Assembly: GCA_964016885.1 (NCBI GenBank)
Contig: OZ024740.1
Coordinates: 12,028,001 to 12,092,000, forward strand
DNA length: 64,000 nt
Direction: 5' to 3'
Origin: Eledone cirrhosa
Taxonomy: Eukaryota
Below are positions 1 to 64,000 of the stretch, piece after piece; the stretch's first letter is position 1, and the number at the start of each line of letters is the position of its first letter. Below the pieces are notes generated by a model that ran no database searches, had not been told where the DNA came from, and worked only from the letters and a program-made list of their open reading frames with translations. The translations under genes and the position numbers were made by a program.

Positions 1-648
1 TGAAATGAATATATACACTCTCTTTAATATATATACAAGGGGCGGTTCCCCAGCAGCCGGGTTGGCTGGGAACAGGTAAAAGAGTATGTATGTGTGTATA
101 TAATATATATAGATATATAAGCTTCAAGCACAGGCATCGCTTGATATGTGACATTTATTGCGATACATGGCTGGCCATAGGCAAGTTCTAGCAGGACTAA
201 AAACCCGCGTCCGTGATGCTGAAGTATCAAGCCATCATATACATATAAATATATATATACACACGTCCAACCCATGCTATCATAGAAAAGGAGGTATATA
301 AATGACGATGATGATATATATTCATACACACACAATATATATATATATATACACACACACACAGATACATAGACACACACTTGCAAAATAAAATGATTAG
401 TAAGAGAGAGCTTGATAGGATTAGTGCAAATAATACATCGCAGATAACACAACCACCATACTACTACCCCAACCATTACTGTCTCGATGCCACTACAATG
501 CAGTCAGGGTTGTTTTTTTTATTATTCTGCATCTGTTGCTAGCAACGATTGCAACCAGCAACTCTGCAAAATCTATCTGAGCTTACACACAGACACACAC
601 CAAGACGCCATTTTTAATTCCATCATCACCATAGTCATCAATATATAT

Positions 649-793
<145 letters not shown>

Positions 794-802
794 TGTATGT
801 GT

Positions 803-931
803 CTCGGGTTCAATCGGGAGTAACCACAGTAGGTGAAGTACTCAATACATTAGTAGAGTATATACAAAATCCAATACAGGGCTTTCCTGATGATTTCTTA
901 TGAAAGAAACAGTTCTAGTCCTGTAGAAGCC

Positions 932-935
<4 letters not shown>
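803..935 (+). mobile_element. Short dispersed element, probably Penelope-like derived, with a degenerate hammerhead-like core
   Basis: The head tcgggttcaatcggg...gtactcaatacattagtagagta recurs at ~2535-2660 (+), ~4583-4645 (-) and ~24771-24828 (+). It contains ctgatga-tttc(ttat)gaaa-gaaac...gtc and is flanked by microsatellites. Confidence 0.55.
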
Positions 936-994
<59 letters not shown>

Positions 995-1113
995 AGAACT
1001 GCCATGTTTACAAAAGGCACAATTACGAAAAAGCCAAAATATACACAGTGGATGCCGCTGCTTCTTCCTGTTAGTCACTAAGAAAAGCACTAACCCACCC
1101 ACCTTGTGTATAA

Positions 1114-1194
<81 letters not shown>

Positions 1195-1388
1195 GAGCCT
1201 ACTCAAATATGCAACATTCACTTGTTACTCCACCGCCACATCTACAATATATATTTGTTTACCATTGTTCCTACTTCAACATACAGACAGATGCAATACA
1301 CACTTTCACGAGACAATTCTCTAGATATCCTGTACATCTCAAAGACAATTCTACAGACATCCTGCCAACACCATGCGCACACACATAC

Positions 1389-1428
<40 letters not shown>

Positions 1429-1701
1429 CGAACAAAAATAAGCGTCAGTGGCATAATTTACTGTGTTGAGTGAAAAATTCAACGTTTCAGACATTGTCCT
1501 TCTTCGATAGAGAGGTTTCAATACCACGGTTGTTAGTTTCCTAAATGTGTATTTATATATATATATATGTAAATGTATATATATATATATATACAGGCAT
1601 GATATTTGGGTGTGTTATTTTGGTGACTGGTTGCATTTACTACTAGTCACCTCCCACACATTAGGGAAGGCTTAAGATGATACTCTCCATAGATATTTTA
1701 C

Positions 1702-1743
<42 letters not shown>

Positions 1744-1897
1744 CATGTAACAAATAAATGTTACGCGCTAGCAACAGACATTCCTTATGTGTGTGTGTGT
1801 ACCTTTATATCCGTGTGTGTGTATCTGTATGTGTGTGTATGTATGTAGAGACAATTATCATATAAGCCGTTAGTGATTTCGCTAATTAGATGAACTG

Positions 1898-1946
1898 TTA
1901 TGTTAGTCTCAGAAGAGGAGAATTAACAGCGTGTGCCATGTCCCAC
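1898..1946 (-). CDS. Candidate terminal coding exon (..WDMAHAVNSPLLRLT*) of an unidentified host gene
   Basis: Acceptor catcatctgtcag|G. Its phase-2 start matches the phase-2 end of the candidate exon at 5422-5488. No homology recognised. Confidence 0.2.
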
Positions 1947-2534
1947 CTGACAGATGATGATGATGTATGTGGAATGGAAAACATTGTCACACGGGACAAG
2001 AAGAAAATAGTGTGTGTTATTGCATTGTGGACGAGGAAATTTGTGCCGGAAGGCAATGGAAATTAAATTTGGAAACTGTCACAACATTCTTACCAACACC
2101 ATCAGTATATCATGCCACACTATTACTACAAGCAATGGAGCTGAACGTGGTGGGGAACATGTTTCAATATGTGGCCGACAATCTTTATAGATTTCACATA
2201 TTTAAACAATGTTTATAGAACAAAGGTTAATCATTTTGTACGGGATCACTTGCCCTGCTAAATGTAGCAGTCGAATTTCTTCAAATCACTGTCTTTTTTT
2301 TTAAGTCCTAAATATACAGAAAGACAGGAAGGTCATAACTGGAACGTCGTTGATAAGATCTACTCAATCAGCGGTGACTTGGGGCTATACCTTCACCACA
2401 ACATACCATTAATACTTACTACTACTCGATCTATAAATCTCAAACTACTACTAGACCAGACCACCACACCGATACTATTACTTCCACCACCACTGACCCT
2501 ACCAACCACCTTAGTGTGTATTTGTGAGAGAGAG

Positions 2535-2654
2535 TCGAGGGTTCAATCGGGGGTAACCACAGTAAGTAAAGTACTCAATGCATTAGTAGAGTATATACAA
2601 AATTTAATATAGAAATGGCTTTTACAGGACTAGAACTGTTTCTATATTAAAGTT

Positions 2655-2662
<8 letters not shown>
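2535..2662 (+). mobile_element. Second copy of the 803-935 family, rearranged into a small foldback
   Basis: Same head sequence. aaatggcttttacaggactagaactgtttc is the near reverse complement of ~905-935. tatacaaaatttaatatagaaa pairs with tttctatattaaagtttgtata. Confidence 0.6.
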
Positions 2663-2690
<28 letters not shown>

Positions 2691-2694
<4 letters not shown>

Positions 2695-3052
2695 CAAGGT
2701 TTAGCAAATAAGAAAAAGTTTCAAAATAAATTTTAAAAAATTCACTGTACTCACTATGGTTACCTTTACCGAATCGGTTTCGAGTCTCAAAAATAAAAGA
2801 ACCTTCTGACGAGAGTTTATCTTTTCAATGGAAGGCCGCAAGGACTGTCCATTTATTTTTGAGACTCGAAACCGATTCGGTAAAGGTAACCATAGTGAGT
2901 ACAGTGAATTTTTTAAAATTTATTTTGAAACTTTTTCTTATTTGCTAAACCTTGATTATATATGTTCTGGCTCGTTAATTTATTAACCTGCCATTTAACC
3001 ACATTGGCATATGGTTGGACAATACATGTGTCCCTAGACGCTTTTTGCGTGT

Positions 3053-3057
<5 letters not shown>
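2691..3057 (+). mobile_element. Foldback element in (TA)n: ~107-bp perfect inverted repeat plus unique tail (Penelope-like pseudo-LTR remnant)
   Basis: Arms 2691-2797 and 2852-2958 are reverse complements with a 54-nt loop. (TA)n lies on both sides and a hammerhead motif lies inside. Confidence 0.75.
2801..2887 (+). ncRNA. Type I hammerhead ribozyme
   Basis: Stem I ACCUU/AAGGU; core CUGACGA (2806-2812); stem II GAGU...ACUC with a long structured insert; GAAA (2868-2871); stem III CCG-AUU-CGG; GUA cleavage triplet (2880-2882). Confidence 0.8.
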
Positions 3058-3096
<39 letters not shown>

Positions 3097-3504
3097 CGAG
3101 GAAAAGCGCCGACCTTGAATATATAAGTTATATAGCCAAAATATGACGACAGGTTTTCACTGATGATAAACATTGAAAATGAAAGCTGGTTGATCGATGG
3201 CTTGTCACAAATAACATGTGTGGTCAGAACTGTCCAATTATATATGGGCTGTGATATGTAATATATATGCAGTGGTCAGTAAGAGGACAAATACGGTTTA
3301 TTGGCTTCAATACTACTCCAGCCACCTCACAATGATCTCATAATGGTTTTTCATGTATAATAATCGATCACCAATATCTCATACACACTGACACACAAAC
3401 TAGTATGTGTGTGTGTGTATATATTAAAACACATTTATGAAGTAATATATTAGCATATAGACGAATCATTATGCGTGTATGTACATATAATACACAAATA
3501 CGGG

Positions 3505-3535
<31 letters not shown>

Positions 3536-4405
3536 TCCCTTCTAAACATGTTGCTAGCACCAAGGCTAAGTTTGAACTGAAACACACTACCTTTAAATAT
3601 ATTAAATTATTAGTACTAATTATTAATACTATAACTAATTAGAAGTATAATACTAGTACTGTTGGGGGGGGGGGGTATATGGTTATTTTAGTGAGATTTA
3701 GGCGACAGTACAGAAGATGATGATGATGATTCTGTCAACGGTTTTAAATTTTAAGACGAAATTCTCTCTTCATAGAGAACATTTAAAACGTGGAACAGTA
3801 AAATAATACATGTATGTGTATGTATGTATATATGTATGTGTATGTATGTATGTGTGTGTATTAAGGCAAAATATATACGTCCATCGTTCATCATACAGGA
3901 CTATATCGTTGGAGCGTGGGTATATGTGTGTATATTGAAATCGAGGTATCTTACTTCAACCATTGTTGAACAATTTTAACAAATGTATATATAGCAAATT
4001 TCTGAAAGGATCGTAAAAAAATGAACTAATTAAGGATCTATCTTCGACTTTTGTGAGTTTATTTCCATTGTTCAATACACACATACATGTATTTATACAT
4101 ACAAACATATATGTGTGTATATACACATACATATAGTGACCAGCAGTATTATAAACCTATGAAATATCCATAGGTAAGTGTTAACATATTTAATGAGGGG
4201 GGGGGGGCTAATTAGAAATAATTATGTACTGAGGTAAAAAAAAAAAACCACGGAGAATGACTAATAATTCCACTTTTCCGGTAAATCTGCTAATATACAC
4301 ATATATATATATATATAAACAGCCTAACATAAATGATATATATGGTGATTTCATATGAATGAAACACCTCCAGTCCTGTAGAAGTCATTTCTATATTAAA
4401 TAATT

Positions 4406-4579
4406 GTTTCTACTTTTGGCACAAGGCCAGCAATTACCCAGTGTATTACTGGTACTTTATTTTATCGACCCCGTAAGGATGAAAGGCAAAGTTAACCTCG
4501 GCGGGATTTGAACTCAGAATGGAAAGGGCCGTAACTCTTTGCGTCAAAGCATGGCGTCCGACTCTCTACCGATACTGCC
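4406..4579 (-). mobile_element. tRNA-derived SINE inserted in a copy of the 803-935 family
   Basis: Minus strand has an A-box-like TGGCAGTATCGG and a B-box GAGTTCAAATCCC. The host element continues on both sides (~4340-4400 and ~4583-4645). Confidence 0.65.
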
Positions 4580-5117
4580 AATGTTACACTCTACTAATAT
4601 ATTGAGTACCTTTTCAACCGTGGCTACCCCCGATTTCACTCGGGATTCACACACACACACACACAAACATATACACATATATATATGTGTACACACACAA
4701 ACATACTCATACATACATGCACACATTCTTACTGATGACTGCAATGGTTTAATGTATGTTTTCAAGAAATACATATATATATAATACATTATATATATAA
4801 ATGGATGCCTTGTGTATAATCAGAATAGTGAAACATCGAGTGAGGAAACACTCAATACATATCGAGTAATACCTTAAGTGGGGGAACAATACATATCGAG
4901 TAATACCTTAAGTGAGGGAAACCCCTCCATTAACGGCAGTTTATATAAGTCTACTACAGATTTAATCACTTAAATCGTCTTTTGTGGGTTTAGTTCCAAG
5001 GTTTATTTTACATTTTGTTAGAGATCAGATTAAAAAAAGGGATGATTGGTGTTTATCACGTTCCGCTACATATTTGTGAAATGAATGAAATGAGGCAAAT
5101 GCAACTGTTAGAAACCC

Positions 5118-5415
5118 TGTGTGTGTCAGTGTGACTGTGTGTGTCAGTGTGACTGTGTGTGTCAGTGTGACTGTGTGTGTGTGTCACTGTGTGTGTCACT
5201 GTGTGTGTCACTGTGTGTCACTGTGTGTGTCACTGTGTGATTGACTGTGTGTCACTGTGTGTATGACTGTGTGTGTCACTGTGTGTGTGACTGTGTGTCA
5301 CTGTGTGTATGGCTGTGTGTGTCACTGTGTGTGTCACTGTGTGTATGACTGTGTGTGTCACTGTGTGACTGTGTGTGTCACTGTATGTATGACTGTCACT
5401 GTGTGTGTCACTGTG
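5118..5415. repeat. Minisatellite of tgtgtgtcac/tgtgtgac-type units
   Basis: Directly visible imperfect tandem units. Confidence 0.9.
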
Positions 5416-5421
5416 AGATAC

Positions 5422-5488
5422 TTGTATATACTCTGGAGCTTCCAGTAATTCCCGAATTTCAACCACACTCCCCACTTATTTCGCCACC
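5422..5488 (-). CDS. Candidate internal exon (..WRNKWGVWLKFGNYWKLQSIY..)
   Basis: 67-nt unique island between two minisatellites, bounded by AG|...|GTATCT, with one fully open frame (phase 1 in, phase 2 out). Splice signals are weak. Confidence 0.2.
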
Positions 5489-5509
5489 CTATTAATTGGT
5501 ACCCAAGAG

Positions 5510-5745
5510 TATGTTTGTGACAGATGTGTGTGTCTACTTGTGTATGTGACAGACAGATGTGTGTGACTGAGACAGATGTGTGTGTGCCTACTTGTGTATG
5601 TGTGACAGACAGATGTGTGTCTACTTGTGTATGTGTGACAGACAGATGTGTGTGTGTCTACTTGTGTATGTGTGACAGACAGATGTGTGTGTGTGTCTAC
5701 TTGTGTATGTGTGTGGCAGACATATGTGTGTGTCTACTGACTAAA
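5510..5745. repeat. ~35-bp minisatellite (gtctacttgtgtatgtgtgacagacagatgtgt)
   Basis: About 6 imperfect tandem copies. Confidence 0.85.
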
Positions 5746-7013
5746 TGTGTTGCTATGTGTTGTGTGTGTTTGTGTGTTTTGTAACTAAGTAGCTACAAGT
5801 GTGTTAGAATATATTTGCGTGTGTGTTGTGTGACCAAGTGTGTAACTAGCTACAAGTGTGTCTTGAAATCCTTGTGTGTCAGCCATTGCAGGCCCAACTT
5901 TACGTCATTCCGACAGCCGAGAGGAAGGCTGGGGTGACTGATGTCTCCCACTACAGCCTAAACACACACAACTACCGAAACAACACTAAACCACCTCCCT
6001 AGACACATAACCACCATCATCATCATCAGACATGCTAATTTAACCAACACACCAAGTTGGAGGAGAGATTGAAATATCAATCCAACGCCGGCGAGATTTG
6101 ATCTCAAGACCGGAGGTGGCACTTTGGTTATTTATCACATTACAAATAGAATCCAACACTATCTGATCCCTAGTAAATGGTTGTTTGTTTCAATTTGACA
6201 TGTAGTGTAAATAGCACCTTTAGTGTGGTGGACGAAGGTTTTTAAATATTGTCCATAATTGAAGTGAAAGATATGTCCAGTCACCTTCACAAGCCTCCGT
6301 AATCATATCACCATTATAACAATTATAATTAACAACCATCATTATAATGAAACATTGTAATTGACCAACACAAGCCAAAATGGGAGTTTACTTATGATGT
6401 CACTTAATCTATTAAAAAAAGGCAGCCAAATTTTCCTCAAATCACACCCTACAATTGTTTTGGTCAGATGAACTGTCATTTGACCTAAAAGAAATATTTA
6501 AATCGCCTTCAAATTACACCCCAGTCATGAGAGGAAAAACTGTCGTTTGACTTGCAAGAAATAGTAGCCAAAGTTTCCTGAAATCACCCCCCAGTCTTGA
6601 CCTGAAAACTAATTACCCCCTCAGTTATAGACATAGCATGACTGAAAGAAATATAGGATGGCCAGGAGTGGCTTTAACTAGAGGTCTACTGGATGTCAAG
6701 GGTAACCTAGGACTCCAAACAACCACTATCACCATTATTAGTGTCAAAACAACCAGAAATGGCATTGATAACAGTCAAGTTGTCATTAAAATATAACCTA
6801 CCATCTTAGAACAGAATAAGTTGAATAATGTCGTGTCTAGAAATAAAACGGATTGGTCATGGATGGAAAGACTTTTATAGGTCACGTCGATTGGAGTTGA
6901 TTGGGGACTTTAAAAAAATCAACCAAAATGGTTGAGTGACGTATCTACAAGTGATCATTAGACCTGCTAGAAATAGCAGCCAACACTCGTACTGTCTTAA
7001 AATGAATGCTACA

Positions 7014-7016
<3 letters not shown>

Positions 7017-7068
<52 letters not shown>

Positions 7069-7154
7069 ATGTAATCTATATATATATATATATATGTGTG
7101 TGTGAATATGTAATCTATATATATATATATATATATATGTGTGTGAATATGTAA

Positions 7155-7204
<50 letters not shown>

Positions 7205-7246
7205 AATATGTAATCTATATATATATATGTGTGTGTGAATATGTAA

Positions 7247-7310
<64 letters not shown>

Positions 7311-7321
7311 AATATGTAATC

Positions 7322-7355
<34 letters not shown>

Positions 7356-7472
7356 AATATGTAATCTATATATATATATATATATGTGTGTGTGTGAATA
7401 TGTAATCTATATATATATATATATATATATGTGTGTGAATATGTAATCTATATATATATATATATATATATA
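7017..7472. repeat. Compound repeat (TG)n-aatatgtaatc-(TA)n
   Basis: About 8 copies of gaatatgtaatcta separated by variable TA/TG runs. Confidence 0.95.
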
Positions 7473-7695
7473 TCCCTAGTTGAGGTATTAATAAAGTGAA
7501 AGTAAATAAAGTAAAATTTTAAGACAGTTCATAAAAAAGTGTTGATGGTCACGGCTGGAATTCCTTTGATCATGTTCTGCTCAATTATAGAATTTACCTG
7601 AAAAGCAGAAGAGAGGTGAGGGGCAAATAAACAACATTAATAACAACAATAATTAATTATCCATAGGTATTTGTGGTGGTTATTATTTCACTTAC

Positions 7696-7782
7696 CTTTC
7701 CAATATCGTAGTCTTCTGTTGGAATGATCTCTATAATATCGCTTTCTTCCAGTGTAGAAGCTTCCGTATCTCCAGCCTCCAT
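7696..7782 (-). CDS. Candidate first coding exon MEAGDTEASTLEESDIIEIIPTEDYDIGK of an unidentified host gene
   Basis: Good start context acaATGG, 29 open codons with protein-like composition, and a consensus donor AAG|GTAAGT. Embedded in non-repetitive sequence. Confidence 0.5.
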
Positions 7783-9009
7783 TGTAGTAATATATTTAAT
7801 ATCACACTACAGAATAAGACGGTGGAGCTGTGAGAAGACTCATCAACCGACCAGTTGCTGCCGTCCTTCATACAATATTTCAACAAATAATAACTTTTTC
7901 TCTAAATCTTTCTATAATATTCGACACAGGATGACGAGGAGGCAGTGGTACTGGCAATTTAGTAAATTGGTAATATATAGAAAAAAAAATTATCAAAACA
8001 TTTGCAAAAAATGAAAATTCACCACTGCTTCTTTCTTAATTACTATTAAAATTATAATTATTCCACGTTTCTCTGGGTTTTCGTCCTTTTTTCACTATTA
8101 TTTACTACGACTTTCCCTTCTCTTCTTCCTGCAGGGAATTTTTCCTTCTTTCATACACATATATAGGATCTATATATCTACATACATACAACAGACATAG
8201 TTATATAGACATATAGGTGACTAGTTATATATATATATGTGTGTGTGTGTGTGGAATCTAGCTGGTTTAGTGGTGATGTGAAATAATTCTTGCCAGAGGT
8301 TGAGAAGTTAATCGACGGCAGACCCTGCTGGCGGAAGAATGAAATGTGACAGTCGACATCATTAGGTTTTGGGGGGTTTTTTCCAAGACAAGAAACGGTT
8401 GGATTTGAGGGTAAGAATTCTGGGTTTATGGGATTTTTTTCCTTGGTGTGTGATACATCAATGCTTTGAGACAGGACACTAGACTTTATACAACCATTTT
8501 AAACAGAGAGATAGACATATATACATACACACAGCTACATGTATGTATGTATATGGATGGATGAGTTGTATAAAGATGACTGACTGCCTGTTGAAGTTGA
8601 AATAAAGAGGTAGGAAGAGGGGGTAGAGAAAAAGAGAGAGAGAAATATATAAAACAACTGAGGAAGGAGGAGAAGAAAGGGGAGATAACTGAGGTTATTA
8701 CAGCAAGCAGTGTGTTGAAGAGGAGAGGATGAGGCAGATGTACTAAACAAGCGAAAAACGAAGGGAGGGTGAAAAAGACATACAAAACAGGAAAAGGGGG
8801 AAAGAAGAGAGAGAAGGGTGAGGAATTGTTTTCATTAATATTCCATACAACCCGAGAGAAATATATTTTTGAAAATTGAATAACTTTGGTAAATATTACT
8901 CCAAGAAATGATGGTTCTCATTGAGAAGAGACAGATGAAAAAAATGTTTTGATAATTTTTGTTTTCTTAATTGGCCTGCTGCATACTAATGGCCTTTATA
9001 TAACAGGTG

Positions 9010-9095
9010 ACATGATCGGTATGAGGACCGGGAGCTTTTCTAACGCATGCGCACGAATGGCAAGTTGTTGCACACATGCGTGCTTGGGTGCAGGG
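9010..9095. promoter_or_regulatory. Possible promoter core with an NRF1/EWG-like motif
   Basis: CGCATGCGCA at ~9044-9053 and a second CATGCGTGC nearby, in a locally CpG-rich patch ~1.3 kb upstream of the candidate ATG. Confidence 0.3.
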
Positions 9096-10805
9096 AAAGA
9101 GAGACACTCAACAGGAGAGAGAGACAATAGTATGATAGAGAGGGAAGGAGTAATAGAGTCGGAGGGGGGGACAGAAATAAAGTAACAAAGAGAGAAAGAA
9201 TAAGTGATTGAGCGGGAAAATCGAAGAGTAAAGGGAAGCGTGGGAGGAAGCACAGTGAGAGAGGGTAGGAGGATAGAGTGAGAAGAGATAGTAGTAGTAG
9301 TAGTAAATGTAGAGAAAATGTGTTCAAATCCCAATATAGGAGAGCGTGGCTGTATTAGTTGCAGAGAAATGAGGAGGGAGAGAGTGTAAAATGTGTGAGC
9401 GAGTAGCAGATAGAAAGAAAATGGTAAATACTATGAGAGAGGGGTCATTATGAGAAAGAGATAAGTAAGGTGAGAGGAGAAAGGGAGTAAAGTGTATGAG
9501 AGGGTTAATTTAGATGATCAAAACAAGTGTGGAGAGAGAGAGCAATGAGTAAAGCGATAAAAAGGAAGAAAGTGTGAACCAGTGAAAAGAAAACAAGAGA
9601 GTGTGAGGGGGGAATAGATAAGAGACGTGTGTAAGATTTAATGTGAGAGAGAGAGGATAATAGTTGATGTGGAAGAGAGAGAAACAGTTGATGTGGAGTA
9701 GAGAGTAAAAGCTACTGTGGAAGAGAGAGAGAAAGAGTAAAAGCTAATGTGGAAGAGAGAGTAAAAGCTACTGTGGAAGAGAGAGAGAGAGTAACAGTTG
9801 ATGTGAAAGAGAGAGAGAGAGTAATGTAGAAAAGATAGAAAGGTTTAGAGGATAGTGCGGAGGATGTGTGACCGATTGTCACATTTGGTGGTGAATTGAT
9901 GGTCGTTTTCTTTAATCTTATATATTTCTGAAGTATGGTATATATTATTTGTCTATTTTCATTCTGTAAGAATTATAAATAATTTGTAATGTTATTCAAT
10001 TGTGAATAAAATGTGCTATTATACATTAGTAGAGTGAAAGAAAAAGGTAAAGATGTATAGCAGAAAGAAAGAGTGGCTGTTATACTTGATATGTGTAAAA
10101 CCCAGAGAAAAGAAATATGTATACAAGGTGTCCCAAAGATCTATACACACTTCAACAATATTCTAATAAATATTGCCTGTACAGGTAATCAAAGTGTGTA
10201 TATATTTTTAGGAGAGAGAGAGATAAAAACCATTATGATAACTGGCTGTGATTGTATAGTAGACAAGCCGAGACTTGATCTTATGTTTTAAACCATTTAT
10301 CTTTCTTACTCCTGTTTGTTTTATATCTAAGATATATCAGTCGTCTAGTGTATTTGTCTGGGCATGTATTGTTGACTCCATTCGGAAATAGTGTTGTTGT
10401 TGTTTAGTTCCATGTCAGCCCACATTAGGTCTGTGATGAAAGGTGTTCCAGCCGTGATCGTCATGTCTTTTATTCACACATAATGATCGTATTAAGTGCA
10501 TTATCTTATACGTCTTTCCCTTGTTTTTTTCCTTTTTTTTAAAGGTGGTACGATGTGATATACGACGGTGGGTTGAAAATTTCATAGGCTTACTATGAAG
10601 GAGTGATGCTAGTCCTGTGAAATCTTGCATTAATTTCAACTCTTCTTATTAATAACTGCATTGTTTTTTCCAGTGTCCCTGTTGAAAAATAAATCTCGTC
10701 TGGTCATTCCATTCGCAGAAGAAACTTGCCTCAAACAGGTGTTAATAACCTGAGAATAACATTAAAAGCTATGAAATATTAACATAGAACACTGAGAATA
10801 ACTTA

Positions 10806-10996
10806 CCGTATATATTCAAATATAAGCCAAGAAATATGTGACCAAAAATCGATGGTAGAAGGGGATCAGCTTATATTCAGGGGTCAATATTTTGACGATT
10901 TTCACCAACTTCAAATTCTACATCAATAAAGTTGGGATTTTTGCCCATTTCTCAGACATAAAATAGTGGTGTTGGCTTATATTAGACTATGTACGG
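10806..10996. mobile_element. Tc1/mariner-superfamily MITE (degenerate)
   Basis: TIR-like ends ccgtatatattcaaatataagcc ... ggcttatattagactatgtacgg, with TA on the left flank. Confidence 0.55.
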
Positions 10997-11199
10997 TTCT
11001 CAGAATATACTCCTATGGTACACTCTCATCAACAAAGGCACATTTAGTCAGCAGAAATTAAACATGAGCTTTGCAAAGCTTGGTCATCACCTAACACCTC
11101 AAAACCACAGACAACATAAACCCTACATGTAGCCATTATTTCCATGCTAGAATTGGTCCCATCAGCCATTTATGGCTACATAAAACTGAATCAATTGCA

Positions 11200-11408
11200 T
11201 AGCCAGATTACGTAGGTGTCACAACAAAAAGCACCCAGCCCACACTGTAAATATAGTTGGCATTAGGAAGGGCATCCAATCGTAGAAATCTAGCCAGAAA
11301 CAGTTCTATATGAGCAAGACAGGGTCACCTGACCCAACTTGCCTCTAATGGGACAACCTGTCTAACTCATGCTAGTGTGGAAAATGGATGTTAAACAATG
11401 ATGATGGT
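11200..11408 (+). mobile_element. SINE/RTE 3'-tail fragment
   Basis: cccacactgtaaa...aggaagggcatcc...gttaaacaatgatgat, homologous to 28120-28370. Confidence 0.7.
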
Positions 11409-11673
11409 ATTTATCTCAGAAGAGAAGACAGGATGGACATGGTTTTCAAGTCTCGTTATCTGATGACAAATGTACACTTGACACAATGATAGAATTATCA
11501 CATCTCCCATTACCTCATCAGTTGTACCATTACTGTCCTCTACAACCAGGTAATACCACGATGGTGACATACCTAATGACTGGTATGGTGGTATAATCAT
11601 TAATTGCTACAAAGGAAAAAGTGATATTCTAGAAAGTAGCAACTACAGAGGCATCAAACTGCTGGATCAAATT

Positions 11674-11930
11674 AGGAAAATAGAGGTGTGAGCCTCGCGA
11701 GATGGAATGGCTCTTCCAGCGTATCTCCCTTACCATCCTCCAGGGAAATGCCTTCTCCATTCTGTCCGCCGGGGTCATGGGGCCGCCAGCCCATGGGACC
11801 CCATTTGCTCATAATAGAGAGATATGGAGGCGATGACAGTGGGAGTTTGGCTCTTCTGTGTTCGGACCTGGTGTGCAGTGTCAATTGTCCGTAAGGAGGT
11901 AGTGTTTTATCTACTATTACCTAGGATATT
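11674..11930 (+). mobile_element. 3' fragment of a CRE-clade (RLE-type) non-LTR retrotransposon
   Basis: The frame from ~11690 reads EPREMEWLFQRISLTILQGNAFSILSAG, resembling the CRE C-terminal motif FQRxSxxxQRGNA. It interrupts the RTE fragment. Confidence 0.55.
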
Positions 11931-12080
11931 AATCTGCATTGCAAAAACAAGTATCTTCGACGACAAGAGAAGTTTCTAGATGTAAGCTTCTATATCAAGA
12001 TTATTTTGTTGATCTGGAGAAAGTCTTAAACAGAGTTGTCTGGTGTTCTGTAAGAAAACTAGATGCAGATGAGTGGCAAT

Positions 12081-12346
12081 CAGGGTTGAATTTAGACCTT
12101 GGAGGGCCATCATACACAAGAAATTAGAATACACAGCAACCCCCAACCCCCTAATTTTACATAAGTTAGCTTGGTGCAAGTAATAGGAATTGAAAAGTTA
12201 TAGATACAGGTGTTAAATTCAAAAATTCTAACCATCCTAAGACTAAAAAATCCTAAGGGCACAAATAAATGTCTACAGCCATCGATGGTGGGGCACCCCA
12301 TTGCAGGGGCACTTGCCCTCTTTGCTTCCCATTAAATCTGGCCCTG
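12081..12346. mobile_element. hAT-type MITE
   Basis: Perfect 8-bp TSD gtggcaat (12073-12080 and 12347-12354); imperfect TIRs cagggttgaatttag / ttaaatctggccctg. Confidence 0.8.
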
Positions 12347-12604
12347 GTGGCAATACAAGCCATATACAGAAGTGCTGTCAGCAAAGTAGGAGTAGGCAAT
12401 GAGTTTAGTGAATAATTCAATAAGTAGATAAAGGTTCACTTTTACTTCTTGTGCTGTTGTTGTTGTTACTACTCCGTTTTTGGTTGTTAGACTCAGGATT
12501 GCAGTTGGAACTACATATGCAACTACAATAACGACAACAATAACAGAAACAGCTACAACAGCAGCAATAATTAGAACAACTTCATATATTATACAACCAG
12601 CTAT

Positions 12605-12790
12605 AGCATCATCCCACTGTCATCACCTCCACTACAATTACCCCTACCACTACCACCATTACCTCCATCACCACCACCACTACCATCACTACCTCCACCA
12701 CCATCACATCCACTAGTACCATCACCTCCACTACCACCACCATCACCACTACAATCACCACCACCACCACTTTTAACATCATCATCTTTG
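12605..12790. repeat. Degenerate (CAC/CAT)n tract
   Basis: Directly visible. Confidence 0.85.
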
Positions 12791-13121
12791 TCAACATCAA
12801 TGACCAAAACAATATTTAAACTCTCATCAAATTTCCCTGTACAATCTTAATCTTAGGATTAAGATTAGTCTCAAGCCTGTATTTCAGATTAAGATGAGTC
12901 AGAAGCAAGGATTAACTTCAAAAGATGGAGTACAAATCTTAAAAGAAATTAGCAATAAAGGATCATTGCAAGTTATTGTTATTGTAGCTCTTATTGTTCA
13001 GCCCAAGGGCAACACTGATTGAGCTGTTCTATGACTGGAGACATTCCAACCATGACCAAATCATTTTTTCACTCGTATGTAAACTAAATTGAAGTTTTTT
13101 TTAATATATATTTTTATATAT

Positions 13122-15092
13122 TTTTGTGTATAATATTTATAAGGTTCCTAGCAATAATATATTTGTGTATAATATTTATAAGGTTCCTAGCAATAATATG
13201 TTTATAATATTTATAAGGTTCCTAGCAATAATATATTTGTCTATAATATTTATAAGGTTCCTAGCAATAATATGTTTATCTATAATATTTATAAGGTTCC
13301 TAGCAATAATATGTTTGTGTATAATATTTATAAGGTTCCTAGCAATAATATGTTTATCTATAATATTTATAAGGTTCCTAGCAATAATATATTTGTCTAT
13401 AATATTTATAAGGTTCCTAGCAATAATATGTTTATCTATAATATTTATAAGGTTCCTAGCAATAATATGTTTATCTATAATATTTATAAGGTTCCTAGCA
13501 ATAATATGTTTATCTATAATATTTATAAGGTTCCTAGCAATAATGTTTGTCTATAATATTTATAAGGTTCCTAGCAATAATATGTTTATCTATAATATTT
13601 ATAAGGTTCCTAGCAATAATATATTTATCTATAATATTTATAAGGTTACTAGCAATAATATGTTTGTGTATAATATTTATAAGGTTCCTAGCAATAATAT
13701 GTTTATCTATAATATTTATAAGGTTCCTAGCAATAATATATTTGTCTATAATATTTATAAGGTTCCTAGCAATAATATGTTTATCTATAATATTTATAAG
13801 GTTCCTAGCAATAATATATTTGTCTATAATATTTATAAGGTTCCTAGCAATAATATGTTTGTCTATAATATTTATAAGGTTCCTAGCAATAATATGTTTG
13901 TGTATAATATTTATAAGGTTCCTAGCAATAATATGTTTATCTATAATATTTATAAGGTTCCTAGCAATAATATGTTTGTCTATAATATTTATAAGGTTCC
14001 TAGCAATAATATGTTTATCTATAATATTTATAAGGTTCCTAGCAATAATATGTTTATCTATAATATTTATAAGGTTCCTAGCAATAATATGTTTATCTAT
14101 AATATTTATAAGGTTTCTAGCAATAATGTTTGTCTATAATATTTATAAGGTTCCTAGCAATAATATGTTTATCTATAATATTTATAAGGTTCCTAGCAAT
14201 AATATGTTTGTGTATAATATTTATAAGGTTCCTAGCAGTAATATGTTTATCTATAATATTTATAAGGTTCCTAGCAATAATATGTTTATCTATAATATTT
14301 ATAAGGTTCCTAGCAATAATATGTTTATCTATAATATTTATAAGGTTCCTAGCAATAATATGTTTGTCTATAATATTTATAAGGTTCCTAGCAATAATAT
14401 GTTTATCTATAATATTTATAAGGTTCCTAGCAATAATATGTTTGTGTATAATATTTATAAGGTTCCTAGCAATAATATGTTTATCTATAATATTTATAAG
14501 GTTCCTAGCAATAATATGTTTATCTATAATATTTATAAGGTTCCTAGCAATAATATGTTTGTCTATAATATTTATAAGGTTCCTAGCAATAATATGTTTA
14601 TCTATAATATTTATAAGGTTCCTAGCAATAATATGTTTGTCTATAATATTTATAAGGTTCCTAGCAATAATATGTTTATCTATAATATTTATAAGGTTCC
14701 TAGCAATAATATGTTTATCTATAATATTTATAAGGTTCCTAGCAATAATATGTTTATCTATAATATTTATAAGGTTCCTAGCAATAATATGTTTATCTAA
14801 TATTTATAAGGTTCCTAGCAATAATATGTTTATCTATAATATTTATAAGGTTTCTAGCAATAATGTTTGTCTATAATATTTATAAGGTTCCTAGCAATAA
14901 TATGTTTGTCTATAATATTTATAAGGTTCCTAGCAATAATATGTTTATCTATAATATTTATAAGGTTCCTAGCAATAATATGTTTATCTAATATTTATAA
15001 GGTTCCTAGCAATAATATATTTGTCTATAATATTTATAAGGTTCCTAGCAATAATGTTTGTGTATAATATTTATAAGGTTCCTAGCAATAAT
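13122..15092. repeat. 39-bp tandem satellite, ~50 copies
   Basis: Unit tataatatttataaggttcctagcaataatatgtttatc; the ORF track shows a 13-aa period, with occasional 2-bp deletions. Confidence 0.97.
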
Positions 15093-15514
15093 TAATTGAT
15101 TACATGTATGTACTTCTATTTAATCTTATATATTTGTTATATGATAATAAAAAGTCATCATCAAATATAGCTAATGATGTAAAATGTAAGGTATACCTTT
15201 CTTGAAATTAGCAACACATGTAATGTGGTTATACATTACAGATGCTATTTCTTCCCTAGTATACCTATGCCGTCAACAGTGCTGTTTAAAGAAAGTGGTG
15301 ACATTTGTTTATGTCCTGCAGTACATACTATACTTAGAAATAAAGTATGAGTTGGCAATCAGGAATAGTATCTGGCTATAAAAATAAATAAATCAGCCTG
15401 AAAAAGATTTTGTCTAACTCATGCCAGCATGGAAAAGCAGATTTTAAAATAATGATGATTTTTAATTTAGGCACAATGGCAGTAGTTTGTAAGGGAAGAT
15501 CAAGTAATTCACCA

Positions 15515-15739
15515 AATAAGAATGTCTCAGGAAAGAATCACTGGACAGATTTTACAGGCAAAAACCAACCAGCAGGAGACCCTGGGGTAGACCCCGGGCA
15601 AGATGGTTGGATGACATCCATGAGCTTGTCTGGTCTCAGAAGAGGATCTAGCCGGATCAGTTGGTCATGGTTGCGTGTTTGAGGACTCTGTCCCCACAAC
15701 CCTCTCAAGAAGAAGAAGAAGAAAGCGGCGGCTAATGAT
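15515..15739 (+). mobile_element. 3' fragment of a second RTE (Expander-like) family
   Basis: Reads MSQERITGQILQAK / PTSRRPWGRPRARWLDDI and ends ccccacaaccctctc...aagcggcggctaatgat. Confidence 0.6.
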
Positions 15740-15985
15740 TTCTTTATTAACCACAAGGGTTTACATAAAGTAGACATTAAGGACAGTGCAGGACAATACA
15801 GGACGGTACAAATGGGCATTTCTGCGTGTAAAAAACAAAAACAGAGGATGTAACAAAAAAAATAATGAAAAATTCCCCAATAGGGGGGAGACTTCGGAGG
15901 GACATTTGTGGAGAAAGCCCAGTAAAAGGCCACAGTGACCCTGACCACCAGGGCAAGTGCCCTCTCCCAGTTTTCCACCTTTAAT

Positions 15986-18900
15986 TTACAGACACATACT
16001 CAGAGTAGGTCCACTCACTCGGGCCATTCTTGCTTCTCTCACCCATCTTTCAACAAAATGGTGGGAAGAGAGCACTTCCCTCTCTACCCTGATTTTCCTT
16101 TTCAAATGAAATTTGAAAAAGTTAATCAGGGCATCACTGAAGAGGTAAGTGCTCGTCTTCAGCCCTTTCAAACGTGTCCACCATACTATATCTTTCGCCA
16201 TGGCCACCAGACAGATAAAAACTGCCTGCCCTTCCCGGCTAAAGGAAGAGGGCAGGGCAATCCTCACGATGGACTCAGATGATAGCCGGATCCGTCCTAC
16301 ACGCGACAGCAGGTGTTCGACAAACCCACAAATCAGCAATTTTCGGACACTGGACGAGTGCGTGCAGTACGGTTTCGTCGCCCTGCGCGCATCTCGGACA
16401 TGCCCGGCTGACGGCACCTCCATGCCTGTAGAGTTTATCCCGAACTGACAAAGCTCCTTGGTAGCACTGCCAGGCCAGAGATTTCTGGAAGTTGTCCATA
16501 GGTCCCGGCCCGAAAGTTCTTCCGAAGAGATTGGTTAGTTGATTTTCGTCGACGCCTAGAGTTTCCCCAAGTACGTCGTCGCTCTTCCCCTCCACTAATC
16601 CTCTATAGAACGCCGAGGTGGAGTTTCCACCGATCACATTGCCCGATTGGGCGAGGGCTGTGAGCGCCTGAAGACATTCCAGTCTCCAGGCGCTCCCTCT
16701 CGGTCTTCGCTTGACCCAGGACTGCAGCTCCGTCAAGGAAACGAGCTGGGGAAATACGTGTCTAGCAAACGGTGACCACACCTGATCACCGTCTAGGAAG
16801 AGGTGGATATGTCGTAGCCTGAGCACGTGTCTGCGCATCATCAGCCACGGCATGCCCAGCCCTCCACGTAGCGGGTGTTGACAGCAGATGGACCGCCTGA
16901 CCATCGGAGCGCGTCCCTTCCACAAAAAGCGAAAGAGCAAACGCTCCAGCGCAGTCAGGCGGGGCTTAGGACAAGGTACGACGGTCAGGCGGTAGCAGAT
17001 GACAGACGCGATGTACGCGTTAGCCACCTCCGCTCGACCTTTCAGGGATAGCTTCCTCTCCGCCTATTTCTGGGTGAGAGAAGCCACTCTGCTCGTCACC
17101 TCGTCCCAGTTTTTGTCCGTCTGGAGGTCTGGACCGAACCATACCCCTAGCAATTTATCCGTCCAGCGTCCGACGACGCTGTTGGACGGCATGGACCTGC
17201 CTCTCCAGGTGCCGAGCTGCAGGCCCACTGACTTTTCCTGGTTGGTCATTGCTCCTGTCACTGCTTCGTATTCTCTTAGTGTAGTGCCGATCGCCTCCAT
17301 GTGTTTGGCGTTCGACACCACTACGGTGACATCGTCTGCATATGCTGACACGGATCTTCCACATCCTAGTTCGCGCGGGACGCCCCTCAACGTCTCCAGT
17401 TTGTGCAGTAATGGCTCGAGAGTCAATACGTACAAGAGGGACGACAGGGGACATCCTTGGCGGACCGAGCGCATGATGTTGAACGGTTCCGAAAGGGGAC
17501 CATTCACTCTCACCACAGAGCAGATGTCGCTGTGCATGGCAGCGATCCAGCCTCTGAAGACGGGCCCAAAGCCAGCCGCCCTCAGGACTGCCGCTAGGTA
17601 ACGATGGTCGACCCTATCGAAAGCTTTCGACTGATCTAAATTGATCAAGGACCCACCCATGCCAGGTTCCCTAGCTACGCTCTCTACAATGTATCGCATG
17701 AGGTGGAGGTTGTCGTGGATGGATCTGTCGGGAATGGCGCATGTCTGCGCCTCTCCCACCAGACCACCAACGACAAGCGCCAACCTCTTTGCTAGCACCT
17801 TGGCCAAAATCTTGAACTCTGTGTTTAGCAGAGTTATGGGCCTGAAATTATCTATGTTATCCCCCTTGTTCGGATCCTTTCTCAGCAGTGCCACCGCTCC
17901 TCGGCTCACAGAGCTGGGAATTCTCCCGTTCTGTTGCCAGTTGCAGTAGACGTCTGCCAAGAGGCCTCCAAACAAGTCTGGCATCTGTACGTAAAGTTCA
18001 TAGGGCAGACCATCCAAACGAGGCGATTTACCCCTTGTGCAGCCAGTCATTGCCTCCCGTACTTCAGCGGCTGTTATCGGCTTTTCGCAACACTCCGCCT
18101 CAGTGGCCGAGAGCCGCGGCAGTCCGTCGAGGTAGACACTAAAGTCCATCCCTCGACCCAGCCAACCGCTGCCCCCGAACAGCTGAGCGAAGTGTCGCTG
18201 AAAAGCTTCACACATTTGCCCGGGATCGAGTAGCATGCGTCCGTCGTGGTCCACCAAAGACCGGATCGTGGCTTTCTTGCCACGACGCGCCTCCGCCACT
18301 CGGGCCCATTGAACGGCTTTCGTCCCCTCGTGTCTGAGAGCACGCACCCTAGCTCTGACAACGCAGCCTTCGTGCTTTGCATTGAAGAATTGGTCAAGGG
18401 TCAATTTCGCCGCAAGTACGTCGGTCGCGATGCCTTTGCTAAGCGCCTCGTCTAATTTTCTAACTAGTTCTCCCTCTACTCTATTTTTCTCTATTGCTAA
18501 AGCCTTACTAAACCTAATAGATTCTATTCTAATCGCTCTTTTCAGAGCAAACCACCACTTGTTGTTGACGATGGCCCCCGTCAACGCCCTCTTAACTAGT
18601 TCGCTAATCCGGTCTCTGTAGGCCTTGCGCGCTGGTAAGGACGCGTTTAGCTTCCAGTAGCCGGGTCCTCGTCTATGAAGCCTATCTAAGTCAAGCACAC
18701 AGATCACGAATTTGTGGTCCGTGTAGCTGACTATCTTGAATTGTGGACAGCCTATGCTAGACCTATCTATTTGCCTACAAAATACTCTATCTAGATATGA
18801 TCTGGATGACCCTATGCGATTTGTCCAAGTCCACATTGGCACATTTTGGAGATCCAATCGGTACCTGTCAGACAGTTCAAAACGCCTGAGCAGGTTGGTG

Positions 18901-19394
18901 AGGCTCTTGCACCCTCCACCCCTATCCGATAATCCCACACAGTCCCAGCGTGCATCTAAGATCCCGTTCCAGTCGCCCACTAACACTAAAGAGCGGGACG
19001 TTCCAAGAAAGGTCTCCAGACGCCGGAAGAAATCAGGCCGCCCTGCTCCTGTCGGGGCATAGACGGCCACTAGCCTGAAAGCTTGCCCGTCTCTGCTGGT
19101 CACGTCCAGCACCACCAACTTACCCTCTGGGTCCAGGAAGATGGCCCGTATGGCGAGATCCAAACCTCTCCGAAAAAGCACAGCAACTCCTCCCCTCGAT
19201 CCAGGACGGCTGGGAGATGCGTACACATCGTAGCCGCCGAAGATCGGTGCAAAGGCCCGTGCTTCGGAGATTCTGGTCTCGCTGATGGCCACTACATCTA
19301 TGTTTAGTGACCTGAGGTCGTTGAGCAGGTGACCCTGCTTCCATGACGACCCCAAGCCACGCGCATTTATGCTGCTTATTCTGAGTGAGGTCAT
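15986..19394 (-). pseudogene. Tx1/L1 ORF2 (APE endonuclease, reverse transcriptase, C-terminal zinc finger)
   Basis: Motifs SINARGL, ISETR, VYAP, VGDWN, LDRVF, TDHK; FRPITLLN, DQSKAFDRV, RQGCPLS, YADD; CPRC..ETVLHALVQCP. In-frame TAG at 17064-17066 and a frameshift near 16320. Confidence 0.92.
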
Positions 19395-19429
19395 GTTTAA
19401 AATGGAGTGGAAAAGATGGGAAAGACCAC

Positions 19430-21558
19430 TTACCGTACTTTACGTAGAGGAAGGATGGTTTCTCCATCCCTTTTCACTTGATCGTCTGGTGAAGGGACCG
19501 TTGAATCGTCCCTTCGGCTGGTCGTCGGCTCTTCTATGAGTATGTCCGAATATACTCTCCGGTTGAGAGTCCCTCCTAGGTCTCTGAAATCACCAACTGC
19601 GTTGGGGAATTTCGTTTTAATGTTTCTGTATTGTTTCTGTGCTATTTTTACCAATCTTATGTTCGTTGGTGTTTTGATTGGTGCTGGTATTATGTAGTCG
19701 TGCTGTGAAATGTCTGTGTGTTCAATTATGTAAGTCATTAGTTTCTTGTTGTGTGTATTTATTGCCGTGCATTTGTTTTTTTGGGGGTGGAGTGTGGTTC
19801 TGCTATTTTCTTGTCGTTGTTGCTGGGTGTGTGTGTTTTGTTGTTGTGTTTGCGATGTTGGTGCTTGTGGTGGTGGTGTTGAAGGTGTTGTTGTTGGCGG
19901 TGGGGTTGTCGCCGGTGGTGATGGTGGTGCTAGTGTGGGTGGTGATGGTGTTGGTGGTGTTGCTGCTGTGAGTCTCTTTGCAGTAGCCTTTACCCTTTTT
20001 TCATTTCTTTCCTCCATTTTCGAAGGCGACGATGCGCTGCTTCTGCGTTTGTGCCTTCTTGCGATCTTTTGCCATCCCTCTCCCACCTCACACTCCATGT
20101 CTGATTCCGTAAGGTCGGGGAGGGGTACCAGCTCCACTCTTTCACTTGTTGTTGTTGGTGATGTTTGCAGTGGAGTCTCTGTTGGAGCTGCAGTTGGTAT
20201 TACTGTTGTTGTTGTTAATACTTCCACTGCTGCTGCTCTTCTTGATTTCCTTGGCTTGGGTATGGGTGCCACGGACCTATCGTTCCTGGTTGCCGCTTGT
20301 CCTGTTGAAGGTAGTAGTGGAGCCGGATTCGGAAGGAGGGGGGTTTCTCCTTTCTCAGGGTCTTCTCGTTGCAGAAGGCCCTCAGGTGAGTCTTCGATCC
20401 ACAGCGAAAGCATTTCGGGCGTTTGCCCTCAACACTTATGGGCAGTTGAGTGCCGTTATCGAAGTCTATCACATCGGGGATAACTTCGATGCACTCCTGG
20501 TTGGTTTGGATTAACATCTCAATGGAGGTGCCGACCCAATCTTCTCTTACTCTTTTCTGTACTTACAGTACAGTTGTTTTGTCCTCGATTCCGACGAGGA
20601 CAGACGCGGCCAGCCAAGAAGGGGCCATCCCGGGGGGGACGTGGGTCAGTTTGACCCTCACAATTTTTTGCCCACAGTAGGAGGGCACCAACACCATTTC
20701 CTCGCTCCTTAGGATCACTAAGGATTGAGCCTTTGCCTCCTGGGGTGTGGAAAAAAGCACGTCTACGGTGGCATATTTCTTGCCTCGGGTGATATGCGTT
20801 TTCCGCTGCCACACAGACCCTAAGGCTTTTTGTATTTGAGCCTCTGTGGATCTTTCAACCCTACGGGATTTTGTGCTTACTGTACAGTACGTGACCGTAC
20901 AGTGCTGTTGGGTTTCTAAAAAAATTTCGGCTGCCTTGCAGATTGCTCGGTGTCCGGTTTTCGTCACTATCTTCTTCGCTTCCTCTAATTCCTCATTTGT
21001 TATGAGGATGGTTTCCAGGTTCTTTGCGATACCTGCAAACGAGATTGGTTTTTCTTTGCTGCTGTTGTTGTTGTTGTTGTTGTTGTCGTCAGAGCTGCTG
21101 TTACTTTTGTTGTTGCTGCAGGTACTACGACTACTGCCGCCGCCGCTGTTGCTGTGGTTGTTGTTGTTGCTGCTGATGCTGTTGTTGTTGCTGTTGCTGC
21201 TAATGCTATTGTTGTTTATGCTGATGCTGTTTCGGCTGCTACCGTTGTTTTCCTTGTCACTGTTGCTGCTGCTGCTGTTATTACGGCTGCTACTGCTATT
21301 ATTCATGACGTTAGATGAATGAAATGGGTTTTCGTATTTCCCGCACACCTTTTTCGTCGTTGTCGTCGTGGAGAAATCTTGCACGCTTTCTACGTGATTT
21401 TTCTTTACTGGCGTCGCTTGCGAAAGAGAAGGGAGGGAGAGAGACACATTTAGAGAAGGGAGGGAGAGAGACAATCTTCTCTCTGCTGTAGTGACGATTG
21501 AGGAAGAAGAAGACGGAATGAGTGGGAGTAACCCATGAAAATTCTTTTTCGTAGCCAT
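19430..21558 (-). pseudogene. Tx1/L1 ORF1 (gag-like)
   Basis: CFRCGSKTHLRAFC = CX2CX4HX4C, in frame with 21558-20563 across a TAA at 20563-20565. A frameshift then leads into the Pro/Thr-rich part ending at 19430. The N-terminus is Asn/Ser-rich. Confidence 0.8.
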
Positions 21559-21772
21559 GTTTTTTTTTGTTTAAAATAAATATTGGACACAAAACCCCAA
21601 TAAGCGGTTATTTAACCCCGAAGGGCCAAATAACGGGCAGAAAGACCCCTCTCACGAGGAGGAGGGTGTTTTTGTCTACAATTTGGTTAAAGTTTTAAAC
21701 AATTTACAATTGTTATAGCGGTCAAAATTTACAATACCTTACAGAGCCGAGATTCTGTCAACCATAGCATTC

Positions 21773-21808
<36 letters not shown>

Positions 21809-21966
21809 TTGTAAAAAATGATTAAAAAATAAATAAATAAGGCACGAAAATACAAAAACACTTATAAATCATTAAAGGAAAAAAAAAGGAAACAATTAAA
21901 AGGTAATATGTAAGAAAGAAATACATAAAAAAAAGAAAACATTTAAAGTAAAAGACGTCAGTACCA

Positions 21967-22088
21967 GCCTCTATATTTCCTGATCCCTTGTATTGCTAAA
22001 GATCCACAAAACAAACATCAGTTGAAGCAATTTGAAATTTGAGTGGATAACCCCTCAATTCTACAGCATCACAGTAACTGTAAACCCT
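21967..22088 (-). other. Candidate non-coding (5'UTR?) exon
   Basis: Strong acceptor ttttttcttcag|G and donor CTG|GTACTG; stops in all three frames. Confidence 0.25.
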
Positions 22089-22497
22089 GAAGAAAAAAAT
22101 AGGGAATAGGTAAAAATAGGGGTCATGTTGTTGTTTGTATATCAGCTCCACCTATGTTGACTCCAGTTCTAAACTACCCCACCCATCTCGATATGGGTAC
22201 ATGGGTGGGTTAAGGGTATGTAGAGATAAGGATGGAGAAAAGTATGTTGAGTAAAATAATATGTAATGTTAATCTTGTTGATGAAATTGTTATAGAAGGA
22301 AAAATAGTAAAAGTAAGAAGTTTAAAGAGCCCCTTGATGGGATTTAAATGATGTTACATAATTTGAACTCCCAACAAGGTTTTCCTGATAACACTTATCA
22401 AACTGATCAAGAGAATATATATATATATGTTCAGTTATATATTATCAATATGATATGTATATACACAAACAAATACATATATACATACATACATATA

Positions 22498-22850
22498 TGA
22501 TGATGGCTGCCCCCTCGTTATCGAGTATGACCATTGCACGTTATACCATTATTAATAATTATTAATTAATTCTATTGTGCAATGCCTGTGCGTGAAGATA
22601 TTTTTTAAAGTGAGGAAAGACTGTGCACTGATCCAATCCCACTCTCTGAGCGACAGTAGCTATAACCCGAAAAGAAGAAAAGATCAACATCATCGGTAAC
22701 TACTGAGCCGCAGGTTTTATGTCGGAGTTATCCCAGTTTCCTGAGATGCCTTCTCCTAGAAGAACGCCCTGACAAAGGCTAGGGATCCTTCACTCCCAGG
22801 GGTTTAACTGTGCGATCGGGTGTCCAGCCCAACTATTTCTATGTCCCTGC
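22498..22850 (-). mobile_element. Short non-autonomous RTE/BovB-related element (5'UTR-like part plus 3' tail)
   Basis: Minus strand has tagcctt...ttctaggagaagg (RTE 5'UTR-like) and ends ggtcatactcgataacgagggggcagccatcatca (BovB-like tail). Confidence 0.45.
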
Positions 22851-22973
22851 ACATATACATACACATGCACCCATGTATATACACATGTACATATACATAC
22901 ATATGTATATGTGTATATACATATTTACACACTTGTGGATTGCCGTTGACTCTTATGAGTTCTTCCGCCCTTA

Positions 22974-23525
22974 TCATCATCATCATCGTTTAACGTCTAT
23001 CTTCCACGCCAACATGGGTTTAGATGGGAATTGTCCCACTTGAGGCAAGATTGGTCGCCTCACTCGTATAGGACTATCTGGCAGATTTTCTACGGCTGGA
23101 TGCCCTTCCTAACACCAACCACGTTTACAGTGTGGACTGTGAACTTTTTACTGTTACCTACATGACCACATTACAGTATTTTTTTGTCGTGACACCTACA
23201 CAACCTCATTTATTTAGAACTGGATGTTGTGGTACCAACTTTACAGAGAAAGGGGTGGTGTTGATGGGGGTCGGGGAGTTTGGGTAGGGGGGGGGGGTTT
23301 ATTATATTTGGTTAAGAGGTGCGTACTGACCGTAGGTTTCGCTTTGTACTTAGGCAAGGTGGGTTTTCTGTATAACTGTGTGGTGCCAAAGATCTCGGTC
23401 CAGTGACATTGTCTTGGAGAGGTGTAAGTGTGTAAGGTCAGAATTTATCAAATCGTCCCAGGTTTTTCTGGGTCTGCCTACTCCGTAATTTTGATCGCCC
23501 TGCACTTTTTTATACAGCTGTCGTC
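22974..23525 (-). mobile_element. RTE 3' fragment of the 25530-28370 family
   Basis: Reverse complement of the ORF end (DSCIKKCRAIK...KTWD...LHLSKTMSLDRDLW), the 3'UTR and the (GAT)n tail. Confidence 0.88.
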
Positions 23526-23809
23526 ATATACTTACATATATACATACATACATATATACTTACATATATACTTACATATATATTTACATACACATGTATA
23601 TATATGCATACATACACAGTTACACATAAACATATACATATGTGGTGGTGATGGTGGTAGAGTTGGTGGTGATAGAAGTAGCTGGGATAATGGTCTAGTG
23701 ATTGTTTGGTTGTTATTGTTTAGCCCCAGGCAGACCTTTATCATATACACATTTGATCAAAATCATTCCAGCCATGACCATCCTGTCTTTTAAAGGGAAT
23801 TTTGAAAAA

Positions 23810-24250
23810 GTACCCAGTCCAACATGTCAGTTGGTGTTTTGGTGCCACGATAACAAGCACACTGTAAATGTGGTTGGCGTTAGGAAGGGCAGATCCATAT
23901 GAGTATGATCTATATGATTGATCTAAATATAGATCTATATGAGCATAACACAGTCAACTGATCTGACTCGACTCACAATGGGATAACTTGTTTAACCCAT
24001 GCTAGCATGGAAATAAGATTTTAAATAGTGTTGATGATGATGATGATGATGATGATGGTGATAATGATGTTGGTGATGATGATGATAGTGTTGGTGATGA
24101 TGATGATAGTGTTGGTGATGATGATGATAGTGTTAGTGATGACGATCATAGAGTTGGTGATGATGATGAGGATGATGATGGGATGATGGTGATGATGATG
24201 ATTATGATGACGGCAATAATGATAATGATGATGAAAATGATGATGATTGA
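23810..24250 (+). mobile_element. SINE/RTE tail fragment with an expanded (GAT)n tract
   Basis: cacactgtaaatgtggttggcgttaggaaggg...aacccatgctagcatgg followed by ~220 bp of degenerate GAT repeats. Confidence 0.7.
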
Positions 24251-24623
24251 CCTACATTATCCAATGTATCCATTCCTTATACGAGATGGTAAAATGTGAT
24301 TTGAGCGAGGTTTGGTTGCTATTTCTAGTCAGTCAAACAACCATATAGAAGCAAGCTCCCTAGAAATAAGACTAAGTATACTTTAGACATAACAGATGCC
24401 GTGTTATAATATATTAGGTGAGAGAGAAGAGAGAAGACAGCGCCAATATATAAAAGTAGGGGCTCCTCTAAAACTGGTGAGATTGAAGTATTTGATATAA
24501 TAGCCACACATTGACTAGTCAAACTGACAGCCTTAATGTTGAGGCCCTCACACAGCTCAGATTCATATGGAGATTAGATGAGAGAAAAATACATAACAAA
24601 AATACTGTTATATATATTTATAT

Positions 24624-24656
<33 letters not shown>

Positions 24657-24701
24657 GCATGGCCTCAGCCGGATGGCTGAAACAGGTAAAAGAGTAAAAG
24701 A

Positions 24702-24762
<61 letters not shown>

Positions 24763-24827
24763 TAAGTTATTCCGGGTTGAATCGGAGGTATTCATAGTAA
24801 GTAAGGTACTCAATACATAGCAGAGTA

Positions 24828-25514
<687 letters not shown>

Positions 25515-25529
25515 CATATATATATATCT

Positions 25530-28370
25530 ATAGATCCGGGGAACACACAAGCCAGGTAGATTATATCCTTACCAGAAGACGTGACAGAGTGTCTGTTGTA
25601 AACACTAAATCCCTCCCCCATGAAGAATGCACCTCCCAACATAGACTGATAATTAGCGACCTCACAGTCAGGACGAGACGTACTCGACAGCAGAAGAGGA
25701 CTATCCTCAGGAGAAAAATATGGAAGCTAAAGGACCCCACAGCCAGGAATAAATTTCAAAGCATATTACTTGATGCTTTCGACAGTAAGGAAGAACATTT
25801 AGAGTTGGACAATATAGAGGGACAGTGGGAATTTCTGAAAGCAAACCTGCTGATGGCGACAGACGAAGTCTGTGGCTGGAGCAGGCCTGTAGGCAGGAGG
25901 AGAGTAACATGGTGGTGGAACAGTAAGGTGGAGGGGTCAATTAAGGCCAAAAAGCAGGCTTGGAAAGTATGGCGGGATGGGGGAAGTAGAGAAGACTATC
26001 AAGTGGCCAGGAGGGAAGCTAGGAGACAAGTGTACTTAGCCAGAAGGGAAGCTGAGGAAAGAAAGTTCAAGCATGTTCTACAATGCGAGGACCAAAAACG
26101 TGAGGTGTTCAGGATTGCTAGGCAATGCGTCAAGGAAAACCGTGATATTGTTGGGGAGAAGTGTGTACTTAACGATGATGGCATACTTGCCATCACCGAC
26201 GCTGATAAGAAGGTAGCTTGGAAGTGTCACTATGAAAGGCTACTAAATGAGGAGAATAAATGGGAGAAAGACAGTCTCCCCCATATCGACCCAATAGAGG
26301 GACCAGCAGTGTTAGTCGAGGGGAGTATAATAAGTAAGGCAATCAAAGATATGAAGACAGGTAAGGCGGCTGGGCCTTCGGAAATAGTTGCTGAGATGCT
26401 GAAAGCATCTGGCACGGTGGGACACACCATGGTCACCCGCATAGTTAACCAAGTCGTACAGAATGGGGTTGTTCTGAAGGACTGGCATAGCAGCATCATC
26501 GTTAACTGTTATAAGGGTAAAGGAGACGCCCTAGATAGGAGTAACTATAGAGGCATTAAATTAATCGACCAGGTCATGAAGGTCACAGAAAAAGTAATAG
26601 CACAACTAATCAGAGAGAGAATTGACCTAGATGAAATGCAGTTCGGGTTTGTGTCAGGCAAAAGTACCACAGATGCTCTTTTCATTGTACGACAACTACA
26701 GGAGAAGTACCTAGCTAAAGGTAAACCCCTCTACTTAGCTTTTGTCGACTTGGAGAAAGCCTTCGACAGAGTCCCCCACTCCATTATCTGGTGGGCTCTT
26801 AGAAAACTAGGCGTTGACGAATGGCTTGTGAGAGCTATACAAGCCATGTATAAAGAAACAGTCAGCAAGGTTAGAATTAACAACGAATATAGTGAAGAGT
26901 TTAGCGTAAAAGTTGGCGTCCATCAGGGCTCTGTTCTCAGCCCCCTACTATTTATTATTGCCCTTCAGGCTATAACAGAGGAGTTCAAGACCGGCTGCCC
27001 ATGGGAACTCCTATACGCAGACGACCTGACACTCATAGCGGAATCAATGGCCGAGCTAGAGAAGAAATTCCAAACATGGAAGCACGGCCTAGAATCAAAA
27101 GGACTTAAAATTAACCTGGCTAAGACTAAAGTTCTAGTTTGTAGGAAAGAAAATAAGGCGGCGGTCCCTTCTGGGAAATGGTCGTGCTCGGTGTGTAGGA
27201 AAGGCGTAGGTAGAAACTCCATTTTATGTCCTAAATGCAAAGTATGGGTGCATAAAAGATGTAGTGGGATCACAGGTAAGCTAACTAAGAACATAGATTT
27301 TACATGTGGCCAGTGCTCTGGTGCAATAAGTAGCAGCAAGTGCCCACAAAATACTAGCTCTTTCAATTTCGCAGAGGGTTCTATAGAAATAGTGGACAGC
27401 TTCCGTTACCTGGGCGATAAAATCAGCAGTGGGGGAGGGTGCTCTGAAAGTACAGTAGCTAGAGTCAGAACTGGTTGGAAAAAGTTCAGAGAGCTTATAC
27501 CACTATTAGCTGCTAAAGGGTTCTCCCTAAAAATGAAAGGCAGGTTGTACGATGCCTGCATACGAACAGCAATGTTGCATGGCAGTGAGACCTGGGCATT
27601 GTGTGCAGAGGATATATGCAGACTAGAGAGGAACGAAGCTTGCATCCTCCGCTGGATGTGTAACAGTAATATACGTGAACGGCAAAGCATAAACGAACTA
27701 AGGAAAAAATTAGAAATAAGAGGGATCAGATATTGTTTACTCGAGAGAAGGCTACGTTGGTATGGACACGTGATGCGCATGAAAGTCGATAGCTGTATAA
27801 CAAAGTGCAGGGCAATAAAGATAGACGGTAACCACGGAATAGGCAGACCTAGAAAAACCTGGGATGAGCTGATAAACTCCGACCTCACACACTTACACCT
27901 CTCCAAGACAATGTCACTGGACCGAGACCTTTGGCGGTACTCAGTAACAGAGAAGACCCGCCTTACCTAAATACATAGTAAAACCTACTACAGCCAGTAG
28001 GCATCTCTAACAAAATACCCCCCCGTCCCACCACCCCCACCCCCACCCCATCCACACCACCCCGTTCTATGTAAAGTTATGTTGGTGCCACACCATCCAG
28101 GCCGAAACAAATGAGATCGTGTAGGTGTCACGACAAAAAAACACACAGTCCACGCTGTAATGTGGCCGTGTAGGCAACACGGTAAAAACCTCCCAGACCC
28201 ACACTGTAAATGTGGTTGGTGTTAGGAAGGGCATCCAACTGTAGAAAACCTGCCAGACAGTCCTATGCGAGCAAGACAATCACTCTTGCCTCAAGTGGGA
28301 ATACCCCCGTCCAAACCCATGCAAGCGTGGAACACGGACGTTAAACATTGATGATGATGATGATGATGAT
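25530..28370 (+). mobile_element. 5'-truncated RTE-clade LINE with 3'UTR and (GAT)n tail
   Basis: Starts within the endonuclease C-terminus (SQVDYIL...SQHRLII) directly after (TA)n and ends gttaaacattgatgatgatgat. Confidence 0.92.
25589..27970 (+). CDS. RTE ORF remnant: reverse transcriptase with a PHD finger (uninterrupted frame, N-terminally truncated)
   Basis: NYRGIKL, QFGF, FVDLEKAFDRV, HQGSVLSP, YADD; C4HC3 pattern CSVC..ILCPKCKVWVHKRC..FTCGQC; RRLRWYGHVMRM, GRPRKTW. Confidence 0.9.
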   Translation: MSVVNTKSLPHEECTSQHRLIISDLTVRTRRTRQQKRTILRRKIWKLKDPTARNKFQSILLDAFDSKEEHLELDNIEGQWEFLKANLLMATDEVCGWSRPVGRRRVTWWWNSKVEGSIKAKKQAWKVWRDGGSREDYQVARREARRQVYLARREAEERKFKHVLQCEDQKREVFRIARQCVKENRDIVGEKCVLNDDGILAITDADKKVAWKCHYERLLNEENKWEKDSLPHIDPIEGPAVLVEGSIISKAIKDMKTGKAAGPSEIVAEMLKASGTVGHTMVTRIVNQVVQNGVVLKDWHSSIIVNCYKGKGDALDRSNYRGIKLIDQVMKVTEKVIAQLIRERIDLDEMQFGFVSGKSTTDALFIVRQLQEKYLAKGKPLYLAFVDLEKAFDRVPHSIIWWALRKLGVDEWLVRAIQAMYKETVSKVRINNEYSEEFSVKVGVHQGSVLSPLLFIIALQAITEEFKTGCPWELLYADDLTLIAESMAELEKKFQTWKHGLESKGLKINLAKTKVLVCRKENKAAVPSGKWSCSVCRKGVGRNSILCPKCKVWVHKRCSGITGKLTKNIDFTCGQCSGAISSSKCPQNTSSFNFAEGSIEIVDSFRYLGDKISSGGGCSESTVARVRTGWKKFRELIPLLAAKGFSLKMKGRLYDACIRTAMLHGSETWALCAEDICRLERNEACILRWMCNSNIRERQSINELRKKLEIRGIRYCLLERRLRWYGHVMRMKVDSCITKCRAIKIDGNHGIGRPRKTWDELINSDLTHLHLSKTMSLDRDLWRYSVTEKTRLT

Positions 28371-28371
28371 A

Positions 28372-28670
28372 TATGGCTTAGTGGTTAGAGCATTGGCCTT
28401 GCAATTGAAAGGTTGTGAGTTCAATTCTCAGACCGGGTGATGCGTTGTTTCCTTGAGCAAGACACTTTATTTCACATTGGTCCAGTTTACTCAGCTGTAG
28501 AAATTCCACTGCAAAGCGCCCGTGGAGGTGCCACGGCAAAAAAGCACCCACCCTCACTGTAAATGAGGTTGGTGTTAGGAAGGGAATCCAGCTGTAGAAA
28601 TCAAGCCAGAATCAGTTCCTGTCCCACCCTTGCAAGCAGGGAAAAGCGGATGTAAAATGATGATGATGAT
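28372..28670 (+). mobile_element. tRNA-derived SINE carrying the RTE 3' tail
   Basis: A box TGGCTTAGTGG, B box GAGTTCAATTC, central ccttgagcaagacact, then the tail shared with the RTE 3'UTR and (GAT)n. Confidence 0.8.
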
Positions 28671-28686
28671 ATATACATATATATAT

Positions 28687-29374
28687 GTAATAGTAATATA
28701 CGTGAACAGCAAAGCATAAACGAACTAAGGGAGAAATTAGGAATAAGATGGATCAGATGTTGTTTACTTGAGAGAAGACTACGTTGGTACGGTCACGTGA
28801 TGCGCATGAAAGACGACAGCTGTATAAAAAAGTGCAGAGCGATAAAAATAGACGGTAGCCACGGAGTAGGCAGACCCAGAAAAACCTGGGACGACTTGAT
28901 AAATTCCGACCTCACACACTTACACCTCTCCAAGACAATGTCACTGGACCGAGACCTTTGGCAGTACTCAGTAATAGAGAAGACCCGCCTTACCTAAATA
29001 CAAAGCAAAACCTACTACAGTCAGTAAGCACCTCTAACAAAATACACCCTCGTCCCACTACCCCCACACCATCCACACCACCCCCTTAAATGTAAAGTTA
29101 TGTTGGTACCACAACATCCAGTCCGAAATAAATGAGGTTGTGTAGGTGTCACGACAAAAACACACAGTCCACGCTGTAATGTGGCCGTGTAGGCAACACG
29201 GTAAAAACCTCCCAGCCCCACACTGTAAATGTGGTTGGTGTTAGGAAGGGCATCCAGCTGTAGAAAACCCGCCAGACAGTCCTATGCGAGCAAAACAACC
29301 ACTCTTGCCTCAAGTGGGAAAACTCCCGTCCAAACCCATGCAAGCGTGGAACACGGACGTTAAACGAAGATGAT
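28687..29374 (+). mobile_element. Second RTE 3' fragment
   Basis: Highly similar to ~27660-28355; the ORF end MRMKDDSCIKKCRAIK...EKTRLT is near-identical. Confidence 0.92.
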
Positions 29375-29384
29375 GTGTGTGTGA

Positions 29385-29640
29385 GTGATGGCTGCAGCGT
29401 GATTTCGAAGAATGCTATCACTTGATACATAAGCATGAGCAGCAGAGACATGGGTTTTTAGTCCTGCTACGGACTTGCAATGGGGGCCTCTCACAGTAGG
29501 TGTTACGGTCCTGGTTTGGTGCACTTGCAAATGACGTTTCAGTTCACCAACTGTGGTACACTCTTTTCCACACTCCCCACAAACAATGTACAGTTGACAG
29601 TGTCCCCTGTACATGGCTTCTCAGATGACTTCCAAAAGCA
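29385..29640 (-). mobile_element. 3' end of a BovB-like RTE LINE with C2H2 finger remnants
   Basis: CGECGKECTTVGELKRHLQVH and CKSVAGLKTHVSAAH, followed by the tail ttcttcgaaatcacgctgcagccatc. Confidence 0.5.
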
Positions 29641-29924
29641 GCCACATTCTTTATATATATATATATATGCAGAATGGAATGAATATATTGAAACAAAGTG
29701 AGGTTTCACATTAAGGGCTTTATTGATTATACACAGTTACACCATTTCACAGATGGGTAACTCAGGATCTATATAAATGTTATATAGATGCTGCTCATCA
29801 GATTTTTTAATCAAACAAAGCCAAAATCTCATGTAGGTGACTCGACAAAAACTCCCAACCCACACTGTAAAGTGGTTGTGTAGATGTCACGATAAAAAGC
29901 ACCTAGTACACACTGTGAATGTGG

Positions 29925-32900
29925 TTGATGTATTTTACCATGACACCAGCGCTAATACTTTACAGTGTGGACTGGGTGTATTTTACCATGACACTAGCAC
30001 TAATACTATACAGTGTGGACTGGGTGTATTTTACCATGACACCAGTACTAATACTATACAGTGTGGACTGGGTGTATTTTACCATGACACCAGCACTAAT
30101 ACTTTATATTGTGGACTGGCTGTATTTTACCATGACACCAGCACTAATACTATACAGTGTGGACTGGGTGTATTTTACCATGACACCAGCACTAATACTG
30201 TACAATGTGGACTGGGTGTATTTTACCATGACACCAGCACTAATACTATACAGTGTGGACTGGGTGTATTTTACCATGACACCAGCACTAATACTTTACA
30301 GTGTGGACTGGGTGTATTTTACCATGACACCAGCACTAATACTTTACAGTGTGGACTGGGTGTATTTTACCATGACACCAGCACTAATACTTTACAGTGT
30401 GGACTGGGTGTATTTTACCATGACACCAGCACTAATACTTTACAGTGTGGACTGGGTGTATTTTACCATGACACCAGCACTAATACTATATAGTGTGGAC
30501 TGGCTGTATTTTACCATGACACCAGCACTAATACTTTACAGTGTGGACTGGGTGTATTTTACCATGACACTAGCACTAATACTATACAGTGTGGACTGGG
30601 TGTATTTTACCATGACACCAGTACTAATACTATACAGTGTGGACTGGGTGTATTTTACCATGACACTAGCACTAATACTATACAGTGTGGACTGGGTGTA
30701 TTTTACCATGACACCAGTACTAATACTATACAGTGTGGACTGGGTGTATTTTACCATGACACTAGCACTAATACTATACAGTGTGGACTGGGTGTATTTT
30801 ACCATGACACCAGTACTAATACTTTACAGTGTGGACTGGGTGTATTTTACCATGACACCGGCACTAATACTATACAGTGTGGACTGGGTGTATTTTACCA
30901 TGACACCAGCACTAATACTATACAGTGTGGCCTGGGTGTATTTTACCATGACACCAGCACTAATACTATACAGTGTGGACTGGGTGTATTTTACCATGAC
31001 ACCAGCACTAATACTGTACAATGTGGACTGGGTGTATTTTATCATGACACCAGCACTAATACTTTACAGTGTGGACTGGGTGTATTTTACCATGACACCA
31101 GCACTAATACTATACAGTGTGGACTGGGTGTATTTTACCAGGACACCAGCACTAATACTGTACAATGTGGACTGGGTGTATTTTACCATGACACCAGCAC
31201 TAATACTATACAGTGTGGACTGGGTGTATTTTACCATGACACCAGCACTAATACTTTACATTGTGGACTGGGTGTATTTTACCATGACACCAGCACTAAT
31301 ACTTTACAGTGTGGACTGGGTGAATTTTACCATGACACCAGCACTAATACTGTACGATGTGGACTGGGTGTATTTTACAATGACACCAGCACTAATACTT
31401 TATAGTGTGGACTGTGTGTATTTTACCATGACACCAGCACTAATACTTTACAGTGTGGTCTGGGTGTATTTTACCATGACACCAGCACTAATACTGTACG
31501 ATGTGGACTGGGTGTATTTTACCATGACACCAGTACTATTACTATACAGTGTGGACTGGGTGTATTTTACCATGACACCAGCACTAATACTATACAGTGT
31601 GGACTGGGTGTATTTTACCAAGACACCGGCACTAATACTTTACAGTGTGGACTGGGTGTATTTTACCATGACACCAGCACTAATACTTTACAGTGTGGAT
31701 TGGGTGTATTTTACCATGACACAAGCACTAATACTATACAGTGTGGACTGGGTGTATTTTACCATGACACCGGCACTAATACTTTACAGTGTGGACTGGG
31801 GGTATTTTACCATGACACCAGTACTAATACTTTACAGTGTGGACTGGGTGTATTTTACCATGACACCAGTACTAATACTATACAGTGTGGACTGGGTGTA
31901 TTTTACCATGACACCAGCACTAATACTATACAGTGTGGACTGGGTGGATTTTACCATGACACCAGCACTAATATTTTACAGTGTGGACTGGGTGTATTTT
32001 ACCATGACACCAGGACTAATACTTTACAGTGTGGACTGGGTGTATTTTACCATGACACCAGCACTAATACTTTACAGTGTGGACTGGGTGTATTTTACCA
32101 TGACACCAGCACTAATACTTTACAGTGTGGACTGGGTGTATTTTACCATGACACCAGCACTAATACTTTACAGTGTGGACTGGGTGTATTTTACCATGAC
32201 ATCAGCACTAATACTTTACAGTGTGGACTGGGTGTATTTTACCATGACACCAGCACTAATACTTTACAGTGTGGACTGGGTGTATTTTACCATGACACCA
32301 GCACTAATACTTTACAGTGTGGACTGGGTGTATTTTACCATGACACCAGCACTAATACTTTATAGTGTGGACTGGATGTATTTTACCATGACACCAGCAC
32401 TAATACTTTACAGTGTGGACTGGGTGTATTTTACCATGACACCAGCACTAATACTATACAGTGTGGACTGTGTGTATTTTATCATGACACCAGCACTGAT
32501 ACTTTGCAGTGTGGACTGGGTATATTTTACCATGACACCAGCACTAATACTTTACACGGTGGACTGGGTATATTTTACCATGACACCAGTACTAATGCTT
32601 TACAGTGTGGACTGGGTGTATTTTATCATGACACCAGCACTAATACTATACAATGTGGACTGGGTGTATTTTACCATGACACCAGTACTAATACTTTACA
32701 GTGTGCACTGTGTGTATTTTACCATGACACCAGCGCTAATACTATACAGTGGGGACTGAGTGTATTTTACCATGACACCAGCGCTAATACTTTACTGTGT
32801 GGACTGGGTATATTTTACCATGACACCAGTACTAATACTTTACAGTGTGGACTGGGTGTATTTTACCATGACACCTGTACTAATACTATACAGTGTGTGC

Positions 32901-35900
32901 TGGGTATATTTTACCATGACACCAGTACTAATACTTTACAGTGTGGACTGGGTGTATTTTACCATGACACCAGCACTAATACTTTACAGTGTGGACTGGC
33001 TGTATTTTACCATGACACCAGCACTAATACTATACAGTGTGGACTGGGTGTATTTTACCATGACACCAGCACTAATACTTTACAGTGTGGGCTGGGTGTA
33101 TTTTATCATGACATCAGCACTAATACTATACAATGTGGACTGGGTGTATTTTACCATGTCACCAGCACTAATACTATACAGTGTGGGCTGGGTGTATAGT
33201 GTGGACTGGGTGTATTTTACCATGACACCAGCACTAATATATACAGTGTGGACTGGGTGTATTTTACCATGAGACCAGCACTAATACTATACAGTGTGGA
33301 CTGGGTGTATTTTACCATGACACCAGCACTAATACTTTACAGTGTGGACTGGGTGTATTTTACCATGACACCAGCACTAATACTTTACAGTGTGGACTGG
33401 GTGTATTTTACCATGACACCAGCACTAATACTTTACAGTGTGGTCTGGGTGTATTTTACCATGACACCAGCACTAATACTTTACAGTGTGGACTGGGTGT
33501 ATTTTACCATGACACCAGCACTAATACTTTACAGTGTGGTCTGGGTGTATTTTACCATGACACCAGCACTAATACTATACATTGTGGACTGGGTGTATTT
33601 CACCATGACACCAGCACTAATACTTTACAGTGTGGATTGGGTGTATTTTACCATGACACCAGCACTAATACTATACAGTGTGGACTGGGTGTATTTTACC
33701 ATGACACCAGCACTAATACTTTACAGTGTGGACTGGGTGTATTTTAGCATGACACCAGCACTAATACTTTACAGTGTGGACTGGGTGTATTTTACCAGGA
33801 AGCCAGCACTAATACTATACAGTGTGGACTGGGCTTATTTTACCATGACACCAGCACTAATACTATACTGTGTTGACTGGGTGTATTTTACCATGACACC
33901 AGCACTAATACTATACAATGTGGACTGGGTGTATTTTACCATGACACCAGCACTAATACTTTACAGTGTGGACTGGGTGTATTTTACCATGACACCAGCA
34001 CTAATACTATACAATGTGGACTGGGTGTATTTTACCATGACACCAGCACTAATAATATACAGTGTGGACTGGGTGTATTTTACCATGACACCGGCACTAA
34101 TACTTTACAGTGTGGAATGGGTGTATTTTACCATGACACCAGTACTAATACTTTACAGTGTGGACTGGGTGTATTTTACCATGACACCAGTACTAATACT
34201 ATACAGTGTGGACTGGGTGTATTTTACCATGACACCAGCACTGATACTATACAGTGTGGACAGGGTGTATTTTACCATGACACCAGCACTAATACTTTAC
34301 AGTGTGGACTGGGTGTATTTTACCATGACACCAGTACTAATACTTTACAGTGTGGACTGGGTGTATTTTACCATGACACCAGTACTAATACTATACAGTG
34401 TGGACTGGGTGTATTTTACCATGACACCAGCACTGATACTATACAGTGTGGACAGGGTGTATTTTACCATGACACCAGCACTAATACTTTACAGTGTGGA
34501 CTGGGTGTATTTTATCATGACACCAGCACTAATACTTTACAGTGTGGACTGGGTGTATTTTACCATGACACCAGCACTAATACTATACAGTGTGGACTGG
34601 ATGTATTTTACCATGACACCAGCACTCATACTATACAATCTGGACTGGGTGTATTTTACAATGACACCAGCACTAATACTATACAGTGTGGACTGGGTGT
34701 ATTTTATCATGACATCAGCACTTGTACTTTACAGTGTGGACTGGGTGTATTTTAACATGACACCAGCACTAATACTATGCAGTGTGGACTGTGTGTATTT
34801 TATCATGACACCAGCACTGATACTTTGCAGTGTGGACTGGGTATATTTTACCATGACACCAGCACTAATATTTTACAGTGTGGACTGGGTGTATTTTACC
34901 ATGACACCAGCACTAATAATATACAATGTGGACTGGGTGTATTTTACCATGACACCAGCACTAATACTTTGCAGTGTGGAATGGGTGTATTTTACCATGA
35001 CACCAGCACTAATACTTTACAGTGTGGACTGGGTATATTTTACCATGACACCAGTACTAATGCTTTACAGTGTGGACTGGGTGTATTTTATCATGACACC
35101 AGCACTAATACTATACAATGTGGACTGGGTGTATTTTACCATGACACCAGTACTAATACTTTACAGTGTGGACTGTGTGTATTTTACCATGACACCAGCG
35201 CTAATACTATACAGTGTGGACTGGGTGTATTTTACCATGACACCAGCGCTAATACTTTACAGTGTGGACTGGGTATATTTTACCATGACACCAGTACTAA
35301 TACTTTACAGTGTGGACTGGCTGTATTTTACCATGACACCAGCACTAATACTATACAGTGTGGACTGGGTGTATTTTACCATGACACCAGCACTAATACT
35401 TTACAGTGTGGGCTGGGTGTATAGTGTGGACTGGGTGTATTTTAACATGACACCAGAACTAATACTTTACAGTGTGGACTGGGTGTATTTTACCATGAGA
35501 CCAGCACTAATACTATACAGTGTGGACTGGGTGTATTTTACCATGACACCAGCACTAATACTTTACAGTGTGGACTGGGTGTATTTTACCATGACACCAG
35601 CACTAATACTTTACAGTGTCGACTGGGTGTATTTTACCATGACACCAGCACTAATACTATACATTGTGGACTGGGTGTATTTTACCATGACACCAGCACT
35701 AATACCTAACAGTGTGGACTGGGTGTATTTTACCATGACACCACCACTAATACTATACAGCGTGGACTGGGTGTATTTTACCATGACACCAGCACTAATA
35801 CTTTACAGTGTGGACTGGGTGTATTTTACCATGACACCAGCACTAATACTTTACAGTGTGGACTGGGTGTATTTTACCATGACACCAGCACTAATACTTT

Positions 35901-38900
35901 ACAGTGTGGACTGGGTGTATTTTACCAGGAACCCAGCACTAATACTATACAGTGTGGACTGGGTTTATTTTACCATGACACCAGCACTAATACTATACTG
36001 TGTTGACTGGGTGTATTTTAACATGACACCAGCACTAATACTATACAACATGGACTGGGTGTATTTTACCATGACACCAGCACTAATACTATACAGTCTG
36101 GACTGGGTGTATTTTACCATGACACCAGCACTAATACTTTACAGTGTGGGCTGGGTGTATTTTATCATGACACCAGCACTAATACTATACAATGTGGACT
36201 GGGTGTATTTTATCATGACACCAGCACTAATACTTTACAGTGTGGACAGGGTGTATTTTACCATGACACCAGCACTAATACTTTACAGTGTGGACTGGGT
36301 GTATTTGACCATGACACCAACACTAATACTTTACAGTGTGGACTGGGTGTATTTTACCATGACACTAGCACTAATACTATACATCGTGAACTGGGTGTAT
36401 TTTACCATGACACCAGCACTAATACTTTACAGTGTGGACTGGGTGTATTTTACCAGGAAACCAGCACTAATACTATACAGTGTGGACTGGGTTTATTTTA
36501 CCATGACACCAGCACTAATACTATACTGTGTTGACTGGGTGTATTTTACCATGACACCAGCACTAATACTATACAATGTGGACTGGGTGTATTTTACCAT
36601 GACACCAGCACTAATACTATACAGTGTGGACTGGGTGTATTTTACCATGACACCAGCACTAATACTTTACAGTGTGGACTGGGTGTATTTTACCATGACA
36701 CCAGCACTAATACTTTACAGTGTGGACTGGGTGTATTTTACCATGACACCAGCACTAATACTTTATAGTGTGGACTGGATGTATTTTACCATGACACCAG
36801 CACTAATACTATACAGTGTGGACTGGGTGTATTTTACCATGACACCAGCACTTGTACTTTACAGTGTGGACTGGGTGTATTTTACCATGACACCAGCACT
36901 AATACTATACAGTGTGGACTGTGTGTATTTTATCATGACACCAGCAATGATACTTTGCAGTGTGGACTGGGTATATTTTACCATGACACCAGCACTAATA
37001 TTTTACAGTGTGGACTGGGTGTATTTTCCCATGACACCAGCACTAATACTATACAGTGTGGAATGGGTGTATTTTACCATGACACCAGCACTAATACTTT
37101 ACAGTGTGGACTGGGTATATTTTACCATGACACCAGTACTAATGCTTTACAGTGTGGACTGGGTGTATTTTATCATGACACCAGCACTAATACTTTACAA
37201 TGTGGACTGGGTGTATTTTACCATGACACCAGCTCTAATACTTTACAATGTGGACTGGGTGTATTTTACCATGACACCAGTACTAATACTTTACAGTGTG
37301 GACTGGGTGTATTTTACCATGACACCAGCGCTAATACTATACAGTGTGGACTGGGTGTATTTTACCATGACACCAGCGCTAATACTATACAGTGTGGACT
37401 GGGTGTATTTTACCATGACACCAGCGCTAATACTATACAGTGTGGACTGGGTGTATTTTACCATGACACCAGCGCTAATACTTTACAGTGTGGACTGGGT
37501 ATACTTTACCATGACACCAGTACTAATACTTTACAGTGTGGACTGGGCTTATTTTACCATGACACCAGCACTAATACTATACTGTGTTGACTGGGTGTAT
37601 TTTACCATGACACCAGCACTAATACTATACAATGTGGACTGGGTGTATTTTACCATGACACCAGCACTAATACTTTACAGTGTGGACTGGGTGTATTTTA
37701 CCATGACACCAGCACTAATACTATACAATGTGGACTGGGTGTATTTTACCATGACACCAGCACTAATAATATACAGTGTGGACTGGGTGTATTTTACCAT
37801 GACACCGGCACTAATACTTTACAGTGTGGAATGGGTGTATTTTACCATGACACCAGTACTAATACTTTACAGTGTGGACTGGGTGTATTTTACCATGACA
37901 CCAGTACTAATACTATACAGTGTGGACTGGGTGTATTTTACCATGACACCAGCACTGATACTATACAGTGTGGACAGGGTGTATTTTACCATGACACCAG
38001 CACTAATACTTTACAGTGTGGACTGGGTGTATTTTACCATGACACCAGTACTAATACTTTACAGTGTGGACTGGGTGTATTTTACCATGACACCAGTACT
38101 AATACTATACAGTGTGGACTGGGTGTATTTTACCATGACACCAGCACTGATACTATACAGTGTGGACAGGGTGTATTTTACCATGACACCAGCACTAATA
38201 CTTTACAGTGTGGACTGGGTGTATTTTATCATGACACCAGCACTAATACTTTACAGTGTGGACTGGGTGTATTTTACCATGACACCAGCACTAATACTAT
38301 ACAGTGTGGACTGGATGTATTTTACCATGACACCAGCACTCATACTATACAATCTGGACTGGGTGTATTTTACAATGACACCAGCACTAATACTATACAG
38401 TGTGGACTGGGTGTATTTTATCATGACATCAGCACTTGTACTTTACAGTGTGGACTGGGTGTATTTTAACATGACACCAGCACTAATACTATGCAGTGTG
38501 GACTGTGTGTATTTTATCATGACACCAGCACTGATACTTTGCAGTGTGGACTGGGTATATTTTACCATGACACCAGCACTAATATTTTACAGTGTGGACT
38601 GGGTGTATTTTACCATGACACCAGCACTAATAATATACAATGTGGACTGGGTGTATTTTACCATGACACCAGCACTAATACTTTGCAGTGTGGAATGGGT
38701 GTATTTTACCATGACACCAGCACTAATACTTTACAGTGTGGACTGGGTATATTTTACCATGACACCAGTACTAATGCTTTACAGTGTGGACTGGGTGTAT
38801 TTTATCATGACACCAGCACTAATACTATACAATGTGGACTGGGTGTATTTTACCATGACACCAGTACTAATACTTTACAGTGTGGACTGTGTGTATTTTA

Positions 38901-41900
38901 CCATGACACCAGCGCTAATACTATACAGTGTGGACTGGGTGTATTTTACCATGACACCAGCGCTAATACTTTACAGTGTGGACTGGGTATATTTTACCAT
39001 GACACCAGTACTAATACTTTACAGTGTGGACTGGCTGTATTTTACCATGACACCAGCACTAATACTATACAGTGTGGACTGGGTGTATTTTACCATGACA
39101 CCAGCACTAATACTTTACAGTGTGGGCTGGGTGTATAGTGTGGACTGGGTGTATTTTAACATGACACCAGAACTAATACTTTACAGTGTGGACTGGGTGT
39201 ATTTTACCATGAGACCAGCACTAATACTATACAGTGTGGACTGGGTGTATTTTACCATGACACCAGCACTAATACTTTACAGTGTGGACTGGGTGTATTT
39301 TACCATGACACCAGCACTAATACTTTACAGTGTCGACTGGGTGTATTTTACCATGACACCAGCACTAATACTATACATTGTGGACTGGGTGTATTTTACC
39401 ATGACACCAGCACTAATACCTAACAGTGTGGACTGGGTGTATTTTACCATGACACCACCACTAATACTATACAGCGTGGACTGGGTGTATTTTACCATGA
39501 CACCAGCACTAATACTTTACAGTGTGGACTGGGTGTATTTTACCATGACACCAGCACTAATACTTTACAGTGTGGACTGGGTGTATTTTACCATGACACC
39601 AGCACTAATACTTTACAGTGTGGACTGGGTGTATTTTACCAGGAACCCAGCACTAATACTATACAGTGTGGACTGGGTTTATTTTACCATGACACCAGCA
39701 CTAATACTATACTGTGTTGACTGGGTGTATTTTAACATGACACCAGCACTAATACTATACAACATGGACTGGGTGTATTTTACCATGACACCAGCACTAA
39801 TACTATACAGTCTGGACTGGGTGTATTTTACCATGACACCAGCACTAATACTTTACAGTGTGGGCTGGGTGTATTTTATCATGACACCAGCACTAATACT
39901 ATACAATGTGGACTGGGTGTATTTTATCATGACACCAGCACTAATACTTTACAGTGTGGACAGGGTGTATTTTACCATGACACCAGCACTAATACTTTAC
40001 AGTGTGGACTGGGTGTATTTGACCATGACACCAACACTAATACTTTACAGTGTGGACTGGGTGTATTTTACCATGACACTAGCACTAATACTATACATCG
40101 TGAACTGGGTGTATTTTACCATGACACCAGCACTAATACTTTACAGTGTGGACTGGGTGTATTTTACCAGGAAACCAGCACTAATACTATACAGTGTGGA
40201 CTGGGTTTATTTTACCATGACACCAGCACTAATACTATACTGTGTTGACTGGGTGTATTTTACCATGACACCAGCACTAATACTATACAATGTGGACTGG
40301 GTGTATTTTACCATGACACCAGCACTAATACTATACAGTGTGGACTGGGTGTATTTTACCATGACACCAGCACTAATACTTTACAGTGTGGACTGGGTGT
40401 ATTTTACCATGACACCAGCACTAATACTTTACAGTGTGGACTGGGTGTATTTTACCATGACACCAGCACTAATACTTTATAGTGTGGACTGGATGTATTT
40501 TACCATGACACCAGCACTAATACTATACAGTGTGGACTGGGTGTATTTTACCATGACACCAGCACTTGTACTTTACAGTGTGGACTGGGTGTATTTTACC
40601 ATGACACCAGCACTAATACTATACAGTGTGGACTGTGTGTATTTTATCATGACACCAGCAATGATACTTTGCAGTGTGGACTGGGTATATTTTACCATGA
40701 CACCAGCACTAATATTTTACAGTGTGGACTGGGTGTATTTTCCCATGACACCAGCACTAATACTATACAGTGTGGAATGGGTGTATTTTACCATGACACC
40801 AGCACTAATACTTTACAGTGTGGACTGGGTGTATTTTACCATGACACCAGCGCTAATACTATACAGTGTGGACTGGGTGTATTTTACCATGACACCAGCG
40901 CTAATACTTTACAGTGTGGACTGGGTATACTTTACCATGACACCAGTACTAATACTTTACAGTGTGGACTGGGCTTATTTTACCATGACACCAGCACTAA
41001 TACTATACTGTGTTGACTGGGTGTATTTTACCATGACACCAGCACTAATACTATACAATGTGGACTGGGTGTATTTTACCATGACACCAGCACTAATACT
41101 TTACAGTGTGGACTGGGTGTATTTTACCATGACACCAGCACTAATACTATACAATGTGGACTGGGTGTATTTTACCATGACACCAGCACTAATAATATAC
41201 AGTGTGGACTGGGTGTATTTTACCATGACACCGGCACTAATACTTTACAGTGTGGAATGGGTGTATTTTACCATGACACCAGTACTAATACTTTACAGTG
41301 TGGACTGGGTGTATTTTACCATGACACCAGTACTAATACTATACAGTGTGGACTGGGTGTATTTTACCATGACACCAGCACTGATACTATACAGTGTGGA
41401 CAGGGTGTATTTTACCATGACACCAGCACTAATACTTTACAGTGTGGACTGGGTGTATTTTACCATGACACCAGTACTAATACTTTACAGTGTGGACTGG
41501 GTGTATTTTACCATGACACCAGTACTAATACTATACAGTGTGGACTGGGTGTATTTTACCATGACACCAGCACTGATACTATACAGTGTGGACAGGGTGT
41601 ATTTTACCATGACACCAGCACTAATACTTTACAGTGTGGACTGGGTGTATTTTATCATGACACCAGCACTAATACTTTACAGTGTGGACTGGGTGTATTT
41701 TACCATGACACCAGCACTAATACTATACAGTGTGGACTGGATGTATTTTACCATGACACCAGCACTCATACTATACAATCTGGACTGGGTGTATTTTACA
41801 ATGACACCAGCACTAATACTATACAGTGTGGACTGGGTGTATTTTATCATGACATCAGCACTTGTACTTTACAGTGTGGACTGGGTGTATTTTAACATGA

Positions 41901-44900
41901 CACCAGCACTAATACTATGCAGTGTGGACTGTGTGTATTTTATCATGACACCAGCACTGATACTTTGCAGTGTGGACTGGGTATATTTTACCATGACACC
42001 AGCACTAATATTTTACAGTGTGGACTGGGTGTATTTTACCATGACACCAGCACTAATAATATACAATGTGGACTGGGTGTATTTTACCATGACACCAGCA
42101 CTAATACTTTGCAGTGTGGAATGGGTGTATTTTACCATGACACCAGCACTAATACTTTACAGTGTGGACTGGGTATATTTTACCATGACACCAGTACTAA
42201 TGCTTTACAGTGTGGACTGGGTGTATTTTATCATGACACCAGCACTAATACTATACAATGTGGACTGGGTGTATTTTACCATGACACCAGTACTAATACT
42301 TTACAGTGTGGACTGTGTGTATTTTACCATGACACCAGCGCTAATACTATACAGTGTGGACTGGGTGTATTTTACCATGACACCAGCGCTAATACTTTAC
42401 AGTGTGGACTGGGTATATTTTACCATGACACCAGTACTAATACTTTACAGTGTGGACTGGCTGTATTTTACCATGACACCAGCACTAATACTATACAGTG
42501 TGGACTGGGTGTATTTTACCATGACACCAGCACTAATACTTTACAGTGTGGGCTGGGTGTATAGTGTGGACTGGGTGTATTTTAACATGACACCAGAACT
42601 AATACTTTACAGTGTGGACTGGGTGTATTTTACCATGAGACCAGCACTAATACTATACAGTGTGGACTGGGTGAATTTTACCATGACACCAGCACTAATA
42701 CTTTACAGTGTGGACTGGGTGTATTTTACCATGACACCAGCACTAATACTTTACAGTGTCGACTGGGTGTATTTTACCATGACACCAGCACTAATACTAT
42801 ACATTGTGGACTGGGTGTATTTTACCATGACACCAGCACTAATACCTAACAGTGTGGACTGGGTGTATTTTACCATGACACCACCACTAATACTATACAG
42901 CGTGGACTGGGTGTATTTTACCATGACACCAGCACTAATACTTTACAGTGTGGACTGGGTGTATTTTACCATGACACCAGCACTAATACTTTACAGTGTG
43001 GACTGGGTGTATTTTACCATGACACCAGCACTAATACTTTACAGTGTGGACTGGGTGTATTTTACCAGGAACCCAGCACTAATACTATACAGTGTGGACT
43101 GGGTTTATTTTACCATGACACCAGCACTAATACTATACTGTGTTGACTGGGTGTATTTTAACATGACACCAGCACTAATACTATACAACATGGACTGGGT
43201 GTATTTTACCATGACACCAGCACTAATACTATACAGTCTGGACTGGGTGTATTTTACCATGACACCAGCACTAATACTTTACAGTGTGGGCTGGGTGTAT
43301 TTTATCATGACACCAGCACTAATACTATACAATGTGGACTGGGTGTATTTTATCATGACACCAGCACTAATACTTTACAGTGTGGACAGGGTGTATTTTA
43401 CCATGACACCAGCACTAATACTTTACAGTGTGGACTGGGTGTATTTGACCATGACACCAACACTAATACTTTACAGTGTGGACTGGGTGTATTTTACCAT
43501 GACACTAGCACTAATACTATACATCGTGAACTGGGTGTATTTTACCATGACACCAGCACTAATACTTTACAGTGTGGACTGGGTGTATTTTACCAGGAAA
43601 CCAGCACTAATACTATACAGTGTGGACTGGGTTTATTTTACCATGACACCAGCACTAATACTATACTGTGTTGACTGGGTGTATTTTACCATGACACCAG
43701 CACTAATACTATACAATGTGGACTGGGTGTATTTTACCATGACACCAGCACTAATACTATACAGTGTGGACTGGGTGTATTTTACCATGACACCAGCACT
43801 AATACTTTACAGTGTGGACTGGGTGTATTTTACCATGACACCAGCACTAATACTTTACAGTGTGGACTGGGTGTATTTTACCATGACACCAGCACTAATA
43901 CTTTATAGTGTGGACTGGATGTATTTTACCATGACACCAGCACTAATACTATACAGTGTGGACTGGGTGTATTTTACCATGACACCAGCACTTGTACTTT
44001 ACAGTGTGGACTGGGTGTATTTTACCATGACACCAGCACTAATACTATACAGTGTGGACTGTGTGTATTTTATCATGACACCAGCAATGATACTTTGCAG
44101 TGTGGACTGGGTATATTTTACCATGACACCAGCACTAATATTTTACAGTGTGGACTGGGTGTATTTTCCCATGACACCAGCACTAATACTATACAGTGTG
44201 GAATGGGTGTATTTTACCATGACACCAGCACTAATACTTTACAGTGTGGACTGGGTATATTTTACCATGACACCAGTACTAATGCTTTACAGTGTGGACT
44301 GGGTGTATTTTATCATGACACCAGCACTAATACTTTACAATGTGGACTGGGTGTATTTTACCATGACACCAGCTCTAATACTTTACAATGTGGACTGGGT
44401 GTATTTTACCATGACACCAGTACTAATACTTTACAGTGTGGACTGGGTGTATTTTACCATGACACCAGCGCTAATACTATACAGTGTGGACTGGGTGTAT
44501 TTTACCATGACACCAGCGCTAATACTATACAGTGTGGACTGGGTGTATTTTACCATGACACCAGCGCTAATACTATACAGTGTGGACTGGGTGTATTTTA
44601 CCATGACACCAGCGCTAATACTTTACAGTGTGGACTGGGTATACTTTACCATGACACCAGTACTAATACTTTACAGTGTGGACTGGGTTTATTTTACCAT
44701 GACACCTGTACTAATACTATACAGTGTGTGCTGGGTATATTTTACCATGACACCAGTACTAATGCTTTACATTGTGGAGTGGGTGTATTTTATCCTGACA
44801 CCAGCACTAATACTATACAATCTGGACTGGGTGTATTTTACCATGACACCAGTACTAATACTTTACAGTGTGGACTGTGTGTATTTTACCATGACACCAG

Positions 44901-47900
44901 CGCTAATACTATACAGTGTGGACTGGGTGTATTTTACCATGACACCAGCGCTAATACTTTACAGTGTGGACTGGGTGTATTTTACCATGACACCTGTACT
45001 AATACTATACAGTGTGTGCTGGGTATATTTTACCATGACACCAGCACTAATACTTTACAGTGTGCACTGGCTGTATTTTACCATGACACCAGCACTAATA
45101 CTATACAGTGTGGACTGGGTGTATTTTACCATGACACCAGCACTAATACTTTACAGTGTGGGCTGGGTGTATTTTATCATGACATCAGCACTAATACTAT
45201 ACAGTGTGGACTGGGTTTATTTTACCATGACACCAGTACTAATACTTTACAGTGTGGACTGGGTGTATTTTACCATGACACCAGCACTAATACTTTACAG
45301 TGTGGACTGGGTGTATTTTACCATGACACCAGCACTAATACTTTACAGTGTGGACTGGGTGTATTTTACCATGACACCAGCACTAATACTTTACAGTGTG
45401 GACTGGGTGTATTTTACCATGACACCAACACTAATACTATACAATGTGGACTGGGTGTATTTTACCATGTCACCAGCACTAATACTATACAGTGTGGGCT
45501 GTGTGTATAGTGTGGACTGGGTGTATTTTACCATGACACCAGCACTAATACTTTGCAGTGTGGACTGGGTGTATTTTACCATGAGACCAGCACTAATACT
45601 ATACAGTGTGGACTGGGTGTATTTTACCATGACACCAGCACTAATACTTTACAGTGTGGACTGGGTGTATTTTACCATGACACCAGCACTAATACTTTAC
45701 AGTGTGGACTGGGTGTATTTTACCATGAAACCAGCACTAATACTTTACAGTGTGGACTGGGTGTATTTTACCATGACACCAGCACTAATACTTTACAGTG
45801 TGGGCTGTGTGTAGTTTACCATGACACCAGCACTAATACTATACATTGTGGACTGGGTGTATTTTACCATGACACCAGCACTAATACTTTACAGTGTGGA
45901 CTGGGTGTATTTTACCACGACACCAGCACTAATACTTTACAGTGTGGACTGGGTGTATTTTACCACGACACCAGCACTAATACCATACAGTGTGGACTGG
46001 GTGTATTTTACCATGACACCAGCACTAATACTATACAGTGTGGGCTGGGTGTATTTTACCATGACACCAGCACTAATACTTTACAGTGTGGGCTGGGTGT
46101 ATTTTACCATGACACCAGCACTAATACTTTACAGTGTGGACTGGGTGTATTTTACCATGACACCAGCACTAATACTATACATCGTGGACTGGGTGTATTT
46201 TACCATGACACCAGCACTCATACTTTACAGTGTGGACTGGGTGTATTTTACCAGGAAGCCAGCACTAATACTATACAGTGTGGACTGGGTTTATTTTACC
46301 ATGACACCAGCACTAATACTATACAGTGTGGGCTGGATGTATAGTGTGGACTGGGTGTATTTTAACATGACACCAGCACTAATACTTTACAGTGTGGACT
46401 GGGTGTATTTTACCATGAGACCAGCACTAATACTATACAGTGTGGACTGGGTGTATTTTACCATGACACCGGCACTAATACTTTACAGTGTGGACTGGGT
46501 GTATTTTACCATGACACCAGCACTAATACTTTACAGTTTCGACTGGGTGTATTTTACCATGACACCAGCACTAATACTTTACAGTGTGGACTGGGTGTAT
46601 TTTACCATGACACCAGCACTAATACTTTACAGTGTGGACTGGGTGTATTTTACTATGACACCAGCACTAATACTTTACAGTGTGGACTGGGTGTATTTTA
46701 CCATGACACCAGCACTAATACTTTACAGTGTGGACTGTGTGTAGTTTACCATGACACCAGCACTAATACTATACATTGTGGACTGGGTGTATTTTACCAT
46801 GACACCAGCACTAATACTTTACAGTGTGGACTGGGTGTATTTTACCATGACACCAGCACTAATACTTTACAGTGTGGACTGGGTGTATTTTACCATGACA
46901 CCAGCACTAATACTTTACAGTGTGGACTGTGTGTAGTTTACCATGACACCAGCACTAATACTATACAGTGTGGGCTGGGTGTATAGTGTGGACTGGGTGT
47001 ATTTTAACATGACACCAGCACTAATACTTTACAGTGTGGACTGGGTGTATTTTACCATGAGACCAGCACTAATACTATACAGTGTGGACTGGGTGTATTT
47101 TACCATGACACCAGCACTAATACTTTACAGTGTGGACTGGGTGTATTTTACCATGACACCAGCACTAATACTTTACAGTGTCGACTGGGTGTATTTTACC
47201 ATGACACCAGCACTAATACTTTACAGTGTGGACTGGGTGTATTTTACCATGACACCAGCACTAATACTTTACAGTGTGGACTGGGTGTATTTTACCATGA
47301 CACCAGCACTAATACTTTACAGTGTGGACTGGGTGTATTTTACCATGACACCAGCACTAATACTTTACAGTGTGGACTGGGTGTATTTTACCATGACACC
47401 AGCACTAATACTTTACAGTGTGGACTGGGTGTATTTTACCATGACACCAGCACTAATATTTTATAGTGTGGACTGGATGTATTTTACCATGACACCAGCA
47501 CTCATACTATACAATCTGGACTGGGTGTATTTTACAATGACACCAGCACTAATACTATACAGTGTGGACTGGGTGTATTTTATCATGACATCAGCACTTG
47601 TACTTTACAGTGTGGACTGGGTGTATTTTACCATGACACCAGCACTAATACTATACAGTGTGGACTGGGTGTATTTTACCATGACACCAGTACTAATACT
47701 TTACAGTGTGGACTGGGTGTATTTTACCATGACACCAGCACTAATACTTTATAGTGTGGACTGGATGTATTTTACCATGACACCAGCACTTGTACTTTAC
47801 AGTGTGGACTGGGTGTATTTTACCATGACACCAGCACTAATACTATACAGTGTGGACTGGGTGTATTTTACCATGACACCAGCACTAATACTTTACAGTG

Positions 47901-50900
47901 TGGACTGGGTGTATTTTACCATGACACCAGCACTAATACTTTATAGTGTGGACTGGATGTATTTTACCATGACACCAGCACTAATACTATACAGTGTGGA
48001 CTGGGTTTAGTTTACCATGACACCAGCACTTGTACTTTACAGTGTGGACTGGGTGTATTTTACCATGACACCAGCACTAATACTATACAGTGTGGACTGT
48101 GTGTATTTTATCATGACACCAGCAATGATACTTTGCAGTGTGGACTGGGTATATTTTACCATGACACCAGCACTAATATTTTACAGTGTGGACTGGGTGT
48201 ATTTTCCCATGACACCAGCACTAATACTATACAGTGTGGAATGGGTGTATTTTACCATGACACCAGCACTAATACTTTACAGTGTGGACTGGGTATATTT
48301 TACCATGACACCAGTACTAATGCTTTACAGTGTGGACTGGGTGTATTTTATCATGACACCAGCACTAATACTTTACAATGTGGACTGGGTGTATTTTACC
48401 ATGACACCAGCTCTAATACTTTACAATGTGGACTGGGTGTATTTTACCATGACACCAGTACTAATACTTTACAGTGTGGACTGGGTGTATTTTACCATGA
48501 CACCAGCGCTAATACTATACAGTGTGGACTGGGTGTATTTTACCATGACACCAGCGCTAATACTATACAGTGTGGACTGGGTGTATTTTACCATGACACC
48601 AGCGCTAATACTATACAGTGTGGACTGGGTGTATTTTACCATGACACCAGCGCTAATACTTTACAGTGTGGACTGGGTATACTTTACCATGACACCAGTA
48701 CTAATACTTTACAGTGTGGACTGGGTTTATTTTACCATGACACCTGTACTAATACTATACAGTGTGTGCTGGGTATATTTTACCATGACACCAGTACTAA
48801 TGCTTTACATTGTGGAGTGGGTGTATTTTATCCTGACACCAGCACTAATACTATACAATCTGGACTGGGTGTATTTTACCATGACACCAGTACTAATACT
48901 TTACAGTGTGGACTGTGTGTATTTTACCATGACACCAGCGCTAATACTATACAGTGTGGACTGGGTGTATTTTACCATGACACCAGCGCTAATACTTTAC
49001 AGTGTGGACTGGGTGTATTTTACCATGACACCTGTACTAATACTATACAGTGTGTGCTGGGTATATTTTACCATGACACCAGCACTAATACTTTACAGTG
49101 TGCACTGGCTGTATTTTACCATGACACCAGCACTAATACTATACAGTGTGGACTGGGTGTATTTTACCATGACACCAGCACTAATACTTTACAGTGTGGG
49201 CTGGGTGTATTTTATCATGACATCAGCACTAATACTATACAGTGTGGACTGGGTTTATTTTACCATGACACCAGTACTAATACTTTACAGTGTGGACTGG
49301 GTGTATTTTACCATGACACCAGCACTAATACTTTACAGTGTGGACTGGGTGTATTTTACCATGACACCAGCACTAATACTTTACAGTGTGGACTGGGTGT
49401 ATTTTACCATGACACCAGCACTAATACTTTACAGTGTGGACTGGGTGTATTTTACCATGACACCAACACTAATACTATACAATGTGGACTGGGTGTATTT
49501 TACCATGTCACCAGCACTAATACTATACAGTGTGGGCTGTGTGTATAGTGTGGACTGGGTGTATTTTACCATGACACCAGCACTAATACTTTGCAGTGTG
49601 GACTGGGTGTATTTTACCATGAGACCAGCACTAATACTATACAGTGTGGACTGGGTGTATTTTACCATGACACCAGCACTAATACTTTACAGTGTGGACT
49701 GGGTGTATTTTACCATGACACCAGCACTAATACTTTACAGTGTGGACTGGGTGTATTTTACCATGAAACCAGCACTAATACTTTACAGTGTGGACTGGGT
49801 GTATTTTACCATGACACCAGCACTAATACTTTACAGTGTGGGCTGTGTGTAGTTTACCATGACACCAGCACTAATACTATACATTGTGGACTGGGTGTAT
49901 TTTACCATGACACCAGCACTAATACTTTACAGTGTGGACTGGGTGTATTTTACCACGACACCAGCACTAATACCATACAGTGTGGACTGGGTGTATTTTA
50001 CCATGACACCAGCACTAATACTTTACAGTGTGGACTGGGTGTATTTTACCATGACACCAGCACTAATACTATACAGTGTGGGCTGGGTGTATTTTACCAT
50101 GACACCAGCACTAATACTTTACAGTGTGGGCTGGGTGTATTTTACCATGACACCAGCACTAATACTTTACAGTGTGGACTGGGTGTATTTTACCATGACA
50201 CCAGCACTAATACTATACATCGTGGACTGGGTGTATTTTACCATGACACCAGCACTCATACTTTACAGTGTGGACTGGGTGTATTTTACCAGGAAGCCAG
50301 CACTAATACTATACAGTGTGGACTGGGTTTATTTTACCATGACACCAGCACTAATACTATACAGTGTGGGCTGGATGTATAGTGTGGACTGGGTGTATTT
50401 TAACATGACACCAGCACTAATACTTTACAGTGTGGACTGGGTGTATTTTACCATGAGACCAGCACTAATACTATACAGTGTGGACTGGGTGTATTTTACC
50501 ATGACACCGGCACTAATACTTTACAGTGTGGACTGGGTGTATTTTACCATGACACCAGCACTAATACTTTACAGTTTCGACTGGGTGTATTTTACCATGA
50601 CACCAGCACTAATACTTTACAGTGTGGACTGGGTGTATTTTACCATGACACCAGCACTAATACTTTACAGTGTGGACTGGGTGTATTTTACTATGACACC
50701 AGCACTAATACTTTACAGTGTGGACTGGGTGTATTTTACCATGACACCAGCACTAATACTTTACAGTGTGGACTGTGTGTAGTTTACCATGACACCAGCA
50801 CTAATACTATACATTGTGGACTGGGTGTATTTTACCATGACACCAGCACTAATACTTTACAGTGTGGACTGGGTGTATTTTACCATGACACCAGCACTAA

Positions 50901-53900
50901 TACTTTACAGTGTGGACTGGGTGTATTTTACCATGACACCAGCACTAATACTTTACAGTGTGGACTGTGTGTAGTTTACCATGACACCAGCACTAATACT
51001 ATACAGTGTGGGCTGGGTGTATAGTGTGGACTGGGTGTATTTTAACATGACACCAGCACTAATACTTTACAGTGTGGACTGGGTGTATTTTACCATGAGA
51101 CCAGCACTAATACTATACAGTGTGGACTGGGTGTATTTTACCATGACACCAGCACTAATACTTTACAGTGTGGACTGGGTGTATTTTACCATGACACCAG
51201 CACTAATACTTTACAGTGTCGACTGGGTGTATTTTACCATGACACCAGCACTAATACTTTACAGTGTGGACTGGGTGTATTTTACCATGACACCAGCACT
51301 AATACTTTACAGTGTGGACTGGGTGTATTTTACCATGACACCAGCACTAATACTTTACAGTGTGGACTGGGTGTATTTTACCATGACACCAGCACTAATA
51401 CTTTACAGTGTGGACTGGGTGTATTTTACCATGACACCAGCACTAATACTTTACAGTGTGGACTGGGTGTATTTTACCATGACACCAGCACTAATATTTT
51501 ATAGTGTGGACTGGATGTATTTTACCATGACACCAGCACTCATACTATACAATCTGGACTGGGTGTATTTTACAATGACACCAGCACTAATACTATACAG
51601 TGTGGACTGGGTGTATTTTATCATGACATCAGCACTTGTACTTTACAGTGTGGACTGGGTGTATTTTACCATGACACCAGCACTAATACTATACAGTGTG
51701 GACTGGGTGTATTTTACCATGACACCAGCACTAATACTATACAGTGTGGACGGGTGTATTTTACAATGACACCAGCACTAATACTATACAGTGTGGACTG
51801 GGTGTATTTTACCATGACACCAGCACTCATACTATACAATCTGGACGGGTGTATTTTACAATGACACCAGCACTAATACTATACAGTGTGGAATGGGTGT
51901 ATTTTACCATGACACCAGCACTAATACTTTACAGTGTGGGCTGGGTGTATTTTACCATGACACCAGTACTAATACTATACAGTGTGGACTGGGTGTATTT
52001 TACCATGACACCAGCACTAATACTATACAGTGTGGACTGGGTGTATTTTATCATGACACCAGCGCTAATACCTTACAGTGTGGACTGGGTATATTTTACC
52101 ATGACACCAGTACTAATACTTTACAGTGTGGACTGGGTGTATTTTACCATGACACCAGCACTAATACTATACAGTGTGGACTGGGTGTATTTTACCATGA
52201 CACCAGCACTAATACTATACAGTGTAGACTGGGTGTATTTTACCATGACACCAGCACTAATACTATACAGTGTAGACTGGGTGTATTTTACCATGACACC
52301 AGCACTAATACTATACAGTGTAGACTGGGTGTATTTTACCATGACACCAGCACTAATACTTTACAGTGTAGACTGGGTGTATTTTACCATGACACCAGCA
52401 CTAATACTATACAGTGTAGACTGGGTGTATTTTACCATGACACCAGCACTAATACTATACAGTGTCGACTGGGTGTATTTTACCATGACACCAGCACTAA
52501 TACTTTACAGTGTGGGCTGGGTGTATTTTATCATGACATCAGCACTAATACTATACAGTGTGGACTGGGTGTATTTTACCATGACACCAGTACTAATACT
52601 TTACAGTGTGGACTGGGTGTATTTTACCATGACACCCGCACTAATACTTTACAGTGTGGACTGGGTGTATTTTACCATGACACCAACACTAATACTATAC
52701 AATGTGGACTGGGTGTATTTTACCATGTCACCAGCACTAATACTATACAGTGTGGGCTGTGTGTATAGTGTGGACTGGGTGTATTTTACCATGACACCAG
52801 CACTAATACTTTACAGTGTGGACTGGGTGTATTTTACCATGAGACCAGCACTAATACTATACAGTGTGGACTGGGTGTATTTTACCATGACACCAGCACT
52901 AATACTTTACAGTGTGGACTGGGTGTATTTTACCATGACACCAGCACTAATACTTTACAGTGTGGACTGGGTGTATTTTACCATGACACCAGCACTAATA
53001 CTATACAGTGTGGACTGGGTTTATTTTACCAATACACCAGCACTAATACTATACTGTGTTGACTGGGTGTATTTTACCATGACACCAGCACTAATACTAT
53101 ACAATGTGGACTGGGTGTATTTTACCATGACACCAGCACTAATACTATACAGTGTGGACTGGGTGTATTTTACCATGACACCGGCAGTAATACTTTACAG
53201 TGTGGACTGGGTGTATTTTACCATGACACCAGTACTAATACTTTACAGTGTGAACTGGGTGTATTTTACCATGACACCAGTACTAATACTATACAGTGTG
53301 GACTAGGTGTATTTTACCATGACACCAGCATTAATACTATACAGTGTGGACAGGGTGTATTTTACCATGACACCAGCACTAATACTTTACAGTGTGGACT
53401 GGGTGTATTTTACCATGACACCAGCACTAATATTTTATAGTGTGGACTGGATGTATTTTACCATGACACCAGCACTTATACTATACAATCTGGACTGGGT
53501 GTATTTTACCATGACACCAGCACTAATACTATACAGTGTGGACTGGGTGTATTTTATCATGACACCAGCACTTGTACTTTACAGTGTGGACTGGGTGTAT
53601 TTTACCATGACACCAGCACTAATACTTTACAGTGTGGACTGGGTATATTTTACCATGACACCAGTACTAATGCTTTACAGTGTGGACTGGGTGTATTTTA
53701 CCATGACACCAGCACTAATACTATACAGTGTGGAATGGGTGTATTTTACCATGACACCAGCACTAATACTTTACAGTGTGGACTGGGTGTATTTTACCAT
53801 GACACCAGCGCTAATACTTTACAGTGTATACTGGGTATATTTTACCATGACACCAGCGCTAATGCTTTACAGTGTGGACTGGGTGTATTTTATCATGACA

Positions 53901-56725
53901 CCAGCACTAATACTTTACAGTGTGGACTGGGTGTATTTTACCATGACACCAGCGCTAATACTATACATCGTGGACTGGGTGTATTTTACCATGACACCAG
54001 CACTAATACTATACAGTTTGGACTGGGTATATTTTACCATGACACCAGCACTAATACTATACTGTGTTGACTGGGTGTATTTTACCATGACACCAGCACT
54101 AATACTATACAGTGTGGACTGGGTGTATTTTATCATGACACCAGCACTAATACTATACAATGTGGACTGGGTGTATTTTACCATGACACCAGCACTAATA
54201 CTTTACAGTGTGAACTGGGTGTATTTTACCATGACACCAGCACTAATACTTTACAGTGTGGCCTGGGTGTATTTTACCATGACACTGGCACTAATACTAT
54301 ACAATGTGGACTGGGTGTATTTTACCATGACACCGGCACTAATACTATACAGTGTGGACTGGGTGTATTTTACCATGACACCAGCACTAATACTTTACAG
54401 TGTGGACTGGGTGTATTTTACCATGACACCAGCACTAATACTATACAATGTGGACTGGGTGTATTTTACCATGACACCAGCACTAATACTTTACAGTGTG
54501 GACTGGGTGTATTTTACCATGACACCGGCACTAATACTATACAGTGTGGACTGGGTGTATTTTACCATGACACCAGCACTAATACTTTACAGTGTGGACT
54601 GGGTGTATTTTACCATGACACCGGCACTAATACTATACAGTGTGGACTGGGTGTATTTTACCATGACACCAGCACTAATACTTTACAGTGTGGACTGGGT
54701 ATATTTTACCATGACACCAGCACTGATACTTTACCGTGTGGACTGGGTGTATTTTACCATGACACCTGTACTAATACTATACAGTGTGTGCTGGGTATAT
54801 TTTACCATGACACCAGCATTAATAGTTTACAGTGTGGACTGGGTGTATTTTACCATGACACCAGCACTAATACTATACAGTGTGGACTGGGTGTATTTTA
54901 CCATGACACCACCACTAATACTTTACAGTGTGGACTGGGTGTATTTTACCATGACACAGCACTAATACTATACAATGTGGACTGGCTGTATTTTACCATG
55001 ACACAGCACTAATACTTTACAGTGTGGACTGGGTGTATTTTACCATGACACCAGCACTAATACTATACAATGTGGACTGGCTGTATTTTACCATGACAGC
55101 ACTAATACTTTACAGTGTGGACTGGATGTATTTTACCATGACACCAGCACTAATACTATACAGTGTGGCCTGGGTGTATTTTACCATTACACCAGCACTA
55201 ATACTATACTGTGTTGACTGGGTGTATTTTACCATGACACCAGCACTAATACTATACAGTGTGGACTGGGTGTATTTTACCATGACACCAGCACTAATAC
55301 TATACTGTGTTGACTGGGTGTATTTTACCATGACACTAGCACTAATACTTTACAATGTGGACTGGGTGTATTTTACCATGACACCAGCACTAATACTTTA
55401 CAGTGTGGACTGGGTGTATTTTACCATGACACCAGCACTAATACTATACTGTGTTGACTGGGTGTATTTTACCATGACACCAGCACTAATACTATACTGT
55501 GTTGACTGGGTGTATTTTACCATGACACCAGCACTAATACTTTACAGTGTGGACTGGGTGTATTTTACCATGACACCAGCACTAATACTTTACAGTGTGG
55601 ACTGGGTGTATTTTACCATGACACCAGCACTAATACTATACTGTGTTGACTGGGTGTATTTTACCATGACACCAGCACTAATACTATACTGTGTTGACTG
55701 GGTGTATTTTACCATGACACCAGCACTAATACTTTACAGTGTGGACTGGGTGTATTTTACCATGACACCAGCACTAATACTTTACAGTGTGGACTGGGTG
55801 TATTTTACCATGACACCAGCACTAATACTATACTGTGTTGACTGGGTGTATTTTACCATGACACCAGCACTAATACTATACTGTGTTGACTGGGTGTATT
55901 TTACCATGACACCAGCACTAATACTTTACAGTGTGGACTGGGTGTATTTTACCATGACACCAGCACTAATACTATACTGTGTTGACTGGGTGTATTTTAC
56001 CATGACACTAGCACTAATACTATACTGTGTGGACTGGGTGTATTTTACCATGACACTAGCACTAATACTATACAGTGTGGACTGGGTGTATTTTACCATG
56101 ACACCGGCACTAATACCTTACAATGTGGACTGGCTGTATTTTACCATGACACCAGCACTAATACTATACTGTGTTGACTGGGTGTATTTTACCATGACAC
56201 CAGCACTAATACTTTACAGTGTGGACTGGGTGTATTTTACCATGACACCAGCGCTAATACTATACAGTGTGGACTGGGTGTATTTTACCATGACACCAGC
56301 ACTAATACTATACTGTGTTGACTGGGTGTATTTTACCATGACACTAGCACTAATACTTTACAGTGTGGACTGGGTGTATTTTACCATGACACCGGCACTA
56401 ATACCTTACAATGTGGACTGGCTGTATTTTACCATGACACCAGCACTAATACTATACTGTGTTGACTGGGTGTATTTTACCATGACACCAGCACTAATAC
56501 TTTACAGTGTGGACTGGGTGTATTTTACCATGACACCAGCGCTAATACTATACAGTGTGGACTGGGTGTATTTTACCATGACACCAGCACTAATACTATA
56601 CTGTGTTGACTGGGTGTATTTTACCATGACACTAGCACTAATACTTTACAGTGTGGACTGGGTGTATTTTACCATGACACCGGCACTAATACCTTACAGT
56701 GTGGACTTTGTGTATTTTATATATA
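29925..56725. repeat. 48-bp satellite array (~27 kb, ~560 monomers) with higher-order duplications
   Basis: Unit gtgtggactgggtgtattttaccatgacaccagcactaatact(a/t)taca. Variant strings recur at offsets of 3714, 3426 and 4038 bp. Confidence 0.99.
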
Positions 56726-56921
56726 CCAGCGCAAGTGTTATGTTTCCATGTGGGTAGAGACAGACAGTGATGAGAGTGGCAGGGTGAGAGGATGGTGAAA
56801 GTGTTGCTTGCCATGGAAGAAGGAAAGATGGAGCAAGCGTGTGGGCCATGAAGACAGCTTTGAAGAGAGGTAAAGTAACATGCAGCTCATAATTGTTTGG
56901 GTGTGGTGTCCATATACATTT

Positions 56922-56924
<3 letters not shown>

Positions 56925-56970
<46 letters not shown>

Positions 56971-57667
56971 TATATATACACATATATATAACCATATATA
57001 TACACATATATATACACACACACATATATATATATATATCATCATCATCATCTATCTTCCACGCTCGCATGGGTTAGACGAGAATATGTATATATATATG
57101 TATATATATATGTATATATATATGTATATATATATATATATATGTATGTATATATATATATTAATTATCTTGTCTGACAAATGGGCTGGACGTTTCTGTA
57201 AGAATTGTCCAGTTTCTCAAAACCTTCAGTAATGGAATAATTATATTATGTAATTAAATGTAAATTTAAATAACTGAATATATATACATATATCATCATC
57301 ATCATATATGCATATATATATTTGTATGTATATATATGTATTTATATATATACAGTATATGTATATATATATATATAAATATATATATATCATCATCATC
57401 ATCATCGTTTAACGCCCCTCTTCCACGCTAGCATGGGTTTAGACGGTAATTGTCCCACTTGTGGCAAGATTGGTCGTCTAGCTCGTATAGGACTGTGTGG
57501 CACATTATCTGCGGCTGGATGCCCTTCCTAACACCAACCACATTTACAGTGTGGAACCACGTTTACATATATATATATGTATGTATATATATATGTATGT
57601 ATATATATGAATGTATATATATATGTATGTATATATATGTATATATATATATATGTTTGTATATATT

Positions 57668-57698
<31 letters not shown>

Positions 57699-57756
57699 AT
57701 ATATATCTAACCCATGCTAGCATGGAAGAACGGACGTAAAACGGTGACGATGATGA

Positions 57757-57826
<70 letters not shown>

Positions 57827-58092
57827 GTATCTATATATATGTGTGCGTATATATATATATATATATACATATATGTCCCACCCTTGCAAGCAGGGAAAAG
57901 CGGACGTAAAATGATGATGATGATGATGATGATGACATGTATGTATATATACAAATATATATGTATATATATATATATGTGTTTATATATATGTGTATAT
58001 ATATATATGTGTGTGTATGTGTAAGTGTGTATATATATATATGTGTGTATATATATATATGTGTGTGTATGTATATATATGTGTGTATATAT
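56925..58092. repeat. (TA)n-rich region with short SINE/RTE tail fragments in both orientations
   Basis: Tail pieces at ~57390-57560 (-), ~57707-57760 (+) and ~57875-57935 (+). Confidence 0.85.
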
Positions 58093-58369
58093 ACTGCTTC
58101 CCCTAAGGGAGTAAACTTCAGTCTACAGTACTCTTCTTTTATCCCCCTCCCTCCCCGACCAATACAATATAGTTTCATGTAGTTAATATCTTCAAAGAAT
58201 TTGTCTGTGGAAATCTAAAGGGAGGGAGTGTGGTGCCAGAATAGCACACTGCCACAGATACATGTTTGTGTAATATGTTGATAACAAAAGATGTGTAGAG
58301 GGTGGCGCTCAACCTAGCATTATCACAGTAACCTCTACACTTCTGGTAGCAATACATGCTTTCACCATA

Positions 58370-59586
58370 TCACCACCACCACCACCACCACTGCCTCCAC
58401 CACCACCACTGTCACTACTACTTCCACCACCACCACCACTGCCTCCACCACCACTGCCTCCACCACCACCACTGTCACTACTACTTCCACCATCACCACC
58501 GCTGCCTCCACCACCACCACTGCCACTACCACTACCCCCACCACCACCACTGCTTCCACCACCACTACTGCCACCACCACTGTCACTACTACTTCCACCA
58601 CCACCACCACTGCTACCACCGTCGCCACCACTGCCACCACCACTGCCGCCACCACTGCCCCCACCACCACCACTGCCTCCACCACCACTACCACCACCAC
58701 TACCACCAACACCACCACCATCACCGCCCCCGCTACCACTACCACTACCCCCACTACCACCACCACCGCTACTACCACAATTGCTACCACCACCACTACC
58801 ACCACTACCACCACCACCGCTACCACCACCACTACCACCACTACCGCCACCACCACTACCACCACTACCACCACCACCACTGCTCCCACCACCATCACTA
58901 CCATTACTACCACTACCACCACCACCACCACCACCACCACTACCACCACTACCACCACTACCACCACCACCACTGCCTCCACCACCACTACCACCACCAC
59001 CACCACTACCTCCACCACCACTACCTCCACTACCACCACCACGACAACCACCACCACCACCACCACCACTGCTACCACCACCACTACCACCACTACCACC
59101 ACCACTATCATCACCACCACCACCACCACCACCACCACTAACACCACCACTACCACCACCGCTACCACCACCACTACCACCACTACCGCCACCACCACTA
59201 CCACCACTACCACCACCACCACTGCTCCCACCACCACCACTGCCATTACTACCACCACCACCACTACCACCACCACCACCACCACCACAACCACCACAAC
59301 CACCACCACCATCACCACCACCACAACCACCACCACTATCACTGCCACCAAAACCACCACAACCACCACCACCACTACCACCACAACCACCACCACCATC
59401 ACCGCCACCACAACCACCACAACCACCGCCAACACAACCACCACAACCACCACCACCATCACCGCCACCACAACCACCACCACCACCACAAACACCACCA
59501 CCATCACCGCCACCACAACCACCACAACCACCACCACCTCAACCACCACAACCACCACCACCATCACCGCCACCACAACCACCACA
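58370..59586. repeat. Degenerate (CAC)n trinucleotide tract, ~1.2 kb
   Basis: Directly visible; yields poly-His, poly-Pro and poly-Val ORFs. Confidence 0.95.
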
Positions 59587-59670
59587 TGAATGGACCTGTA
59601 ATTTTTATCTAAAGACAATTTTTTCCAATTCCCTCCCACCGTCCCTTCAATCTATCTTACTTCTCATTCT

Positions 59671-59708
59671 TTCTTCTGATGAAGGACTAGCGTCCGAAAC
59701 GTTAAGAA
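59671..59708 (+). ncRNA. Minimal type I hammerhead ribozyme in a Penelope-like 3' remnant (~59590-59795)
   Basis: UUCUU-CUGAUGA-aGGAC(UAGC)GUCC-GAAA-CG-UU-AAGAA, with palindromic stem III (AACGUU). Followed by a T-rich tail and (TA)n. Confidence 0.75.
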
Positions 59709-59849
59709 CCTCCTCCATCTATATCAAGCGTTAACCTAATATATCCCTTCCATATACTGTACCGATTGTGTTGTTATTTCTATTTACTTTTACATATATA
59801 TATATATGTATATATATAAACCTATAGAAAGCTTATCAAGCAAAAGGTT

Positions 59850-60000
59850 TGGAGGAGCCTTTAGTTGTGCCAAGGACATGACATCCTCCCTAGTGCTGGT
59901 GCTTTATATGATAAAGTCACCAAGTACATGCTGTAAAGTGGTTGGTGTTGTAAGGGTATCCAGCTGTAGAAAGCTTGCCAAACAAGGGGCTAGGAGGACT
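59850..60000 (+). mobile_element. Degenerate SINE/RTE tail fragment
   Basis: agtgctggtg...ctgtaaagtggttggtgttgtaagggtatccagctgtagaaa. Confidence 0.65.
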
Positions 60001-60107
60001 CTTCAGTTTGTGTCAAAAGACTCAACTTATCCTTTGCATTCGATATGACCAAATTTAAGCAAAATACAGACCCCTCGACCTGTCTCGGAATTTAGTAGTC
60101 CCGCATC

Positions 60108-63100
60108 AGGACTGACTTAGTCTATGTAGACCTGTCTAACCCTTGTTAGCCCTATTTCAGTACTGACTTAGTCTATGTAGACCTATCTAACCCTTGTTAA
60201 CCCCACTCCAGTATTGACGTGGTCTATGTAGACCTGTCTAACCCTTGTTAGCCCTACTTCAGTACTGACCTGGTCTATGTAGTCCTGTCTGATGCTTGTT
60301 AGCCCTAATTCAGTACTGACGTGGTATATGTAGACCTGTCTAACCCTTGTTATGCCGACTCCAGTACTGACTAAGTGTATGTAGACCTGTCTAACCCTTG
60401 TTAGCCCTACTTCAGTAATGACCTGGTCTATGTAGACCTGTCTAACCCTTGTTAGCCCCACTCCAGTACTGACCTGGTCTGTGTAGTCCTGTCTGATCCT
60501 TGTTAGCCCCACTCCAGTACTGACCTGGTCTATGTAGTCCTGTCTGACCCTTGTTAGCCCTACTTCAGTACTGACTTAGTCTATGTAGACCTGTCTAAGC
60601 CTTGTTAGCCCTACTCCAGTACTGACTTAGTCTATGTAAACCTGTCTAAGCCTTGTTAGCCCTACTCCGGCACTGACCTGATCTATGTAAACCTGTCTAA
60701 CCCTTGTTAGCCCTACTCCAGTACTGACTTAGTCTATGTAGACTTGTCTAACCCTTGTTAGCTCTACTTCAGTAATGACTTAGTCTATGTAGACCTGTCT
60801 AACCATTGTTAGCCCTATATCAGTACTGACTTAATCTATGTAGACCTGTCTAACCCTTGTTAGCCCTACTTCAGTACTGACTTAGTCTATGTAGACCTGT
60901 CTAACCCTTGTTAGCCCTACTCCAGTACTGACTGGGTCGATATAGACCTGTCTAACCCTTGTTAGCCCTATTTCAGTACTGACTTAGTCATTGTAGACCT
61001 GTATAACCCTTGTTAGGCCTACTCCACTATTGACTTAGTCTATGTAGACCTATCTAACCCTTGTTAGCCCCACTCCAGTACTGACTTAGTGTATGTAGAC
61101 CTGTCTAACCCTTGTTAGCCCTACTTCAGTACTGACTTAGTCTATGTAGACCTGTCTAACCCTTGTTATCCCCACTCCAGTACTGACTTGGTCTATGTAG
61201 ACCTGTCTAACCCTTGCTAGCCCTACTTCAGGGTTGACTGGGTCAATGTAGACCTGTCTAACCCTTGTTAGCCCTATATCAGTACTGACTTAGTCTATGT
61301 AGACCTGTGAAACCCTTGTTAGGCCTACTTCAGTACTGACTTAGTCTATGTAGACCTCTCTAACCCTTGTTAGCCCTACTTCAGTACTGACTGGGTCGAT
61401 ATAGACCTGTCTAACAACTTGTTATCCCCACTCCAGTACTGACCTGGTCTATGTAGACCTATCTAACTCTTGTTAGCCCCACTCCAGTACAGACTTAGTG
61501 TATGGAGACCTGTCTAACCCTTGTTAGCCCTACTTCAGTACTGACTTAGTCTATGTAGACCTGTCTAACCCTTGTTAGCCCTACTCCAGTACTGACTGAG
61601 TCGATATAGACCTGTCTAACTCTTGTTAGCCCTACTTCAGTACTGACGTAGTCTATGTAGACCTGTCCAACCCTTGTTAGACATACTTCAGTACTGACCT
61701 GGACTATGTAGACCTGTATAACCCTTGTTAGCCCCACTCCAGTACTGAAGTGGTCTATGTAGACCTATCTAAACATTGTTAGCCCTACTTCAGTACTGAC
61801 TTAGTCTATGTAAAACTGTCTACCCTTGTTAGCCCTACTCTAGTCCTGACTGGGTCGATATAGACCTGTGTAACCCTGGTTAGCCCTACTTCAGTACTGA
61901 CTTAGTCTATGGAGACATATCTAACCTTTGTTAGCCTCACTCCAGTACTGACTTAGTGTATGTAGACCTGTCTAACCCTTGTTAGCCCTACTTCAGTATT
62001 GACTTAGTCTATGTAGACCTGTTTAAACCTTGTTAGCCCTACTCCAGTACTGACTGGGTCGATATAGACCTATCTAACCCTTGTTAGCCCTACTTCAGTA
62101 CTAACTTAGTCTATGTAGACCTGTCTAAACCTTGTTAGCCCTACTTCAGTACTGACTTAGTCTATGTAGACCTGTCTAACCCTTGCTAGCCCTATTTCAG
62201 TACTGACTTAGTCTATGTAGTCCTGTCTGACCCTTGTTAGCCCCACTCCAGTACTGAAGTTGTCTATGTAGACCTGTCTAAACATTGTTAGCCCTACTTC
62301 AGTACTGACTTAGTCTATGTAGACCTATCTAACCATTGTTAGCCTCACTCCAGTACTGATTTAGTGTATATAGACCTGTCTAACCCTTGTTAGCCCTACT
62401 TCAGTATTGACAGGGTCGATATAGACCTGTCTAATCCTTGCGAGCCCGACTTCAGTACTGACGTGGTCTATGTAGACCTGTCTACCCTTGTTAGCCCTAC
62501 TCCAGTACTGACTGGGTCGATATAGACCTGTCTAACCCTTGTTAGCCTTACTTCAGGGTTGACTGTGTCAATGTAGACCTGTCTAACCCATGTTAGCCCT
62601 ACTTCAGTACTTACTTAGTCTGTGTAAACCTGTCCAACCCTTGCTAGCCCTACTTCAGTACTGACTTAGTCTATGTAGACCTGTCTAACCCTTGTTAGCC
62701 CTACTCCAATACTGACTGGGTCGATATAGACCTGTCTAACCCTTGCTAGCCCTACTTCAGTACTGACTTAGTCTATGTAGACCTGTATAACCCTTGTTAG
62801 CCCTACTCCAGTACAGACTTAGTGTATGGAGACCTGTCTAACCCTTTTTAGCCCTACTTCAGGGTTGACTGGGTCAATGTAGACCTGTCTAACCCTTGTT
62901 AGCCCTACTTCAGGAGTGACATATTCTATGTAGAACTGTCTAACCCTTGTTAGCCCTACTTCAGTACTGACTTAGTCTATGTAGATGTGTATAACACTTC
63001 TTAGCCTACTCCAGTCCTGACTTAGTCTATGTAGACCTGTCTAACCCTTGTTAGCCCTACTCTAGTACTGACTTAATCTATGTAGACCTGTCTAACCCTT

Positions 63101-64000
63101 GTTAGCCCTACTGGAAGTACTAACTTAGTCTCTGTAGACCTGTCTAACCCTTGTTAGCCCTACTTCAGTACTGACTTAATCTATGTAGACCTGTATAACC
63201 CTTGTTAGCCCTACTCCAGTACTGACTTAGTCTATGTAGACCTATCTAATTCTTGTTAGCCTCACTCCAGAACAGACTTAGTGTATGTAGACCTGTCTAA
63301 CCCTTCTTAGCCCTACGTCAGTACTGACCTGGTTTATGTAGACCTGTCTAACCCTTGCTAGCCCTGCTTCAGTACTGACTTAGTCTATGTAGACCTGTCT
63401 AACCCTTGTTAGCCCTACTTTAGGGTTGACTGTGTCAATGTAGACCTGTCTAACCCTTCTTAGCCCTACTTCAGTACTGATTTAGTCTGTGTAGACAGTC
63501 TAACCCTTACTAGCCCTACTTCAGTACTGACTTAGTCTATGTAGTCCTGTCTGACCCTTGTTAGCCCCACTCCAGTACTGAAGTGGTCTATGTAGACCTG
63601 TCTAAACTTTGTTAGCCCTACTTCAGTACTGACTTAGTCTATGTAGAACTGTCTACCCATGTTAGCCCTACTCCAGTACTGACTGGGTCGATATAGACCT
63701 GTGTAACCCTTGTTAGCCCTACTTCAGTACTGACTTAGTCTATGTAGACCTGTCTAACCCTTGTTAGCCCTACTTCAGTACTGACTTAGTCTATGTAGAC
63801 CTGTCTAACCCTTGCTAGCCCTACTTCAGTACTGACTTAGTCTATGTAGTCCTATCTGACCCTTGTTAGCCCCACTCCAGTACTGAAGTATCTAACCCTT
63901 GCGAGCCCGACTTCAGTACTGACTTGGTCTATGTAGACCTGTCTAACCTTTGTTAGCCCTACTTCAGTAGTTACATAGTCTATGTAGAACTGTCTAACCC
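60108..64000. repeat. 51-bp satellite array (~75 or more copies, runs off the window end)
   Basis: Unit gtctatgtagacctgtctaacccttgttagccctacttcagtactgactta; the ORF track shows a 17-aa period. Confidence 0.98.

What the first reader, a model, noticed from the sequence alone, without database searches (positions are those of the whole stretch)
2691..3057. Complete hammerhead ribozyme caged inside a perfect 107-bp foldback inserted in (TA)n
Seen: all core nucleotides and all three helices can be drawn (2801-2887). Stem II is unusually long, with an internal aaugga/uccauu helix and a ccGCAAgg tetraloop hairpin. The upstream arm (2691-2797) is antisense to the 3' half of the ribozyme. Known: Penelope-like elements carry type I hammerheads in pseudo-LTRs that are often inverted. 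Inference: this is a young non-autonomous PLE or retrozyme-like unit. A read-through transcript would form long dsRNA that blocks cleavage, while a transcript starting in the loop would self-cleave.
Basis: partly seen in the sequence, partly recalled or inferred. Interest (0 to 1): 0.75.

Follow-up and report, generated by a model that had tools for sequence, protein, structure and literature searches.

The report
Two-armed Penelope-type retrozyme insertion
This is one young copy of a 486-base non-coding repeat that carries a hammerhead ribozyme motif and occurs hundreds of times in this genome; its mirror-image arm is likely a by-product of a borrowed Penelope-type enzyme copying the RNA onto both sides of a DNA break, and probably not a switch that cages the ribozyme.

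Summary
In detail: a complete type I hammerhead motif (2801-2887) and a perfect inverted arm (2691-2797 against 2852-2958) lie between (TA)n tracts. The locus is a truncated young copy of a 486-bp tandem, non-coding repeat (626 exact hits of a 26-mer; a sister subfamily has 1,236). Helix II covaries across variants; the core motif is conserved.

The cage is not a conserved unit. In 80 sampled loci, 29 are inverted, with junctions at many different positions. Outer ends fall at two fixed sites, A (76 nt after the cut site) and B (about 100-120 nt further). 25 of 29 inverted copies are A+B, none A+A or B+B, and 16 of those 25 cannot be self-primed foldbacks. An RT+GIY-YIG Penelope family (Neptune-type, 12,884 hits) shows a related hammerhead and the same rule, but no direct parent was found. 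Near-identical multi-unit arms favour a circular template.

Cleavage and expression are untested. The scan already reported this two-armed pattern for other families in this genome. Verdict: new member of the non-LTR retrozymes; the insertion rule is the interesting part.

The parts
2657..2692 (.). (TA)18 tract, left side of the insertion site; it follows another dispersed repeat at 2539-2642
2691..2797 (-). Inverted arm = monomer positions 58-164; outer end at fixed site A; inferred cDNA primed from the left side of the break
2795..2797 (.). 3-nt AAA microhomology at the head-to-head junction of the two arms
   Evidence: read from the sequence
2795..3057 (+). Sense arm = monomer positions 1-263 of the 486-bp unit; outer end at fixed site B; 2 differences from the family majority, 1 of them private
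2801..2887 (+). Type I hammerhead motif with oversized helix II (55 nt); predicted cut 2882/2883
2883..2953 (+). Predicted hairpin H1 closed by AAGGU/ACCUU, from the cut site to just before site A; competes with helix I; also predicted in the sister subfamily
2954..2963 (+). Site A (2958): main family 3' end, TA-like sequence; inferred first reverse-transcription start
2959..3057 (+). Penelope-type tail between sites A and B, about 100 nt here; ends in a predicted hairpin (core 3031-3057) also predicted in the sister subfamily
3057..3094 (.). (AT)19 tract, right side of the insertion site

Best explanation
This is a young, truncated copy of a 486-bp non-coding tandem repeat with a type I hammerhead motif, and its inverted arm was likely made during insertion by a borrowed Penelope-type RT-endonuclease. 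Shown: the family, its monomer, the two fixed ends A and B at (TA)n, and the rule that inverted copies carry one A arm and one B arm pointing outward. Inferred: the enzyme cuts both strands of a (TA)n tract. Each freed 3' end primes reverse transcription on the same RNA, one at site A and one at site B, each just 3' of a stem-loop. The two cDNAs run upstream for different lengths (107 and about 263 nt here) and are joined head to head through a short microhomology. The template is probably a self-cleaved and circularised monomer, since both arms cross the cut site and sister copies carry up to about 10 near-identical units per arm. The foldback most likely silences this copy's ribozyme by accident; the copy is probably a dead end.
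For: Monomer 486 bp in tandem, no long ORF. 626 exact hits of a 26-mer, control 0. Of 80 loci: 51 simple (41 end at A, 5 at B, 5 elsewhere); 29 inverted, all with 3' ends outward, 25 A+B, 0 A+A, 0 B+B, 4 with one non-standard end. 16 of the 25 A+B loci have an A arm not contained in the B arm, which excludes self-primed foldback for them. Arms of one locus differ at 5.4% of sites against 9.5% between loci. Sister subfamily: 6 of 7 inverted loci A+B; L272 has 9 full units on one arm and 1 on the other, differing by 0-3 of 485 nt, against a mean of 40 between loci. Neptune-type PLE family F1 (L145: 938-aa open frame, RVT_1 below cut-off at E 2e-6, GIY-YIG above cut-off) has a hammerhead-like motif with nearly the same helix I and III sequence, an A end at about +78, and 13 of 15 inverted loci A+B. 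PMC11167929: a PLE protein cuts and extends both target strands, starts at two internal sites that delimit the tail, and is predicted to be a dimer. Helix II changes on both sides at G-C/A-U (13 of 43 rows) and C-G/U-A (13 of 43), 0 of 500 shuffles as high.
Against: No autonomous parent with direct homology: blastn of the monomer against 50 GIY-YIG loci gave only short AT-rich matches, best E 0.1, and only 150 of 10,596 candidates were scored. The window's own arms are nested, so a self-primed foldback is not excluded for this copy. One sister locus (L211) is A+A. Simple copies end mostly at A here (41 of 51) but mostly at B in F1 (6 of 8), and the tail lengths differ (about 110 against about 65 nt). 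In vitro the anole PLE showed no strand difference in start site and did not need ribozyme cleavage. Helices I and III show no change on both sides, and the outer helix I pair is broken in 25 of 43 rows. The covariation counts reflect few events on a shared tree. Homogeneous arrays could also come from a long linear transcript or from later unequal crossover.
Confidence: 0.8

Rival explanations
1. Self-primed foldback: one cDNA primed at B ran past the ribozyme, snapped back on itself at the AAA microhomology and copied itself out to site A.
For: In this copy the A arm is nested in the B arm and identical to it over 100 of 100 compared sites. 9 of 25 A+B loci are nested. L211 is A+A with a rare variant on both arms.
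Against: 16 of 25 A+B loci are not nested, and 4 have a B arm that does not even reach site A. Foldback gives no reason to stop exactly at A. Arm identity here is explained by youth (2 differences from the family majority).
Confidence: 0.1
2. Same two-primer insertion, but from a long linear multi-unit transcript; the hammerhead is weak or protein-assisted and no circle is involved.
For: PMC11167929 found uncleaved RNA to be the main substrate and the ribozyme protein-assisted. Arm 5' ends are not clearly enriched at the cut site (5 of 109 at positions 84-93, p 0.075). The hammerhead fold is weak in longer contexts.
Against: Arms of about 4.9 kb and 0.9 kb built from one variant monomer would need a homogeneous source array of 11 or more units read through without cleavage. 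Circular RNAs are shown for other animal retrozymes (PMC7229834).
Confidence: 0.3
3. Regulatory cage: the antisense arm is kept to switch the ribozyme off in read-through transcripts and on in transcripts starting in the loop.
For: About 20 nt or more of the upstream arm sets helix I and II probability to 0.000; the arms are perfect.
Against: Junctions differ among inverted loci, the geometry is routine in F1, and there is no evidence of a promoter in the loop. The downstream H1 hairpin already suppresses the fold without the arm.
Confidence: 0.04
4. Assembly artefact (inverted chimeric read) or a foldback DNA transposon with terminal inverted repeats.
For: No contig laid spans the whole foldback.
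Against: The ends obey the A+B rule in three families. The unit is a tandem monomer and 51 of 80 copies have no inverted arm.
Confidence: 0.02

Closest known systems
Metazoan non-LTR retrozymes (Cervera and de la Pena 2020, PMC7229834, parts 2-3 of 6 read; Li, Clavereau and Pollet, bioRxiv 10.64898/2026.07.22.740005, part 1 of 5 and passages read)
   Same: Non-coding, low-GC tandem monomer with one type I hammerhead per unit; monomers to multimers dispersed in an animal genome that also holds PLEs; structured predicted circle (z -5.9 and -3.0).
   Different: Monomer 483-486 nt against 150-450 bp; 55-nt helix II with internal loops; (TA)n targeting with no readable target duplication; two fixed ends and head-to-head arms, which the parts read do not describe; cleavage and circular RNA untested here.
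Penelope-like elements, Neptune type, with pseudo-LTR, tail and inverted 5'-truncated copy (Craig et al. 2021, PMC8557442, passages and section 11 read; Cervera and de la Pena 2014, PMC4209133, parts 1-2 of 4 read)
   Same: Partial tandems, inverted 5'-truncated copy, tail at one end only, hammerhead upstream of the 3' end, microsatellite targeting.
   Different: No RT-EN frame; tail about 100-120 nt against 30-40 bp; helix III is a full 4-bp stem rather than minimal.
Poseidon element PAc of the anole (Frangieh et al. 2024, PMC11167929, parts 1-2 of 4 read)
   Same: Two internal reverse-transcription starts downstream of the hammerhead delimit the tail; AT-rich target; both strands cut and extended.
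   Different: No strand preference for the start site was seen in vitro, whereas inverted copies here pair A with B almost without exception; the ATG in helix II is not conserved here.
LINE-1 twin priming (recalled; no call)
   Same: Both target strands prime one RNA and the cDNAs join by microhomology, giving a 5' inversion.
   Different: Here both starts are fixed internal sites, the arms overlap in sequence and can be multi-unit.

Membership tests
Type I hammerhead ribozyme | Core CUGANGA, GAAA and UH with three helices, open helix I | tested here: met
   CUGANGA positions differ from the majority in 9 of 632 letters
Type I hammerhead ribozyme | Helices supported by compensatory change | tested here: inconclusive
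   Met for helix II (2 well-populated pairs); helices I and III show no change on both sides (44 rows hand-picked from 153 distinct sequences)
Type I hammerhead ribozyme | Match to an Rfam hammerhead model | tested here: not met
   probably due to the long helix II (inference)
Type I hammerhead ribozyme | Self-cleavage at the UH site | not testable with these tools
   needs in vitro transcription
Non-LTR retrozyme | Tandem non-coding monomers, each with a type I hammerhead | tested here: met
   L018 array, period 486; longest sense frame 67 aa; sister arrays of 8-9 full units. The window copy itself holds under one unit.
Non-LTR retrozyme | Monomer of about 150-450 bp | tested here: not met
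   483-486 bp, slightly above the range in PMC7229834
Non-LTR retrozyme | Expressed as circular and linear RNA | not testable with these tools
Non-autonomous Penelope-like element | Partial tandem and inverted insertions with a tail at one end | tested here: met
   25 of 29 inverted loci A+B
Non-autonomous Penelope-like element | Sequence homology to the pseudo-LTR of an autonomous PLE | tested here: inconclusive
   No blastn homology to 50 GIY-YIG loci; only the hammerhead helix I/III words and the cut-to-A spacing are shared with F1; most PLE candidates not examined
Autonomous Penelope-like element | ORF with RT and GIY-YIG | tested here: not met
   no such frame in the monomer
Neptune clade (for the candidate partner F1) | C-terminal GIY-YIG, DKG motif and CX2-5CxxC linker; clade placement by RT tree | tested here: inconclusive
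   Motifs present in L145 (compared); no tree built, so Neptune versus Nematis is open

The most novel reading that the evidence does not exclude
A dimeric Penelope RT docks on two hairpin-marked start sites of one small circular RNA and copies it round the circle from both strands of a (TA)n break at once, each strand assigned to one site. The H1 hairpin that forms after cleavage would switch the RNA from ribozyme to RT template. This would explain the PLE tail, the inverted pseudo-LTR and retrozyme arrays with one mechanism.
Probability: 0.4. Interest if true: 0.75.

Novelty: new member of a known kind. Interest (0 to 1): 0.42.

Why it matters
The locus itself is an ordinary mobile-element copy. 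The family matters as a clean record of how Penelope enzymes insert RNA. The A+B rule, the non-nested arms and the near-identical multi-unit arms give sharp predictions for the in vitro PLE system that now exists: two start sites assigned to two target strands, and a circular template. Circular templates were proposed in 2014 (PMC4209133) but are not shown in the papers read here.

Tried and rejected
Rfam: no hammerhead model hit; the miRNA-precursor hits are generic hairpin matches far below their gathering scores. No RNA holder listed; only 3 runs of one sample, kept as contigs, which cannot show expression or span the foldback. The ATG at 2828 in helix II as a PLE ORF start (by analogy with PAc): 52 aa, no Pfam hit, and ACG in many variants; rejected. 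RNA-editing scars: A>G 68 against T>C 99 on the sense strand, equal per base (p 0.81); not seen. Clustering of 5' ends at the cut site: 5 of 109, p 0.075; some of the 7 ends at position 2 may be alignment edges. Parent search: blastn against 50 GIY-YIG loci negative; a short-helix-II pattern gave 6 hits, all deletion variants of this family or its sister; an intermediate pattern gave 10 hits, 8 F1-like and 2 of this family. The first descriptor run missed the window motif through a loop-length bug and was rerun. Earlier scan notes by sequence and by nearby place: none. Paper searches: Penelope-like + hammerhead + inverted + microsatellite, hammerhead + octopus + retrozyme, Penelope + hammerhead + pLTR + tail, Penelope + twin priming + inverted (2 unrelated listings), Neptune + Penelope + octopus + cephalopod. 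None of the listings or passages read states a strict A+B rule. PMC13282606 (passages only) does not mention ribozymes. No supplements were read; those of PMC8557442 and PMC11167929 may describe such ends.

Full report
1. Observation. The motif is there as described. Helix I is 2801-2805/2883-2887, the core CUGACGA 2806-2812, helix II 2813-2867, GAAA 2868-2871, helix III 2871-2881 and the predicted cut 2882/2883. Folded alone, 2801-2887 takes the hammerhead fold as its minimum-energy structure, without unusual stability (z -0.8). A strict descriptor finds only this site in the window and none in 500 block-shuffles of the 37-kb non-satellite part. Rfam has no hammerhead match at either threshold. 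The arms 2691-2797 and 2852-2958 are perfectly complementary and meet at a 3-nt AAA microhomology. Both sides are (TA)n; the left tract follows another dispersed repeat at 2539-2642.

2. The family. The window lies in a 3.0-Gb genome. A 26-mer from the ribozyme's 3' half has 626 exact hits, control 0. Related loci show a tandem monomer of 486 bp (L018) with no sense frame over 67 aa. The window holds monomer positions 1-263 on the plus strand and 58-164 on the minus strand. It differs from the family majority at 2 sites, 1 private, so it is young, which explains the perfect arms. A sister subfamily, about 80% identical, has 1,236 exact hits of a 22-mer, and its 40 best copies are identical over 161 nt.

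3. The ends. I sampled 80 distinct loci from the first 100 listed of the 626 hits (all on contig C1; 4 duplicate loci dropped; 3 listed places in 2 loci not fetched; every locus must contain the 26-mer, which biases arm lengths). Outer 3' ends fall at site A (monomer 155-172, window 2958) or site B (258-290, window 3057). Of 51 simple insertions, 41 end at A, 5 at B and 5 elsewhere. All 29 inverted insertions have their 3' ends outward; 25 are A+B, none A+A or B+B, and 4 have one non-standard end. By hand arithmetic, a fair coin per arm gives 25 of 25 mixed pairs with probability 3e-8. The inner junctions vary freely, so the cage is no conserved unit. A self-primed foldback can only give an A arm nested in the B arm; 16 of 25 are not nested. 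The window copy is among the 9 nested ones. In the sister subfamily 6 of 7 inverted loci are A+B and one (L211) is A+A. Among 12 further loci picked for arrays or inverted pairs, 10 are inverted: 7 A+B, 3 with one non-standard end.

4. Link to Penelope elements. The genome has 10,596 GIY-YIG candidates, 150 scored. Several long frames carry RT and GIY-YIG matches, with DKG and a CX4CxxC linker that fit the Neptune/Nematis description rather than Hydra; no tree was built. Family F1 (L145) has a hammerhead-like motif with a U3-A8 core, the same ACCUU/AAGG helix I and a palindromic helix III, and 12,884 exact hits. Its A end lies about 78 nt after the cut site, against 76 here. In the first 30 hits, 13 of 15 inverted loci are A+B and 2 have an unresolved second end; 6 of 8 simple ones end at B. 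Short foldbacks around the ribozyme are common there. There is no alignable homology between the monomer and 50 GIY-YIG loci, so F1 is a candidate partner or a cousin of it, not a shown parent. PMC11167929 explains such a tail: the anole PLE protein starts reverse transcription at two internal sites downstream of the hammerhead and cuts and extends both target strands. PMC8557442 describes inverted 5'-truncated copies and a tail at one end only.

5. The RNA. In 44 rows hand-picked from 153 distinct ribozyme sequences, 93% of cells pair. Two helix II pairs change on both sides in 13 of 43 rows each, and no shuffle of 500 reaches the score. These are few events on a shared tree. Helices I and III give no such support. 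Helix III is a perfect palindrome in the sister subfamily and a near-palindrome here, and co-folding predicts a stable duplex, so the dimer form of PMC4209133 is possible. Downstream of the cut site, AAGGU can pair with ACCUU at 2949-2953 to close hairpin H1, which ends just before site A and is predicted in both subfamilies; a second hairpin ends at site B. Helix I probability is 0.87 for 2798-2890, 0.27 to 2960, 0.03 to 3057 and 0.000 with the upstream arm. So the arm would block the fold, but the fold is already disfavoured at equilibrium without it.

6. Template. Arms within a locus differ at 5.4% of sites and tandem units at 4.7%, against 9.5% between loci. In L272, 9 full units on one arm and 1 on the other differ by 0-3 nt, against a mean of 40 between loci; L271 has 8 units differing by 0-1. 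This is what two RTs on one circular monomer predict; a long homogeneous linear transcript or later array expansion is not excluded. There is no A>G bias and no clear pile-up of 5' ends at the cut site. Circular RNAs are shown for coral, mussel and axolotl retrozymes (PMC7229834) but untested here.

7. Mechanism. Shown: family, monomer, motif conservation, two fixed ends, A+B rule, non-nested arms, the same rule in an RT-EN family. Inferred: PLE-mediated cutting of (TA)n, priming from both strands at A and B, head-to-head joining (confidence 0.8); circular template (about 0.6); accidental silencing of this copy.

8. Novelty. It works like, and fits most tested features of, a non-LTR retrozyme mobilised by a PLE, a link already argued in print. 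The monomer is slightly larger than the published range and helix II is oversized. The strict pairing of ends was not found in the listings and passages read, but supplements were not seen. Interest 0.42: the locus is ordinary and the cage idea fails, but the family makes an open question on Penelope insertion testable.

Noticed in passing
L170, L219, L271, L272 (G000 C1 and C4): Younger sister retrozyme subfamily, monomer 481-487 bp, 1,236 exact hits, arrays of 8-9 near-identical full units, perfectly palindromic helix III.
   Followed up: yes
L145:1773-7815 and L241-L270: Neptune-type PLE family F1 with a U3-A8 hammerhead variant, 12,884 exact hits; many copies are short foldbacks whose 5' ends cluster about 60-75 nt upstream of the cut site, unexplained.
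   Followed up: partly
L147, L148, L151, L161: At least three further RT+GIY-YIG families with long open frames (up to 1,096 aa), some with their own hammerhead-like motifs downstream of the frame.
   Followed up: partly
window 2539-2642: A short dispersed repeat (76-88% identical copies in many fetched loci) that precedes (TA)n; the element sits in the tract next to it.
   Followed up: partly
window 29929-56719: 27-kb satellite of a 48-bp unit with 96-bp and longer higher-order periods.
   Followed up: no
window 13118-15092 and 58371-59585: 39-bp minisatellite (51 copies, 95% matches) and a CAC-rich 24-bp array.
   Followed up: no
window 16275-21570 (-): LINE-like element in several frames: endonuclease + RT (791 aa) and zf-RVT; two upstream frames without a Pfam match.
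   Followed up: partly
window 25403-27970 (+): 855-aa open frame with RVT_1 followed by a PHD-finger match (E 1e-5), an uncommon order.
   Followed up: partly
L211:1430-1925: The only A+A inverted copy seen; both arms share a rare variant.
   Followed up: partly

What the first reader, a model, noticed from the sequence alone, without database searches (positions are those of the whole stretch)
28119..56725. The 27-kb 48-bp satellite appears amplified from a tandem unit in the RTE LINE/SINE 3' tail
Seen: the reverse complement of the monomer (agtgctggtgtcatggtaaaatacacccagtccacactgtaaagt) matches the tail motif ggtgtcacaacaaaaagcacccagcccacactgtaaa (~11215). It also matches 28525-28563 and the two ~49-bp tandem units in the RTE 3'UTR (28119-28212 and 29140-29232). 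Inference: a satellite born from a retrotransposon 3'UTR, with its source family lying adjacent. Transcripts of the array could generate RNA antisense to a very abundant LINE/SINE tail, or act as RT-recognition decoys.
Basis: partly seen in the sequence, partly recalled or inferred. Interest (0 to 1): 0.75.

Follow-up and report, generated by a model that had tools for sequence, protein, structure and literature searches.

The report
Satellite grown from old LINE tail
A 27,000-base run of a 48-base repeat matches a short repeat in the tail of an old, decayed jumping-gene family rather than the younger copies lying beside it, and it likely grew on the spot, one of many such tail-derived arrays in this genome.

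Summary
The array is real: 29929-56719, about 555 monomers, 96% alike. Its reverse complement matches the nearby LINE/SINE tail units far above shuffles (0 of 1000), but these are not its source. All 548 in-phase monomers are nearer the 3'UTR unit of an older, decayed RTE-like lineage ('B', 41/48) than the adjacent lineage ('C', 37/48), and a tree puts the monomer with B (98/98). Dispersed B copies carry 1-10 such units between an ORF remnant and a tail. Thirty other B-type arrays (up to 25 kb) were examined; 11 still end in that tail. The focal array has no tail and is joined back-to-front to two C units at a GGTG-like microhomology. No monomer is shared with 26 other arrays, so it likely grew here. 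Antisense or decoy function is untested (no RNA) and fits poorly. Side result: a second, 83-kb, 51-bp array starts in this window inside another LINE-like tail and shares derived variants with an array in an unrelated copy 10 Mb away, suggesting arrays are copied between tails. This scan found LINE-tail satellites before at other loci of this genome. The closest published case is Ogre 3'UTR satellites.

The parts
29929..56719 (-). 48-bp satellite, about 555 monomers, lineage-B LINE 3'UTR unit in minus orientation; recent block duplications of 3.4-4.0 kb; eleven 66-bp variant units
29829..29928 (+). two forward lineage-C-type units without their tail, joined in inverted orientation to the array at a GGTG-like microhomology
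56700..56735 (-). degenerate outermost unit; array's 5' edge, with no lineage-B upstream sequence
25544..27970 (+). 5'-truncated young RTE-like LINE ORF (RT plus PHD finger), lineage C
27971..28370 (+). its 3'UTR: two ~49-bp C-type units (28119-28212), tail, (ATG)n; homologous to the satellite but not its source
28371..28670 (+). SINE-like element (tRNA-like head by eye; ARAGORN finds no tRNA) with one C-type unit and the shared tail
28683..29375 (+). second, shorter lineage-C LINE 3' fragment with two units (29140-29232); 641/704 identical to the first
11200..11410 (+). dispersed C-type unit plus tail
59850..60105 (+). 3' fragment of a related tail family ('A'), host of the second satellite
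60106..64000 (+). start of a 51-bp satellite running 83 kb (about 1,630 copies, to G000:C1:12171058) and ending in the rest of the family-A tail

Best explanation
The array is a head-to-tail run of a 48-bp unit that also occurs in variable number in the 3'UTR of an old, decayed RTE-like LINE lineage (B), and it likely grew at this spot from a short run of such units left by a truncated copy. Shown: the unit's home (ORF remnant, then units, then tail with (ATG)n in dispersed B copies); its assignment to B rather than to the adjacent lineage C; a monomer type private to this locus; kilobase block duplications inside the array. Inferred: a 5'-truncated B copy lay tail-to-tail with a C-type copy; the two inverted tails were deleted between short GGTG(T) repeats, giving today's inverted junction; slippage and unequal exchange then amplified a few decayed units to 27 kb. 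The array is most likely non-functional.
For: Searching with a B ORF-end/UTR-start stretch gave 25 loci; 23 have the unit downstream, 21 have the B tail, and 21 have both a same-strand ORF remnant and units. Dispersed B loci carry 1-10 units (67 loci). Assignment to B: 548 of 548 monomers, 12.8 bits for the consensus; tree 98/98. Of 30 other B-type arrays, 11 end in the B tail at score >=42 against 33 of 580 control windows; each has its own private changes (1-10 from the B consensus for 48-bp arrays). Local growth: no exact monomer is shared with 26 other arrays, the nearest being 2-7 differences away; runs of 68, 41, 39 and 38 identical monomers lie at 3.4-7.1 kb lags. Word depth in run X1 divided by the in-window word count is 5.1-5.4, against 5.76 for the single-copy flank. 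The monomer carries TG at a site where dispersed units show TG 89, CA 37, CG 7, the pattern of CpG decay in a dead copy. The same inverted junction occurs at two other loci, L026 and L289.
Against: The focal array has neither the B tail nor B upstream sequence (scores 14 and 14, background), so a resident B copy is inferred, not seen. 19 of the 30 other arrays also lack a clear tail. At three sites (19, 40, 44) the monomer has the C-type base, so an unsampled intermediate subfamily is possible. The exact junction motif is not enriched genome-wide: 4 hits against 2 for the control, and only 1 of the 4 is a real junction. No listed contig bridges the junction with 31 bases on each side. The neighbouring 51-bp pair shows that array sequence can be shared between distant loci.
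Confidence: 0.7

Rival explanations
1. The seed units were copied in from another B-type array, by microhomology-mediated repair or circular DNA, at a break in the C-type element at 29829-29928; only the later growth was local.
For: There are no B host flanks, and the junction sits at a microhomology. The two 51-bp arrays share consensus and complex variants although their hosts are only 73% alike. Several arrays on C25, C27, C22, C2 and C1635 that lack a clear tail share exact monomers.
Against: No donor was found: 0 shared monomers with 26 arrays. The rest of the C tail is not at the far end of the array. The monomers shared among tailless arrays differ from the B consensus at only 2-5 sites and were found with a similar query.
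Confidence: 0.2
2. One reading: the array was amplified from the adjacent RTE/SINE family (lineage C).
For: Significant homology; C-type units abut the array; three sites are C-like; lineage C does seed arrays elsewhere, at least 30 kb at C3:226.04 Mb.
Against: 0 of 548 monomers are nearer C; seven diagnostic sites are B-type; tree; true C-derived arrays keep the C unit; the orientation is opposite.
Confidence: 0.04
3. The array is kept as a source of antisense or piRNA against the LINE/SINE tail, or as an RT decoy.
For: It lies antisense to the adjacent LINE copies and is homologous to a very abundant tail (2,642 and 3,211 first-look candidates).
Against: Longest exact match is 9-14 nt and there are at least 3 mismatches per 25 nt to adjacent tails and to the C and B consensus. 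The array lacks the terminal tail. The monomer is private to one locus, with no sign of constraint toward the younger lineage.
Confidence: 0.05
4. The length or the inverted junction is an assembly artefact.
For: Perfect multi-kb duplications; no listed contig bridges the junction.
Against: Word depth fits the assembled word count (X1 may be the assembled sample). Junction bins have single-copy-like depth in X1 (3.6-6). The same junction type occurs at two other loci.
Confidence: 0.05

Closest known systems
Satellites from 3'UTR tandem repeats of Ogre LTR retrotransposons (Lathyrus sativus, PMC7004042, abstract and Discussion read; PisTR-A, listed in PMC6947457 Table 1)
   Same: Short tandem repeats in a retroelement 3'UTR, dispersed by the element, occasionally expand into long arrays; several satellites per genome.
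   Different: Here the carrier is a non-LTR LINE in an animal, the unit persists across at least two LINE lineages, and arrays were found on many contigs (two in apparent introns). Chromosomal context such as centromeres was not tested.
LINE-derived satellites: common cetacean satellite (L1), chicken HinfI and Cen repeats (CR1), PROsat (L1) (PMC6947457 Table 1, passage seen; originals not read)
   Same: Satellite monomer derived from a LINE.
   Different: The table gives no case from an RTE LINE. Here the unit is already tandem in the element and many separate arrays with private changes exist.
Rsp-like spreading into 1.688 clusters in Drosophila simulans (PMC7403614, abstract only)
   Same: Satellite moving to new loci through short homology; closest model for the 51-bp pair and for the first rival.
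   Different: The landing sites there are older satellite clusters; here they would be dispersed LINE tails, in exact register.
VNTR composite retrotransposons SVA/LAVA (PMC4432496, search listing only)
   Same: Retroposon with an internal VNTR.
   Different: Non-autonomous composites with a central VNTR; here the VNTR is in the 3'UTR of the LINE itself and reaches tens of kb.
RTE-2_OV of Octopus vulgaris (PMC9115989, passages and section 6 read)
   Same: RTE-clade LINE of an octopus.
   Different: It has a C2H2 finger and a 3'UTR made mostly of microsatellite; the element here has a PHD finger and a structured 3'UTR with the 48-bp unit. Sequences were not compared.

Membership tests
Satellite DNA (long tandem array) | long homogeneous head-to-tail array | tested here: met
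   26.8 kb, 555 monomers, 96.2% identity, block duplications
Retrotransposon-3'UTR-derived satellite (Ogre type) | monomer present as a short tandem repeat in the 3'UTR of dispersed copies | tested here: met
   1-10 units in 67 dispersed B loci; ORF remnant upstream in 21 of 25
Retrotransposon-3'UTR-derived satellite (Ogre type) | intermediate array sizes still attached to element ends | tested here: met
   11 of 30 arrays (4-524 units) end in the B tail; control 33 of 580
Retrotransposon-3'UTR-derived satellite (Ogre type) | this array still flanked by its host element | tested here: not met
   no B tail or upstream part beside the focal array
Retrotransposon-3'UTR-derived satellite (Ogre type) | carrier is an LTR element (Ogre/Tat) | tested here: not met
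   carrier is a LINE; it works like the Ogre case but is not a member
RTE-clade LINE (lineages B, C) | single ORF with AP endonuclease and RT | tested here: inconclusive
   window copy is 5'-truncated (RT and PHD found); best homologues are ~1,050-aa endonuclease-RT(-PHD) proteins at ~50% identity
RTE-clade LINE (lineages B, C) | short tandem-repeat 3' end and 5' truncation | tested here: met
   (ATG)n ends and variable 5' ends
RTE-clade LINE (lineages B, C) | RT phylogeny within RTE against named clades | not tested
Derived from adjacent lineage C | monomer carries C diagnostic bases | tested here: not met
   0 of 548 nearer C; tree 98/98 with B
piRNA/antisense source locus | transcribed and processed to small RNAs matching active elements | not testable with these tools
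   no RNA holder listed

The most novel reading that the evidence does not exclude
LINE tails in this genome are both seeds and landing pads for satellites: arrays born in one dead copy are copied in exact register into unrelated dead copies megabases away, so a satellite spreads through the LINE's dispersed network without retrotransposition. The 83-kb and 3.6-kb 51-bp arrays show this directly, and the focal array may have been seeded the same way.
Probability: 0.4. Interest if true: 0.65.

Novelty: new variant of a known kind. Interest (0 to 1): 0.42.

Why it matters
It shows that an animal LINE's 3'UTR repeat can be a long-lived satellite seed. One assembly holds many replicate arrays, from a few units to tens of kb, with datable hosts, which makes questions about satellite birth, growth and spread directly testable. 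It also warns that the element beside a satellite need not be its parent. The focal array itself is probably inert, and the general process is known from plants.

Tried and rejected
Adjacent RTE/SINE as source: rejected. Family B as a tRNA-headed SINE (my first idea): rejected, since upstream lies a LINE ORF remnant. One single spreading satellite family: not supported, since arrays with the ancestral base at site 19 also exist (3,339 of 7,517 motif matches) and arrays have private changes. A conserved hairpin in the unit as RT signal: folding not significant, z -0.18 to -1.72 on four natural stretches; a cruder shuffle gave -3.1 for the B consensus dimer, which I do not rely on. Inversion of 29929-57550 as cause of the junction: the minus-strand tail at 57393-57554 still holds the junction bases and is of the younger type. 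Junction as a genome-wide hotspot: not enriched. Host gene: 80 of 201 candidate ORF pieces scanned; the only clear hit was a C2H2 finger at 29363-29620, with two weak hits below cut-off, so intronic position is undetermined. Coding role: the long open frames are a by-product of a 48-bp period. No RNA holder listed. RAD-seq reads of other individuals were uninformative on the array. A search with the C12 upstream flank found only itself. An ORF for family A was not found. The 39-bp and 41-bp arrays do not match the LINE families tested. No target-site duplication search was run.

Full report
Observation. The array spans 29929-56719: 555 monomers, 536 of 48 bp and eleven of 66 bp, mean 96.2% identity, with runs of up to 68 identical monomers at 3.4-7.1 kb lags. 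The adjacent ORF (25544-27970) has RT and PHD domains; its best homologues are ~1,050-aa endonuclease-RT proteins at ~50% identity. The genome (G000, 3.0 Gb) looks octopus-like from recall and from earlier scan notes; no call names it.

Where the unit comes from. A search with three monomers gave 723 first-look candidates, 39 scored, on many contigs at 85-92%. Several of these arrays end in a conserved tail with (ATG)n. Searching with that tail gave dispersed copies with the same unit upstream. Walking upstream reached a decayed LINE ORF end: of 25 loci, 22 have a same-strand ORF remnant (expected, as the query held the ORF end), 23 have the unit downstream, 21 have the tail, and 21 have both ORF and unit. 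I call this lineage B. The adjacent elements belong to a younger lineage C, whose copies also run ORF, UTR, 48-bp units, tail (L183, L203, L210; 23 of the 30 loci used, 7 overlapping ones dropped). From 172 B units in 67 loci and 175 C units in 22 loci, the monomer differs from B at 7 and from C at 11 of 48 sites. All 548 in-phase monomers are nearer B; seven diagnostic sites are B-type and three C-type. A tree of 33 rows (15 B and 12 C rows drawn at random, only 48 columns) puts the monomer with B and all five adjacent units with C at 98/98.

How general. A 26-letter B-type junction motif has 7,517 exact matches against 0 for the control; 3,339 carry the ancestral base at site 19. Of 30 other B-type arrays measured, the largest are 25.3 kb (C1:4.63 Mb), 18.6 kb (C4), 18.4 kb (C1:57.7 Mb), 14.5 kb (C1:31.8 Mb) and 8.9 kb (C25). 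Eleven end in the B tail at score >=42 (10 of 29 without L033, whose tail was the query), against 33 of 580 control windows; 19 do not. L031 held no array and was replaced by L115; L039 was merged into C12. Most were found by likeness to the focal monomer, so the sample is biased. Lineage C has its own arrays, one of at least 30 kb (C3:226.04 Mb, ends not reached) and one of 85 units with tail.

The focal locus. It has no B tail or upstream part. Its 3' end meets two forward C-type units, which lack their tail, at a short G-G/A-T-G-T overlap. L026 and L289 have the same kind of join at the same position, but the exact motif is not enriched (4 against 2; 1 of 4 real). Deletion between short direct repeats at the base of two inverted tails would give this join; that step is inference. 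No monomer is shared with 26 other arrays. In run X1 three array pieces have depths 804.5, 714.3 and 1155.9 for mean in-window word counts 148, 136 and 227, i.e. 5.1-5.4 per copy, against 5.76 for the unique flank. This fits one locus holding this monomer at about the assembled length; the tool warns that depth is no copy number, and X1 may be the assembled sample. No listed contig bridges the junction.

A second satellite. At 60106 a 51-bp array begins inside a related tail family (A) and ends 83 kb later, about 1,630 copies, in the remainder of that tail. The segment gave one hit in 21 and two hits in 1 of 27 dispersed A copies, none in 5. A sister array of 70 copies at C1:1.949 Mb sits in register in another A copy. 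The hosts are 73% identical, no closer than to other copies (means 81% and 76%), with no flank homology beyond one 29-bp hit. Yet the array consensuses are identical and 5 of 51 sites from the family consensus. Nine of 39 distinct sister monomers occur in the big array, a four-site variant is in 144 of 1,533 and 4 of 70 units, and 11 of 14 minor variants of the sister are at >=2% in the big array, against 27% of all possible variants. Against this: the longest exact match is only 143 bp, one five-site variant is private to the sister, and 1 of 20 dispersed copies has three of the derived bases. Copying of array sequence between two separately inserted copies is the simplest reading; direction and mechanism are unknown, and no ORF was linked to family A.

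Function. No RNA holder was listed, so expression is untested. The match to adjacent tails is poor for small-RNA pairing and folding is not significant. I read the array as a by-product.

Literature. The closest case is Ogre 3'UTR satellites (PMC7004042, abstract and Discussion). LINE-derived satellites are listed in PMC6947457 (passages, Table 1); homology-guided spread is in PMC7403614 (abstract); the octopus RTE-2_OV in PMC9115989 (passages, section 6) has a different 3' end; PMC4432496 was seen as a listing only. Searches listed no description of LINE-tail satellites in a cephalopod (listings only; the library lacks most subscription papers). No supplements were read and Repbase/Dfam were not available; either could already hold these repeats. 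This scan noted the same process at other loci of this genome; those notes are unreviewed and are not independent support.

Verdict. Observation confirmed; origin from a LINE 3'UTR supported, but from an older lineage than the neighbour; local growth likely; function unsupported. New variant of a known kind, interest 0.42.

Noticed in passing
window 60106-64000 to G000:C1:12171058, and G000:C1:1949052-1952620: 83-kb and 3.6-kb 51-bp arrays inside two separately inserted family-A tails; identical derived consensus and shared multi-site variants although hosts are 73% alike.
   Followed up: yes
G000:C3:226040001-226070000 (L275-L277); C3:221159188-221163271 (L278): Arrays of the lineage-C unit, at least 626 and 85 copies; close to the younger lineage, so better candidates for antisense RNA than the focal array.
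   Followed up: partly
G000:C1:31.83-31.85 Mb (L279-L280); L022:3123-4278: B-type arrays lying just behind what look like coding exons with GT donors (kinase-like and dehydrogenase-like by eye), so probably intronic.
   Followed up: no
L026 (C27:0.547 Mb), L289 (C3:129.76 Mb): Same inverted tail-to-unit junction as at window 29928.
   Followed up: partly
L058 (C23:18.397 Mb); L007:583-1052: Other tandem units from retroposon-like ends: a 143-bp family-A module about six times; a 77-bp unit six times.
   Followed up: no
window 13118-15092; G000:C1:4594004-4618883: 39-bp array (51 copies) and 41-bp array (at least 607 copies); no match to the LINE families tested.
   Followed up: partly
window 29363-29620 (-): C2H2 zinc-finger remnant just below Pfam's cut-off, perhaps the 3' end of another LINE.
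   Followed up: partly
window ~15900-21600 (-): Long non-LTR element with two ORF regions (endonuclease plus RT found by Pfam), broken by frameshifts; clade not tested.
   Followed up: no
L023 and L024 (C11:41.94 and 41.98 Mb): Two short arrays with matching flanks 34 kb apart, a local duplication; L023 shares the focal monomer's private bases at sites 6-7.
   Followed up: partly
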